Positions 1 to 64,000 of a DNA stretch of 64,000 nucleotides are shown piece after piece. Location of the stretch: positions 32,001-96,000 of the forward strand of contig CAVRGP010000002.1 in NCBI GenBank assembly GCA_963720755.1, in the 5' to 3' direction. Within the stretch, counting starts at the first letter, position 1. Every line of letters starts with the position of its first letter. The translations under genes were made by a program, and so were the position numbers. Below the pieces are notes generated by a model, which searched no databases, was not told where the DNA came from, and was given only the letters and a program-made list of their open reading frames with translations. Source of the DNA: an uncultured Chloroflexia bacterium. Lineage in GTDB: Bacteria > Chloroflexota > Limnocylindria > Limnocylindrales > CSP1-4.

Positions 1-1346
1 ACAAAGGCCCCGTGGGCGAAGGCGTGGCTTCGGCCAAGGGCGAATGGCTGCGAGCCTCGGCGCAACATGAGGGTCGCAACGACCGGGACCATCGGAAACA
101 GGTAACGGTCGTAGACGGCGCCGATCGCCGAGTAGAGTGCAAGTTCCGCGCCGTATAGGAGCAGGAAGAGCAACAGCGGGGCTTCTGGGGCGTGCGCGAA
201 TCGAACCACGAACGCCTTTGCCGTTGACAAGTTTGTGACCCCGATGACGTGGTGCTTACCCCGCGTCAGGATGAGCGCCCCAACCAAGATCGCCGCGAAG
301 ATGGCCAGTTGCTCGGACAGTGCCCAAGAAGTGCTACCAAAGACTGTCTCCCGGGACCCTGTTAGGAAGAAATCGCCCGTGGGGCCCTCGTAGTAGCCTC
401 CTGGACCGATGTAGCCTCCCCCCAGGCCGTTGGACGTCCAAAGGTTCCCGATGATCGGTCCGTTCGGCGACAGAGCGACCATCAAGCCCACTGCGGCGGC
501 AGCAAGCAAGATCGCGTGCGGGCTGATTGCACCGATCCGCTCCCCCGCCCAAAGCACGGCGGCGGGGAGGACAACCGCTGCCAGCGTGATGAATGCCGGG
601 CCCAGGATGCTTAGATATTGGGAGTGCACCGATACCGGCTGGACGTTGCCGGGAAGCGAAGCGACCACCCCGATGATGGTTGCTACCCCGACAACCAGAA
701 CCATTGACACAAAAGCAAGGAGTGTTCGCTCGCCGGCGCGACTCCGGACCCAGGCGACCGCGAGTATCGCGACTGGGGCGCTGATCGCGAATTCGCGGAT
801 GCCCACGGCAAGAAGACCGATGCCGATTGAAACCATGAGGGTCCATCGTCCGCCATCCCCCTGGAGCCACTTGGTTCCCAAGTACAGGCAAACCATGACG
901 AACGCAAACGTAGGCCCATCTGTCATGAAGCTCGCCGATTGGCGAACAAAGCCAGGCATCGCCTGAGTAAGCAGGACGACAAACACCGCGGAGGCTATTC
1001 CCAGGAAGCGTCGTGCCAAGAGGTAGGTGGCGACGACTCCGATCGAGGCCATGACGAGTCCATACGCCGTAAATGCCCAGGGGTCACCGCCGGATACCCA
1101 AAGGAATGGCTGAACAGTCAATAGTTGCCCGATGAACGCGGCAGTGTGCGCGAACAAATCGACGGAGCCAGTCTGAAACAGACCGGTCGCCGCTCGCATG
1201 TAGACCCAGTCGTCGTTGCTCGGCAGGCCGATGGCGCCCGCAGCGGCAGCCATCCATAGCGGGATGCCGACCGCGACCAAGGCGAGGATCGTCATTGATC
1301 CCACGTCCTTCGGTCCGATACGTACCCTCGTCGGAAGCCAATTCAT
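1..1346 (-). CDS. GT-C fold (ArnT/PMT, GT39-like) membrane glycosyltransferase, 3' end beyond window
   Basis: Manual translation from ATG 1346: MNWLPTRVRIG...GLPSNDDWVYMRAA..., an acidic DD motif after the first TM helix followed by many hydrophobic segments. It is missing from the ORF track, consistent with running off the window. Confidence 0.65.
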   Translation of the reverse strand, partial: MNWLPTRVRIGPKDVGSMTILALVAVGIPLWMAAAAGAIGLPSNDDWVYMRAATGLFQTGSVDLFAHTAAFIGQLLTVQPFLWVSGGDPWAFTAYGLVMASIGVVATYLLARRFLGIASAVFVVLLTQAMPGFVRQSASFMTDGPTFAFVMVCLYLGTKWLQGDGGRWTLMVSIGIGLLAVGIREFAISAPVAILAVAWVRSRAGERTLLAFVSMVLVVGVATIIGVVASLPGNVQPVSVHSQYLSILGPAFITLAAVVLPAAVLWAGERIGAISPHAILLAAAAVGLMVALSPNGPIIGNLWTSNGLGGGYIGPGGYYEGPTGDFFLTGSRETVFGSTSWALSEQLAIFAAILVGALILTRGKHHVIGVTNLSTAKAFVVRFAHAPEAPLLLFLLLYGAELALYSAIGAVYDRYLFPMVPVVATLMLRRGSQPFALGRSHAFAHGAF

Positions 1347-1347
1347 G

Positions 1348-3405
1348 TCATGGGACCTGCAGGATCTCGGCTTCGCCGCTTCCGGCGACTGGGACCGCTC
1401 CGCTGACGAGCGTGTTCGGGTGCCTGGCATCAGCATAGATGTAGTCGATGCCGTGCTCCTTCATGAACCCGATGACGCTGCTTGACGAAGGTCGAGCAGT
1501 CGCGTTCGGGTACAGCGCTAGTTGCGGGGCGGCTCTGAAGAATTGGCTGACCACTGCGAGCGATGGTTCGGCGCCAAGTAGGGTGCTTGGAAATTCCGCC
1601 TCGAAGCACATCGGGACGACGCGGCGGCCAGCGTGCGCATCGATGCTAAGAAGTTGAGGTGTTCCAAACGCTACCTCGTCGAACGGCTGGCATGAGTAAG
1701 CCAATTTCGCATCCGAGGGCAACTGGCTGATGGCTTCGAGAAGGGCGATCGGGATCGGCTCGTAGCCAGAAGGTCCGAAGCCCTGCAGGCGGACGATCCC
1801 GTTCGCAAATCCCAACTCCAGCTGGATCCCGCACAAGGCGATCAATGCGATGGTGAGCCGGACGTGCCTCGTCCTTGGAGGCGCTCCCAGACGATCGCCA
1901 CGGCGGCAGCCGCGATCGGCGTGGCGAAGACTGCGATTCCGGCGAAGTACAGGTAGAACATCGTGAAGTCGCCGAGCCGCGCACCCCACGCGACTGCGCC
2001 CACAGCAAGGACACCTAGCGTCGCGACGAAGAGATCACTTTGCAGCCGTGCCTCACGCCGTCTCAGATACCAGGCGGCCGGAATCGCGAGGAACACGCCA
2101 GCACCGAGGATCGTGATTGCGACGGAGTCGCGCCATGACGCGTTGAACGGCGCTACGACCACCGAGGGTGCGACGCTGGAAGGGGGTGGGCCGCTTGCTG
2201 ACGGGCTGACTCCCACATCGTGGGCGGTCGCCATGCCCCAGAGCACCGTTGCCAGGACGAGGGCACCGGTTGCGGTCATCGTGCGGACCCAGACGGGCAA
2301 CAAGATCGGTTGCCGCCGCGCACGAATCGACCTCGCAACCTCGAGCGTGCAGACGATCCCCACGCCAACGAGCGCGAGCACCGCGATCGCAATATGGGCG
2401 GGTAGGATGAATGCGACCGCGCTCCCAACGAAGCCAGCGAGCGCCCATGTCGCGCCGCGACGAGTCAAGACGACCACAGCGAAGAGCGCAAGTAGACCCG
2501 CGATGGCACCAAGCCCGTATAGTTGTGACCCCGAAGATCATGCCGACGGCCCAGCCACTGAAGAACGGTCCCGGGATCAACGCGACGGGGGCGAGAAATA
2601 GGCACGCCGTGAACCCGAATGCGAAAGCCTTCCACGAATCGGTGTCCGCCATCCGGCGGACGAGGGTGCCGGTCAGCGCGGCGGCGGCTAGGAGCACGAT
2701 CGGCAAGACGATGAAGAACCGAGCGGCGAGCGGCGGCGCGCCGAAGATCGTGATGGCGGCGGAAGCGAGCCACAGTTCGCCCCAGTGGTACCAAGTCTGC
2801 TCGGGCAACCCGGCCAGATCCGTGAAGCCGGACGGCGAGAGTATTCGTCTCGGTGCCAGAGGTGGCCAGGTCGCGGCCGAGGACCGCGTAATACGCCTCG
2901 TCACGGTTCTCCACAGGCTGGACGCCATTGCGCGGGCTCGGTGCCATCGTTGATCCATACAGGAGGGCGATCGCAACGACGAAGGCGCCACCACCGAGCG
3001 CCGCGAGAGCGATCGATCGATTGCGCTCCCAACGCGTCCGTCTCCGCGGCCGTGGGCGCCGCCGATGCGCTGCTTGCGGCTTGACCTCGTGGCCGGAACC
3101 GTGGGACAAGCGCAAGCGATGATGGCGATGGCGAAGCCGATGGCCACCGGCGTGAATGAGCTCCGCCCGCCGGACCAGATTGCGGCCCACCAGGCGGCGA
3201 GGACCAGGAGCCCGGATGCCAGGCCGACGCCGAGCGTCTCGCCCGCCCGCGCGTTGACCTCGAGCAGGCCAACGGTGCGCGCCACCCAGATGCCAAACAC
3301 GAGAGCGATCGCCCCGAACAGCAGGCCCTGGGCGATCGCCAGCCACACGGCTCCGTCGGCGACGGTGATGGCGAACTCAGACACGAGTGGAGGCAGCCAA
3401 CTCAC
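1348..3405 (-). CDS. Large polytopic membrane protein (possible GT-C/glycan-modifying), broken by several frameshifts
   Basis: Hydrophobic segments continue across overlapping ORFs 2053..3405, 2465..3346, 1842..2477 and 1348..1989. Loop motifs RDEAYYA and WYHWGELW; C-terminus 'HGIDYIYAD'. Confidence 0.55.
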
Positions 3406-3685
3406 GGGAAGTCCTCGACCATGTTCGCGCGGAGGGCCTGAGCGAGAGCGGGCGCCGATCGACTAGTACTCGTCACGCGCGCATCGTAGCCGGACGCGTT
3501 CCCGACCCAATGTGACGCGAAGGTCCGCCTCGCGCCGGGACCCTCCGACCTCCAGCGGCGTCTCCACCATGTCGTCGTATCCCGTCGCCCTCCTGTACGC
3601 GGATCGCCATGGCTACATCGAAAATCCGGGTTCGCCTCCGGCACCCGGGGGCTACACCAGGCTCGATGCCCGGCGCCAAACGGAT

Positions 3686-3739
3686 TAGTCATTTCGTACT
3701 GGGGGGCGCCGAGCGCGACCCGGTGCTACCCTGCACCGG
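3686..3739 (+). promoter_or_regulatory. Putative activator site TAGTCATTTCGTACT plus extended -10 (TGC-TACCCT) enclosed in a CCGGTGC/GCACCGG inverted repeat
   Basis: Same architecture recurs at 8050-8102; GTG start 15 nt after the first base of the -10. Confidence 0.6.
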
Positions 3740-3741
3740 CC

Positions 3742-5373
3742 GTGCGAATCCCTCTGCTCCTGTACGGGCTTGCGTTCGCCGTTCGCGCCGGGTTGATGCT
3801 CCTGTTCCCCGACCCGGCCTACCCGGATTCGTTCTACTACGTCGACGTGGCGCGGGCGCTCGGCGAGCGGACACGGGCTGAACGTCGACTTCGTCTGGAT
3901 CTTCGCGGAGGTCGGCGGCAAGTTGCCCGCCGATGCGGTCCTGCCCATCCCGTCGAACGCGCACTGGCTCCCCCTGGCGTCGTTCATCCAGGCGCCGTTC
4001 ATCGTGCTCATGGGCGCGACGGCGATCGCATCCGCGCTGCCGATGGTGCTCATCGGCTCACTGGCCGCGCCGCTGACCTGGCTGATCGCCCGTGACATGG
4101 GCGCTTCCCGGACCGTGCAGCTGGGTGCCGCGGTCCTCGCCGCCATCCCCGCAGCGGGGACGGTGTTCATGCCGCAGCCAGAGAACTTCGCGATCTTCCA
4201 GCCGCTGGTGGCGGCGACCCTGTGGTTCGCGGCTCGTGGGCTGCGGGGCGACACGAAGTCATACGCGGCGGCGGGGCTCCTCGTCGGGCTCGCCTCGATC
4301 GCACGCAACGACGCCTTCCTGCTGGGCGCGGCCGTCGGCCTCGTCTTCGTCATCGATCGGGTCCGAGCCTGGCGGCGCGGCGATCGTCCGCACATCTCGG
4401 TCCTCGCGGCGGCCGCCTGCATCGGGCTCTACCTGCTCATCGTCGTCCCGTGGTGGTACCGGCAGTACACCGTCTTCGGGTCGATCTCGCCGACGGCATC
4501 GACCGGTACCGCGCTGTGGCTGACGGAGTACCGGCAGTGGAACAGCATCACCGCGGACGTGTCGCTCGCGAACTTCCTGGCCCAGGGACCCGCCGGCATC
4601 ATCGGCAGCCGGCTCGGTGGGCTCGTGTCGGCGCCGCGAACTTCGCGGTCGTCATCTGCTCGGTCGTGCTCGTCCCATTCGTCGTGTGGGGCGGCTGGAT
4701 CCGCCGCCGCTCGGACGACTTGCTGCCCTGGTTCCTGTACGTCCTCATCATGTTCCTCGGCGCGACGCTGCTCTTCCCGTTGCACGTTCCGGGCGGCGCG
4801 TTCATCCATTCGGCCGTCGGGATGGGTCCGTATGCCTACATCCTGGCGCTGGAGGGTGTCGCGGCCCTGGTCGCGTGGATCGCGAAACGACGACCGAGCT
4901 GGGACGCATCGACCGCGACGCCGGTCTTCTCCTGGGCGGTCGTCGCCCTCGTGATCCTCACCGCGGCGCTGTACGCCCCGGTGGTCCAGGCCGGCTGGCG
5001 GGCGGCCGCGGCCCCACGGATCGAACTCGCCACGCAGCTGGACGAGATGGGCGTCCCGTCCACGGACCGGCTGATGTCCATCGATGCCGGCGGGTTCAAG
5101 TACTTCACAGGGCGGGGTGGTGTCGTCTCGCCGGACGACCCGATCGACACGATCCGAGAGGTCGCAGACGCCTACGACATCCGCTGGCTGGTCCTGGAGC
5201 GAAACGGCACGGTCGAGGCCCTCAAGCCCGTCCTCGATGGCGCGGCGCGGCCGGCCTGGATCGGGCCGCCGTCCTTCACGGTCGCAGCGGCTGACGATGG
5301 ACCACCGACGCTGGGGCTCTATCCTGTGTGCTTCGACGTATCCGACACCCGCTGCGGGGAGGCAGGGTCATGA
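3742..5373 (+). CDS. Glycosyltransferase family 39 / ArnT-like membrane protein (two apparent frameshifts near 3865 and 4630)
   Basis: N-terminal 'PDPAYPDSFYYVDVARAL', 'HWLPL', 'GLASIARND'; multi-TM; C-terminal soluble 'DPIDTIREVADAYDIRWLVLE'. Confidence 0.7.
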
Positions 5374-6997
5374 GTCGACGCGAAGCTTGGTTGACGGCAG
5401 GCGCGATCTTCGTCGTCGCGTTCCTCGTGCGGCTGGTGTTCGCGTCGCAGATCGTCTTCCCGAAGCCGGAAGACACCGCCTACTACGTCGGGGTGGCGCA
5501 GAACCTGGTCGAGGGGCGGGGCCTCGTCACGGACGCCATCTGGAGCTTCCAGACGCCGCCGCTCGAGTTCCCACGGGCGGCGTTCGAGATCTGGCTACCC
5601 CTCCCGACGTTCCTCGCCGCGGTCCCCATGCTGTTGTTCGGAGCGACCTTTGCGGCCGCCCAATGGTCGTCGGTCCTGGCGGGCGCGATCGTGCCCGTCC
5701 TCGCCTGGCGCCTGGCCGCCGACATGGCCGCGGAGTACGAGGTCCCGCATCGCCCGAGCCCGGGTCCTCGCGATCGGGAGTGGCCTGACCGCCGCGGTCT
5801 ACCTGCCCCTCCTGCTCCACTCGGCCCTGCCCGATTCGACGATGCCGTTCACGGTCCTCGCCCTCTCGGCGTGCCTGCTGATGGCCCGTTTCGTCGCGCA
5901 TCCCCGGGATGTCCGGCTTCGCGACCCGCGCGTGATCGCGGTCGGCCTGCTGATCGGCCTGGCGGCCCTGACCCGCAACGAGGCGATCTACATCGGTCTC
6001 GCCTGGGCGATCGTGGTCTGGCGGATGGGCGGCGTGGCTCGAGGGCGACGGGTGGCCATCATCGTCGAGGTCGCCGTCATCGCCGGACTCATCTTCCTGC
6101 CCTGGGCGGTTCGCGACTGGCTGGTCTTCGGCAGTCCGTTGCCCGGTCAGGCAGTCGCCAACGCCCTGGCCGTGAACGGATACAGATGTCTTCGCCTGGA
6201 ATGATCCGCCGACGCTGGCCCGATACCTCGCCGTCGGCCCGATCGGCCTGGTCGGCATGCGCATCGGCGGCATCGTCCACAACCTGTTCAACGTCCTGCT
6301 CCTGCCCGGGCTGCCGATCTCGGTCATCGGACTCGTCGGCCTGTACTGGACCATTCGAAGCCAGGCACTCCGGCCCGTCGTCATCGTCAGCTTCACCGCA
6401 TTCATCGTCACCAGCCTCGTCTTCCCGGTCACCACGACCTGGGGGACCTTCCTCCATGCATCCGGTCCGTTCCAGGTGCTGCTCGTGGTGTCGGCCCTGT
6501 TCCTTCTCGACGGCCTGATCGAGGAGGTGAGCATCCGGAGGAAGTGGACGAACCCGAACGCCTGGCTCGGTGCCGTGCTCGGGATCTTCGGGTCGCTCCT
6601 GTTCTCGATCGTGCTCCTTCCGTCGTTCGCGGCAGGCTCGCGCGACACGGCCCGGCTGTACGAGGTCCTCGGGGAACGCATGGCGGCCATCGGGCATCCG
6701 ATCGATCCGGCGGACGGCCCGATCATCTCGAACTACCCGATCTGGATGGCCGAGACGCAAGGCGTCTATGCGCTCGGCCTGCCCGACGAACCGCCGCGCG
6801 ACGTCGTCGACCTTGCGGATCACTTCGGATCGACCCTGCTCATCCTGGTCGACGCGAACAGCACCCATTGGCCCGCGGATCTCGAGGCTGGCGTGGACGG
6901 CTCCGGTTGCTTCCACGAGGTCGACCTGCAGCATCCAGACGCGTCACTGGAGGATCCGCTCGCGGATACCAAGGTCTTCGAGATCGCCTGCCCGTGA
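5370..6997 (+). CDS. Second GT39/ArnT-like membrane glycosyltransferase, paralog of the upstream gene (frameshifts near 5745 and 6185)
   Basis: ATGA overlap with the upstream stop. Motifs 'PKPEDTAYYVGVAQNL', 'IWLPLP' and 'GLAALTRNE' parallel the upstream gene. Confidence 0.7.
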
Positions 6998-8052
6998 CCC
7001 GCGTCTGCATCGTCATCCTCGGTATGCACCGATCGGGTACGAGCGCGCTGGCGGGCACGCTCGGCTTGCTCGGCGCGACGATGCCGGAGCACCAGATCGC
7101 CGCGAACCCGACCAATCCGACCGGACACTGGGAGCCGGAGCGGCTGGTCCGGATCAATGACCGGCTACTCGAGGAGGCGGGCAGCGGTTGGCAGGACTGG
7201 CGCCGCTTCGACCCGGGCGCCGTGCCGCCGGAACGGATGCGTGCGTACCGCGACGAGATCGCCGCCTGCCTGGAGGACGAGTACCCGCAGTCGACGCTGT
7301 TCGTCGTGAAGGACCCGAGGATCTCGCGGATGGTCCCGCTCTATTCCGACATCCTCGGATCGATGGGCGTGGATCCGAAGTACATCCTGTGCGTCCGGAA
7401 CCCGACCGACGTGACGGCATCGCTGGTCCGTCGCAGTGGCATCTCGGCAGGGTCATCGGCGCTTCTCTGGCTGAGGCATGTCCTCGACGCCGAGCGCATG
7501 ACTCGCGGCAAGACCCGCACGTTCGTGTCCTATGAGGCACTCCTCGACGATTGGCGACACGTCGTGCTCAGGATGTCCGGGTCACTTGATCTCGAATGGC
7601 CACGCTCCATCGATGACGCCGCGCCGGATGTCGAACCCTTCCTCCAGGGAGATCTTCGGCACCATGCCCGGACAACGGGCGGAATGGGCGGCGGCGAGCA
7701 GATCGAGCGATGGGTGGGCGAGGTCTACGCTGCTCTCCTTTCCCTGATCGGGGATCCGGGCGATGGCGAGGCCATGGCCACGCTCGATCGCGTCAGCGCT
7801 GCGTTCGAACCGGCCGGCGAGACCTTCGGGTCGGCGACGTTTCCTGACCTCGTCGAACGTGATCGGCAGCTCGCCGCGATGGCCAAGCAGCTTCGCGTCG
7901 AGACGAGGCGCAGGGAGAGGACCGAGAAGCGGCTCGACGCCGTCCTGGCCAGCCGGTCGTGGCGTCTCACTCGACCACTTCGCGGCCGCAACCCACGTGA
8001 CCCGAAGGACGGTACGTCGCCGGATCACCATCCCGAAGCCACGCCCGAATAG
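6994..8052 (+). CDS. Sulfotransferase-family protein with C-terminal coiled coil
   Basis: GTG start overlapping the upstream stop. 'ILGMHRSGTS' PAPS-binding loop, 'VKDPR', 'VRNP..V..S'; tail 'SRSWRLTRPLR'. Confidence 0.8.
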   Translation: MTRVCIVILGMHRSGTSALAGTLGLLGATMPEHQIAANPTNPTGHWEPERLVRINDRLLEEAGSGWQDWRRFDPGAVPPERMRAYRDEIAACLEDEYPQSTLFVVKDPRISRMVPLYSDILGSMGVDPKYILCVRNPTDVTASLVRRSGISAGSSALLWLRHVLDAERMTRGKTRTFVSYEALLDDWRHVVLRMSGSLDLEWPRSIDDAAPDVEPFLQGDLRHHARTTGGMGGGEQIERWVGEVYAALLSLIGDPGDGEAMATLDRVSAAFEPAGETFGSATFPDLVERDRQLAAMAKQLRVETRRRERTEKRLDAVLASRSWRLTRPLRGRNPRDPKDGTSPDHHPEATPE

Positions 8053-8102
8053 GTCTTTCGTACCAGTCGGCGGAACCGGTGCCCGGTGCTACGCTGCACC
8101 GG
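8050..8102 (+). promoter_or_regulatory. Putative activator site TAGGTCTTTCGTACC plus extended -10 (TGC-TACGCT) within a CCGGTGC/GCACCGG inverted repeat
   Basis: Near-copy of the 3686-3739 promoter, upstream of the two-component genes. Confidence 0.6.
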
Positions 8103-8160
8103 CTGTGAGATACCCCATCGTCCTGAGCACGCTTGGCCCCGCCCGCACGGGCGTGGGCTC

Positions 8161-8904
8161 GTGACGACCGCCTCGTATACTCGGACACCGATGGAGCACG
8201 CACGCGTCGCCACCGAACCCACGGACGACCCACCCGATATCGGGCTGCGCCTTGTCGAGGCCCAGGAGACGGAGCGAGCGCGCCTTGCCCAGGAGGTCCA
8301 CGATGGACCGGCCCAGGCGCTCAGCAACGCCATCTTCCAGGTTGAGCTCATCGAGAAGCTGATCGACTCCGACCTCCCCCTCGCCCGCTCCGAGCTGCAC
8401 TACCTGCGCGAGCTGCTCCGGCGCGAGTTGGACGGCGTCCGTTCGTTCATCAGCCAGCTCCGGCCCCCGATCCTCGACGAGTTGGGCCTGAATGGCGCGA
8501 TCACCGATGCCGTTTCACGCCTGCGGACCCTGACCGGATTGGACATCGCCACCAACCTGGCCGCCCCGACGGACGGCCTGACCGACGCCCAGCGGACGGT
8601 CGCCCTGCGCGTCGCCCAGGAGTCCCTCCAGAACGTCCGAAAGCACGCCGCGGCCACGCATGTCACGGTCACCACGGCGCTGCGCGACGATGGTTGGACG
8701 CTGGAAGTCGGCGACGATGGGCGGGGTTTCGATCCGGGTGACATGGCGGCCCGCGGTCGGCGAAACTTCGGATTGCAATTCATGCGTGAACGCGCCGACC
8801 TGACCGGCGCACGATTCGACGTACGATCGCATCCGGATGGCGGCACCGTCGTCCGGCTGGTGATCCCGATCGGGGCCACCACGGGAGGAGAGGAGCGCTC
8901 ATGA
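8161..8904 (+). CDS. Cytoplasmic HisKA_3 (DegS/NarX-type) histidine kinase without a sensor domain
   Basis: H-box 'ERARLAQEVHDGPAQ', N-box 'QESLQNVRKH', G1 'DDGRGF', G2 'FGLQFMRER', 'GGTVV'. Start is GTG 8161 or ATG 8191. Confidence 0.9.
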   Translation: MTTASYTRTPMEHARVATEPTDDPPDIGLRLVEAQETERARLAQEVHDGPAQALSNAIFQVELIEKLIDSDLPLARSELHYLRELLRRELDGVRSFISQLRPPILDELGLNGAITDAVSRLRTLTGLDIATNLAAPTDGLTDAQRTVALRVAQESLQNVRKHAAATHVTVTTALRDDGWTLEVGDDGRGFDPGDMAARGRRNFGLQFMRERADLTGARFDVRSHPDGGTVVRLVIPIGATTGGEERS

Positions 8905-9647
8905 GTGCCACGGACTACAGCGGGCCTGATCGCCGACGCGGCGGTCCGGAGAAGCGCGCCGCCAACGAGATCACCAGGATCCTGGTGGTGGACGACCACG
9001 CCCTCTTCCGGATGGGGATCGCCAACATCCTGGGCCACGAGGCGGACTTCGACATCGTGGCCGAAGCCGAAGATTCGCGAAGCGCCATCGACCGCGCGCT
9101 GGAGACCTCGCCGGACATCATCCTCATGGACCTGTCGCTGCCCGCTCCGGGTGGCATCGAGACGACCCAGCGGATCAAGCGCGAGTTGCCATCCACCGGG
9201 ATCATCGTCCTGGCCCAGACCGAGGACGAGGACGCCCTGTTCGATGCGATCAAGGCCGGCGCCGCAGCGTTCATCCTGAAGGACGTCGGCCCGGACGATC
9301 TCGTCACCATCATCCGGCGGGTCGTCGCCGGCGAGTACCTCATCAACGACAAGGTCTTCTCCAAGCCGGCCGTCGCCTCGCGGGTCCTCAAGGAGTTCCG
9401 CGAGCTCGCCGTCTACGGTCAGGACGCTGCGCCGATCTTCGCGCCGCTGTCCCCGCGCGAGGTGGAGATCCTGGACAACATCGCCCAGGGCATGACCAAC
9501 AAGCAGGTCGCCTACGCGCTGTCCATCAGCGAACAGACGGTCAAGAACCACATGAGCTCCATCCTGCGCAAGCTGTCCGTGAACGACCGGACCCAGGCCG
9601 TGGTCTATGCCATGCGCCAGGGCTGGATCCGGATGCCGGAGGACTGA
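8901..9647 (+). CDS. NarL/DegU-family response regulator (REC + LuxR HTH)
   Basis: 'VVDDH', 'ILMDLSLP', 'FILKD', HTH 'LSPREVEIL...GMTNKQVAYALSISEQTVKNHMSSILRKL'. Confidence 0.95.
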   Translation: MSATDYSGPDRRRGGPEKRAANEITRILVVDDHALFRMGIANILGHEADFDIVAEAEDSRSAIDRALETSPDIILMDLSLPAPGGIETTQRIKRELPSTGIIVLAQTEDEDALFDAIKAGAAAFILKDVGPDDLVTIIRRVVAGEYLINDKVFSKPAVASRVLKEFRELAVYGQDAAPIFAPLSPREVEILDNIAQGMTNKQVAYALSISEQTVKNHMSSILRKLSVNDRTQAVVYAMRQGWIRMPED

Positions 9648-9658
9648 TCCCCAGCGAC

Positions 9659-10960
9659 ATGACCGAGTCAGCACCCTCCGAGGCGCCGCCAGCGAACCTG
9701 CCTGAACTCTCCGGGCGGATGGCGGACGACCTCGCGAGCCTGGATAAGGAGCTCGCCGAGATCGACCTCCTGATCACCCAGGCGAAGACCGAGGCCGACC
9801 GGCACGAGACCAGGCGGGTGGCAGGCGCGGAGAAGATCGACGCGGCCCACAAGACCGCCGAGTCCGCCGGAACCGCCATGGACCCGGCCCTGGCCGCAGA
9901 CCTGAACGCCCAGCTCGTCCTGCTGACGAAGCGTGCGGCGCTCATGGAGACCCAGGTCGAAGTACTGGAAGGCAAGCGAAAAGTCCTCGGCCGCTACCGC
10001 GACAGTATGGCCGCCTACCTCGGAATACTGGCAGCGATAGGCGACGTGCCTGTGTCATCCGACGCCGCCCGATCCAGCCAGTCCGGAACCGCGATCCCGA
10101 TCGGGACCGTTGCCGCGACGGCCGCGAGGAAGGCCGCCGGGGCAGGCGTCGATCCGGCCGTCTCGCGGCTGCTCCTGGACGCGCAGGAGGACCTGCGCCG
10201 TGAGATCGCCCGGACGATGCACGACGGCCCGGCCCAGAGCCTGACCAACATCGTCCTCCAGGCCCAGATCGTCGAGCGGCTCGTGGCAAGCGACCCGACG
10301 AGCGCGGAGCCGGAAGTTCGTGAACTGATCGCGATGGTCCAGCGCAGCCTGGAAGCCACCAAGTCGTTCATCTTCGACGTTCGGCCGATGGTCCTCGACG
10401 ACCTCGGCCTCGTGCCGACCTTGCGGCGGGCCACCCGCGAGCGCGCCAAGCGCGCCGGTATCCCCATCGACTTCGATTCCATGGGGACGGACCGTCGCCT
10501 GCCGATGGACCTCGAGACCGGGTTGTTCCGGATCCTGGACGAGGCGATGGAGGCCTACGTCGCGGGCCAGGCCACGTGGGTCACCGTCCGGCTCGACTGG
10601 GCCGAACAATTCGAGGCGCACGTCACGGCCTACAGAGAGATGGCCCAGGCGGAACCGGCTGCCACGCCCGAGACGGCGCCCGACGCCGACCTCCCGCCGG
10701 CGCTGGCGGCGATGATGGAGGATCGACGAGCGGACGCACGAGATGCCGTGGAAGCCGCGAAGCGGGATTCGGTCGTGGCCCTGCCTCCGTCCACCTGGCG
10801 CGAGATCGAGGGCCGGGCGACGACGCTCGGGCTGGTGGCGGAATTGCTCAAGGACGGCGCCGAGGTGCGGATCGTCGGCGACCTTGCGGCCGACACGCCC
10901 GATGCGATCGCCGCCGCGGAGGCGGCCGCGGTGGAGGCGGCCGCCACGGACGCATCCTGA
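9659..10960 (+). CDS. HisKA_3 kinase-like protein with N-terminal coiled coil and degenerate ATPase domain
   Basis: H-box 'RREIARTMHDGPAQSLTN' intact; N-box replaced by 'DEAMEAYVAG'; no DxGxG or G2 box. Confidence 0.8.
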   Translation: MTESAPSEAPPANLPELSGRMADDLASLDKELAEIDLLITQAKTEADRHETRRVAGAEKIDAAHKTAESAGTAMDPALAADLNAQLVLLTKRAALMETQVEVLEGKRKVLGRYRDSMAAYLGILAAIGDVPVSSDAARSSQSGTAIPIGTVAATAARKAAGAGVDPAVSRLLLDAQEDLRREIARTMHDGPAQSLTNIVLQAQIVERLVASDPTSAEPEVRELIAMVQRSLEATKSFIFDVRPMVLDDLGLVPTLRRATRERAKRAGIPIDFDSMGTDRRLPMDLETGLFRILDEAMEAYVAGQATWVTVRLDWAEQFEAHVTAYREMAQAEPAATPETAPDADLPPALAAMMEDRRADARDAVEAAKRDSVVALPPSTWREIEGRATTLGLVAELLKDGAEVRIVGDLAADTPDAIAAAEAAAVEAAATDAS

Positions 10961-11121
10961 TGCGACGACTGACGTCGCGCGGTCAGGGCGTCGTTGAATA
11001 CGGTTTGATCCTGGCCCTGACCAGCATCTTCACGGTGCTCATCCTGGGGGTCTTCGGCGGGACGCTGGCCGATTTCCTGAGTCTCGTCGGTAGCGCGATC
11101 GACGCCGCGACCGGCGGCTGA
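10960..11121 (+). CDS. flp: Flp family type IVb pilin (divergent)
   Basis: MRRLTSRG|QGVVEYGLILAL..., Flp motif G-x4-EY; ATG overlaps the upstream stop. Confidence 0.8.
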   Translation: MRRLTSRGQGVVEYGLILALTSIFTVLILGVFGGTLADFLSLVGSAIDAATGG

Positions 11122-11147
11122 CCGCCGAGAGTCCGGGCACCACCCCC

Positions 11148-11192
11148 GGTACCATCATCCTAGTGTCTATTTGCGGGATCAGTCCCTATATT
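11148..11192 (+). promoter_or_regulatory. Putative flp promoter: inverted motif GGTACCATCATCCTA and -10 TATATT
   Basis: Motif-to--10 offset is 39 bp, as in the other locus promoters. Confidence 0.45.
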
Positions 11193-11246
11193 CGAGACAT
11201 GCCCTCGATCTTCCGGGGGGATCGTCATCATCTGGGAGGCTGCCAC

Positions 11247-11417
11247 ATGGCACTCATCACCACGCTCCTCGCCTCGCTTCGCAGCGACGAGGAAGGCCAG
11301 GGACTGGCCGAGTACGCGCTGATCCTCGCCCTCATCGCGATCGTCGCGATCATCGCCCTCATCTTCCTGGGCGGCCAGGTCAGCACGATCCTGAACACGG
11401 TCGGCAACTCCGTCTAG
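11247..11417 (+). CDS. flp: Flp pilin
   Basis: GGAGG RBS; MALITTLLASLRSDEEG|QGLAEYALILALIAIVAIIAL... Confidence 0.95.
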   Translation: MALITTLLASLRSDEEGQGLAEYALILALIAIVAIIALIFLGGQVSTILNTVGNSV

Positions 11418-11435
11418 GACCCGATCGCGTCGCAC

Positions 11436-11476
11436 GAACCGCCGACCCCACGGGGCTCGGCGGTTCTTCATTTCTT
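11436..11476 (+). terminator. Intrinsic terminator
   Basis: GAACCGCCGA...TCGGCGGTTC stem followed by TTCATTTCTT. Confidence 0.75.
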
Positions 11477-11486
11477 GGTGCGGTTA

Positions 11487-11532
11487 TAGGGCATCTGGGT
11501 CTCTTGACACGCCGCTTGACCGCCCGTACCGT
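11487..11532 (+). promoter_or_regulatory. Sigma70-type promoter TTGACA-N17-TACCGT with a partial upstream motif
   Basis: TTGACA 11504-11509, TACCGT 11527-11532, TAGGGCATCTGGGTC at 11487. Confidence 0.65.
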
Positions 11533-11584
11533 TTCCCAGCCCGCAGCGATCCTGCGGAGATCTCACGGAAAGGAGGGAACCAAC

Positions 11585-11755
11585 ATGACACAGCTCATCG
11601 CACTCATCTCGTCCATCCGCAACGACGACGAAGGCCAGGGTCTGGCCGAGTACGCGCTGATCCTCGCCCTCATCGCGATCGTCGCGATCATCGCGCTCAT
11701 CTTCCTGGGCGGCCAGGTCAGCACGATCCTCAACACGGTCGGCAGCTCCGTCTAG
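11585..11755 (+). CDS. flp: Flp pilin, near-identical mature part to 11247..11417
   Basis: AAGGAGG RBS; ...DEG|QGLAEYALILALIAIVAIIALIFLGGQVSTILNTVGSSV. Confidence 0.95.
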   Translation: MTQLIALISSIRNDDEGQGLAEYALILALIAIVAIIALIFLGGQVSTILNTVGSSV

Positions 11756-11779
11756 GACGGTCCACTCCATGGCAGATCG

Positions 11780-11812
11780 GAGCCGCCGGCGCCGTAAGGC
11801 CCGGCGGCTTCA
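11780..11812 (+). terminator. Stem-loop terminator
   Basis: GAGCCGCCGG...CCGGCGGCTT inverted repeat just after the flp stop. Confidence 0.55.
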
Positions 11813-11843
11813 ACGTTCCGGTGGTGCATGGACGCCGACGGAA

Positions 11844-11886
11844 CCTACCAACGGCCTATTGACACTCGCGCAGCCGACCGTATGTT
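11844..11886 (+). promoter_or_regulatory. Promoter TTGACA-N16-TATGTT directly preceded by motif CCTACCAACGGCCTA
   Basis: TTGACA 11859-11864, TATGTT 11881-11886. Confidence 0.6.
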
Positions 11887-11918
11887 GGCGGTAAGTCTTC
11901 GAGAAAGGAGGTTCATGC

Positions 11919-12110
11919 ATGACCAGACTCGCGCCCGTCCTCGCGATCATCGACCGGCTTCGCCGGGATGACGAAGGCCAGGGCCTCGCCGAATACGCTC
12001 TTATCCTCGCTCTCATCGCGATCGTCGCTATCGTCGCCCTCCTCTTCATGGGTTCCCAGGTCAGCGACAAGCTGAACGTCATCGGTACCACGTTGCAATC
12101 CATCCAGTAG
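11919..12110 (+). CDS. flp: Flp pilin
   Basis: AAGGAGG RBS; ...DDEG|QGLAEYALILALIAIVAIVALLFMG... Confidence 0.95.
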   Translation: MTRLAPVLAIIDRLRRDDEGQGLAEYALILALIAIVAIVALLFMGSQVSDKLNVIGTTLQSIQ

Positions 12111-12123
12111 GACTTCGATCTTC

Positions 12124-12154
12124 AAGGCCCGCCGAGCGATCGCTGGCGGGCCTT
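12124..12154 (+). terminator. Stem-loop after the last flp
   Basis: AAGGCCCGCC...GGCGGGCCTT perfect 10-bp stem. Confidence 0.6.
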
Positions 12155-12246
12155 CGCATGTCCGCGGGCCCTGACGGCACTCCCGCTGGCCCCCAGGAAC
12201 GCAACCTTGCAGATTTCCTTGCACCATGCGTGCGTTCCTGCTTTTT

Positions 12247-12304
12247 CCTACCAATAGTCCTAGCCCTTTGGTATAGTCGCGCGGCTCTGGGGCGGTGCTA
12301 GAGT
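12247..12304 (+). promoter_or_regulatory. cpaB operon promoter: tandem motif copies and extended -10 (CGGTGC-TAGAGT)
   Basis: CCTACCAATAGTCCTA and TAGCCCTTTGGTATA; the latter starts 38 bp before TAGAGT. Confidence 0.55.
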
Positions 12305-12345
12305 GGTGCCACCTGTCACACCAGCTTTGATCGGGGAGAATCAAC

Positions 12346-13239
12346 TTGAGACGCTCAAATCGCCTTGTCCTGCTCGTCGGGGTCTTCCTGGCGATCGTGG
12401 CCTTCGTCGGCATCATCCTGCTCAGTTCGAGCACCCCCAAGTCGAATGGTCCGGAGGCGGCTCCGACGACCGGTCCGGTCGTCGTCGCATCGGCGGATAT
12501 CCCGCTATCGACGCGCATCGCGGCCAACCAGATCACGACCAAGACCGTGGACCTGACGGCGATCCTGCCGGGTGCGTTCACCGATCCCTCCCAGGTGATC
12601 GGCCAGATCGCCCGCGAGCAAGTCACGGCCGGCGCGCAGATCACGAGCGAAACGCTCAGCGGCAACAACGGCCAGATCACAACGATCGACTGTCCGGCCA
12701 CCCTGCGCTGCATGTCTGTCCAGGTGGACCAGGTCAGCGGCGTGGGCACGGTCATCAAGACCGGTGACTACGTGGACATGGTCGTCGGCCTGACCGCTGA
12801 CAAGTTCCCGGTCATCACGATCAACCCGGTCGATAGCTCCGTGACGGTCGTCTCCGGCCTCAACAGCACCAGCGTCAAACTGCTGCTCCAGGGCATGCAG
12901 GTCATGGGCACGCTGCTGCCGACCCCGGCGCCGACAACCGACACCGGGACAGAAACACCGGCCCCGTCAGCGGGTGACACGACAGCCCTCAACGGCCAGC
13001 AGCAGATCGTCATCCTTGCGGTGACGGCTCAGCAGGCCGAGGTCCTGAAGTTCGCCCAGATGGACGGCAACGTCTCGCTGGCCCTGCGATCGTCAGCCGA
13101 CTTCATCGATCCGGTCACGGGCGAGCCCGTGCTGCCGGTCGACGCGGTGACGACTGGCGTGACGCTCAAGGTGTTGGTGGACTCCTACGGTGTCCTGCCA
13201 CCCGAAGTCGTCCAGACCGTCACGCCGAAGAAGCCGTAG
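12346..13239 (+). CDS. cpaB: Flp pilus assembly protein CpaB (SAF + RcpC)
   Basis: N-terminal TM, 'VVVASADIP', 'GVGTVIKTGDYVDMV', 'VSLALRS'; tad context. Confidence 0.92.
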   Translation: MRRSNRLVLLVGVFLAIVAFVGIILLSSSTPKSNGPEAAPTTGPVVVASADIPLSTRIAANQITTKTVDLTAILPGAFTDPSQVIGQIAREQVTAGAQITSETLSGNNGQITTIDCPATLRCMSVQVDQVSGVGTVIKTGDYVDMVVGLTADKFPVITINPVDSSVTVVSGLNSTSVKLLLQGMQVMGTLLPTPAPTTDTGTETPAPSAGDTTALNGQQQIVILAVTAQQAEVLKFAQMDGNVSLALRSSADFIDPVTGEPVLPVDAVTTGVTLKVLVDSYGVLPPEVVQTVTPKKP

Positions 13240-13316
13240 CGGAATCCTGATCGGGGACGCGCCTGGCGCGTCCCCGGCCACCGCATCCACCCACCGCAAG
13301 GACCGACCAGAGCGAG

Positions 13317-14576
13317 ATGACTGACCAGATCCGTGTCCTCGTCGTTGACGACATCGCCGAAACCCGCGATCACCTCACGAAGCTTCTTGGCTTCGAGAGC
13401 GACATCGAGGTTGTCGGCGCGGCTGGCTCCGGTCGTGAAGCGCTGGAGCTGGCCGGCCAGCTGAACCCGGATGTCGTCCTCATGGACATCAACATGCCGG
13501 GCATGGATGGCATCGCGACGACGGAGCAGCTCTCCTCGACTGTCCCGAACGCGTCCGTCGTGATGATGTCCGTCCAGGGTGAAGCGGACTACCTCCGCCG
13601 ATCCATGCTGGCCGGCGCCCGGGAGTTTCTCGTCAAGCCATTCAGCAGCGACGAACTGACCGCCTCCATCCGACAGGTGAGCGCGCGCGAGCGCGACAAG
13701 CAAAGCCGGCTCGCCGCCACACCGGCGACGATCGGCGGCGGGGGTGGCGACCGGACCGGTGGTGACGGCGAGCCCGGCACCGTCGTGGCCGTGTTCAGCC
13801 CCAAGGGCGGTGTCGGGCGAACGACCGTCGCGGTCAACCTGGCCGTCGCCGCCGCCACGGAGCTGGGCAAGAAGGTCGTCGTCATGGACGCCTCATTCCA
13901 GTTTGGCGATGTCGGTGTCCTGCTCAACCTGAACCCGAAGAGCAAGTCGATCGCAGACCTCATCCCGGAGCTGGAAGCGGGCGAGCTCGAATCGATGGAC
14001 ACGTTCCTGGTCGATCACTCGGCTGGGATCCGCGTCCTCCTCGCCCCGCCATCACCGGAGACCGCCGAGATCATCACGGCAGCCTGGGTCAAGCGGGTCA
14101 TCGAGGGCCTGCGGCGCGACCACGACCTGGTCGTCGTCGATTGCGCCGCATACTTCAATGACACGACGCTGGCGATCCTTGACGCCGCCGACATCATCCT
14201 GACGATGCTGAGTCTCGAGATCACGAGCATCAAGAACATGCGCCTCTTCCTGGAGGTAGCCCAACAGCTTGGCTATGAGAAGGGGAAGGTCCGGCTCGTC
14301 CTCAATCGCGCCGATTCGGCCCTCGGCATCCGGGTCAGCGACGTCGAGACCTCGATCGGACGCAAGGTCGATGAGCAGATCGTGAGCGACGGTCGGAGCG
14401 TGGTCTACGCGCTCAATCGTGGCGTCCCGTTCTTCCTGTCCAATCGGGAGGCCCAGGTCTCCCAGGACATCCTCCGACTCGCCCGGACCGTGACCGGGGA
14501 ACGAGCCGTGGTCGAGGCCGCGGACGAAAGTGCCAAGAAGTCCACTCAGAAGAAGTCGTTGTTCGCATGGCGATGA
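13317..14576 (+). CDS. cpaE: REC-domain / CpaE (TadZ) MinD-like ATPase
   Basis: Intact receiver (VVDD, LMDINMP, VKP) plus deviant Walker A 'SPKGGVGRTT' and 'QFGDV'. Confidence 0.9.
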   Translation: MTDQIRVLVVDDIAETRDHLTKLLGFESDIEVVGAAGSGREALELAGQLNPDVVLMDINMPGMDGIATTEQLSSTVPNASVVMMSVQGEADYLRRSMLAGAREFLVKPFSSDELTASIRQVSARERDKQSRLAATPATIGGGGGDRTGGDGEPGTVVAVFSPKGGVGRTTVAVNLAVAAATELGKKVVVMDASFQFGDVGVLLNLNPKSKSIADLIPELEAGELESMDTFLVDHSAGIRVLLAPPSPETAEIITAAWVKRVIEGLRRDHDLVVVDCAAYFNDTTLAILDAADIILTMLSLEITSIKNMRLFLEVAQQLGYEKGKVRLVLNRADSALGIRVSDVETSIGRKVDEQIVSDGRSVVYALNRGVPFFLSNREAQVSQDILRLARTVTGERAVVEAADESAKKSTQKKSLFAWR

Positions 14577-14617
14577 CCGCACGCACCTGGCCCGTCCGGG
14601 CGAGAAGGGGGTAAACG

Positions 14618-16039
14618 ATGTCCCTGTTGAAACGGATCGAAAGCGCTCGACCAGGTGCCGACGGCACCGCCGGCGCCGCACCGGGTAAGCCAGGCGCGCC
14701 TGGATCCAACGTTCCGGCACCGCCAGGCGGGGTCCCGGGCGCCCCGACGCCGAGTCGCCTGAGCAGTCAGGCGCCCGTCCGCGAGTCGTTCCGCGACGTC
14801 AAGTTCCGCATCCAGAACCGGGTCATCCAGGACCTGGATCCGAAGCTGGACCTGTCCAACCAGGTCGAGGTCCGACGCCAGATCGAGGAGATCTTCGGCA
14901 AGGTCATCGACGAGGAAGGCCTCGCCCTGACCCGCGCCGAGCGCGTCCGGATGCTCGAGCAGATCACGGACGAGATCATCGGTCTCGGCCCGCTCGAGCC
15001 ACTTCTTCGTGACGAGTCCATCACCGAAGTCATGGTCAACGGCCCGCGCCAGGTCTACATCGAGCGATCGGGCAAGCTTGAACTGACCAACGTGGTCTTC
15101 CAGAACGACGATCACGTCATGCGGATCATCGACCGGATCATCGCCCCCATCGGCCGTCGAGTCGACGAATCGAGCCCGATGGTCGACGCCCGTCTGACCG
15201 ACGGGTCTCGCGTCAACGCCATCATCCCGCCGCTCTCATTGGTCGGCCCCGTCGTCACCATCCGAAAGTTCTCGGCGTCGCCGTTCACCGTGGAGGACCT
15301 CGTCCGCTTCGGCACGGCTACCTCGGACATGTTCGACTTCCTCCGAGCGTGCGTGGAAGCGCGGCTCAACGTGTTCGTGTCCGGCGGCACCGGCTCGGGC
15401 AAGACCACGACCCTCAACGTCCTGTCGTCGTTCATCCCGAACGACGAGCGGATCGTGACGATCGAGGACGCGGCGGAGCTCCAGCTTCGGCAGGAGCACG
15501 TCGTCACCCTTGAGTCGCGCCCACCCAACATCGAGGGCAAGGGCGCCGTCCCCATCCGCGAGCTCGTCCGCAACGCCCTGCGCATGCGGCCCGACCGGAT
15601 CATCGTCGGGGAGTGTCGGTCCGGCGAGGCTTTGGACATGCTCCAGGCCATGAACACCGGCCACGACGGCTCCATGTCCACCGGCCACGCCAACAGCCCG
15701 CGCGACATGCTGTCGCGGCTCGAGACGATGGTCCTGATGGCCGGCGTGGACCTGCCCCTGCGGGCGATCCGCGAGCAGGTCGCGTCCGCCGTCGATCTCA
15801 TCGTCCAGCAGTCCCGGCTCAAGGACGGGACGCGCAAGATCGTCAACATCACCGAGGTCCAGGGCATGGAGGGTGATGTCATCGTCATGCAGGATGTCTT
15901 CATCTTCGAGCAGACCGGCGTCGTCGAGGGCAAGATCCAGGGCCGCCTCAAGGCGACCGGGATCCGGCCCAAGTTCGTCGAGAAGTTCGAGGTCATGGGG
16001 ATCAACCTGCCACCCGGCCTGTTCGGCTTCACCTACTAG
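14618..16039 (+). CDS. cpaF: Tad secretion ATPase CpaF/TadA
   Basis: 'GGTGSGKTT', 'TIEDAAEL', 'LRMRPDRIIVGE', 'AMNTGHDGS'. Confidence 0.97.
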   Translation: MSLLKRIESARPGADGTAGAAPGKPGAPGSNVPAPPGGVPGAPTPSRLSSQAPVRESFRDVKFRIQNRVIQDLDPKLDLSNQVEVRRQIEEIFGKVIDEEGLALTRAERVRMLEQITDEIIGLGPLEPLLRDESITEVMVNGPRQVYIERSGKLELTNVVFQNDDHVMRIIDRIIAPIGRRVDESSPMVDARLTDGSRVNAIIPPLSLVGPVVTIRKFSASPFTVEDLVRFGTATSDMFDFLRACVEARLNVFVSGGTGSGKTTTLNVLSSFIPNDERIVTIEDAAELQLRQEHVVTLESRPPNIEGKGAVPIRELVRNALRMRPDRIIVGECRSGEALDMLQAMNTGHDGSMSTGHANSPRDMLSRLETMVLMAGVDLPLRAIREQVASAVDLIVQQSRLKDGTRKIVNITEVQGMEGDVIVMQDVFIFEQTGVVEGKIQGRLKATGIRPKFVEKFEVMGINLPPGLFGFTY

Positions 16040-16062
16040 GCTCGGGAAGGAGTACTGAACCC

Positions 16063-17071
16063 GTGGATACCATGACGCTCGCGGTCGCCGCCGTCGCCGC
16101 CCTGGCGATCATCGTGCTCGCGATCGGCGTTGCGACCTCGGGTGGGTCCGGCATCTCCGACCGGCTCGAGCGCTACGCGGCGAAGCCGGCCGCCAACAAG
16201 GCCGCCAGCGGTCAGGGTGGCGTCGCCGACCTGATCGCCCAGAGCGCCGCCCTCAACAGCCTCAACCGGGTCGTCGAGCAACGCGACTTCGGGGCCAACC
16301 TGGCCCGCGACATCGCCCGGGCGGACCTGCAGCTCAAGCCGTCGGAGTTCCTGGCCATCTGGGCCGGCTCGGTCGTCGGCGTCCCGCTGGCCATGTTCCT
16401 CCTGTCGCCGATCCTGCCCGCGCTGGGCAACCCGATCTTCCTCCTCGTCGGACTGCTCATCGGGTTCATGCTCCCGAGGTTCTGGCTGGCGCGTCGAAAG
16501 AGCGGCCGCCTCGGCGCCTTCAACAAGCAGCTGCCGGATACGATCACCCTGCTGGCCAACGCCCTGCGCGCCGGCTCGTCCTTCCTCCAGGCGGTGGAGC
16601 TGGTGGTCCGCGAATCGCGCCCACCGGTCTCGACCGAGTTCGGCCGCGTCATCCGTGAGGTCAACCTTGGTCTGCCGTTCGAACAGGCCCTGGAGAACAT
16701 GGTCCGCCGGGTCCGCTCGGACGACCTCGAACTGATGGCCACCGCCATCAGCATCCAGCACCAGGTGGGCGGCAACCTCGCCGAGATCCTCGACTCGATC
16801 GCGTACACGATCCGTGAACGCGTCCGGATCAAGGGCGAGATCCGAACGCTGACCGCCCAGCAGCGCATGTCCGGTTACGTCGTGGCGGGTCTCCCGATCG
16901 GGCTGGCCGGCCTTCCTGTTCGTGGCGGCGCCCGGGTTCATGGATCCGATGTTCGCCAATCCGCCGGCCATCCTCGGGCTGCCGGCCGGGGTCATCATCC
17001 TGATGATCGGCGGTTTCATGATGTTCCTCGGGTTCCTGGCCATCCGCAAAATCGTCGACATCGAGGTCTAG
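16063..17071 (+). CDS. tadB: TadB (type II secretion F-family), +1 frameshift near 16911
   Basis: 'QLPDTITLLANALRAG', 'VGGNLAEIL'. The shifted frame gives the canonical end 'FLAIRKIVDIEV*' (TAG 17069-17071). Confidence 0.9.
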
Positions 17072-17076
17072 GACTG

Positions 17077-18009
17077 ATGGAAATCTTGCCGATCGTCGTC
17101 GCCGCCCTCGCGGCCGGCGGCATCCTGCTCATCGTCATCGGCTTGTCCGGCGGCCAGTCCGTTGACCCGGTCCAGGCCCGGCTGACCCAGCTTGGGTCCA
17201 TGCAGGCCAAGAACCTCGAGGAACTCGAGCTCCAGCAGCCGTTCATCGAGCGGACCCTGCGGCCCCTCGCCAAGCGCCTGTCCGGTAGCGTGTCCCGGGT
17301 CACGAGCACTTCGTTCAGCGAGCGGACCGAGAAGCGCCTCGCGTTGGCAGGTAACCCTGGCGACATGCGGGTGGCCGACTGGCTCGGGATCAAGGCCGTC
17401 GGCGCGATCATCGGGGCGATCATCTTCTTCGCCCTGTTCGTGCTCCTCGGCGTCATGAGCCTGCCGTTCTTCATCGGGCTGGTGATGACCGCCGTCGGCG
17501 GCTTCTTCGGCTACACCTACCCCGAGTTCTGGCTGGGGGGAAAGATCAAGAAGCGCCAGAAGGCGATCCTCCTGATGATCCCGGACGCACTCGACCTGCT
17601 GACCATCTCCGTGCGGGCCGGTCTCGGGTTCGACGCGGCGCTGGGCAAGGTCGTCGAAAAGCTGGAAGGCCCCCTGTCGGACGAGTTCCGGCGGGCAATG
17701 GCAGAACTCCGAGTCGGCAAGGCGCGACGCGATGCCCTGCGTGACATCGTCGCCCGGACGGAAGTCCCGCCGCTGACCAACTTCATCGGCGCGATCATCC
17801 AGGCCGAGCAACTCGGCGTGTCGATCTCCAAGGTCCTCCAGGTCCAGTCGGAGCAGCTCCGGATCGAACGCCGCCAGCGTGCCGAGGAACAGGCCGCGAA
17901 GGCCCCGATCAAGATGCTGTTCCCGCTCGTCGGCTGCATCTTCCCGTCGCTGTTCATCGTCATCCTTGGCCCGGCGATCATCCTGATCGTCCAGAACCTG
18001 GCCGTCTGA
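17077..18009 (+). CDS. tadC: TadC (type II secretion F-family)
   Basis: 'PDALDLLTISVRAGLGFD', 'RAEEQAAKAPIKMLFPL'. Confidence 0.93.
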   Translation: MEILPIVVAALAAGGILLIVIGLSGGQSVDPVQARLTQLGSMQAKNLEELELQQPFIERTLRPLAKRLSGSVSRVTSTSFSERTEKRLALAGNPGDMRVADWLGIKAVGAIIGAIIFFALFVLLGVMSLPFFIGLVMTAVGGFFGYTYPEFWLGGKIKKRQKAILLMIPDALDLLTISVRAGLGFDAALGKVVEKLEGPLSDEFRRAMAELRVGKARRDALRDIVARTEVPPLTNFIGAIIQAEQLGVSISKVLQVQSEQLRIERRQRAEEQAAKAPIKMLFPLVGCIFPSLFIVILGPAIILIVQNLAV

Positions 18010-18027
18010 CCCGGATCACCGCGGATC

Positions 18028-18480
18028 ATGGACGCGCCGGATGCCGGCAGTGAGGCCACGAGCCACGACACACGCCCAGGCGCGGGCAGGCTGCCGCCGA
18101 ACGGCCGTTCCGTGCGGGCACGCAACGTCACCCGTGGCACCGAGCTGAGCCATCGACTCGAGGTGGCCGACGGCCTGTGGGCCAAGTTCATGGGCCTGAT
18201 GGGCCGCGACGGTCTGCCCTCCGATGGTGGGATGTGGCTGCCGGCATCCAATGGCATCCACATGATGTTCATGCGTTTCGCGATCGATGCCGTGTTCGTC
18301 GGCCGCCCCGAGGATGGCGATCCGGCCGGACCACGGCCGGTGCTGTCCGTCCATCCGGGGCTGCGGACGTGGACCGGGATCGTGCCACTCGTCCGCGGCG
18401 CCAACGGCGTGCTGGAGCTGCCCGTGGGCACGATCGAGCGCACCGGGACGATCGTCGGCGACCGCATCACCGTCGGGTAG
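18028..18480 (+). CDS. DUF192 domain protein
   Basis: 'GLMGR', 'IHMMFMRFAIDAVF', 'VLELP'. Confidence 0.85.
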   Translation: MDAPDAGSEATSHDTRPGAGRLPPNGRSVRARNVTRGTELSHRLEVADGLWAKFMGLMGRDGLPSDGGMWLPASNGIHMMFMRFAIDAVFVGRPEDGDPAGPRPVLSVHPGLRTWTGIVPLVRGANGVLELPVGTIERTGTIVGDRITVG

Positions 18481-18601
18481 CCAGCCGAGCCGAGCCTGAT
18501 GCCGCCTACGCGCATACAGGGCGCGGTGTCCAGAATTGCCGCCAAATCAAGCATCAACGGCCGCCCGCATGGCATGCTGCAGGCACACCACGGGAGGACG
18601 C

Positions 18602-18997
18602 GTGCACCTGACCTTCGATGACGTGATGGAATTCGTCGTCCGAGCGTTCGAGACGGCAGGGATCCTCATTCTGGCGGTCGGTTCCATCCGTGCCCTCTGG
18701 CTGGGCTCCACGGCCTGGGCCCGGGGCGAACGGACCGGCGTCTACCAGCGCGTCCGCCTGCACGTCGGCCAGGCGATCCTGCTCGGCCTGGAGATCCTGA
18801 TCATCGCGGACATCGTCCAGACCGTGACGATCGACCTCACTCTGGAGAGCGCCGCCACCCTTGGCCTGATCGTCCTCGTCCGGACGTTCCTCAGCTTCTC
18901 ACTCGAGATCGAGCTCGATGGCGTCGTCCCGTGGCACCGTCGCCGGACGGTCCGCGACGAGGGCTCCATCGACGACATGCCGCATCGACTGCACTGA
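18602..18997 (+). CDS. DUF1622 membrane protein
   Basis: 'ILLGLEILIIADIV.T', 'IVLVRTFLSFSLEIE'; GGAGG RBS before GTG. Confidence 0.85.
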   Translation: MHLTFDDVMEFVVRAFETAGILILAVGSIRALWLGSTAWARGERTGVYQRVRLHVGQAILLGLEILIIADIVQTVTIDLTLESAATLGLIVLVRTFLSFSLEIELDGVVPWHRRRTVRDEGSIDDMPHRLH

Positions 18998-19044
18998 CGC
19001 CCGGATAAGCGCCGGGTGAGACCCGACTGTCATCGTGGGCCGCG

Positions 19045-19734
19045 ATGGCGCCCCTGCGACGACTGACGACGCTCGCCCTCGACCTCGCCTTCCCGGCAAC
19101 CTGTGCCGGCTGTCGACGGGAAGGTGAACCGCTCTGCGACGAATGCCGGCCGGCCCTCGATGTCCGTCTCGATCTGCCGGGCGGGACGCCGATCGGACTA
19201 CCGGCGGAGATCCCGGCGCCGCTGCTGCAACTGGATTGGTGCGCGCCGTTTGCCGGTCCCGTGCGGGCCGCCCTCCACGACCTGAAGTACGCCGGGGAGC
19301 GCCGCCTCGCTCGTCCCCTGGGAACGGCGGTCGCCCGGCGCTGGGGCCGCATCGGCGTCGGTGCGGACGTCGTCGTGCCCGTCCCGATCCACGCCGATCG
19401 CGAGCGGCGGCGCGGCTACGACCAGGCTGCCCTGATCGCGGAGGTCGCGGCCGCGGATCTCGGTCTGCGCTGCGAGCGAGCGCTCGAGCGGGAGCGCGCC
19501 ACCGTCGCCCAGTTCGAGCTCGGCCGGAATGAGCGGGCAGCCAACGTGAGCGGAGCCTTTCGGACCCGCGGCGAGGCCAGCCACGCGGCGGACGCAACCA
19601 CCTTCCAGGGGCACTGGATCCTCCTGGTCGACGACGTCGTCACGACCGGTGCCACCCTGGCCGCGTGCGGGGTCGCGCTGCTCCAGGCGGGCGCCTTCGC
19701 CGTCTCCGCGATCGCCGTCGCACGCGAGCGCTGA
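19045..19734 (+). CDS. comF: ComF family protein (zinc ribbon + phosphoribosyltransferase fold)
   Basis: 'CAGC..LCDEC', 'RGYDQA', 'LLVDDVVTTGAT'. Confidence 0.92.
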   Translation: MAPLRRLTTLALDLAFPATCAGCRREGEPLCDECRPALDVRLDLPGGTPIGLPAEIPAPLLQLDWCAPFAGPVRAALHDLKYAGERRLARPLGTAVARRWGRIGVGADVVVPVPIHADRERRRGYDQAALIAEVAAADLGLRCERALERERATVAQFELGRNERAANVSGAFRTRGEASHAADATTFQGHWILLVDDVVTTGATLAACGVALLQAGAFAVSAIAVARER

Positions 19735-19786
19735 CCGGGTGTCGAGGAGCCCGGGCGTATAATCGACCCAGACGCAGGAGGGCCTG

Positions 19787-20362
19787 GTGCGGACGATCGT
19801 CAAGGGAAAGAACGCTGAGATCCCGGACCGTGTGCGCGACTATGCGGAGCGCAAAGCGCAGCGGATCGAGCGGCTGCTGGACGATCAGACCGATGCGACC
19901 TTCGAGCTCTGGAACGAGCACCACCGCAGCGCCGACGCCTCCCATTTCGCCGAGCTGACCCTCGTCATCCAGGGCAAGCCGCTGCGCAGCCGGGCAGCCG
20001 GCTCGTCGTACCAGGCCGCCCTCGACGGCGTCGTGGACAAGGTCGAGCGCCAAGCCGTCGACCACAAGGAGAAACCTCGCCTCCGGGCGCGCCCCGAGGA
20101 GGAGAAGGAGATCCTCCGACGACTGGCCGACGGGAGCGAAGGTCCGGCCAGAGAGACGCGCATCGTCAAGGTCAAGCGCTTCGCCATCGAGCCGATGTTC
20201 GAGGAAGACGCGGTCGCGCGGATGGAGGAGCTGGGCCACACGTTCTTCGTCTTCGTCAGCGCGGAGACCGAGCGGATCGCCGTCCTCTACCGACGCCAGG
20301 ACGGGGACTACGGCGTCATCGAGCCGATGATCGGCGGCGACTACACGAAGGGCCGACGCTAG
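19787..20362 (+). CDS. hpf: Long-type ribosome hibernation promoting factor
   Basis: S30AE N-domain plus C-domain 'EDAVARMEELGHTFFVF...VLYRRQDGDYG'; TATAAT and GGAGG upstream. Confidence 0.92.
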   Translation: MRTIVKGKNAEIPDRVRDYAERKAQRIERLLDDQTDATFELWNEHHRSADASHFAELTLVIQGKPLRSRAAGSSYQAALDGVVDKVERQAVDHKEKPRLRARPEEEKEILRRLADGSEGPARETRIVKVKRFAIEPMFEEDAVARMEELGHTFFVFVSAETERIAVLYRRQDGDYGVIEPMIGGDYTKGRR

Positions 20363-20385
20363 GCCCCGACCCCGCGCGTCGTACG

Positions 20386-22025
20386 ATGCCGCGGATGCTT
20401 CCCGCCGGACGACGCCTCGTGCCGCTGCTCCTGCTCGTCGCCGCCGCGTTGCTGCGCCTGCCGAACCTGGCGACCCGTGGGACCTGGGATTCCGACCAGG
20501 GCCACGACATGCTCGTCCTGCGGTCCATGGTCACCGACGGGGTCGTGCCGTTGCTGGGGCCGCCCACGTCGATCGGAGACGTCCATCACGGCGCCTGGTA
20601 CTACTACCTCCTGTCGCCGGCCGCCTTCCTGACCGGTGGCGACTCGCCGCTCGCCGTCGTGGCGCTCATCGCCCTGGCCGGCATCGCGGCCGTGCTCGTC
20701 ACCTGGTGGCTGGCCCGCTCGATCGCCGGGGACGCGGCCGGCCTGATCGCCGGGTTGACGATGGCGGTATCGATCTCCGCGGTCGATGAATCGACCTTCA
20801 TCTGGAACCCGAACCTCATCGCCCTGTCGAGCGCCATCGCGCTGGCGGGAGCCTGGCGGGCCTGGACGAGCGAGCGCCCGCGATGGTGGCTCGTGGCCGG
20901 CATCGGCACGGCGGTCACGATGCAGTGCCACGTCCTCGGCGTCACCCTGCTCCCGATCGTCGGGGCCTTGTTCGTCGCCGACCTTCGGAGGCGACCGGGC
21001 GGGGTCGATCGCAGTCGGGTGTGGCGGTTCGGCCTGGCCGGTCTCGCGATCGTGATCGTGAGCTTCGCGCCACTGGCCGTTCACGAGCTGACGAACCACT
21101 TCTCCGAGGTCACCGCGGCGCTCGACTACATCCGGGCCGGCGGGGACCCGACCGCGACTGGTCCGCTCGTCCGCTTCCTCGTCATCGGCGCGCGGGTCGT
21201 GTCCTGGCCGTTGACGGGGCTCATCACCGATGGCGCGCTCGCGGCGCTCATCGCCGCCGCCGGCGTCATCGGGCTGGCGATGTGGAGCGGTCTCTTCGGT
21301 AACCGGTCGGAGATGGTTGCGGCCCGCTGGCTGGGGCTCGGTCTCGTCTGGACGGCGTTCGCGCTCACGTTCCTGTCACCGAGCCTCGCTTCGGTCGTGC
21401 CCGGGCTCCCGAACGACCACTACCACGCCTTCGCCGACCCGATGGTCTTCACCCTGGTCGGGATCGGCGCCGTGACCGTCTGGCGTGGACGCGTCGTGGC
21501 CGACCCGGTTGCCCTGGCAAATCCGGCCCACGTCGCCGACCCGGCAAATCCCGCCGGCACGGCAGGCCCGCCAGCGAGGCGCCCGACCGGATCATCCGGC
21601 GCGGCTTCGTCGTGATCGCCGTGGCCGCCGTGTTGTCCTGGAACCTGTTCCAGCAGCCACCGGCGGTCAACCCGGATGGCGGGTTCCCGGCCGCGGCCGA
21701 GGCCGCCGACCGGATCATCGCCACGACCGATGGCGGCGCGTTCACCCTCCGCTCACTGCCGGACTTCAAATCGACCGAGGCGTACGGCTACCCGCTCGTC
21801 CGTGCCGGGGCCGTGGTCCGGGTCGATGCCGGCACGGGCGCCGTCAGCGCGACCGCCGACTCGCTCGTCGTGATCTGCGACTCGCTGTTCGAAGGGGCGA
21901 TCGGTGCGCCCTGTGACGGCGAGGCCGAAGCCCGGGTCGCGCCACCCAGCCGGTTCGGGGAACCGGTCCTCCGGTTCGAGGCCGCGCCGGGACGGTTCAT
22001 CTCGGTTTACGCGCCGAGCTTGTAG
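20386..22025 (+). CDS. GT39/ArnT-like membrane glycosyltransferase (apparent frameshift near 21595)
   Basis: 'WDSDQGHD', 'LLGPPTS', 'HGAWYYYL', 'IWNPN'; continues in ORF 21612..22025. Confidence 0.75.
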
Positions 22026-22118
22026 CGAGTCGGCCTGGGCGGCCGCGGCGCGGCGGCGGGCGGCGGCGGGCGCGGCCGACGGCGGGCGGCCGCGGCGGGC
22101 GGCGGCGGGCCGTGGAAC

Positions 22119-22276
22119 TTGCCAAATATGCGTCCCACGCTTACTAAGCACGGATAGCAGCGTCCGGGCGGTTGATCGTGGCCGGATCGGAGCTGCGCTG
22201 AGCGTGGAGGCCGAGGATCTAGCTGATCTCGGGGTGGATGGGATGGCTTTGTACGCGGCTGGCTCGTATTTGGCAA
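22119..22276. repeat. About 160-bp element bounded by inverted repeats (TTGCCAAATA / TATTTGGCAA)
   Basis: AT-rich 10-bp perfect IR inside a very GC-rich gap between convergent genes. Confidence 0.5.
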
Positions 22277-22439
22277 ATGTGCCGCGGCGGCCCACGGACC
22301 CCCGCGGCACGCCACGCTCCCCGGCCCCCGCCGCCACGCTCCCCGCGGGAATCGCGAACGCCGGCGCCCCAGACACCGGCGTTCGCTGCCCCGAAGACTC
22401 TGTCCGTGGAGGACGGACCGAGTCAAGCCAGATGGATGC

Positions 22440-22967
22440 TCAGTAGCGCCCCGGCTCTCGATTAGCCGAGCGGGAGACGGCGCGCACCATGCTGACGGTG
22501 GCCCCGGCACCCACCCCGACCGGCGTACCGGACGTGGAGGCGGAAGATCGTCCGAGCGTCCGTTCCGGAGACCGTTCGGTCCCGGAACTCGCGTCGGCGG
22601 ATGGGAAGTTCCTGGCGTAGCGGCGCATCCGCACCGCGAGGTAGTACTCCATGATCTGGCGAACCTGCGGTTCGCTCAGCAGCTCGTCGGCACGCAGGGC
22701 GTACTCGACGCGGGCGGTCGGGTTGGTGTTCCCGGCGGCGACGAGACCGAGGTATTGCGGCGTATCCGCATCGTCACGAAGCTCGCGCAGGCCGCGGGCC
22801 AGCTTGGTGGCAGTCCCGAGCGACGGCATCCGATCCCCGCGGATCAACCGCGAGATCGTGGAGTGGTCGACTCCGGACTGCTGGGCGAGTTGGCGCTGCG
22901 ACATCTTCTTGGCCTTGAGCTGGGCTCGCAGCCATTCGTTGAACGCTCGGCCGTTCTGCGTGGTCAT
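22440..22967 (-). CDS. XRE-family HTH transcriptional regulator
   Basis: 'MSQRQLAQQSGVDHSTISRLIRGDRMPSL'. Confidence 0.9.
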   Translation of the reverse strand: MTTQNGRAFNEWLRAQLKAKKMSQRQLAQQSGVDHSTISRLIRGDRMPSLGTATKLARGLRELRDDADTPQYLGLVAAGNTNPTARVEYALRADELLSEPQVRQIMEYYLAVRMRRYARNFPSADASSGTERSPERTLGRSSASTSGTPVGVGAGATVSMVRAVSRSANREPGRY

Positions 22968-23175
22968 GGGTGGGATTGGGCTCCGCTGTGATCCACCATT
23001 CGGATGGGCTGTTCTCTAGGCCCACTATCGAGCGGCGACGGTGCGGTCTATATCACCCGTTCGTACCGGTCGGTCCAGGGAGCGTGGCGGTCTCGCAGAT
23101 CGGTTCGGTGGGGTTCGTGTCGGTGCGGTCTGGACCGTCGGCCTTGGGACCCCGGACTATCAGGGTAGGCTTCTG

Positions 23176-24351
23176 TCAGACCGGTGTCGGGGCCGACGAG
23201 GCGGCGGGGGGCTGGCCGATCCGGCCCATCCCGCGCGGCATCGGCGAGACGACGTAGACGATCGCGCCGAACACGATGATCGACAGCACGCTGATGACCC
23301 AGTCGAGGATCGTGATCGCGGTCGCCTCGGGCAGGGGTACGCCGTACGCCACGGTCAGGACACCGATGACGCCTGCCTGGGCGAAGCCGAGACCGGCCGG
23401 GCTGAGGGGGATGGCGGTCAGCAGCGAGCCGATGAGGGCGACGAAGACCGCCCCGGACAGACCGAGCTCGACATCCGGGAACCCGAGGGCGAGGACGACG
23501 ATGTACAGACGCAGCGCCTCGGTCATCCAGATCAGGACCGTGACCGTCGCCAGCATCGGCAGGTGGCGGATGCCGACCCCACCGAAGACGCCCTGCTCGA
23601 ACCGCTCGTACAACTCGTGGATCCTGGGCGGGAGCGGCAACCGATCGATGATCCGCCGACCGAAGTTGCGCATCGTGAACAAGCCGACGGCGGCCACGAC
23701 GACGACCACGATACCGACGATGAAGATGACCTTGATCGCTTCAGGCATGCCGCTCCGGAAGCTCCAGAAGCCGGCGGCCAGGCCAAGGATGGCGATGGCG
23801 AAGATGTCGAGGATGCGTTCGATGAAGACGGTCCCGAAGGTCCGGCTCAGCGAGGCCACGCTGTTCATCTTGAGCAGGTAGGCACGGTAGACGTCGCCGA
23901 GCTTGGCCGGGACGACGCAATTGACGAACCAGGAGATGTACAGGATCTCGGTCGAGCCGCGAACGGGGATCTCGAAACCGGACGCCTCGAGGAGCCGCTT
24001 CCAGCGATAGCCACGCAACGGGAAGCCGAGGTAGAACACGATGAACGCGAGCAGGACCAGGGCCGGGTTGGCCTGGAGGATGAGATCCGGGACGGCGGAC
24101 AACCGCTCGCGGTTGAGGTACAGGAAGAAGGCGATGATCGCGAGCGGAACGACGATCGACAGGATCGTCCGGGGCTGGCGCAGGCGATGACCGAGCGAGA
24201 GCGGCGCGGCCTCGTCCGGCTCGTGCTCGAGGGCATCGATCAGGTTATCTGGCTCGTTGAGCGGAAGGGCGGCATCCATCGGCCCAGACCCTACCGGACC
24301 GCCCGCCCCCTCGGCCATCGAACGATGGTCCTGTCCCTCCGGGCCGGTCAC
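23176..24351 (-). CDS. Lysylphosphatidylglycerol synthase TM / flippase-like protein (UPF0104)
   Basis: 'LRGYRW', 'NCVVPAKLGDVYR', 'FIERILD', 'PLSPAGLG'. Confidence 0.88.
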   Translation of the reverse strand: MTGPEGQDHRSMAEGAGGPVGSGPMDAALPLNEPDNLIDALEHEPDEAAPLSLGHRLRQPRTILSIVVPLAIIAFFLYLNRERLSAVPDLILQANPALVLLAFIVFYLGFPLRGYRWKRLLEASGFEIPVRGSTEILYISWFVNCVVPAKLGDVYRAYLLKMNSVASLSRTFGTVFIERILDIFAIAILGLAAGFWSFRSGMPEAIKVIFIVGIVVVVVAAVGLFTMRNFGRRIIDRLPLPPRIHELYERFEQGVFGGVGIRHLPMLATVTVLIWMTEALRLYIVVLALGFPDVELGLSGAVFVALIGSLLTAIPLSPAGLGFAQAGVIGVLTVAYGVPLPEATAITILDWVISVLSIIVFGAIVYVVSPMPRGMGRIGQPPAASSAPTPV

Positions 24352-25028
24352 GGCCTGACCCGGTCGTTGCCCCGCAACCGATTGATCCCCTTGGCCAGCG
24401 GCGTCCAGAGCCGAACGAAATAGGTCGCCCTGCCCGGGACGATCTCGGCAGTGGCCAGGGCGGCGAGCAGACCGGCCGGCGTGGACGGATCCCCGTCGAG
24501 CGCCGTGTAGGCGACGCCGACCTCCATCACCGAGTGGGCGTCGGAGACCGAGACGCCGGGCCGACCCTGCTCGATCGCGAAGGTGGCGGCATCCTCGTTG
24601 CCATGCCCGACGACGCGGGCGTTGTAGGTCTCGATCCAGTCCACGTGCGGCGCGAGGCTGGCCATCGCGGCATCGCGGAGGAGCGAGCCGCGCATCCGGT
24701 CGAACGGGTGCGGGATGCCGACCAGGCCTCCCTGTTCACGAGCCGCCGCGATCGTATCCATCGCGGACAGGCCCGGCGGGATCGCCCGCTCGAGGAAGAC
24801 GCAGATGAGGTCGCCGTCACTGGTCTTCACTTCTTCGCCGATGATCACCGTCAGCCCCGCGGGAGCGAGATCCCGGGCTTCGAGTGCGATGTCGATCCGA
24901 TCGTGATCGGTGATCGCAAGGTGGGTCAGCCCGCGGACGCTCGCCGCCTTGACGATGTCCCCGGGCGCCGACAGACAGTCGAAGCTCCCTCGACTGTGAC
25001 AGTGCAGATCGATGAACGCGCGCGTCAC
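24348..25028 (-). CDS. PHP-domain metallophosphoesterase
   Basis: 'IDLHCHS', 'AITDHD', 'GEEV', 'PHPF', 'SDAH'. Confidence 0.9.
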   Translation of the reverse strand: MTRAFIDLHCHSRGSFDCLSAPGDIVKAASVRGLTHLAITDHDRIDIALEARDLAPAGLTVIIGEEVKTSDGDLICVFLERAIPPGLSAMDTIAAAREQGGLVGIPHPFDRMRGSLLRDAAMASLAPHVDWIETYNARVVGHGNEDAATFAIEQGRPGVSVSDAHSVMEVGVAYTALDGDPSTPAGLLAALATAEIVPGRATYFVRLWTPLAKGINRLRGNDRVRP

Positions 25029-25070
25029 GTGGGTCGACCAGCGGCGGCTCCATCGTCGAGCGACGGGGCA

Positions 25071-25209
25071 CCTACGGCGCTGCGCCTTGCGGTGCCCGTC
25101 TGCTCGGCGCTGCTGCCGCCGGACCACCGTGAAGTGAGCGTCCGAGAGTAGGAGCGGGTGGCGGGCCGGCCGGCGGGCGGCTGGATGCCGTGAGGCGCAG
25201 CGCCGTAGG
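25071..25209. repeat. REP/MITE-like palindromic element, copy 1
   Basis: CCTACGGCGCTGCGCCT ... AGGCGCAGCGCCGTAGG 17-bp perfect IR. Confidence 0.75.
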
Positions 25210-25254
25210 CATCCAGGAGTCCGCCGGCCGGCCCGACGCCAGCGGTCACGACCA

Positions 25255-26253
25255 TCAGATCGTCTGGACCAGGGATTTCTTGAAGAAGTCGAAGTGCTCC
25301 AGGGCCAGACCGGTGCCCAGGGCGACGCAGCTGAGCGGGTTCTCCGCGACGTGGCAGGGGACGCCGGTCACCTGGGTGAGCAGCTTGTCGATGTTGCGCA
25401 AGAGGGCGCCGCCGCCGGACATGACCATGCCCTTGTCGATGATGTCCGACGACAGTTCCGGGGGTGTCTGCTCGAGCACGGCCCGGACCGCCGACACGAG
25501 CTGCTGGAGTGGGGCTTCGATGGCCTCCATCACCTCGCTGCTGGTGATCGGGATCGTCCGCGGCAACCCGGCGATCAGGTCGCGGCCGCGGACCTCCATC
25601 GTGAGCTCCCGCTCGAGCGGCAGGGCGGTCCCGATCTCCATCTTGACCTCTTCCGCCGTCCGCTCGCCGATCATCAGGTTGTACTTCTTGCGGATGTACG
25701 TGGCGATCGCATCGTCGAAACGGTTGCCCCCGACGCGGAGGCTGTGCGACACGACGATCCCGCCGAGGGCGATGACCGCGATCTCGCTCGTCCCGCCGCC
25801 GATATCGATGATCATGTTGCCGGACGGCCCGCTGATCGGCACGTTGGCGCCGATGGCGGCGGCCAGCGGCTCCTCGATGAGGTAGGCCTCCTTGGCACCG
25901 GCCTTGAGCGCCGCGTCCCGGACGGCCCGCTTCTCGACGCTGGTCACCCCGGCCGGGACGGAGATCATGACCTCCGGCTTGCCGAACCCGATGGGGCCGC
26001 GACGGACCTTGCCGATGAAGTGGCTGAGCATCGCCTCGGTGATGACGTAGTCGGCGATGACGCCGTCCTTCATCGGGCGGATGGCGTGGATATTGCCGGG
26101 CGTTCGCCCGATCATCTCGCGGGCTTCGTCGCCCACCGCGACGATCCGGTTGTCATCGGAGACGGCGACCACGCTGGGTTCCGTGATGACGATGCCCTTG
26201 CCCTTGACGTAGACGAGGACGTTGGCGGTCCCGAGGTCGATACCGATCTTCAT
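25255..26253 (-). CDS. mreB: Rod shape-determining protein MreB/Mbl
   Basis: 'IGIDLGTAN', 'IDIGGGTSE', 'LEQTPPEL'. Confidence 0.97.
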
Positions 26254-27596
26254 GAGGGGTCGTCTGCTGTCCCTTCCGCGCTGCGCGAGATGCTGGCTCC
26301 GATGTCGAGGAACTTACGCTCGATGTTCTCATAGCCCCGGTGAACGTGGTGTGCACCGTGGATGGTGGTCGTGCCTCGAGCCGCCAGGGCCGCGAGCATG
26401 AGCGACGCGCCGGCTCGCAGGTCACCGATCTCGACCTCGGCACCGACCAGGTCGGCCGGGCCCGTGATCGTGGCGTGATGGGTGTCGACCTGCTTGACCT
26501 TCGCGCCCATTCGCCGGATCTCGCTCATCCACTCGAGACGATCCTCGAAGATCGCCTCGTGGACGCGCGATGTGCCCTTCGCCTGGGTCAGCAACACCGC
26601 GGTCGGTGGCTGGAGGTCGGTGGCCAGCCCCGGGTAGGGCGCCGTCTCGATGTCACAGGCCGTGTACCCGCCGGCGTGGAGCGCCGACCCATCGACATCG
26701 ATCGTGTCGCGGCCGCAGGTGACGTCGACGCCGACGTTGATCATGACTTCGACGAACGTGGACAGGTGGTCGCACGGCGCCCCCTCCAGGGTCACGCGAC
26801 CGCCGGTCACGGCCGCAGCGATGGCGAACGTGCCGGCCTCGATCCGATCGGGGATCACCCGGTGCTCCGCGCCGCGCAGGCGTTTTCGGCCGTCGATCTC
26901 GATCGTGTCCGGGGCCGTCCGCTCGATCGCCGCGCCCATCTTCTGCAGGAATTCGATGAGGTCGTCGACCTCCGGCTCCTGGGCCGCCGGCCGGATGACG
27001 GTGTGGCCGTCGGCGAGGGTCGCTGCGAGCATCGCGTTCTCCGTCCCCATCACGGACACGAACGGGAAGGTGACCTCACCGCCGCGCAACCGTCCCGGCG
27101 ACGTCGCGAAGTAGTAGCCGTTCCGGTAGTCGATCGATGCACCGAGGGCTCGCATCGCCTCGACGTGGAGATCGACCGGGCGGCGTCCGATCCGGTCGCC
27201 ACCCGGGTTGCTGATGATGACCCGACCGAACCGGGCCAGGAGCGGGCCGAGCAGGATGAAGCTGGCGCGCATGCGGGCCGCGGCCTCGAGCGGCACGAAC
27301 AGCCACTCGACGTCACCCGACGCGATCTCGTAGATGTTGGCGGCGGGATGCTCGACCACGACCCCCAGATCGCGCAGGGTATCGGTCATGACCCGCACAT
27401 CCTCGATCTCGGGCACGTTGGTCAGCCGGCAGCGCTCGCCGGTCAGCGTCGCAGCGGCCATCATCTTGAGCGCCGCATTCTTGGCACCGCTGATCGTGAC
27501 CGTGCCGTTCAGCGGCCGACCGCCCTCGATCCGGAAGACCTCACGGGCCACCGGTTCCGGGTGGTATTCCCAGTGGAATGGCCGGACGCCTGTCAT
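26250..27596 (-). CDS. murA: UDP-N-acetylglucosamine 1-carboxyvinyltransferase
   Basis: 'GAKNAAL', 'MRAS', '[14 protein letters not shown]', 'PDRIEAGT', 'DLRAGA'. Confidence 0.96.
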
Positions 27597-27602
27597 CCGC
27601 CG

Positions 27603-28034
27603 CTACCCGTGGCGCCGCGGACCCTCGCGGTGGCGGCGCTCCGCGACGCGGATCCGCAGGAGGGCCTGCTGAAGAGACGCCCGCGCGGCGGCAAGGTCGA
27701 CCGCATCGGTCTGCGCAGCGCCCTCGAGCGTCCGCTCTGCTTCACGCCTGGCTTCGAGGGCTTTCTCGAGGTCGATCTCGCTGGCCATGTCCGCGGTCTC
27801 GGCCATCACGACGACGCGGTCCGGTCGGACCTGGAGGAAGCCCCCGACGATCGCGAACGATTCCTCAAGGCCGTCCTTCCGGATGCGCAACTCCCCCACC
27901 CCGAGCATCGACACCAATGGCGCGTGGTGCGGCAGCACCCCGAGCTCACCCTCGACGCCCGGCAATTGGACGCTGTCCACCGAATCCGAGTAGGCCAGAC
28001 GCTCCGGGGTCACGATCTCCAGCAAGAGTGGCAT
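27603..28034 (-). CDS. atpC: ATP synthase epsilon
   Basis: 'LEIVTPER', 'GELGVLPHHAP'. Confidence 0.96.
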   Translation of the reverse strand: MPLLLEIVTPERLAYSDSVDSVQLPGVEGELGVLPHHAPLVSMLGVGELRIRKDGLEESFAIVGGFLQVRPDRVVVMAETADMASEIDLEKALEARREAERTLEGAAQTDAVDLAAARASLQQALLRIRVAERRHREGPRRHG

Positions 28035-28080
28035 CAGGGAATCCTAAACGCAGCGGCGGGCAGCCACCGATCTGCGCCCC

Positions 28081-28229
28081 CTACGGCGCTGCGCCTGACG
28101 GGGGCGCGCCTCGGCGCCTGCCCGCCGCTGCGGGAGCTTGCTGTCACATAGGTGCTTCCGGGGAGATTGGGGGCGTGCGCCGACGCCGGCCGGCGCCCGG
28201 CAGCCCGAGCGTGAGGCGCCGCGCCGTAG
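28081..28229. repeat. REP/MITE-like palindromic element, copy 2
   Basis: CTACGGCGCTGCGCCTGACG ... CGTGAGGCGCCGCGCCGTAG; internal similarity to copy 1. Confidence 0.75.
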
Positions 28230-28266
28230 CGAGCGGCAGCCGGGTGGCGGCCGGCGACTGCGGTCC

Positions 28267-30566
<2,300 letters not shown>

Positions 30567-30580
30567 GCCTAGATCCTCAG

Positions 30581-30696
30581 CAGCCGCTACGGCGGCCCGG
30601 CGCCGCGTTGTCGCCTGCGCGCGCTCGCTCTCGCACCTTGGGGTGCGCTCGCTCACGTGCTCGGCTTCGCCTTGCGCGGGACCGCCGAAGCGGCTG
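30581..30696. repeat. Long imperfect inverted repeat between atpA and atpG
   Basis: CAGCCGCTACGGCGG...CCGCCGAAGCGGCTG, with internal CGCTCGCTC duplicates. Confidence 0.6.
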
Positions 30697-30711
30697 ATTC
30701 TCGGTTGCATG

Positions 30712-32247
30712 TCAGGCCAGGAAGCTCGTGCGGAAGGCGTCGACGGCCTCGTCGAGGGATGCCGCGAGCTCGTCCGACAGGGACTTCTTGTCGGCCAGCT
30801 CGGTCAGGATGTCGGGCCGCTCGGTCTCGAGGAAGCGGTAGAACTGGGTCTCGAACTCACGGACGCGCGGCGTCGGCACGTCGTCCAGTTTGCCGGTCGT
30901 GGCGACGTACAGGATGGCGACCTGCTTCTCCACGCCGAGCGGCTGGTACTGCGGCTGCTTGACGATCTCCGACAGCTTTTCGCCCCGGGTCAGCTGGTCA
31001 CGGGTCGCCTTGTCCAGGTCGGAGGCGAACTGGGCGAAGGCCGCCAGCGAGCGGTACTGGGCGAGGTCCAGCTTGAGCGGCGCCGCGACCTTCTTCATCG
31101 CCTTGGTCTGCGCGGCCGAGCCGACCCGCGAGACCGAGATGCCGATGTTGAGGGCCGGTCGCTGGCCGGCGTTGAACAGGTCCGTCTCGAGGAAGATCTG
31201 GCCGTCCGTGATCGAGATGATGTTGGTCGGGATGTAGGCCGACACGTCACCGGCCTGCGTCTCGACGATCGGCAACGCCGTGATCGAGCCGCCGCCATTC
31301 TCGTCGTTCATCCGCGCGGCGCGTTCGAGCAGCCGGCTGTGGAGGTAGAAGACGTCGCCAGGGTAGGCCTCGCGGCCGGGTGGACGGCGGAGCAGCAGCG
31401 ACATCTCGCGGTAGGCCCAGGCGTGCTTGCTCAGGTCGTCGTACACGCACAAGGCGTCGTTGACGACGCCCTGGCCGGGGACGTCCACCCCGTTCTCCAT
31501 GACTTCTTCGGCCATCGCCACGCCCGAGTACGGGGCGAGGTACTGGAGCGGGGCCGGATCCTCCGCGCCGGCGACGACGACGATCGTGTATTCCATCGCG
31601 CCGTACTGCTCCAGGACGGCGACGGTGTTGGCCACGGTCGACAGCTTCTGGCCGATCGCGACGTAGATGCACACGAGGCCCTTGCCGCGCTGGTTGATGA
31701 TCGTGTCCAGGCAGATGGCCGTCTTGCCGGTCTGGCGGTCGCCGATGATCAACTCGCGCTGCCCACGTCCGATCGGGATGAGGGCGTCGATCGCCTTGAC
31801 CCCGGTCTGGACCGGGGTATCGACCGACTTGCGGACGATGACGCCCGGGGCGATCCGCTCGACCGGGCGGGTCGCCGTCGCGGCGATCGGGCCCTTGTCG
31901 TCCAGCGGGCGTCCGAGCGGGTCCACGACCCGACCGAGCAGCGCGGCCCCGACCGGGACCTCCACCACGCGACCGGTCGTCTTGACCGTGTCACCTTCCT
32001 TGACGCCCGTGGCGTTGCCGAGGATGACGGCTCCGACCGTCTCCTCCTCGAGGTTGAGAGCCATGCCCATCAACCCGCCCGGGAACTCGAGCAGCTCGGA
32101 CGCGAGCGCGCCGGACAACCCGTAGATCTGGGCGATCCCGTCGCCGACTTCGACGACGGTCCCGACGCTGCGGGTCTCCACGCCGGAGTCGAACGAATCG
32201 ATCGCCGACTTGATGATGCTGGTGATCTCGTCAGAACGAATGGCCAT
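30712..32247 (-). CDS. atpA: ATP synthase alpha
   Basis: 'GDRQTGKT', '[25 protein letters not shown]'. Confidence 0.98.
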
Positions 32248-32261
32248 CGGTATCAGATCTC

Positions 32262-32807
32262 CTAGAGGGCGCCCGAAACGAGCTGGTTCCGCAGTCGCTC
32301 GAGGCGGCCTCGGACGCTACCGTCGATCATGCGGTCGCCGACTCGAACGACCAGGCCACCCAGCAGGCTGGGATCGACCTGAACGTCAAGTTCGACGCGA
32401 CCGCCGGTGAGTTGCTCCATCCGCCCGGTGAGGGCCTGGACTTCATCCTGGGTCAGCGGGGCGGCGCTGGTGGCGGTTGCGAGGGTGATGCCCTGACGGG
32501 CGTTGTCGAGACGACGGAATTCCGCCGCCACGCGCGGAAGTTGATCGATCCGGCCGCGCCGCAGCATCAACCCGATCAGGTTGAGCGCGGGCCGGCCCAC
32601 GACCTTGCCGAACGTGGCGTCGGCCATCGCCGTTCGCGTCTCGAGCGGGATCGCAGGATTACCGAGCATCCGTCCGAGGCGCTCGTCCGAGGCGATCTCC
32701 CCGGCCGCATCGAGCTCGGCTCTCCACGTCACGACCGTGTCGTCACGCAAGGCGACCTCGAAGGCAGCCTCGGCGTACCGGCGGGCGGCGGTGTCGCGGG
32801 CAGCCAT
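32262..32807 (-). CDS. atpH: ATP synthase delta
   Basis: 'ARRYAEA', '[22 protein letters not shown]'. Confidence 0.96.
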
Positions 32808-32820
32808 CAGTCGATCACCA

Positions 32821-33387
32821 TCAGTTGTCGGCTCGACCCACGCCGGAGGTGGTCAGGAACTCCTCCACGATCCGGCGCTGTCGATCGTCCGACATCGTCT
32901 CGCCGACGACCTTGCCGGCCGCGAGCAGGGCGAGGTCGGCGACCTCGGCTCGGACCTCGGCCAGTGCCCGGACCTTCTCTGCCTCGATCTCCGAGGCAGC
33001 TCGGACGCGCAGGCGCTCGAGCTCTTCCCGGGTCGCCGCGATATCGGCGTCACGCGTCTCCTGGGCCACCTTCTGGGCGCGGCTCAGGATCTCATTCGCT
33101 TCTCGCCGTGCCTCGGCCAGCGTCGCCACGCGCTCGGACTCACCACTCTCGCGATCGCGCCGGGCCTGCTCCGCATCCTTCAGACCCTGCTCGATCCGCG
33201 AGCTTCGGTCGGACAGCATCGTCGAAACGGGCTTGAACGCGAATCTCCAGATGATCGCGAAGAAGAGGATGAAGTTGAGCGCGCTGACGATCACCCAGAA
33301 CAGGTTGATCTGGAACAGCGCCTCGCCTTCAGCGGCGAGCTGTGCGGCTTGGCGGCCCGTCGCTGCGGCGACGGCCAGGATGTCCAC
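32821..33387 (-). CDS. atpF: ATP synthase b
   Basis: TM 'LNFILFFAIIWRFAFKP' followed by a coiled coil. Confidence 0.95.
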   Translation of the reverse strand: MDILAVAAATGRQAAQLAAEGEALFQINLFWVIVSALNFILFFAIIWRFAFKPVSTMLSDRSSRIEQGLKDAEQARRDRESGESERVATLAEARREANEILSRAQKVAQETRDADIAATREELERLRVRAASEIEAEKVRALAEVRAEVADLALLAAGKVVGETMSDDRQRRIVEEFLTTSGVGRADN

Positions 33388-33393
33388 CGTCGG

Positions 33394-33606
33394 CTACTTG
33401 ATGAAGATGGCGAGCAGTCCGACGACGATCGCCAGAACGCCGAGGCCTTCTGCGAACGCGGCGAGGATGATCGCGATGCCGCGGATCTGGGCCGCCGCGT
33501 CAGGATTGCGGCCGATCGCCGCGGCCGACATGCCGCCGAGGATGCCGATGCCGATGCCGGGGCCGAAGACCCCGAGTGCGGCGATTCCGGCGCCGATGTG
33601 CTCCAT
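33394..33606 (-). CDS. atpE: ATP synthase c
   Basis: 'GPGIGIG', 'IGRNPD', 'AFAEGL' (proton-type); AGGAGG RBS. Confidence 0.96.
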   Translation of the reverse strand: MEHIGAGIAALGVFGPGIGIGILGGMSAAAIGRNPDAAAQIRGIAIILAAFAEGLGVLAIVVGLLAIFIK

Positions 33607-33625
33607 ATCGTCGTTTCCTCCTATG

Positions 33626-33646
33626 TCCGGGGCGACTCGCCCCGGA
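33626..33646 (-). other. Stable hairpin just upstream of the atpE RBS
   Basis: TCCGGGGCGA-C-TCGCCCCGGA inverted repeat. Confidence 0.45.
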
Positions 33647-33683
33647 TCTGTTTGGACCTTGCCTACCTGCGCGTTCGCGCGGA

Positions 33684-34724
33684 TCAGTTGGCGGGCTGGA
33701 GTCCGGATGACTCCGACCCGTGGGGATGACCGAGAGCTTCCTCCGCGAGGTCGCCCTCCTCGTGTCCATGGCTCTCGATCGCCAGGACGATGAACATGAG
33801 TGTCAGGATGCTGAAGATGAGCGCCTGGATCGCGTTGAGCATGAGCTCCAGGCCGAGCAGGCCGACCGGGATGAACGCGATCGTGAGGGCGGTGATGACG
33901 CCGAGCGCGACCTCGCCGCCGTAGATGTTGCCGAAGAGTCGCATCGACAGCGTGACCGGCTTGACGAATTCGAGCATGAGTTCCACCAGGCCGACGAACA
34001 GCGCGAGCCCGCCGGCGATGATCCCGTTTCGGAACTCGTAGAGCGGGAAGAACTTGCCGGCGTAGCCGCGAACCCCGAGCCGTCGGAAGCCCTCGAACTC
34101 GAAGTACGCGAAGCTCACCAGGGCGAGACCGATCGTGATGTTGACGTCGCTGGTCGGCGCGCGCAGCTCCTCGATCTTGCCGACCGGCGGGATGAGCCCG
34201 CTCCAGTTGCAGAACAGGATGAGGATGAAGAAGCCGATGAACAGCGGGACGTACGGCCGCCCGGCGGGGCCGGTGATCCCGATCCCGAAGTCGCTCATGA
34301 ATTCGTAGAACCACTCGAACACGTTCTGGGCGCGACCGGGGATCAACCTGGACCCACGGACCATCAGGATCGCTCCGATCAGGACGACGGCCATGACGAT
34401 CCACATGGTCAGGATCGTCGAGCTGATGCTCGGGTAGAAGACGATCAGCTCGCTCGCGGGCGGCGGTGTGGACCCGTCCGGTGCCCACACGACGTGGGGG
34501 GCGGGAAACTCCAGCGTCCCGTTGATGTAACAGACCGGGAAGTCACACGCATCGCCGGGCTGGCCGCCCTTGGGGAACGGCGGGACCAGGATGAACGCGA
34601 CGAGGTTGAAGACGATGATCCCGCCGATGAGCAGGAACCAGCGCGAGGACAGACCGCGACCCGACGCGGATCGCGGGGCTGGGGCCTCGGTGGTGTCCGG
34701 GGTCTCGACCTGCTCGCTCGACAC
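33684..34724 (-). CDS. atpB: ATP synthase a
   Basis: 'APTSDVN', 'LSMRLFGN', 'IQALIFSIL'. Confidence 0.95.
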   Translation of the reverse strand: MSSEQVETPDTTEAPAPRSASGRGLSSRWFLLIGGIIVFNLVAFILVPPFPKGGQPGDACDFPVCYINGTLEFPAPHVVWAPDGSTPPPASELIVFYPSISSTILTMWIVMAVVLIGAILMVRGSRLIPGRAQNVFEWFYEFMSDFGIGITGPAGRPYVPLFIGFFILILFCNWSGLIPPVGKIEELRAPTSDVNITIGLALVSFAYFEFEGFRRLGVRGYAGKFFPLYEFRNGIIAGGLALFVGLVELMLEFVKPVTLSMRLFGNIYGGEVALGVITALTIAFIPVGLLGLELMLNAIQALIFSILTLMFIVLAIESHGHEEGDLAEEALGHPHGSESSGLQPAN

Positions 34725-34784
34725 TATCGCTCCACACACAGGAGCGCGGCTTCGTGCCGCGCTCGGATCCTCCCTCGCCGGTCC

Positions 34785-35024
34785 TCACCCGCCCGGCTGA
34801 TCGAACGTCTTCAGGAACCGGCTGATCAACCTGGCGATCATCAGGGTCCCGGCCCCTGCGCCAGCCAGAAAGCCGACGATCAGAAAGATGGGAAGGGTGC
34901 CAAGTTGCTTGTCCACCCAGTACCCGACGAACACGCCGATCAGTGTCGTGACCAGGAGTGAGACGCCGATCTCCGAGAAGAGGACGATGTATCCCCAGCC
35001 TCGGCCGGGCTCGATCATGGGCAA
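34785..35024 (-). CDS. AtpZ/AtpI-family protein
   Basis: 'GYWVDKQLGTLPIFLIVGFLAG'; first gene of the atp operon. Confidence 0.85.
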   Translation of the reverse strand: MPMIEPGRGWGYIVLFSEIGVSLLVTTLIGVFVGYWVDKQLGTLPIFLIVGFLAGAGAGTLMIARLISRFLKTFDQPGG

Positions 35025-35093
35025 CCTGACACGGCCGCGGCAGTATAGCAGCTGCCACTGCCGCGGCAGGTCCGTCGAGGCAGGATCCCGACC

Positions 35094-36689
35094 TCAGCGA
35101 AGCACGAGGAAGGCGTCGAGGTCGATACGACCGCCGCCGATCGGACGGAGTTCGATCGTATGGGTCGCGAGCGACGCGAAGTGGTGCCTGAAGACGACCT
35201 TCCGGAAGTGGCTGGAGGCGGCGTGAAGGTCGATCGTGCCGGCAAGCGTCCCGTCGATCCAGACCTGCGCCCGGCCGCTGTGGGCCGTCTTCGTGGCCAC
35301 CCAGGCGACCTCACGCATCGACGCTGTCAGGGCGACCCGGGCGCTGGTCGATGCGCTATAGGCGTGGGTGCCCAGCGCACGGGCATCCTTCTTCGTCGTC
35401 CACGATCCGGAACGATGGACAGCGGCAGACGAGTCCTGGTATCTGGTCACCTTGAATGTCGGCCCGTACGTATAGGTACTCACGTTCCCTTCCCGGTCCG
35501 TGGAGCGCACCCGGAATCGGTACGTCCGGCCGTTGCGCAGCGTCTGATCGATCGACGTCGACGTCGCCCGCGCCAGATGGATCGTGGACCACGCTCCGCC
35601 CGCCGCCTGGACCTGGACCTTGTAGCCGGTGATGCCGGTGCCACCCGGGTCGGTCGCGGACCAGGAGAGATGGACCTTGGTGGTACTGGACCCTTCGGTC
35701 TGGCCCGGGATCGTCGCGACCGGGGCAACGACGATCGGCGCGACGACATCCTTCTGGACCGTGACGAGGACCGTCGCGGTATCCGTGCCGCCGTGTCCAT
35801 CGCTGATCGTGTACGTGAAGGCGTCCGTCCCGTGGAACAACTGGACCGGGTCATAGGTCAGGCCCGTGCCACCGCCGGTGATCGCCACCGTGCCATGGGC
35901 GCCGCTGGTCTTGCCCGTGATCGTCAGCGTATCGCCGTCTGCATCGGTGTCGTTGGCAAGGACATCGAGGCCCGTCGGTCCCGCGCTCTCGGGCACGGTC
36001 AGTCCGGCATCGTTGGCGGCGTTCGGGGCAACGTTCGGCACGATCGTGACCGTGACGGTGCCCGTCGCCGACCCGCCGTTCCCGTCCGAGATCGTGTAGG
36101 TGAAGCTGTCGTCGACAGACACGCCGGGGTCGGGCTGGTAGGTCAGGCCGGTCCCGCCGCCGGTGATGACGACCGTTCCGGTGGCGCCATCGGTCGCGTC
36201 GGTGATCGTGAGGCTGTCGCCATCGACATCGGTGTCGTTGGCCAGCACGTCGACAGCGGTCGGCGGAGCATCCTGGCTCGTCTCGAGATGATCGTCGGCG
36301 GCGACCGGCGGGCTGTTCACGATCACCGTCACCGTCGCGGTCGAGCTGCCCGCCGTGCTGTCCTCGATGGTGTAGTCGAAGGTATCGATCCCGTGGAAGG
36401 CGGCGTCCGGCTGGTAGTCGATCGCGTCGCCGTTGACCGTCGCCGTGCCGTTGGCCGGAACGGTCACATCGGTGATGGTCAGGGTGTCACCGACATCGGG
36501 GTCGCTGTCGTTGGCGAGCACGTCGAGGCTCGTCGTCGATGCATCGACGGGCACGGTGAAGCTGTCGTCAACGGCGATCGGATCGGAGGCGAGGGCGACC
36601 GCGGGGGCGAGGCTCGCGAGCATCGCCCCGACGATGAATGCAGCGACCAGCGGTCGGATGGGTCGGATCGGACGCCTAGCACGGGACAT
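35094..36689 (-). CDS. Secreted adhesin-like protein: three cadherin-like/Big_9 repeats plus FN3 and C-terminal beta-sandwich
   Basis: Signal peptide; three 'P.A.DD...DVLAND.D.DGD.LTIT...FTYTISDG.GG' repeats; 'YRFRVRSTD'. Confidence 0.85.
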   Translation of the reverse strand: MSRARRPIRPIRPLVAAFIVGAMLASLAPAVALASDPIAVDDSFTVPVDASTTSLDVLANDSDPDVGDTLTITDVTVPANGTATVNGDAIDYQPDAAFHGIDTFDYTIEDSTAGSSTATVTVIVNSPPVAADDHLETSQDAPPTAVDVLANDTDVDGDSLTITDATDGATGTVVITGGGTGLTYQPDPGVSVDDSFTYTISDGNGGSATGTVTVTIVPNVAPNAANDAGLTVPESAGPTGLDVLANDTDADGDTLTITGKTSGAHGTVAITGGGTGLTYDPVQLFHGTDAFTYTISDGHGGTDTATVLVTVQKDVVAPIVVAPVATIPGQTEGSSTTKVHLSWSATDPGGTGITGYKVQVQAAGGAWSTIHLARATSTSIDQTLRNGRTYRFRVRSTDREGNVSTYTYGPTFKVTRYQDSSAAVHRSGSWTTKKDARALGTHAYSASTSARVALTASMREVAWVATKTAHSGRAQVWIDGTLAGTIDLHAASSHFRKVVFRHHFASLATHTIELRPIGGGRIDLDAFLVLR

Positions 36690-37584
36690 TGATCACCTTC
36701 GATGCGAAGTCGGTTCCGCCTGGGCCGGTGACCGTCAGGATCACCGTGTAGGTGCCGTCAGCGGCATAGGAATGGTTGGCGACCTTGGTGTCAGCGGAGC
36801 CGCCGTCGAAGTCCCAGTGCCACGCGGTCGCGTGGCTCGAGGCTGAAGCGTCGAACGTGATCGCCACATCTGGATCCGCACACGAGGCAGACACGTCGAT
36901 GACGGCGGTCGGCGCCGGAGCCGCCGTCGGTTTGGGGGTCGGCCGTCGGGTCGGCTTCGGTGTGGGGCGTGGCGTCGGTGGCCGGGTGGCGGCCGTGATC
37001 TTCACGGACGTCCTGTGGGTCGGCTTCGGCTTCGGCTTGGCGGTGGCTTTCGGCGTCGGAACCGGAGTCGGGCTCGCGGTGGCCTGGGCCGCCAGCGCGA
37101 TCGGGCTCGCCGTCGAGGACACGGCGACTGCTGCTGCCCTCGTCTCGTCGGGCCGTCCGTTCGACCACAGCGCGAGCGAGACCAGCCCGACGACGGCGAT
37201 GGCGATGAGAACGAAACCCGTGTCACGGATCATCCGACGGCGACGCTCGGGGGCCAGGCCCGTCGGTGGTGTCCGCGCCGGGGAATCAGGGGACCGCGCC
37301 CGCTGGTTCGGCGCCGGTGCGGTCGGTGGCGCTGGTGCGTCGACGGGTCGGGATACGGGCGGCAGAGGCGGGAAACCTGCGATCGCGATCGCAGGTTCGT
37401 CGGGTGCCTCGGGGGCCACCAGCGCCCACGGCGTGGCCTCGGGGGCAGGCACGTTGGGCGCGCCGATGCGCTGCGCGATCGTGTCCGGACCGAGCGCCGG
37501 CACATCCGTCGGAGGCACCACGAGCTGCGCTGGTCGGCGGCGCAACCGGTGGACGATGTCTGGAAGGTTCGTTCCCTGGTTCAT
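36676..37584 (-). CDS. Membrane-anchored PKD-domain protein with Pro/Thr-rich linker
   Basis: Single TM, PTP[K/R] repeats, 'WHWDFDGG...HSYAADGTYTVILTVTGPGG'. Confidence 0.8.
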   Translation of the reverse strand: MNQGTNLPDIVHRLRRRPAQLVVPPTDVPALGPDTIAQRIGAPNVPAPEATPWALVAPEAPDEPAIAIAGFPPLPPVSRPVDAPAPPTAPAPNQRARSPDSPARTPPTGLAPERRRRMIRDTGFVLIAIAVVGLVSLALWSNGRPDETRAAAVAVSSTASPIALAAQATASPTPVPTPKATAKPKPKPTHRTSVKITAATRPPTPRPTPKPTRRPTPKPTAAPAPTAVIDVSASCADPDVAITFDASASSHATAWHWDFDGGSADTKVANHSYAADGTYTVILTVTGPGGTDFASKVINVPC

Positions 37585-37714
37585 CGGGTCCCTGGAGGTT
37601 CGCCGCTGACGCCGCGGCCGGCCGCGATGCTACCACCGGGCGAACGGATCCCATATCAGGCGAACGTCCTACCGGACCTATCCCTTCCGCCGCTGGACGC
37701 GATCACTCCGTTGG

Positions 37715-38707
37715 TCACGGAGCCGTGGATGGGACGGCGATCGATGGCAGCTCGAGACCGGCACTGGCTGCCAGCGCCCGGGAGGCGGCGTCGATCGTGC
37801 CAAGACCGGCCACCGCCTTGAGCATCGCCTTGGCGGTCGAACGATATGCAGCCAGGTCGGACAACGGAGCATGCAGCCCGTCGCGAGCGGTCGATGCGAT
37901 CGTCGAATAGAAGTTGGCAAGCCCGGTCTGAACCGTGGACGCCGCCGTCCACGGCGCCATCCTGCTGGTCAGGTCGATCCCGGCCGCGGCATCGGCGGCC
38001 AAGACGCGCAGTGCCTTGGCCAGATCGGAAGCACTGAGCCCCTTCCTGGCCAGCGTCGTCCGCAGGTTCGTACCGTCGGCCGCGATCCGGCCGTTGATCA
38101 CGGCCGTTCCGCGCAGCGCGGCCACGGCCGACGCTGGCGGCACCGGCACCACGATGGTCTCGGAGGGGGTCGCCGACGCGTCGGGCGTGCCTGACCCCAG
38201 CGACGAACTGGGGGTGCTCGCCGCGAGCACATCGCCGGACTGCTGGCCCGAGGAGATGCTCGACCAGACGACGAGAGCAATGACCCCGATGGCGGCGACG
38301 CCGACGATCGCGAACCCGCTCGCGCGCCCGAGCTGCCGCCTGGATCGCGATCGGTACGCGGTGGTGGGCGGCCGTTCGTCGCTGGGCCGGACCGGCATTG
38401 CGACAACAGGTGGGGTAGTCGCATCGGCATGGGCATGCCCGCTCCACGCGATCGGCTGGCCACCGATGATGACGATGCCTGGCTCCCCGTCGGTGTCCGG
38501 GACCGGCCCATCCGCCGCTGGCGATTCAGGGGTCGCCGCTTCTTCGACGACCCGATCGGGCGACCTCCGGATGCGGCCTCGGAGTGGGGCCATCGACGGA
38601 GCCCGAACCCCTAGTGTTCGGAGGGCCTTGGCGAATCCGACGACCATCAAGCCGATCAGGAGCACGGCGATGATGGCGACGATCGCGACGATCAATTCCT
38701 GAGACAC
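37715..38707 (-). CDS. Hypothetical membrane protein (two TM segments, Ala-rich helical C-domain)
   Basis: Likely GTG start 'VSQELIVAIVAIIAVLL' within ORF 37715..39298. Confidence 0.6.
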   Translation of the reverse strand: MSQELIVAIVAIIAVLLIGLMVVGFAKALRTLGVRAPSMAPLRGRIRRSPDRVVEEAATPESPAADGPVPDTDGEPGIVIIGGQPIAWSGHAHADATTPPVVAMPVRPSDERPPTTAYRSRSRRQLGRASGFAIVGVAAIGVIALVVWSSISSGQQSGDVLAASTPSSSLGSGTPDASATPSETIVVPVPPASAVAALRGTAVINGRIAADGTNLRTTLARKGLSASDLAKALRVLAADAAAGIDLTSRMAPWTAASTVQTGLANFYSTIASTARDGLHAPLSDLAAYRSTAKAMLKAVAGLGTIDAASRALAASAGLELPSIAVPSTAP

Positions 38708-38811
38708 GGCTACCCTGCCTGCCTGTTCCGCCGATGGTCGGTATCCACCCTGGAGATCGCCACGCCTCGATGCTAGCATCACCCGGTGGGCCGACCAACG
38801 AGGGCGATGCC

Positions 38812-39951
38812 CTATCCGGCTTGGTCGGTGTCCGGTTCGTAGGCTTCGGCTTCGAGCTCGTCGGGCCGGCTGAACGTGCCTCGGGTCGGCAGGAACAGCA
38901 CGAGCCCGGATGCGACGAAGATCCCCAGGAATGCATACAGCTGGGTCACGCCCGACAGGAGCAGGGAGAGCAGCGCCAGTCCGAGGCAGATCCCGTAGAT
39001 CACCAGGACCGTCTGGCGATGCGACAGACCAAGGTCCAGCAGGCGGTGGTGGATGTGGGACCGGTCCGGGGTGAACGGCGATCGACCCTGCGACACCCGC
39101 CGGACGATGATCCAGAACGTATCGATGATCGGCACCCCAAGGACGAGCAGGGCGACTGCGACCTTGGCCGTCCCGAGGATGGCCAGGACGGCAAGCGTGA
39201 AGCCGACGAACTGGACCCCGCTCGTCCCGGTGAAGATCGAGGCCGGATTGAAGTTCCAGCGGAGGAACCCGAGCAGCGACCCGGCCAGGACGAAGCACAG
39301 GATCGCGATGAGCGGCTGCGCGACCTGGGTGGTCAGACTGATCATCCCGAGGGTGACCGCCGCGATGAGGGCGATCCCGGTCGACAGCCCATCAAGTCCA
39401 TCGATCCAGTTGATGCTGTTGATCATCCCGACGATCCAGAAGACCGTCAGACCGGCGGCGAACACGCCATCGAACCGGATCGTGCCGGGCCCGATCGGGT
39501 TGGCCACGAAGTCGATGGATATCCCCAGGAAGACGGCACCGACAGCCAGGATGACCTGACCGATCAGCTGCGCTCGGGCTCGCAGATCGAGCAGGTCGTC
39601 GATGGCGCCAAGACCGGCGGCGACGGCACCGCCCAACAGGAGCGCGATGACCTCGGACGCACCGAGCGAGAACGGGATCGCGACGACGCCGCGCGATCGT
39701 TCGACGAACAGGAAGGCACTGGCCACGACCAGGAACGCGGCGCAGACGGCCAGCCCGCCACCACGCGGGACCGGGATGGTATTGACGCGGCGAGCTTCGG
39801 GACGATCGAGGACCTCGTAGCGGAGCATGATCCGGCGGACCACCGGTGTGAGGACGAGCGCCAGCAGCGCGGCAGCCGCGAACAGGACGACGATCGGCCC
39901 CAGGACGGCGTCGAGCCGCGAGACGAAGTTCATCGGACCCAGAGCCGACAC
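38812..39951 (-). CDS. MraY/WecA/TagO family undecaprenyl-phosphate GlcNAc-1-P transferase
   Basis: 'VPRGGG', 'GAIDD', 'NWIDGLDGL', 'NFNPASIF', 'DRSHIHHRL'. Confidence 0.93.
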   Translation of the reverse strand: MSALGPMNFVSRLDAVLGPIVVLFAAAALLALVLTPVVRRIMLRYEVLDRPEARRVNTIPVPRGGGLAVCAAFLVVASAFLFVERSRGVVAIPFSLGASEVIALLLGGAVAAGLGAIDDLLDLRARAQLIGQVILAVGAVFLGISIDFVANPIGPGTIRFDGVFAAGLTVFWIVGMINSINWIDGLDGLSTGIALIAAVTLGMISLTTQVAQPLIAILCFVLAGSLLGFLRWNFNPASIFTGTSGVQFVGFTLAVLAILGTAKVAVALLVLGVPIIDTFWIIVRRVSQGRSPFTPDRSHIHHRLLDLGLSHRQTVLVIYGICLGLALLSLLLSGVTQLYAFLGIFVASGLVLFLPTRGTFSRPDELEAEAYEPDTDQAG

Positions 39952-40006
39952 GGTCTGACCGACGTCACCGGATGAGGTCGCGCTGACGGGCGTCCGTGGA
40001 CCAGGA

Positions 40007-41350
40007 TCACGCCGGCGGCAGGCCCGGGACCGGGAACCGGCTCACGATCTCGCGAACCTCGGCAGCCAGGCTGGCGTGGCTGGCCGAGTCATCGCGGGTC
40101 CGGATGGCATCGACGATGATCCGTCCGACCGTCCGCATCTCCTCGGGCCCGAAACCGCGGGAGGTCGTGGCCGGCGTGCCGATCCGGACCCCCGATGCGG
40201 TGTTGGGGGGCAGCGTGTCGAATGGGATCGCGTTCTTGTTGACGGTGATGCCGATCTCATCGAGGAGGTGCTCGGCCTCCTTGCCGGTGACGCCGAGCGG
40301 CGTGACGTCGACCAGCAACAGATGGTTGTCGGTCCCGCCCGACACGACCCGGGCCCCGAGTCCCGACAGCGTCTCGGCCATGACGGTGGCGTTCGCGATC
40401 GTTCGCTGCTGGTCGATCCGGAAGGCCTCACCGGCAGCCAGCTTGAAGGCGACCGCCTTGCCGGCGATGACGTGCATGAGCGGCCCACCCTGGATGCCCG
40501 GGAACACCGTCCGGTCCACAGAGGCCGCGAGGGCCCCGTCGGCGGCGCCGTTCTTGATCGCAGGGAACGCAGCCGGGTCCAGCCCGTCGCGCAGGGTCCG
40601 GCGCGTGAACACCATCCCGCCTCGCGGGCCTCGGAGGGTCTTGTGCGTGGTCGTGGTCACCAGGTCCGCGATCGGGAATGGGCTGGGGTGGACACCGGCC
40701 GCGACCAGGCCCGCGATGTGGGCCATGTCGATGAACAGGAATGCCCCGACATCCGCCGCGATCTCAGCCATCCGCTCGAAGTCCCACAGGCGGGGATAGG
40801 CCGACGCCCCGCCGACGATGAGCTTCGGGCGAACCTCGCGGGCCTGGGCCGCCATCGCGTCGTAGTCGATCTGCTCCGTGTCGCGCCGAACGCCGTAGGC
40901 GTGGACCTCGTACAGGCGACCGCTGAAGTTGAGGGCCATCCCGTGGGTCAGATGGCCGCCGTGGGCGAGGTTCATGCCCATGATCCGGTCGCCGGGCTGC
41001 AGCACGCTGAAGTAAGCCGCCATGTTGGCCTGGGCGCCGGAGTGCGGTTGCACATTGACATGCTCGGACCCGGGATAGAGCGCCAGGGCGCGTTCCTGGG
41101 CGAGGCGCTCGGCGACGTCCACGTACTCGCAGCCGCCGTAGTAGCGCTTGCCCGGCAGGCCCTCGGCGTACTTGTTGGTCAGCCAGGATCCCTGCGCCTC
41201 CATCACCGCCGCCGACACGTAGTTCTCGCTGGCGATCAACTCGATCTTGTCGTGCTGGCGACGGCGCTCGGCGAGCATCGCCTCCCAGAGGACCGGGTCG
41301 ACCTCCGAGATCGGTTCGAGCGCCAGGCCCGATGGTGGCGAGATGGTCAT
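40007..41350 (-). CDS. glyA: Serine hydroxymethyltransferase
   Basis: 'LIASENY', 'NKYAEG', '[13 protein letters not shown]'. Confidence 0.98.
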
Positions 41351-41472
41351 CCTGTCGCCGCTCCTCCCAAGCCTGCGCGCCCGCCGGCCATGACCGGGAC
41401 GGCGCGTCCGCACCGGTGCCGTTTGCGCGTCGGGCTATCTTCCCACGAACCGGGTGGCCGACACGTCGCCGA

Positions 41473-42117
41473 TCAGAGATCGTGATCCACGCCGGCCCGC
41501 TCCAGGACGTCGACGATCGTCGCCAGCGCGACGGCCCCGGGACGAAGGATCCTGGGCCGCTCGCCCGTGCAATCGATGACCGTGGATGCCGGACCGCCAT
41601 GGGCCATCCCGCCATCGAGGACGAGATCGACGGCGGCGCCGAGCTGGTCGACGATCGACGCCGCATCCGGTGCTTCGGGGAACCCGGACCGGTTTGCCGA
41701 GGTCGTCGGCAGCGGTCCGATCCCAAGAGCGAGCGCCACCGGGGCAGGATGATCGGGCAGGCGCAGGCCAACTGTCGCGGCGCCCCCGGTCAGGGCAGCC
41801 GGGAGGTCGATCCCGGCCCGCTGCGGCACGACGAGGGTCAGCCCGCCAGGCCAGCAGGCGGCCGCGAGCGCTGCGGCCGCCGGTCCCATCTCCCCGATGG
41901 AGGCCGCCTGCGCCGCCGACGCCACGAGCAAGGTGATGCCGCGATCGGGTGGCCGATCCTTGGCCCGGAACAGACGCTCGATGCCGTTCGGGGTGTCCAG
42001 GGCGACCGCGATCCCGTAGACGGTGTCGGTCGGGAGCGCCACGAGTCCGCCGGCGCGCAAGGTCGTGACGGCCTCTCCACGGCCGGCTTCGTCATCGGCG
42101 ATGACCCGGATCGTCAC
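41473..42117 (-). CDS. tsaC: L-threonylcarbamoyladenylate synthase (YrdC domain)
   Basis: 'PTDTVYG', 'KDRP', 'WPGGLT', 'TSANRSG'. Confidence 0.93.
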   Translation of the reverse strand: MTIRVIADDEAGRGEAVTTLRAGGLVALPTDTVYGIAVALDTPNGIERLFRAKDRPPDRGITLLVASAAQAASIGEMGPAAAALAAACWPGGLTLVVPQRAGIDLPAALTGGAATVGLRLPDHPAPVALALGIGPLPTTSANRSGFPEAPDAASIVDQLGAAVDLVLDGGMAHGGPASTVIDCTGERPRILRPGAVALATIVDVLERAGVDHDL

Positions 42118-43040
42118 GATCGGGCGACCGCATCCGGACGAGCGTCCCGGGCCGCCGCGGCGAGCCGCCGGGAGGTCCGCAACGCGACAGCCGGTCTGAC
42201 CAGGACGAGCGCCCGGATCATCTGGGCGACGCCTTCCTCGGTGAGGGGCGGCGCGACGTAGCGGGCGACAGCCTGGACCCCCGTTGGAGCGGTCGGCATC
42301 GCGGCGCCATGGCCGACCTCGGCGAGCATCTCGAAGTCGTTCCACTGGTCGCCGATCGCCATCACCGCGCCGAGTGGGATGCCGAGCCGACGAGCGAGCC
42401 AGCGGACGGCGCGCCCCTTCGAGACGCCGGGGGCGACGAATTCGATGAAGTGGGAGTGACTGACCGTCACGTCCGCCAGGCCGGCGAACCTGGCCCGCGC
42501 GCGCGGGGCGACCTCGGTGGGCAATGGCGGTTCCCCGGCACACATGACCTTGGTCACCGGATGACGGATCGAGTCGATCAGGTCGTCGGCCAGATGGGGC
42601 TTGGCGCCCATGAATGTCGCGTACTCGTCGGCTCGGGGATCGTCGGTGCGAACGATGAAGCGCTCGAGATGGTTGACGTGCGGGTCGAGACCCTGGGCCC
42701 GCGTCCAGACCACGACATCCCGGGCGATCTCTGCGCGCAGCGGTGTATGGACGAGCAGCCGGCCAGGCCGATCGGAGCCGGGAGCCGGCATCTCGCGGAT
42801 CAGGGCGCCCTGGTAGCCGACGACCGGGGCCGTGAGTTCCAGTTGCCGAGCGAACCGAACCGCACTGGAGACCATCCGTCCGGTGATCAGGCTGACGATG
42901 ACACCACGATCGCGGGCTGCCCGGATCGCTTGCCGGGTGTCCGGGCCGATGATCATGTCGTCCCCGATGAGCGTGCCGTCGATGTCGAGGGCGACCAGCT
43001 CGATGGGCAGGATGGGGTCGGGTGTCTTGATCGCGGGCAC
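42114..43040 (-). CDS. Cof-type HAD-IIB hydrolase
   Basis: 'DIDGTL', 'ITGR', 'SKG', 'GDQWND'. Confidence 0.93.
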   Translation of the reverse strand: MPAIKTPDPILPIELVALDIDGTLIGDDMIIGPDTRQAIRAARDRGVIVSLITGRMVSSAVRFARQLELTAPVVGYQGALIREMPAPGSDRPGRLLVHTPLRAEIARDVVVWTRAQGLDPHVNHLERFIVRTDDPRADEYATFMGAKPHLADDLIDSIRHPVTKVMCAGEPPLPTEVAPRARARFAGLADVTVSHSHFIEFVAPGVSKGRAVRWLARRLGIPLGAVMAIGDQWNDFEMLAEVGHGAAMPTAPTGVQAVARYVAPPLTEEGVAQMIRALVLVRPAVALRTSRRLAAAARDARPDAVARS

Positions 43041-43099
43041 ACCGTGATGATGCCCGACGATGGCGTCGGACGCTGGCAGCGTCCCGGGGATCGGGAGCC

Positions 43100-44062
43100 C
43101 TAGCCGGTCGCTCGGTCGCGCCCTGGTCGATCGACCCTGGCGACACGCGGCAGGCCGCCGAGGTCCCGCTCGACGACGCAGGCCCAGCCAGGCAGCCGCC
43201 CGGCCGTCAGCGCCACGATCGATTCGCCCTGGTCGGCGCCGATCTCGAGGAGCGTCAGGCCGCCGGCGACCAGGACGGTCGGCAGACGGTCGAGCAACCG
43301 GCCGATGACCTCGAGCCCGTCGGGTCCGCCGTCGAGCGCCAGGGCAGGCTCGAACGTGGTGGCCACCGGCAGCTCCGTCATCGCGTCCCGGCGAACGTAC
43401 GGGAGGTTGGCAAGGACGAGATCGTACCCATCGCGTGCGTCACCGGATGGCAGGAGGTCCGCCTCCACGAAATTGATCCGATCGGCGACCCCGTGCCCGA
43501 CCGCATTCTCGCGAGCCAGCGCGAGGGCGTCGGGCGAGATGTCGACGGCCGTGATGTCCACGTCACCGGAGGCGCCGAACCGCCGCATCGCTACCGCGAG
43601 GGCGATGGCGATCGCGCCGCTGCCGGTGCCGACATCCACGATCCGGAGCGGCGGCGCCCCGGGTTCACGCACCGCGGAGGTAAGTCGCCGAACCGACTCC
43701 GCTTCCGCGAGATCCACGATCTGCTCCGTCTCCGGGCGTGGGATCAGTGCCCGACGATCGACCTGGAAGGCGAGGCCGTGGAACTCCTTGAAGCCGCGCA
43801 GGTAGGCGACCGGCTCGCCCGCCGCCCGCCGTTCGAGGTCGGCCCGGTAGCGGCGCGCGGCATCGGGCCCGACCGGCGCTTCCGAATGGGCGAGCACCGC
43901 CGTCCGACCGACCCCGATCGCGTGCCCGAGCAGCAGCTCCGCGTCGAGCCTCGGGGTCTCCGAACCGGCTGCGGCCAGGAATGCCGCCCCGTCCCGCAAC
44001 AGGACCCCGGTGATCTCGGTCGCGCCCCCGCCGGGCCGCTCAGGCGACGCCGTCACCGTCAC
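43100..44062 (-). CDS. prmC: Release factor glutamine methyltransferase
   Basis: 'LIPRPETE', 'DVGTGSGAIA', 'ANLPY'. Confidence 0.95.
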   Translation of the reverse strand: MTVTASPERPGGGATEITGVLLRDGAAFLAAAGSETPRLDAELLLGHAIGVGRTAVLAHSEAPVGPDAARRYRADLERRAAGEPVAYLRGFKEFHGLAFQVDRRALIPRPETEQIVDLAEAESVRRLTSAVREPGAPPLRIVDVGTGSGAIAIALAVAMRRFGASGDVDITAVDISPDALALARENAVGHGVADRINFVEADLLPSGDARDGYDLVLANLPYVRRDAMTELPVATTFEPALALDGGPDGLEVIGRLLDRLPTVLVAGGLTLLEIGADQGESIVALTAGRLPGWACVVERDLGGLPRVARVDRPGRDRATG

Positions 44063-45131
44063 CGAGCCGGTCGGCCTGGTCGGCCATCACGAGCGCGTCG
44101 ATCAGATCGTCGAGCACGCCGTCCATGATCGCCGGCAGGTTGTGGACGGTCTTGCCGATGCGGTGATCCGTGACCCGGTCCTGCGGGAAGTTGTAGGTAC
44201 GGATCTTGTCCGACCGGTCACCCGACCCGACCATCGAGCGGCGGGCCGCCGAATCCGCCTCGCGCTGCTTCTGCTGCTGAAGGTCGTACAGGCGCGAGCG
44301 CAGCACGGAGATGGCCTTGGCCTTGTTCTTGTGCTGGCTCTTCTCGTCCTGGATCTCGACGACGAGACCGGTCGGCAGGTGGGTCACCCGGACGGCCGAG
44401 TCGGTCGTGTTCACGGACTGCCCGCCAGGCCCGGACGCGCGCTTGACGTCGATCCGCAGATCGCGCTCCTCGTCGATCTCGATCTCGACCTCGTCCACCT
44501 CGGGCAGGACGATCACGGTCACGGTCGACGTGTGGATCCGCCCGGACGACTCGGTCGCCGGGATCCGTTGGACCCGGTGGACACCACCCTCGAACTTGAG
44601 CCGGCTGTAGGCGCCATCACCGTGGATCTGGACGATCGCCTCCTTGATCCCGCCGATCCCGGTCTCATTGAGGCTGAGCAGTTCGGGCGTGAATCGATGC
44701 CGTTCCGCATAGCGGACATACATCCGATAGAGCTCCGCCGCGAACAGGGCCGCCTCGTCGCCGCCGGCACCGCCCCTGATCTCCATGATCACGTCGCGGC
44801 CGTCATTCGGGTCGCGCGGCAGGAGCAGGACCTTGAGCTCCTCGAGCAACCTCGACTCATCGGCTTCGAGCCGGACGATCTCCTCGCGCGCCATCCCCTT
44901 CAGTTCATCGTCCGCGTCGGGGCCATCGCGGAGCTCGCGAGCCCCAGCCAGCTCCATCCGGGTGGCCTCCAACCGGCGGTAGGCGCCGACGACCGGTTCC
45001 AGCCGGGCCATCTCCTGGCCGATCCGGCGGATCGTGGGGGGATCGGCCGACGTCTCCGGTCGGGCCATCTCCGCTTGCAGGTCGTCGTACTGCCGGGCGA
45101 TGTCGGCCAGTTTGTCGTCGAGATCGCTCAT
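44040..45131 (-). CDS. prfA: Peptide chain release factor 1
   Basis: 'GPGGQSVN' and the PAT anticodon motif. Confidence 0.97.
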   Translation of the reverse strand: MSDLDDKLADIARQYDDLQAEMARPETSADPPTIRRIGQEMARLEPVVGAYRRLEATRMELAGARELRDGPDADDELKGMAREEIVRLEADESRLLEELKVLLLPRDPNDGRDVIMEIRGGAGGDEAALFAAELYRMYVRYAERHRFTPELLSLNETGIGGIKEAIVQIHGDGAYSRLKFEGGVHRVQRIPATESSGRIHTSTVTVIVLPEVDEVEIEIDEERDLRIDVKRASGPGGQSVNTTDSAVRVTHLPTGLVVEIQDEKSQHKNKAKAISVLRSRLYDLQQQKQREADSAARRSMVGSGDRSDKIRTYNFPQDRVTDHRIGKTVHNLPAIMDGVLDDLIDALVMADQADRLGDGDGVA

Positions 45132-46096
45132 GACCCGGGTGGCGTGTCACCCGGCGCGGCGGCGACGTCCTCTTCCGGCCCCAGACGCATGGGCCGCTGG
45201 GCGAACGCGCCCGAGCCGGTCGGGATCGCCTCACCGTCAGCTTCGAGCGCCTGCTCCATCGACACGATCGCGACTTCGATCATGTCGTCGCTCGGGCGCT
45301 TGGTGGTGATCATCTGGACGAGCAGGCCGGGGTAGAGCAGGACCTTGACCAGCGGGTTGGAGCGATGGCGCGCCCCGAACTTGAGGATCTCGTAGCCGAC
45401 CGCGGCGATCACCGGGATCAGCAGGATCCGACTGGCGATCATGATCAGCGGCGTCTGCCGACCCACGAGCGAGAACGCGATGATCGACAGCAGGATGACG
45501 ATGACCAGGAATTCGGTGCCGCAGCGCTGGTGGGCGGTCGGGTACTTCCGAACCTCGTCCACGGTCAGCGGGTCGCCGGCTTCGAGGGCGTGGATGGTCA
45601 TGTGCTCGGCACCGTGGTACTGGAAGACCCGGGCGATGTCGGGCGAACGCCCGATGACGATGAGATAGCCGAGGAAGATCGCCACCCGGACCAGGCCCTC
45701 GACCAGGTGCTGGACCAGGCCGTTGTCGATGTTCGAGGTCGTCACCGAGGCGATGAACAGCGGTAACAGGAAGAAGACGCCGATCCCGGCCGCGAGGGTC
45801 AGGGTGAGCATGAGGATGACCGAGCCCTTGCCCAGCTCGACACCCGCCTCCTCGGCCTGGACGTTCGCGCTCCGGACGAGCCAGCGGGTCCCCACGACCA
45901 GCGTCTCGTAGAGCACGACCAGCCCGCGGATCAGCGGCCATTTCGACCAACGGGTGCCATGGAACCCCGAGTCGAGCCGCTCGGTCGCGAACACGATCTC
46001 GCCGTCCGGATGGCGCAGGGCCACGGCGATCGCATCGCGACCGCGCATCAGGACGCCTTCGATCAGGGCCTGGCCGCCGTAGGTGTAATTGGGCAT
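45128..46096 (-). CDS. DUF1385 membrane protein
   Basis: 'GGQALIEGVLM', 'YHGAEH', 'HQRCGT'. Confidence 0.92.
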   Translation of the reverse strand: MPNYTYGGQALIEGVLMRGRDAIAVALRHPDGEIVFATERLDSGFHGTRWSKWPLIRGLVVLYETLVVGTRWLVRSANVQAEEAGVELGKGSVILMLTLTLAAGIGVFFLLPLFIASVTTSNIDNGLVQHLVEGLVRVAIFLGYLIVIGRSPDIARVFQYHGAEHMTIHALEAGDPLTVDEVRKYPTAHQRCGTEFLVIVILLSIIAFSLVGRQTPLIMIASRILLIPVIAAVGYEILKFGARHRSNPLVKVLLYPGLLVQMITTKRPSDDMIEVAIVSMEQALEADGEAIPTGSGAFAQRPMRLGPEEDVAAAPGDTPPGS

Positions 46097-46175
46097 GCGG
46101 GCAAGTCTACCGGGTGCGGGGTATGGCTCCGTCGAGGTCAGGCCACTCGCAGCGGCCGGTGGCCGTGGTCAGACG

Positions 46176-46388
46176 CTAGCTGCGGACCTGGCGCTCGAGG
46201 CGCTTCTGGAAACGCTCGACCTGGCCCGCTGTGTCGATGATGTTCTGCTTGCCGGTGAAGAACGGGTGGCAGTTGCCGCACACGTCGACGCGCAGTTCGG
46301 GCCGGGTCGAACCGACGGTCCATTCGGTCCCGCACGATCCGCAGTGGACCTTGGCCTGGAAGTATTTGGGGTGGATATCGGACTTCAC
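46176..46388 (-). CDS. rpmE: 50S ribosomal protein L31 (zinc-binding type)
   Basis: 'MKSDIHPKY', CGSC and CGNC, 'HPFFTG'. Confidence 0.97.
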
Positions 46389-46461
46389 GAGAGGTTCTCC
46401 TCCGACGCCGTCCGTGCCGGGTGATGACCCAGCCGGTGGTCGCCGGTACGTTCCGGGGTGG

Positions 46462-46737
46462 CTAGGCGCTCGCTGCGGTCGCTTCGACCGCCTCGACCCG
46501 GATGCGCTTCTTGGTCTTGGTGGCGTGTTCGAACCGGACCTTGCCGGTGATCGTCGCGAACACGGTGTAATCGTGACCCAGGCCGGTCCCGGGACCGGAC
46601 AGGAACGTCATCCCGCGCTGACGGACGATGATCGACCCGGCAGGCACGAGCTGGCCGTCGCCGGCCTTGACGCCGAGGCGCTGGCCGACGCTGTCGCGGC
46701 CGTTCTTGACGCTGCCGCCCGCTTTCTTATGTGCCAT
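46462..46737 (-). CDS. rpmA: 50S ribosomal protein L27
   Basis: '[16 protein letters not shown]'. Confidence 0.98.
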
Positions 46738-46742
46738 CTCGT

Positions 46743-47462
46743 CTACTCGTCCTTCTTGGTGCTTCGGGTGCGCTTCGGGGCCGTTGTCTTCTTGGTGGTC
46801 TCCGGGGTCGCGTCCGAGTCCGCGGCGTCTGCGGTCGATGCCGTGGACCTGCTCGACGGCGTGGTCTTGCCCGCCGTCGATGACTTGGCCGTGGCGGTCG
46901 ATGCCTTCGGCGCGGCCTTGGCGGCGGGCTCGGCCTTGGTCTTCGCCGGGGCCGCCTTCTTGGCCGCAGTCGCCTTGGGCGCTGCCTTCGCCGGCTTCTT
47001 GACGTCGGCCTCAGCCTCGGCACCGAGCGCGAGCTTCGCGGCAAGCTCGGCATCCTTGGCAGCCTGCGCGGTGGCGGCCTCCTCGATGCGCTGCCGTTCG
47101 GTCTTCGCGTCGTCCTTCGCCTTGCTGGCGATCTTGGCCGCACTCTTGCCGGCCAGCGTGATGTCGGCGATGCGCAGGACGGTGAGTTCCTGGCGATGCC
47201 CCTTCTTCACGCGACTACGGGCCTTGGGTCGGTATTTGAAGGAGATCAGCTTCGGGCCACGGGTCTGGGAGACGACCTCGGCGCTCACCGACGCGTCCAC
47301 CACGACTGGCTGACCGATGGACGACTGATCGCCGTCGGCCACGAGCAGCACGCGGTCGAACGTGATCGTCTTGCCGGGTTCGACGTCGAGCAACTCGACT
47401 TCGAGTTCTGTTCCGACCTCGACGCGGTATTGCTTTCCGCCGGTCTCGATGACTGCGTACAT
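46743..47462 (-). CDS. rplU: 50S ribosomal protein L21 with long Ala/Lys/Thr-rich C-terminal extension
   Basis: '[14 protein letters not shown]', 'GHRQELT'. Confidence 0.96.
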
Positions 47463-47566
47463 GGATCCTCAGGGCTCGTGTCTTGTCGTGTCTTCGCGAC
47501 CGCGCGCGGCCACCGCTGACATCGGACGTGAAAAGGCGCGCGGCGACGCCGACGCGCAGACGAGAG

Positions 47567-47596
47567 ATTGTACGTCTCCGCCGGCCGAACGGTCAA
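47567..47596 (-). promoter_or_regulatory. rplU promoter TTGACC-N18-TACAAT
   Basis: Near-consensus hexamers upstream of rplU. Confidence 0.7.
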
Positions 47597-47639
47597 TCGT
47601 ATGTACTCGTTCGGTACGTCCGTTACCCATCGATGCCGA

Positions 47640-47777
47640 CGGAGGCCAGGAACTCGGCCTCTGGCCCCTTCACGCAGCCCCAGCAGCTCGGAGACCCGGG
47701 ACACTGGCGCGCCCGGAGGGCTACGGACGCGCAACGCCCCCTGGTTCCAGCAAGGGATGCCACGCGCCCATCGCCCA
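47640..47777. ncRNA. Candidate structured RNA (unassigned)
   Basis: Long imperfect hairpin (47718-47776) plus smaller stems in a non-coding gap. Confidence 0.3.
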
Positions 47778-47805
47778 CTCTAGCCGAACAGCCCGGGACG
47801 TCGCC

Positions 47806-48534
47806 TCAGCGCAGTCGGCCGGCCACCGGGTCATCTGCCAGGATCAGTCGTTCCCGAACGATCGCGTCGGACCCCAGGTCGATCCCGCTCGCGTCTGCAA
47901 GGGCTGCCACCACCTCGTCCGGCCGGCCGGTGCCCAGCTCGGGGTGCATCAGGGTCGTGAATCGGACCGACAACGGGGGCCCTGCGTCCACGACCTGGAC
48001 GTCGGCCAGAAGGGGCCGCAGATCGTAGGTCACGATCCTGTTGCCCTTGGCGCGCTCGCGGGGCAGCGACTCGGCCGCGAGCAGCGATGCGGCGGCGGCA
48101 CGGACCCTCGCGGGATCGACATCACCCAGCTCGACCCGGTAGACGGCGCCGACGACCTGGCCGGCGAGCGCCGGGCTGCCCAGCCAGACGTCGTAGAGGT
48201 CGATCAGGCGCCAACCGGGCGGCAACCGATCGACCAGGGCCGCGCGCACACGCCAGGACGGCTCCCGCCGCGTGAGCACGATGTCGGCGAGGTCGCGCTC
48301 CGCGGCCATCCGATCGGGGAGGGGCGCACCGAAGGCGACCCGTGGACGCAACCGGCCCGGGGGGCAGAAGACGGGTAGCCCTGAGGTCTCGAGCATCGCC
48401 TCCCAGGCGTCCGGCCGATCACGACCGTGCCCGCCTGCCGTACCGTCCCCGGCTCCGACCGCCGCTTCGGGACTTCGAGCCAGGGCGAGACGCCAACGCT
48501 GGCGCGGGACGGCGGGTGCTGTTCCATCGGCCAC
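47806..48534 (-). CDS. TIGR03936 / DUF2344 radical SAM-associated protein
   Basis: 'GLPV', 'PRVAFGAPLP', 'TYDLRPL', 'GTGRPDEV'; located upstream of rplU. Confidence 0.8.
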   Translation of the reverse strand: MADGTAPAVPRQRWRLALARSPEAAVGAGDGTAGGHGRDRPDAWEAMLETSGLPVFCPPGRLRPRVAFGAPLPDRMAAERDLADIVLTRREPSWRVRAALVDRLPPGWRLIDLYDVWLGSPALAGQVVGAVYRVELGDVDPARVRAAAASLLAAESLPRERAKGNRIVTYDLRPLLADVQVVDAGPPLSVRFTTLMHPELGTGRPDEVVAALADASGIDLGSDAIVRERLILADDPVAGRLR

Positions 48535-48554
48535 GTCTGGTAGTGTGCGGCCTG

Positions 48555-49808
48555 ATGGACGAGCCCGCGCCACCGACCGTCGACGGTCCCGCGAACCCGC
48601 TGGCGCCGTGGGCTGCGTCCCTGCCCCCGCCGCCCTTCGTGACGGAAGCCGAAGCGCCAGGGTCGTACCGCATGGCCCCGTTGTCGCCGCGGGTGTTCAT
48701 CCTGATCGCAGCCGGTCTGATCGCGGGGCTCGTCCTGTGGATGGCTCGTGACAGCATCCGACCGTTCATCCTCGGGCTTCTGTTCGTCTACCTGCTCGAT
48801 CCACCCGTCCGCTGGCTCGCCCGACGGGGTGTTCGCCGGACACTGGCGATCCTGATCGTGTACGTCCTCGGGATCGCCGCGTTCGTCGGGTTCCTGGCGG
48901 TGACCCTGACCCCCCTGGTCAACCAGTTCATCCGGTTCGTCGAGGATTTCCCGAAACTGGCCAACGACCTCAACGGCCAGCTCCAGCACCTGAGTGACAT
49001 CTACCGCAACCTGGACATCCCGCCCGCGCTCCGGGACTGGATCGACAACCTGATCGCCGGGATCGGGAGCGGTAGCTCAGGCGGGAGCACGATCGACATC
49101 AAGACGATCCTGCCGCTCCTCACCGGAGCCAGCAGCCTGCTCGGCGCGCTGTTCGCCTACTTCATCCTGCCGGTCTGGGTGGCCTACATCCTCAAGGACA
49201 AGACCGACCTGGTCGCAACCTTCGATCGGTCGCTGCCGAGTTCGTGGCGGTTCGACGTCTGGGCCGTCATCAAGACCGTCGAACGTGACTTCGGACAATG
49301 GGTTCGAGGCCAGCTCTTCCTGGGACTCGTGGTCGGGGTCGCCACGTTCATCGGCCTGCTCGTCCTGGCCGAGTTCGTCGATCCGATCTTCGGCCAGTAC
49401 GCCGTCCTCCTCGCGGTCATCGCCGGATTGCTCGAACTCGTTCCGATCATCGGACCGATCATCTCGGCGGTGCCCGCCGTGCTCCTCGCCGCCACGGTCG
49501 GGGCGGCGGCGGTGGTGGCGGCCCTGCTGCTGTACTTCCTCGTCCAGCAGGTCGAGAACAACTTCCTCGTGCCCAAGATCCAGGGCAACGCGGTCCAGCT
49601 GCATCCGGCCGCGGTGGTATTCGCGATCATCGTCGGCGGTTCGCTGGCCGGATTGCTGGGCGCGATCCTGGCGCTGCCGGTGACGGCGGCGTTCCGCGAC
49701 GTGACCCGCTACCTGTTCCGCCGACTGAGCCCGGATGAGCCCGCCGCACTGGCACTCTCGCTCAGCGCCATCGGGCTCGGCCCGGATGCTGCCTCGACCG
49801 ATGGCTGA
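48555..49808 (+). CDS. AI-2E family transporter
   Basis: 'YLLDPPV', 'WVRGQ', 'ELVPIIGP', 'QQVENNFLVPKIQG', 'LHP'. Confidence 0.93.
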   Translation: MDEPAPPTVDGPANPLAPWAASLPPPPFVTEAEAPGSYRMAPLSPRVFILIAAGLIAGLVLWMARDSIRPFILGLLFVYLLDPPVRWLARRGVRRTLAILIVYVLGIAAFVGFLAVTLTPLVNQFIRFVEDFPKLANDLNGQLQHLSDIYRNLDIPPALRDWIDNLIAGIGSGSSGGSTIDIKTILPLLTGASSLLGALFAYFILPVWVAYILKDKTDLVATFDRSLPSSWRFDVWAVIKTVERDFGQWVRGQLFLGLVVGVATFIGLLVLAEFVDPIFGQYAVLLAVIAGLLELVPIIGPIISAVPAVLLAATVGAAAVVAALLLYFLVQQVENNFLVPKIQGNAVQLHPAAVVFAIIVGGSLAGLLGAILALPVTAAFRDVTRYLFRRLSPDEPAALALSLSAIGLGPDAASTDG

Positions 49809-50421
49809 CCGGATCGACCCCTACAAGACGCTGCAGGTCGACTCGGAGGCGGAACATGAGGTCATCCAGGCGGCCTATCGACGGCTGGCTCGCAAATACC
49901 ACCCGGATCTGGCCGAATCGCCCGAGGCGGCGGACAGGATGTCGGCGATCAACGCAGCCTGGGAGATGATCGGCGATCCAGCGGCTCGGCGGGCCTTCGA
50001 TCTCGGACGGGCGGGATCCGGAGGTGGTCCGGCCGGTCCATCGGCAACGTCGCCGACCAGGGCCGACCCGGGACGGGCAGCGCCGACCCCGCCCCCCGAT
50101 GTCGTCTCCCGGGACTGGACAAGCGGGCGATCGACCCAGGGTGGCGGGTTCGACGAATCGATGCGCACCGCCCAGGGGTTCGGTGCCGCAGGTCCTCCGC
50201 CCGGCCGACCGTCGGGGACCGTGCTCAACTTCGGTCGCTACGCCGGCTGGTCGTTGGGCGAGGTCGCGCGCCACGACCTGGAGTACATCGAGTGGCTGGA
50301 CCGGGCACCGATCGGGCGGAACTATCGACCTGAAGTCGATGCCATCCTTCGGTCGGCCGGTCGCCGCCGCTCGGCCGACGGCGACGCTGAAGAACGGCGC
50401 GGCCTCTACCGTCGGCGCTAG
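49801..50421 (+). CDS. J-domain protein with C-terminal FGRY...YIEWL module
   Basis: 'DPYKTL', 'AYRRLARKYHPD', 'INAAWE'. Confidence 0.88.
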   Translation: MADRIDPYKTLQVDSEAEHEVIQAAYRRLARKYHPDLAESPEAADRMSAINAAWEMIGDPAARRAFDLGRAGSGGGPAGPSATSPTRADPGRAAPTPPPDVVSRDWTSGRSTQGGGFDESMRTAQGFGAAGPPPGRPSGTVLNFGRYAGWSLGEVARHDLEYIEWLDRAPIGRNYRPEVDAILRSAGRRRSADGDAEERRGLYRRR

Positions 50422-51662
50422 GCCGCCCGGCCCGGCGCCGGACCTTCTCCGGCGATCGCCCGTGGGACGCTGACCGCCAGCAGGTACGGCGCGACGACGG
50501 TCGTCGCGATGACCGCCACGAGGATCGCGCTGAACAGGTCCGATGTCAGCAGGCCGGTCGTGAGACCCAGCGTTGCGACCACGACGCCGACCTCACCGCG
50601 CGGGACCATCCCGCTGCCGACGGCGATCGACGGCCATCGTCCCAGCGACCGGGCGCCGAGCACCCCGCCGATCCCCTTGGTGACGACGCCGGCGACCGCC
50701 AGGACGAGGGCGAGGATCGCGATGCTGGGGTCGAGCAAGGCGCCGAGGTCGAGCTGGGCACCGGTCACAGCGAAGAAGAACGGGATGAAGATGAGTCCGA
50801 GCGGACGCATCTCATGTTCCAGCTCCTCCCGGGCTTCGGTCTCGGCCACGATGAGTCCGGCCACGAACGCGCCGATGATGCCGGCCAGGCCGATCCAGGT
50901 GGCGACGAGCGCCAGCGCGAACATCATGATGAACGCCGGAACGAGCGGCGAATCGGCGAACAGCGGCCAGGTGAACACCTCTCGTGGAAGGCCCCGTGCC
51001 CGTCGCGCGGCGACGAACCCGAGCAGGACGAGCCCGACGGCGGCAAGGGCAACGAACAGCGTCGAGGCCGACAGATCGCCCTCTGCGGCACCGGACACCA
51101 GGCCGATCAGGATGAGGGCGAGGACGTCATCGATCACGGCGGCGCCGAGCACGACCCGGGCGAACGGCCGCCCGAGCACCTTCATCTCGGCCAGGACCCG
51201 GCTGGTGATCCCGATGCTCGTGGCCGCGAGGGCGAGCCCGACGAACGCCGCGGTTGCCAGCTCCTCACCGGCGACGAGACCGATGCCGATCCCGATGACC
51301 AGCGGCAGGATCATCCCGATCAGGGCGGTCAGGATGGCGGGCCGTCCGACCGCCAGCAGGTCATCCATCCGGACTTCCAGACCGACCGTGAACAGGAGGA
51401 TCACGATCCCGATCTCGGCCAGGACGTTCGCGGTCTCGGCGGGGGCCACGAGACCCAGGGCATAGGGACCGACGACGAACCCGCCGAGCAGTTCGCCGAC
51501 GACGGCCGGCTGCCGCAACCGGCGGGCGACCTCCTCGCCGAGCTTTGCCCCCACGAACAGGATGAACACACCGAGGAGGACGTCGAACGACGCGGCCCCG
51601 GAAGCCTGCAGGAGCGGTGCGGTCCCGACATGAGGCGCGAGACTCGCGATGAGCGGCGACAT
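50418..51662 (-). CDS. CPA2 family cation:proton antiporter
   Basis: 'QPAVVGELLGG', 'LFTVGLE', 'ATSIGIT', 'AVIDD', 'PRGEV'. Confidence 0.93.
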   Translation of the reverse strand: MSPLIASLAPHVGTAPLLQASGAASFDVLLGVFILFVGAKLGEEVARRLRQPAVVGELLGGFVVGPYALGLVAPAETANVLAEIGIVILLFTVGLEVRMDDLLAVGRPAILTALIGMILPLVIGIGIGLVAGEELATAAFVGLALAATSIGITSRVLAEMKVLGRPFARVVLGAAVIDDVLALILIGLVSGAAEGDLSASTLFVALAAVGLVLLGFVAARRARGLPREVFTWPLFADSPLVPAFIMMFALALVATWIGLAGIIGAFVAGLIVAETEAREELEHEMRPLGLIFIPFFFAVTGAQLDLGALLDPSIAILALVLAVAGVVTKGIGGVLGARSLGRWPSIAVGSGMVPRGEVGVVVATLGLTTGLLTSDLFSAILVAVIATTVVAPYLLAVSVPRAIAGEGPAPGRAA

Positions 51663-52939
51663 CAGACGAGGTACCGCCCGTACAGGTAGATCGACGACAT
51701 GACGAGCGAGACGGCAGCGACCAGCAGTCCGTAGCGCAGGAAGTGGAAGAAGCTGATGCCATGGCCGGCCCTGCCGGCCATGTTCGCGACGACGACGTTG
51801 GCGGAGGCACCGACGATCGTGGCGTTGCCACCGAGGCAGGCGCCCAGGGCCAGCGACCACCACAGCGGTTCGAGCGGAAGCCCGGCCACGCCCATCTGCT
51901 GCACGACCGGGATCATGGTGGCGGTGTACGGGATGTTGTCGATGATCGCCGAGGCGATCCCGGACAGCCACAGCAGCCCGATCGTGGTCACGGTCGCGTC
52001 GCCGCCGGTGAGGTCCAACAGGGCGGTCGCGATCGAATCGATGATCCCGACGCGAACGACTGCCTCGACGAGCATGAACAGGCCGACGAAGAAGAACAGG
52101 GTCGGCCACTCCACCTCGCGCAGGATCGGTTCGACCTCGAGCCGCGACAGGAGAAGCAGCACCGCGGCACCGAGCAGCGCGATCGTGCCGGCCTCGAGGC
52201 CGAGCGGCGTGGCCAGGAGGAATCCGACGATCGTCCCCCCGATGACGGCCAGGCTCAGGCGGAGCAGTGGCGTATCGGTGAGGACCTCTCGCTCGTCGAG
52301 GGCGAGCACGGCATCGCGGACGTCAGCGTGGACCTCAAGGTCGCGCCCGAACAGGAACCGGGTCATGAGCAGGAAGACGACCAGGATCACCAGCACGATC
52401 GGTGCCATGTTGGCCAGGAAGTCGAGGAACCCGAGTTCGGCCGCCGATCCGATGAGGATGTTCGGCGGGTCGCCGATGAGCGTTGCTGCCCCGCCGATGT
52501 TGGAGGCGAGGATCTCGCTGATCAGGAATGGCACGGGTGACACGCGAAGGACCGTCGCGATGTAGAGCGTCACCGGAGCGATGAGCACGACCGTGGTGAC
52601 GTTGTCCAGGAACGCGGACAACCCGGCACAGACGACGCTCAGGACGATCAGCAGGCGGAACGGCTCGCCCCCGGCGATCTTCACCGAGCGGATGGCGAGC
52701 CACTGGAAGAACCCTGTCCGGCGAAGGATCGAGGCCATCACCATCATCCCCGCCAGCAGGAAGATCACGTTGAGGTCGATCGCCCCGAACGCTTCCTGTT
52801 GATCGATGATCCCGACGACCACGACCGCGGTCCCGCCGAGCAAGGCGGCGACGGTCTTGTCGATCCGTTCGGTCGCGATCAGCGCGTAGGTCGCGACGAA
52901 GATCAAGGCGGTCAGCGCGACGGCCGGATCCATCGTCAC
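51662..52939 (-). CDS. ArsB/NhaD (IT superfamily) transporter
   Basis: 'FLDNVTTV', 'SNIGGAATLIGDPPN', 'IDNIPY', 'GGNATIVGASAN'. Confidence 0.93.
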   Translation of the reverse strand: MTMDPAVALTALIFVATYALIATERIDKTVAALLGGTAVVVVGIIDQQEAFGAIDLNVIFLLAGMMVMASILRRTGFFQWLAIRSVKIAGGEPFRLLIVLSVVCAGLSAFLDNVTTVVLIAPVTLYIATVLRVSPVPFLISEILASNIGGAATLIGDPPNILIGSAAELGFLDFLANMAPIVLVILVVFLLMTRFLFGRDLEVHADVRDAVLALDEREVLTDTPLLRLSLAVIGGTIVGFLLATPLGLEAGTIALLGAAVLLLLSRLEVEPILREVEWPTLFFFVGLFMLVEAVVRVGIIDSIATALLDLTGGDATVTTIGLLWLSGIASAIIDNIPYTATMIPVVQQMGVAGLPLEPLWWSLALGACLGGNATIVGASANVVVANMAGRAGHGISFFHFLRYGLLVAAVSLVMSSIYLYGRYLV

Positions 52940-53415
52940 CTGTCGATCGGCGAGGATCCGGCCTCGAGGACGTCGACGTAGTGGATGGCCAGCTCGAGCA
53001 TGTCGAGATATCCGGTCGGGCGACCGTCGTCGTCGATGACGTACAGGCCGGACAGGTGGAGGTGATGCATGCGCTGGAAGGCCTCGGCGATCGTCGAATG
53101 GGGTCGGATCGTGGCCGGCTTCAGCATCGCCTCGCCAGCCGTCCGGGCGTCGAGGAAATGGCCGAACCTGGCGACGTCGGCGATGTCATTGATGTCGCCG
53201 AGGAGCGATTCGGGAACGACCCGGGCGATGACCGATTCGACGACACGGAGCGCCGGCAGGACGCCGACCAGGACGCCGGACTCGTCTACGACCCCGATGA
53301 CGCGCGTTTCGGGCCGGGCCGCCGACCGGCGCATGACCACGAGGAGATCGTCGTCCCGGGCTGCCAGGACGGGTCCGATCTCGAGCAGATCCTGGCAATC
53401 GGAGACCGGGGTCAA
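52936..53415 (-). CDS. CBS-domain protein
   Basis: Two CBS repeats, 'VVDESGVLVG' and 'VIDDDGRPTG'; start uncertain. Confidence 0.8.
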   Translation of the reverse strand: MTPVSDCQDLLEIGPVLAARDDDLLVVMRRSAARPETRVIGVVDESGVLVGVLPALRVVESVIARVVPESLLGDINDIADVARFGHFLDARTAGEAMLKPATIRPHSTIAEAFQRMHHLHLSGLYVIDDDGRPTGYLDMLELAIHYVDVLEAGSSPIDR

Positions 53416-53452
53416 CCGGGCCTGATCGGCCGGACCGGTCTCCCGGCCCCGG

Positions 53453-54614
53453 TCACCAGGCGGCACGGGTCTGTCGGATGTTGATGCTCTGGAGGATGCC
53501 GAGACCTGCGGCGATGCTGACGAGCGACGCACCGCCGTGGGTCACGAAGGGAAGCGGGATCCCCGTGATCGGCATGACCCCGAGGACCATCCCCACGTTG
53601 ACGACGAGCTGGAACATGATCATCGAGGCGACACCGGCCGCGAACAGGGTCCCGAACGCATCGCGGGACCGCCAGCCGGTGACCAGGACCCGCCAGACCA
53701 GCAGGACGAACAGGATGAACAGGACCACACCCCCGATGAATCCGAGCTCCTCGGCCAGCGTGGCGAAGACCATGTCGGTGGCCTGGACCGGCAGGAACGC
53801 TCCCTGCGTCTGCGTCCCGTTCGTCAGACCCTTGCCGATGAGGCCGCCCGAGCCCGACCGCGATCTGGGCCTGGTGGAGCTGGTATCCGGCCCCCTGGAT
53901 GTCGGGGTTGGCGTCGAGGAATTGGGTCAGGCGCTCCTTCTGATAGTCGCGCAGGACGTAGTTCCACACGATCGGGACCATCGCCAGGACACCGGCTGCC
54001 AGGAGCACCAGCCAGCGCAGGCTCGCGCCCGACATCCAGAGCATCCCGGCGAGGATGGCACCGAAGACCAGGGACGTGCCCAGATCCGGTTGGAGCAGGA
54101 CCAGGATCAACGGCGGCCCGACCAGGAAGCATGCGCCGATGATCGCGACGAGCGAATCGAGCTTGCCCTCGCGCGACGCCAGGTAGGCGGCCAGGACGAT
54201 GATCATCAGGATCTTGGCCAGCTCGCTGAACTGGAAGGTGAGCGGACCGATGGTGATCCAGCGAGCGGAACCGCCGACCCCCGAACCGATGCCCAGGGTC
54301 ACGATCAGCAGGCCGAGCTGCAGCGCGTAGATGGGCCAGGCGAGCGTCTTGAGCCAGTGGTAGTCGAAGATCGTGGTCACCACGAAGACGACGACGGCGA
54401 TCCCGGCCCACATCAGGCCGCGGCTGAACGTCGTGCCCGCGGCCAGCGGGACCGAGCCGTCACCCACGCTGTTGGTGTAGGCCATGACCAGGCCGACCGC
54501 CACGAGCAGGGCGGCGTACGTCGTCAGCTGCAGGTCGTAGGCGCGCCACGCCGCCCCGACCGACTTGGCGGCCCAGTCGCTGACGCGTGCGGGTTCGGCT
54601 CGGATGACGCCCAT
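53453..54614 (-). CDS. rodA: SEDS protein RodA, +1 frameshift near 53854
   Basis: 'FQFSELAK', 'LQPDLGT', then 'TDMVFATLAEELG' and 'PITGIPLPF' in the shifted frame. Confidence 0.93.
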
Positions 54615-56512
54615 CAGTTGCTCTGGTAGAAGTTGCCGCGCTTGAGAAGGTCCGGCAAGCGGTAGTCCTTCTTGATCCCGTAGTGGAGCTGAAGGAAGTA
54701 CTTGACGATCTCGGTCCCGACGTTCCCGGTCGTTCGTGAGTCGTACGCGAATGCCAGGACCACAAGGTCCGAACTCGTCGCATTGAACGACCCGTGCTTC
54801 GCATCCTTCGGCACGAACCCGACGAACCACGAGCTGTATGGCAACCGGCCCTTGCTGTCCCGGATCCCGAATTCGGCGGTCCCGGACTTGCCGGCGACCC
54901 TGATCGGCAGGTCGACGAGGTTGTACGTGTGACGGAGCGTGACCACGGACCTGGCGGCATTGCGCATCACCTTGAGCACGCTGCCCGGCACCTTCATCTT
55001 GTGGAGGACCTTCGGCTGGAACGGTCGGACGACCGTCCCGTCCGGCCCCACGATGTCGTGGACGATCTGCGGCTGGTACAGCGTCCCTCCGTTGGCCAGC
55101 GCCGCGTAGGCATTGATCAATTGGATCGGGGTCACGACGTCATACCCCTGGCCGATCCCGGCCTGATAGGTCTCGCCCGGAAAGATCGGAGCGCCGAGGA
55201 CATCCTGCTTCCATGTGTTGGTCGGGACGATCCCGGAAACCTCACCGGGAAGGTCGATCCCGGTCGGCGAACCGAACCCGTATTGCCTCGCCCAGTAGCC
55301 GAGCCGGTCGATGCCCAGCTTGCCGGCCATCTGGAAGAAGAACGTGTCGCTCGAGTGGCCGAAACCGCAATAGATGTCGCAGGCGCCGAAACCCGTGTGG
55401 TTCCAGTCATAGAACTTGGTCGAGCCCAGGGTCAGGTATCCCCGTGTCTGGACCTTGGTGGTCGAGGTGATCTTCTTGTCCGCGAGCGCGCCGGTCCCGG
55501 CGACGAGCTTGTACGTCGATCCGGGAGGATAGTGCGCCTGGACGGCGTGGTTCAGGAGCGGCTTGTTCGGATTGCGCAGGAGCTTCTGGAACTCGACGTT
55601 GCTGATCCCGCGGGCGAACTGGTTGTTGTCGTAGGTCGGCAGGCTGACGAGGGCCAGGATCTCGCCGGTCTGCGGGTTCATCGCGATGACGACCCCACGT
55701 TTGATCCCGACCTTGTTCATCGCCCACACCAGCGCCTTTTGGGCGTACTGCTGTTCCTTCGTGTCGATCGTGAGGGTGAGTGAATCGCCCGGCTGCGGTT
55801 CGGCGATCGTCTGGAGGACCTGCGTCTTCCGGCCAGTGGCGTCTCGCTCGACGTTCTCGCTGCCGTAGACCCCGCGCAACTGGGTCTCATATTCCGACTC
55901 GAGCCCGGCCTTGCCGATCAGGTCGTCCGGCAGGTAGCCCTCGTCCTTGAGGACCTTGAGCTGGTCGCCGTTGACCGGACCCGTATATCCGAGGATCTGC
56001 GACAGCAACGGCCCATCCGTGTACTGCCGACGCGCCTCGACCGAGACGACCACCCCCGGCAGATCGGTGCCGGCCTCCGAGATGAGCCGGGCCGTTGCTT
56101 CGTCGACATCGGCCGCGATACGGACCAGGTCGAAAGTCGATCCCGGATTGCCGTCGATCGTGGCGTTGATGTCCGCGGGGTCCTTGCCCAGCAGCGCCGC
56201 CAGGCGCGCGACGACCGTGGGCCGTTGGTCCAGCGGAAGGTCAGCGGGACGAAGCTTGACCACGAACGTGGCCACGTTCGTGACCAGGACGCGGCCGGTC
56301 CGATCGTAGATGAGGCCGCGGGGTGCCGGGATCGCCTCCAGGACCGTCCGATTCTGGACCGACAACGTGGCCAGTCGGGTGCCGTCCACGATCTGCAGGT
56401 AGAACAACCGTCCGATGAGGCCGGTCACGGCCAGGATGACGACCAGGCCGAACGTCGCGAATCGCGAGATCGAGCGGATCGGCCGGGGCCGTTCGCTGGG
56501 GAACGCGCTCAC
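54614..56512 (-). CDS. mrdA: Penicillin-binding protein 2
   Basis: 'APRGLIYDR', SxxK 'GSTYK', 'SSD', 'GKSGTAE'. Confidence 0.95.
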   Translation of the reverse strand: MSAFPSERPRPIRSISRFATFGLVVILAVTGLIGRLFYLQIVDGTRLATLSVQNRTVLEAIPAPRGLIYDRTGRVLVTNVATFVVKLRPADLPLDQRPTVVARLAALLGKDPADINATIDGNPGSTFDLVRIAADVDEATARLISEAGTDLPGVVVSVEARRQYTDGPLLSQILGYTGPVNGDQLKVLKDEGYLPDDLIGKAGLESEYETQLRGVYGSENVERDATGRKTQVLQTIAEPQPGDSLTLTIDTKEQQYAQKALVWAMNKVGIKRGVVIAMNPQTGEILALVSLPTYDNNQFARGISNVEFQKLLRNPNKPLLNHAVQAHYPPGSTYKLVAGTGALADKKITSTTKVQTRGYLTLGSTKFYDWNHTGFGACDIYCGFGHSSDTFFFQMAGKLGIDRLGYWARQYGFGSPTGIDLPGEVSGIVPTNTWKQDVLGAPIFPGETYQAGIGQGYDVVTPIQLINAYAALANGGTLYQPQIVHDIVGPDGTVVRPFQPKVLHKMKVPGSVLKVMRNAARSVVTLRHTYNLVDLPIRVAGKSGTAEFGIRDSKGRLPYSSWFVGFVPKDAKHGSFNATSSDLVVLAFAYDSRTTGNVGTEIVKYFLQLHYGIKKDYRLPDLLKRGNFYQSN

Positions 56513-57009
56513 CAGTCCACCCGGTCCGACTCGACACGACGATCATGGATCGAGATGATCAGGGGCCCGAACAGAGCTGCGAGGACGACGTCATACACCG
56601 CGCCCGGCAGGAGCAGGGCGATCGGATCGGCCACCGGGATCGGCGTTCGGAGCGCGTTGAAGGCGATGAACAGGATCATGGAGTAGGCAAGGCTCACAAG
56701 GGCGGTGGCGAGGATCGGGACGATCGGGCGGAGACGCGAGAGCAGATGTCCGAGAGCTGCCGTGGCGCCGACACACAGCAGGAGCGCGAAGGCGGTCGAA
56801 CCGAGCGGCCGTTGGACGAGAACATCAAGGACGAGGCCCCCCACGAAGGCCCAGACGAGCCCGGCTTCCAGACCGATCGCCACCGTTACGATGATCCCGA
56901 ACACGAGCACGAGGTGTGGTTCGCCGGTGCCGACGCGCAGATACTGGCCCACGGTCAGTTCCAGCAAGGCCGTAACCGTCGCACCGACCGCGGCGAGCAG
57001 CAGGGTCAT
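56509..57009 (-). CDS. mreD: Rod shape-determining protein MreD
   Basis: Hydrophobic protein with 'PHLVL' and 'AFVGGLVLD...PLG'; upstream of mrdA. Confidence 0.88.
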   Translation of the reverse strand: MTLLLAAVGATVTALLELTVGQYLRVGTGEPHLVLVFGIIVTVAIGLEAGLVWAFVGGLVLDVLVQRPLGSTAFALLLCVGATAALGHLLSRLRPIVPILATALVSLAYSMILFIAFNALRTPIPVADPIALLLPGAVYDVVLAALFGPLIISIHDRRVESDRVDW

Positions 57010-57179
57010 CGGGCGAATCGATCCTCGGCGGTTTGGCCGAAGGTCGCACCCGCCCGCACGGTCCCTCGAGTGACGGTCGAACGGCGGCGACCTCCGGCCC
57101 AGTATCCCACGGACCCGCGATCCGGGCAACGGAGGCCCGTGGAACCCGGTGGCCCTGGAACGCCGACCTCGATCGCCAC

Positions 57180-57195
57180 CGTTTCACGTGAAACG
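57180..57195. promoter_or_regulatory. parS: parS site 1
   Basis: CGTTTCACGTGAAACG perfect palindrome matching the TGTTTCACGTGAAACA core. Confidence 0.92.
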
Positions 57196-57214
57196 GTTCC
57201 CCAACGATCGCGGA

Positions 57215-57230
57215 TGTTGCACGTGAAACA
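57215..57230. promoter_or_regulatory. parS: parS site 2
   Basis: TGTTGCACGTGAAACA (15/16 match to consensus). Confidence 0.9.
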
Positions 57231-57422
57231 TCGGCGACGCCACGTGCTGGGCCGCCCATAGCTACGGCCGGGTCGACTCGTGGATGACCCTCGATCGATC
57301 GGTCGATATGCGCCAGCCAAGGTCGAGCCGCCACCATCGGCGGCAGGGCGCGTGGGATGGGGGTCAACCGGTCAGCGATGGTAGAATCCAGCATCGTGAG
57401 AACGATCCGAGCAGGACACTGA

Positions 57423-61597
<4,175 letters not shown>

Positions 61598-61601
<4 letters not shown>

Positions 61602-62569
61602 TGGCGATGTCGGCGAAGGAGGACGTCACGACCGACGCCGTCGCATTCGTCGCCGCCCGGCGTGCCCCGGCCGAGGCGCTGGGCCGATCCCTCGGGGAGC
61701 TCGTCAACGACCCGGAGGCGTTCGCCCGCACGTTCACCAGCGGCCTGTCGACGCTCGCCGACCCGGGCTACCTCGCCGGCCAACGACGGGTCGCTCCCGG
61801 GATCGGACCCATCCACGGTGTCCGCCAGCCGATCCTGGCCACCGTTGCGCGAGCCTTCCGGAGCGCGACTCGAGACCAGCACGCGACGTCGCTCCTGTTC
61901 ATCGCCGACCGCCTGTTCAAGGAGGTCGAGCTCGAGGCACGCTGGTTCGCGTTCGGCCTGCTCGACCGGACGCTCGCGAGCGAGACGGAGCGAACCTGGC
62001 AGTTGCTGCGCCGCGCCGCCCGGGAGACCAGGGACTGGATCACCGTCGATTCGCTGGCCCATCCCTACGGTCGGGGGATCCTCGCCGAGCCGTATCGCTG
62101 GGCCGAGCTCGAACTGCTCGTCTACAGCCCGTCGCGATGGGAGCGCCGCCTGGTCGGATCGAGCATCGCCACGATGTCCCATCCCAGTGGGCGACCGGAC
62201 CGCGATCCGGTCGTCGCTCAGCACGGTCTGCCGCTCCTCGCGAACCTGATGGGTGACGCCGAACCGGATGTCCAGAAGGCCATCTCGTGGGCGTATCGCT
62301 CGCTGATCCCGGTCGACCGGGCGATGACGGAGGCAGCTCTGCTCGAGCAAACGGACCTCGCCGCCCGGACGGACGACGGTCATCGGGCCTGGGTCGTCCG
62401 AGACACCCTGACGAAACTCGACCCGGCACTGGCCGACCGGATCCGGGCGACCCTGGCCGGTGTCCGGAAGCGCCCCGGCGCGCCTGCCACATCGGATGCC
62501 GCGGCGATCACGGCGCGGTTCGGGACCCTGCCGGATCCCACCACCCACCCGGAGCCCCCGCTCACATGA
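61598..62569 (+). CDS. DNA alkylation repair (AlkD-like HEAT-repeat) protein
   Basis: 'HGVR.P', 'DWITVD', 'WERR', 'DVQKAISWAYR'. Confidence 0.8.
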
Positions 62570-62615
62570 CCGACGACCGACTCGACCCCGCTGAACGGAC
62601 AGGAGCGACTCGAAC

Positions 62616-64000
62616 GTGACCGACGACCTGGGCCAATTCCGATCGATCCGCATCGAGGACGAGATGCGGGTCAGCTACCTCGATTACGCGATGAGCGTGA
62701 TCGTGTCGCGAGCCCTGCCCGATGTCCGCGACGGCTTCAAGCCGGTCCACCGCCGGATCCTCTACGCGATGGGCGAGATGGGCCTGTCCTCGACAAGCTC
62801 GTACCGGAAGTGCGCGGCCATCGTCGGCGAGGTGATGGGCAAGTACCACCCCCACGGCGACAGCGCGCTGTACGACGCGCTCGTGCGGCTGGCGCAGGAC
62901 TTCTCGATGCGCTACCCGCTCGTCGACGGGCAGGGCAACTTCGGGTCGGTCGACGGCGACACGGCGGCCGCCATGCGCTACACCGAGGCGCGGTTGACGG
63001 CCATCGCCGGCGAGATGCTGGCCGATATCGACAAGGACACGGTCGACTTCGTCGACAACTACGACGGCACCCAGAAGCAGCCGTCGGTGCTCCCGGCCCG
63101 GCTCCCGAACCTGCTCGTCAACGGCAGTTCCGGGATCGCCGTCGGGATGGCCACCAACATCCCGCCCCACCATCTGGGCGAGATCGTCGACGCCACCATC
63201 GCCATGATCGACGACCCCGATCTGACCTCCGACGATCTGTGCAAGTTCGTGCTCGGCCCGGACTTCCCGACCGGGGGGACGATCTATCGCTATGAACGCC
63301 AGCGCAATCTGCTGACGGGTGAATGGGAGGTCGTCGACGCGATCCGCCAGATGTACGCGCACGGCCGGGGCCGCGTCGTCATGCGCGCGCAGGTGGCGTT
63401 CGAGGAGGTCCGGGGCGACCGGACCGCGATCGTCGTCACGGAATTGCCGTATCAGGTGAACAAGGCCAGTCTGCTCGAGAAGATCGCCGATCTGGTCAAG
63501 GACAAGCGGATCGAGGGGATCGGCGACCTGCGCGACGAGTCCGATCGGGACGGGATGCGCATCTACATCGAGCTCAAACGAGATGCCAATCCGCACAAGG
63601 TCCTCAACAATCTGTTCAAGCACACCCCACTGCAACTCGCGTTCAACATGAACATGCTCGCCCTGGTCGATGGGCAACCGCAGACGCTCCCGCTTCGAAG
63701 CGTCCTGACCCACTATCTCGAGCATCGACGCGAGATCATCCGGCGCCGGACCGAGTTCGACCTCGGCAAGGCGCGCGCGAGGGCCCATATCCTCGAAGGG
63801 CTCAAAGTCGCGCTGGACAACCTCGACGCGGTGATCAAGACCATCCGCGAATTGGCCGAGGTGGACGACGCCCGATCCAACCTGATGAGCCGGTTCGATC
63901 TATCCGAGCTCCAGGCACAGGCCATCCTCGACATGCGCCTCGCCCGTCTGGCCGCGCTCGAGCGCAAGAAGATCGAGGACGAGTACCTGGCCATCATCCA
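62616..64000 (+). CDS. gyrA: DNA gyrase subunit A, truncated by window end
   Basis: GTG start after AGGAG; '[21 protein letters not shown]', 'YHPHGD', 'AAMRYTE'. Confidence 0.96.

Follow-up and report, generated by a model that had tools for sequence, protein, structure and literature searches.

A short sequence motif, TAGsCCwTTsGTAyc in consensus and about 21 bp long once GTCGG is included, is non-random and specific to a handful of promoters in the window, i.e., the whole 64,000-nucleotide stretch analysed here. The evidence supports it as the mark of a conserved promoter set, comprising those of the GT-C operon, flp1, the last flp gene, the cpaB/Tad machine, and xre. It would best be read as an activator site, and the protein binding it may be the NarL-type response regulator encoded in the same locus. 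The features concerned are as follows, with offsets counted from the motif to the -10-like hexamer:

3686-3706, plus strand: motif copy TAGTCATTTCGTACT, before the GT-C/GT-C2/sulfotransferase operon; -10 TACCCT at 3727, offset 41
3720-3744, plus strand: extended -10 of GT-C, CCGGTGC-TACCCT-GCACCGG, with TACCCT (3727-3732) inside a 7-bp inverted repeat; conserved in the 67-locus class B profile
3742-8052, plus strand: GT-C (PMT_2) gene with a +1 frameshift near 3862, GT-C-like gene (5328-6518), and sulfotransferase gene (6544-8052), from Pfam and comparison with the C9 paralogue
8050-8070, plus strand: motif copy TAGGTCTTTCGTACC (21-bp form TAGGTCTTTCGTACCAGTCGG), before the kinase gene; -10 TACGCT at 8090, offset 40
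8083-8164, plus strand: -10 of the 8050 copy, CCGGTGC-TACGCT-GCACCGG (-10 at 8090-8095), and a GT-C remnant
8191-8904, plus strand: kinase with HisKA_3 and HATPase_c (Pfam), probable start ATG 8191
8901-9647, plus strand: NarL/LuxR-type response regulator (Pfam, PDB relatives)
9659-10960, plus strand: second HisKA_3 protein (Pfam)
10960-11121, plus strand: Flp-like gene flp0
11148-11192, plus strand: flp1 promoter, with inverted motif GGTACCATCATCCTA (11148-11162) and -10 TATATT (11187-11192), offset 39, and without a -35 consensus
11247-11417, plus strand: flp1 gene
11487-11501, plus strand: "partial" motif copy, rejected
11844-11886, plus strand: promoter of the last flp gene, with inverted motif CCTACCAACGGCCTA (11844-11858) abutting the -35 TTGACA (11859-11864), and -10 TATGTT (11881-11886), offset 37
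11919-12110, plus strand: flp3, the last flp gene
12216-12325, plus strand: cpaB promoter region, with a TTTCCT repeat, motif TAGCCCTTTGGTATAGTCGCG (12261-12281), -10 GGTGCTAGAGT (12294-12304), and GGTGCCACCTGTCACA
12261, plus strand: motif copy TAGCCCTTTGGTATA of this promoter; -10-like TAGAGT at 12299, offset 38
12346-18009, plus strand: Tad machine, i.e., cpaB, REC-CpaE/TadZ, cpaF, and fused tadB/C (Pfam)
22440-23067, minus strand: XRE-family regulator gene (22440-22967, Pfam) and its upstream region
23053-23067: motif copy TCACCCGTTCGTACC, inverted relative to xre (minus strand), with GATAGT at plus-strand 23024-23029, offset 38; on the xre strand it reads GGTACGAACGGGTGA (23067-23053), with GATAGT 38 nt on

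Pfam confirms the gene calls with which the locus was initially annotated (HisKA_3 kinases, REC plus GerE, Flp, CpaB/E/F, TadB/C, PMT_2, sulfotransferase, and XRE). Membership of the Tad cluster is assigned on RcpC, AAA_31/ParA with REC, T2SSE, T2SSF, and Flp_Fap, the last with matches too weak for Pfam's own threshold (E = 7e-6 to 8e-4). No CpaA/TadV prepilin peptidase or TadE/F pseudopilin was seen with Pfam among the ORFs scanned in 1-26000, and TadE-like genes occur on contig C6.

The seven motif copies of the initial annotation were recovered with the same coordinates and letters, each with a -10-like hexamer at the offset it gave, and at six promoters this offset is 37-41 nt in both orientations. 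As a core pattern, TAGNNNTTNSGTA matches three times in the window against an expectation of 0.01, a number reached in none of 100 shuffles; and in the whole genome TAGNNNTTTSGTA has three matches, which are the copies at 3686, 8050, and 12261. A genome scan with a looser pattern brings in a further strong copy, the fourth, at C9:18312, upstream of a paralogous GT-C operon. With a matrix built from these four, the strong copies score 18.9-21.9, and the next best among about 6 million positions scores 14.5; leave-one-out matrices rank them 11 (3686), 3 (8050), 4 (C9), and 89 (12261). A matrix built only from relatives and applied to the 3.0-Mb genome places the window's strong copies 1st, 2nd, and joint 3rd and the C9 copy 5th (scores of the four: 25.6, 20.3, 18.0, and 17.5), the remaining member of the top five being a site without a correctly placed -10. 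Because the frequency of a simple 13-mer per genome is not above that of its reversed control, the enrichment lies in identity and position rather than in number.

The other copies score weakly with the four-copy matrix: 13.4 for the inverted copy at 11844 (rank 18 genome-wide), 11.7 for 23053, 9.6 for the inverted copy at 11148, and 1.5 for 11487. We accept the first three because they are conserved in relatives; the last, described initially as a partial flp copy, is discarded as noise on its score and on relatives showing no motif there. The term pseudo-palindrome also overstates the symmetry, which is slight: in the position-frequency tables, complementarity is confined to the outer TA...TA and positions 4/10 (TA..s.....s..TA). 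Among other candidates, an RNA element was set aside, as an Rfam scan of 1-26000 found no match at E values of up to 1. A small ORF with no function assigned has a site in front of it at C11:671276 (TAGTACCTTTCGT with one extra base, plus GGTGCTAGGCT), which is an unproven candidate only. In the loci inspected, the recurrent genus pattern matches TAGGACTTTCGTACG and TAGTACTTTSGTAC either coincide with a stop codon where two genes converge or fall within high-GC3 reading frames, and they were not counted as regulon.

Conservation near the -35 of orthologous promoters had been named as a second check, and the place of the motif is indeed fixed there: measured back from the gene start, the best match falls at 53-56 nt for GT-C (83 of 90 distinct loci) and at 75-86 nt for cpaB (62 of 66), counts that come from related genomes and not from independent samples. 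A two-part pattern (motif, 16-24 nt, TGCTAnnnT) is present in 115 of the 301 genomes of the order, as against 0/301 for its reversed control; these include 114 of 258 genomes and 20 of 39 genera in family f1, and family f2 has none (0/42). The cis-element is kept in roughly half of the sampled family genomes. In the GT-C profile, a sharp left edge at position 1 and high information over positions 1-21 are followed by about 10 variable positions and then the -10 block; at cpaB, some 100 bp of promoter are conserved, and the motif there does not stand out from its surroundings. Inverted copies at flp1, the last flp gene, and xre are also kept in relatives. Across the family, the neighbouring proteins are only 45-75% identical, yet the position of the motif is fixed and the adjoining spacer varies freely.

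Two genera have the regulator and not the strict two-part pattern. In g3 (regulator in 22 of 25 genomes, pattern in 0/25), the cpaB site is without its right half and the GT-C site is kept, each in 7/7 loci inspected; in g5 (25 of 26, and 0/26), the cpaB motif is kept in 4/4 loci inspected with a changed -10 behind it, and one of the four is without the GT-C site. In relatives, the motif also precedes a TadE-like gene (L037) and the gene for a proline/threonine-rich membrane-anchored protein (L042), both outside the locus; homologues in the present genome (TadE-like on C6, a secreted protein on C8) show no upstream motif by eye.

We favour an activator site because the forward-motif promoters have no -35 consensus. 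Consensus positions 16-21 (GGTCGG / GTCGC) occupy the -35 place with no TTGACA-like hexamer there, as judged from predicted starts, and the copy at 3686 is without the GGTCGG that closes the family consensus. For a transcript beginning 7 nt past the -10, the motif would span about -52 to -32, a putative site for an activator specific to the gene cluster, ending where a -35 hexamer would begin. Forward-motif promoters would then offer only an extended -10 (GGTGCTAnnnT) and no -35, and the bound protein would recruit RNA polymerase to them, in the manner of LuxR-type proteins and other class II activators. The locus holds its own contrast: flp2 has a plain TTGACA-N17-TACCGT promoter (11504-11509, 11527-11532) and no motif, whereas GT-C, cpaB, and flp1 have the motif and no TTGACA-like hexamer. 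At the last flp gene, the junction CTA|TTGACr occurs in 9 of the 13 loci shown. Since the GT-C start, GTG 3742, follows the -10, its transcript would be nearly leaderless; and a candidate promoter architecture of this lineage may combine an extended -10 of the form GGTGCTAnnnT and an activator site near -42 with genes that are nearly leaderless. These sequences establish the motif, its place, and its conservation, and from them we infer the transcription starts, activation over repression, and the identity of the binder.

The leading candidate for that binder is the response regulator at 8901-9647, with about an even chance of being right. In relatives, its gene shares an operon with the GT-C genes, and the promoter of that operon carries the motif. 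It matches Response_reg (2.5e-25) and GerE (1.3e-22) in Pfam and, over its full length, VraR, NarL, and DevR in the PDB (E = 5e-37 to 2e-31); NarL, DevR(DosR), and VraR share its domain architecture and have HisKA_3 partner kinases, and such proteins often bind adjoining or over the -35. The kinase-regulator-flp0 stretch is syntenic in 28/28 loci, and every conserved site is found no more than about 14 kb from the regulator gene. Orthologues (80-98% identical among the matches listed) are found in 238 of the 258 genomes of f1 and in none of the 42 of f2, one per genome in nearly all; that distribution, set beside the motif's own, amounts to a single evolutionary event, with the Tad locus and xre as confounders. 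In relatives, the kinase and regulator genes overlap the stop codons of GT-C genes (the regulator overlaps preceding genes in two of the four relatives inspected) and would so be driven by the GT-C promoter of a tightly packed operon. The regulator would thereby activate its own expression and switch on flp1, the last flp gene, the cpaB operon, the GT-C glycosyltransferases, and xre. The left half of the motif (TAGCCCT/TAGTCAT) resembles the NarL heptamer, TACYYMT; compared with the 7-2-7 site of NarL, the halves of the putative site are 3 bp closer and poorly symmetric. A dimeric NarL-type protein usually needs dyad or direct-repeat symmetry, of which the motif has little. Taken whole, the best explanation, a cluster-specific activator site most likely bound by this regulator, seems to us evenly poised between right and wrong.

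For the kinase-side copy at 8050, the letters and position first reported stand and the score in this genome is strong, but no counterpart turned up in relatives: none of 29 relatives' loci has a kinase-side motif above score 10.6, and none of 43 further loci has one of at least 12. The TAG of this copy doubles as the stop codon that ends the sulfotransferase gene, and downstream lies a decayed GT-C start of 19 codons, from GTG 8105 to TGA 8162-8164 (by eye, against GT-C starts of relatives). The sulfotransferase, also assigned to the regulon initially, is upheld by Pfam and is full-length in this window and on C9 only; among relatives no full-length match was seen, and what matches is mostly the initial 40-220 residues.

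The main rival to the response regulator as binder, and an equally local one, is the XRE protein itself, for which the motif would be the operator of its own, the Tad, the pilin, and the GT-C promoters, the response regulator acting elsewhere or indirectly. Autoregulation is common for XRE-type proteins; xre is syntenic and present in 39 of 41 genomes of the genus (best 37 matches 74-89% identical); and GGTACsAACGGGTGATAyAG stands upstream of it in 25/25 orthologous loci, with GATAGT at the 38-nt offset in 15 of them and CATCAT there in the other 10. This site, however, is the least typical of all, since every one of the 25 loci departs from the consensus at positions 2-3 (TCA in place of TAG), and xre lies about 10 kb from the regulated promoters and encodes a protein without a solved close relative (sole PDB match E = 0.009); we consider this reading unlikely. 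A BldD-like identity was rejected, the PDB offering only generic HTH and no BldD entry among the matches.

It is likewise doubtful that another transcription factor, unlinked to the locus, binds the motif, e.g., a global regulator of surface structures. The sites before L037 and L042 would suit such a factor; but the well-placed, high-scoring sites of this genome all lie in the locus or before the C9 paralogue, which fits a local regulator, and the recurrent matches elsewhere in relatives are at gene ends or inside genes.

Less probable still is a core-promoter part read by RNA polymerase, as an upstream element or through an alternative sigma factor. The distance to the -10 is fixed at promoters without a -35, and TGGTATAGT in the cpaB copy itself resembles an extended -10. 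However, about 25-27 nt separate the GTA core from the -10, more than a -35/-10 pair allows, the same distance serves both orientations, which is not how sigma-factor elements work, the GT-C copy (TACCGG) is not -10-like, and the last flp promoter has the motif plus a consensus TTGACA; a -35/-10 or alternative-sigma reading was rejected on spacing and on working in both orientations. That the similarity reflects only duplicated promoter cassettes and chance, with no function, is scarcely credible: the whole GT-C operon is duplicated on C9 (92% identity) and homology among the 3686, 8050, and C9 copies runs on through about 50 nt of GT-C coding sequence, but the cpaB, flp1, and xre copies lie outside that duplication, positions stay fixed amid diverged proteins and free spacers, and the reversed control is empty.

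Returning to the response regulator, a two-component system inside a tad locus that switches it on is already known from Pseudomonas, and what is new is an instance of this principle in uncultured Limnocylindrales, with another motif and other partners. The initial annotation knew of no such programme, but PprA-PprB of Pseudomonas aeruginosa is a precedent: this NarL/LuxR-family system is reported to regulate not only type IVb (Flp) pili but also CupE fimbriae and the BapA adhesin (PMC3510237; 10.1101/639112), and PprB, a response regulator with a cognate kinase, is reported to bind its own promoter (PMC3510237; PMC6821963). The candidate here would likewise be a NarL/LuxR-family regulator of Flp/type IVb pili, though in another phylum (Chloroflexota, class Limnocylindria) and with GT-C glycosyltransferases and an XRE regulator as partners instead of CupE and BapA. 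The PprB site quoted in PMC6821963, GGCTAATAC, is unlike our motif, and PprB is described there as repressing its own promoter, whereas here activation appears probable. In Caulobacter crescentus, a CtrA site at the -35 of the Tad pilin promoter pilA is reported to activate (PMC11264516); CtrA, however, is an OmpR-family global cell-cycle regulator, whereas the candidate here is NarL-type, with sites restricted to one locus. A response regulator beside the flp/tad cluster of Pectobacterium is reported to be needed for flp/tad transcription (PMC3767616); it is OmpR-type and has no defined operator, in contrast to the NarL-type candidate and defined motif described here.

Literature searches on Limnocylindr* pilus/Tad and on Chloroflexi Flp pilin/tad locus returned no paper on pilus regulation in this lineage among the matches listed, and we know of nothing on gene regulation in Limnocylindrales. 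A more specific proposal, which we regard as speculative and rather improbable, is that in the sampled family of soil Limnocylindrales one regulator with a single operator governs both Tad pili and GT-C transferases that glycosylate Flp pilins or other surface proteins, the sulfotransferase adding sulfate in this organism. If true, Tad pili would be decorated with glycans in a regulated way, which to our knowledge has not been described for Tad pili of monoderm-type bacteria; and the link of pilus production with GT-C glycosyltransferases suggests what these enzymes may act on.

No RNA sequencing runs matching 3500-13400 were listed, and four soil DNA runs from one study hold 0.10-0.39 of the words sampled from that interval. 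Limnocylindrales are known only from metagenome bins, the present one from soil.

The genes linked to the motif lie within 3.7-23 kb of the window (68% G+C), and Pfam assignments gave the following gene content.

Gene content of the motif-linked region, by Pfam
3742 to ~5373, GT-C (PMT_2) glycosyltransferase, frameshifted
5328-6518, second GT-C-like gene (GT-C2)
6544-8052, sulfotransferase
ending at 8904, HisKA_3 kinase
8901-9647, REC+GerE response regulator
9659-10960, second HisKA_3 protein
10960-12110, four Flp-type pilin genes
12346-18009, Tad machine: cpaB, REC-cpaE, cpaF, fused tadB/C
3' of tadB/C, DUF192, DUF1622, comF-like gene, hpf and a further PMT_2 gene
22440-22967, - strand, XRE regulator

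All 28 loci retrieved within the genus share the order GT-C, GT-C2, kinase, regulator, HisKA_3 protein, flp0, several flp, cpaB, cpaE, cpaF, tadB/C, an arrangement that recurs in six other genera (16 loci). Because the CpaE/TadZ homologue (13317-14576) has a receiver domain at its N-terminus, the pilus machine itself may take a phosphorylation signal. Three TadE-like genes lie in a region separate from the Tad locus, at 127-136 kb of another contig of this genome (C6), and in one relative (locus L037) the motif stands upstream of a TadE-like gene.

The copies of the candidate operator that the initial annotation placed at 3686, 8050, 11148, 11487, 11844, 12261 and 23053 are all there, letter for letter and at the claimed distance from a -10-like hexamer (the -10 assignments were made from sequence only). 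The core TAGNNNTTNSGTA has three matches in the window vs. 0.01 expected. The tighter form TAGNNNTTTSGTA has no occurrence elsewhere in the 3.0-Mb genome, and a fourth strong copy of the motif lies on contig C9. A position-weight matrix built from the four strong copies gave these training copies 18.9-21.9 bits, vs. 14.5 for the best other position in the genome, and gave the weak copies 13.4 (11844, inverted), 11.7 (23053), 9.6 (11148, inverted) and 1.5 (11487), such that the weak copies, judged on score alone, are unconvincing. To avoid circularity, the matrix was rebuilt from relatives only; it scored 12261 at 25.6, 8050 at 20.3, 3686 at 18.0 and the C9 site at 17.5, which places all four in the genome's top five, where they alone have TAnnnT at 36-42 nt. 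With the relatives-only matrix, TGACCCTTTCGTACA on the - strand at 29780-29794 (contig C2, position 61794) also reaches 18.0; it lacks a suitably spaced -10 and looks by eye like coding sequence.

Conservation of the motif in relatives at a fixed position is evident at both the GT-C and the cpaB promoters. In a scan of the 120 nt upstream of the GT-C start, 83 of 90 distinct loci had their best matrix match between -53 and -56; the seven exceptions include probable matches to the second GT-C gene and a locus from which the site is gone. For cpaB, 62 of 66 loci had their best match between -75 and -86, the four misses being loci of genus g3 in which the right half of the site is replaced. In this genus (L099-L102, L112-L114) the cpaB site keeps GGTCCTAGCCC, its right half sGTAyA having become TTGGGCGG or, in two loci, TTGGTGG, and the GT-C site is intact.

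Across 67 loci, the GT-C profile shows a footprint-like pattern: unconserved sequence upstream of the motif, high information at positions 1-21 (TaGcCcaTTCGTACCGGTCgG), about 10 free positions thereafter, and then CCCGGTGCTAcGCTGCACCGGCCGTG. At 3720-3744 and 8083-8107 the -10 is bracketed by a 7-bp inverted repeat (CCGGTGC/GCACCGG), with a GTG start 9 nt past the -10; this block, almost invariant in the 67 relatives' loci, may serve as a second operator or reflect a constraint that leaderless translation imposes. Because the cpaB promoter (12216-12325) is conserved across about 100 bp, the motif there is one block among several, and more than one factor probably acts at this promoter. It contains a CCTTGC...GCA element, a TTTCCT-N5-TTTCCT direct repeat 5' of the motif, and GTGGTGCCACCTGTCACA directly 3' of the -10.

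Three of the weakly scoring copies are nevertheless conserved in relatives. The inverted flp1 copy (11148) corresponds to a block, GGTACsAwy-N3-CyAGTG followed after 19-21 nt by TATAnT, that is present in all 12 relatives first inspected; of 103 distinct loci, a loose regular expression recovered it in 52, and a stricter one matched 41 of 107 (vs. none of the 107 on the opposite strand), 35 of the 41 lying between -100 and -91 relative to the pilin start. Similarly, the xre copy (23053) belongs to an element, GGTACsAACGGGTGATAyAG, that all 25 orthologous loci carry 94-115 nt upstream of the start. The inverted copy proposed at the last flp (11844) holds in one half: CTA adjoining TTGACr is retained in nine of the 13 loci shown, and the other half is loose. 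The kinase copy (8050) is present in this genome as described, and no motif was found at the kinase in any relative searched. The 'partial' copy at 11487 was rejected because flp2 promoters in relatives show only TTGACA-N17-TAnnnT. The flp2 promoter (11504-11532) is a textbook TTGACA-N17-TACCGT, motif-free here and in the relatives shown, and this one pilin gene may be expressed independently of the switch.

Whichever way it is oriented, the element begins 37-41 nt upstream of the -10 and therefore stops at the expected beginning of a -35. No -35-like hexamer is present in the forward-site promoters, which have a strong extended -10 (the genome has 18 occurrences of GGTGCTAnnnT, mostly in promoter-like settings by eye), and a motif with an extended -10 and no -35 is most likely the layout of an activator-dependent promoter, activation and transcription starts both being predictions. 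In relatives, the GT-C genes, kinase and regulator form a tight array: of four loci inspected, two have a kinase gene whose start overlaps the stop of GT-C2 and a regulator gene whose start overlaps that of the kinase; because of this packing, the GT-C promoter would also drive the regulator. A motif-bearing GT-C promoter that drives the GT-C genes, kinase and regulator would create a positive loop, which the copy at 8050 would maintain in this genome.

The regulator (8901-9647), whose structurally solved relatives are VraR, NarL and DevR, has 80-98% identity among the matches listed and occurs in 238 of 258 genomes of family f1, and the neighbouring kinases are less conserved (48-74% and 41-66% identity). 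That the regulator is far better conserved than the kinases fits a conserved DNA target, and we consider there to be an even chance that this candidate is the protein that binds the motif. The XRE protein, which is syntenic, conserved and encoded downstream of a motif copy, is an unlikely binder, and an unlinked factor is just as doubtful; that the motif is a core-promoter element is less probable still.

The 3686, 8050 and C9 copies are similar far past the motif, each having CCGGTGC-TAnnCT-GCACCGG and then GTG and GT-C-like codons. Contig C9 carries at 18319-22587 a 92%-identical copy of 3693-7964, i.e., of the entire GT-C/GT-C2/sulfotransferase operon, with its own motif-bearing promoter and with no kinase or regulator behind it. 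This copy could be either a paralogue or a strain-variant contig, the latter because the genome, like all those compared here, is a metagenome bin (93.6% completeness, 2.7% contamination). After the 8050 copy, the sequence, compared by eye with relatives' GT-C starts, resembles a decayed GT-C gene start of 19 codons (8105-8164, TGA at 8162-8164), followed by the probable kinase ATG at 8191, and the 8050 promoter may be an ancestral GT-C promoter stranded by rearrangement. Because of their shared descent, these three copies are not independent evidence; however, the cpaB, flp and xre copies are, standing apart from that likeness, and it is very improbable that the motif similarity reflects descent plus chance. 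The GT-C gene of the window has one extra G at 3855-3870 (GCTCGGCGAGC vs. GCTCGCGAGC in the C9 copy) that breaks the frame after about 40 codons, and may be a pseudogene or an assembly error.

The programme, of which the initial annotation knew no description, has a precedent: in the excerpted text of two papers (PMC3510237, PMC6821963), PprB of Pseudomonas aeruginosa, a NarL/LuxR-family regulator with a cognate kinase, reportedly exerts direct control over Flp pili, CupE and BapA and binds its own promoter. The regulator at this locus is likewise of the NarL/LuxR type, with a partner kinase and Flp pilus genes, the motif being its candidate target. In Pectobacterium, by contrast, the system adjoining the flp/tad cluster is of the OmpR type (PMC3767616, in excerpt), and in Caulobacter CtrA sites at the -35 activate the pilin gene (PMC11264516, in excerpt). 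Given these precedents, the principle is already known; the novel elements are the lineage, the motif and its conservation across the family, as well as the coupling with GT-C glycosyltransferases and the XRE gene. Literature on pilus regulation in Limnocylindria was absent from the matches listed.

The two-part pattern TAGSCCWTTSGTAY-N16-24-TGCTANNNT occurs in 115 of the 301 genomes of the order, counts that, like those of loci, are not independent trials because relatives share ancestry. It is present in 114 of 258 genomes of family f1 and in 0 of 42 of family f2 (genomes of about 1.1 Mb), with 20 of 39 genera represented, and the reversed control matched none of the 301, a tally that includes two unpublished genomes (G300, G316), both without a match to the pattern. 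One set of loci, forming part of those from the genus, was chosen for a motif match near the kinase, and the set from other genera was chosen from the listed regulator matches in genera with few or no pattern matches; sets chosen by kinase or regulator similarity alone gave the same result as these hand-picked sets.
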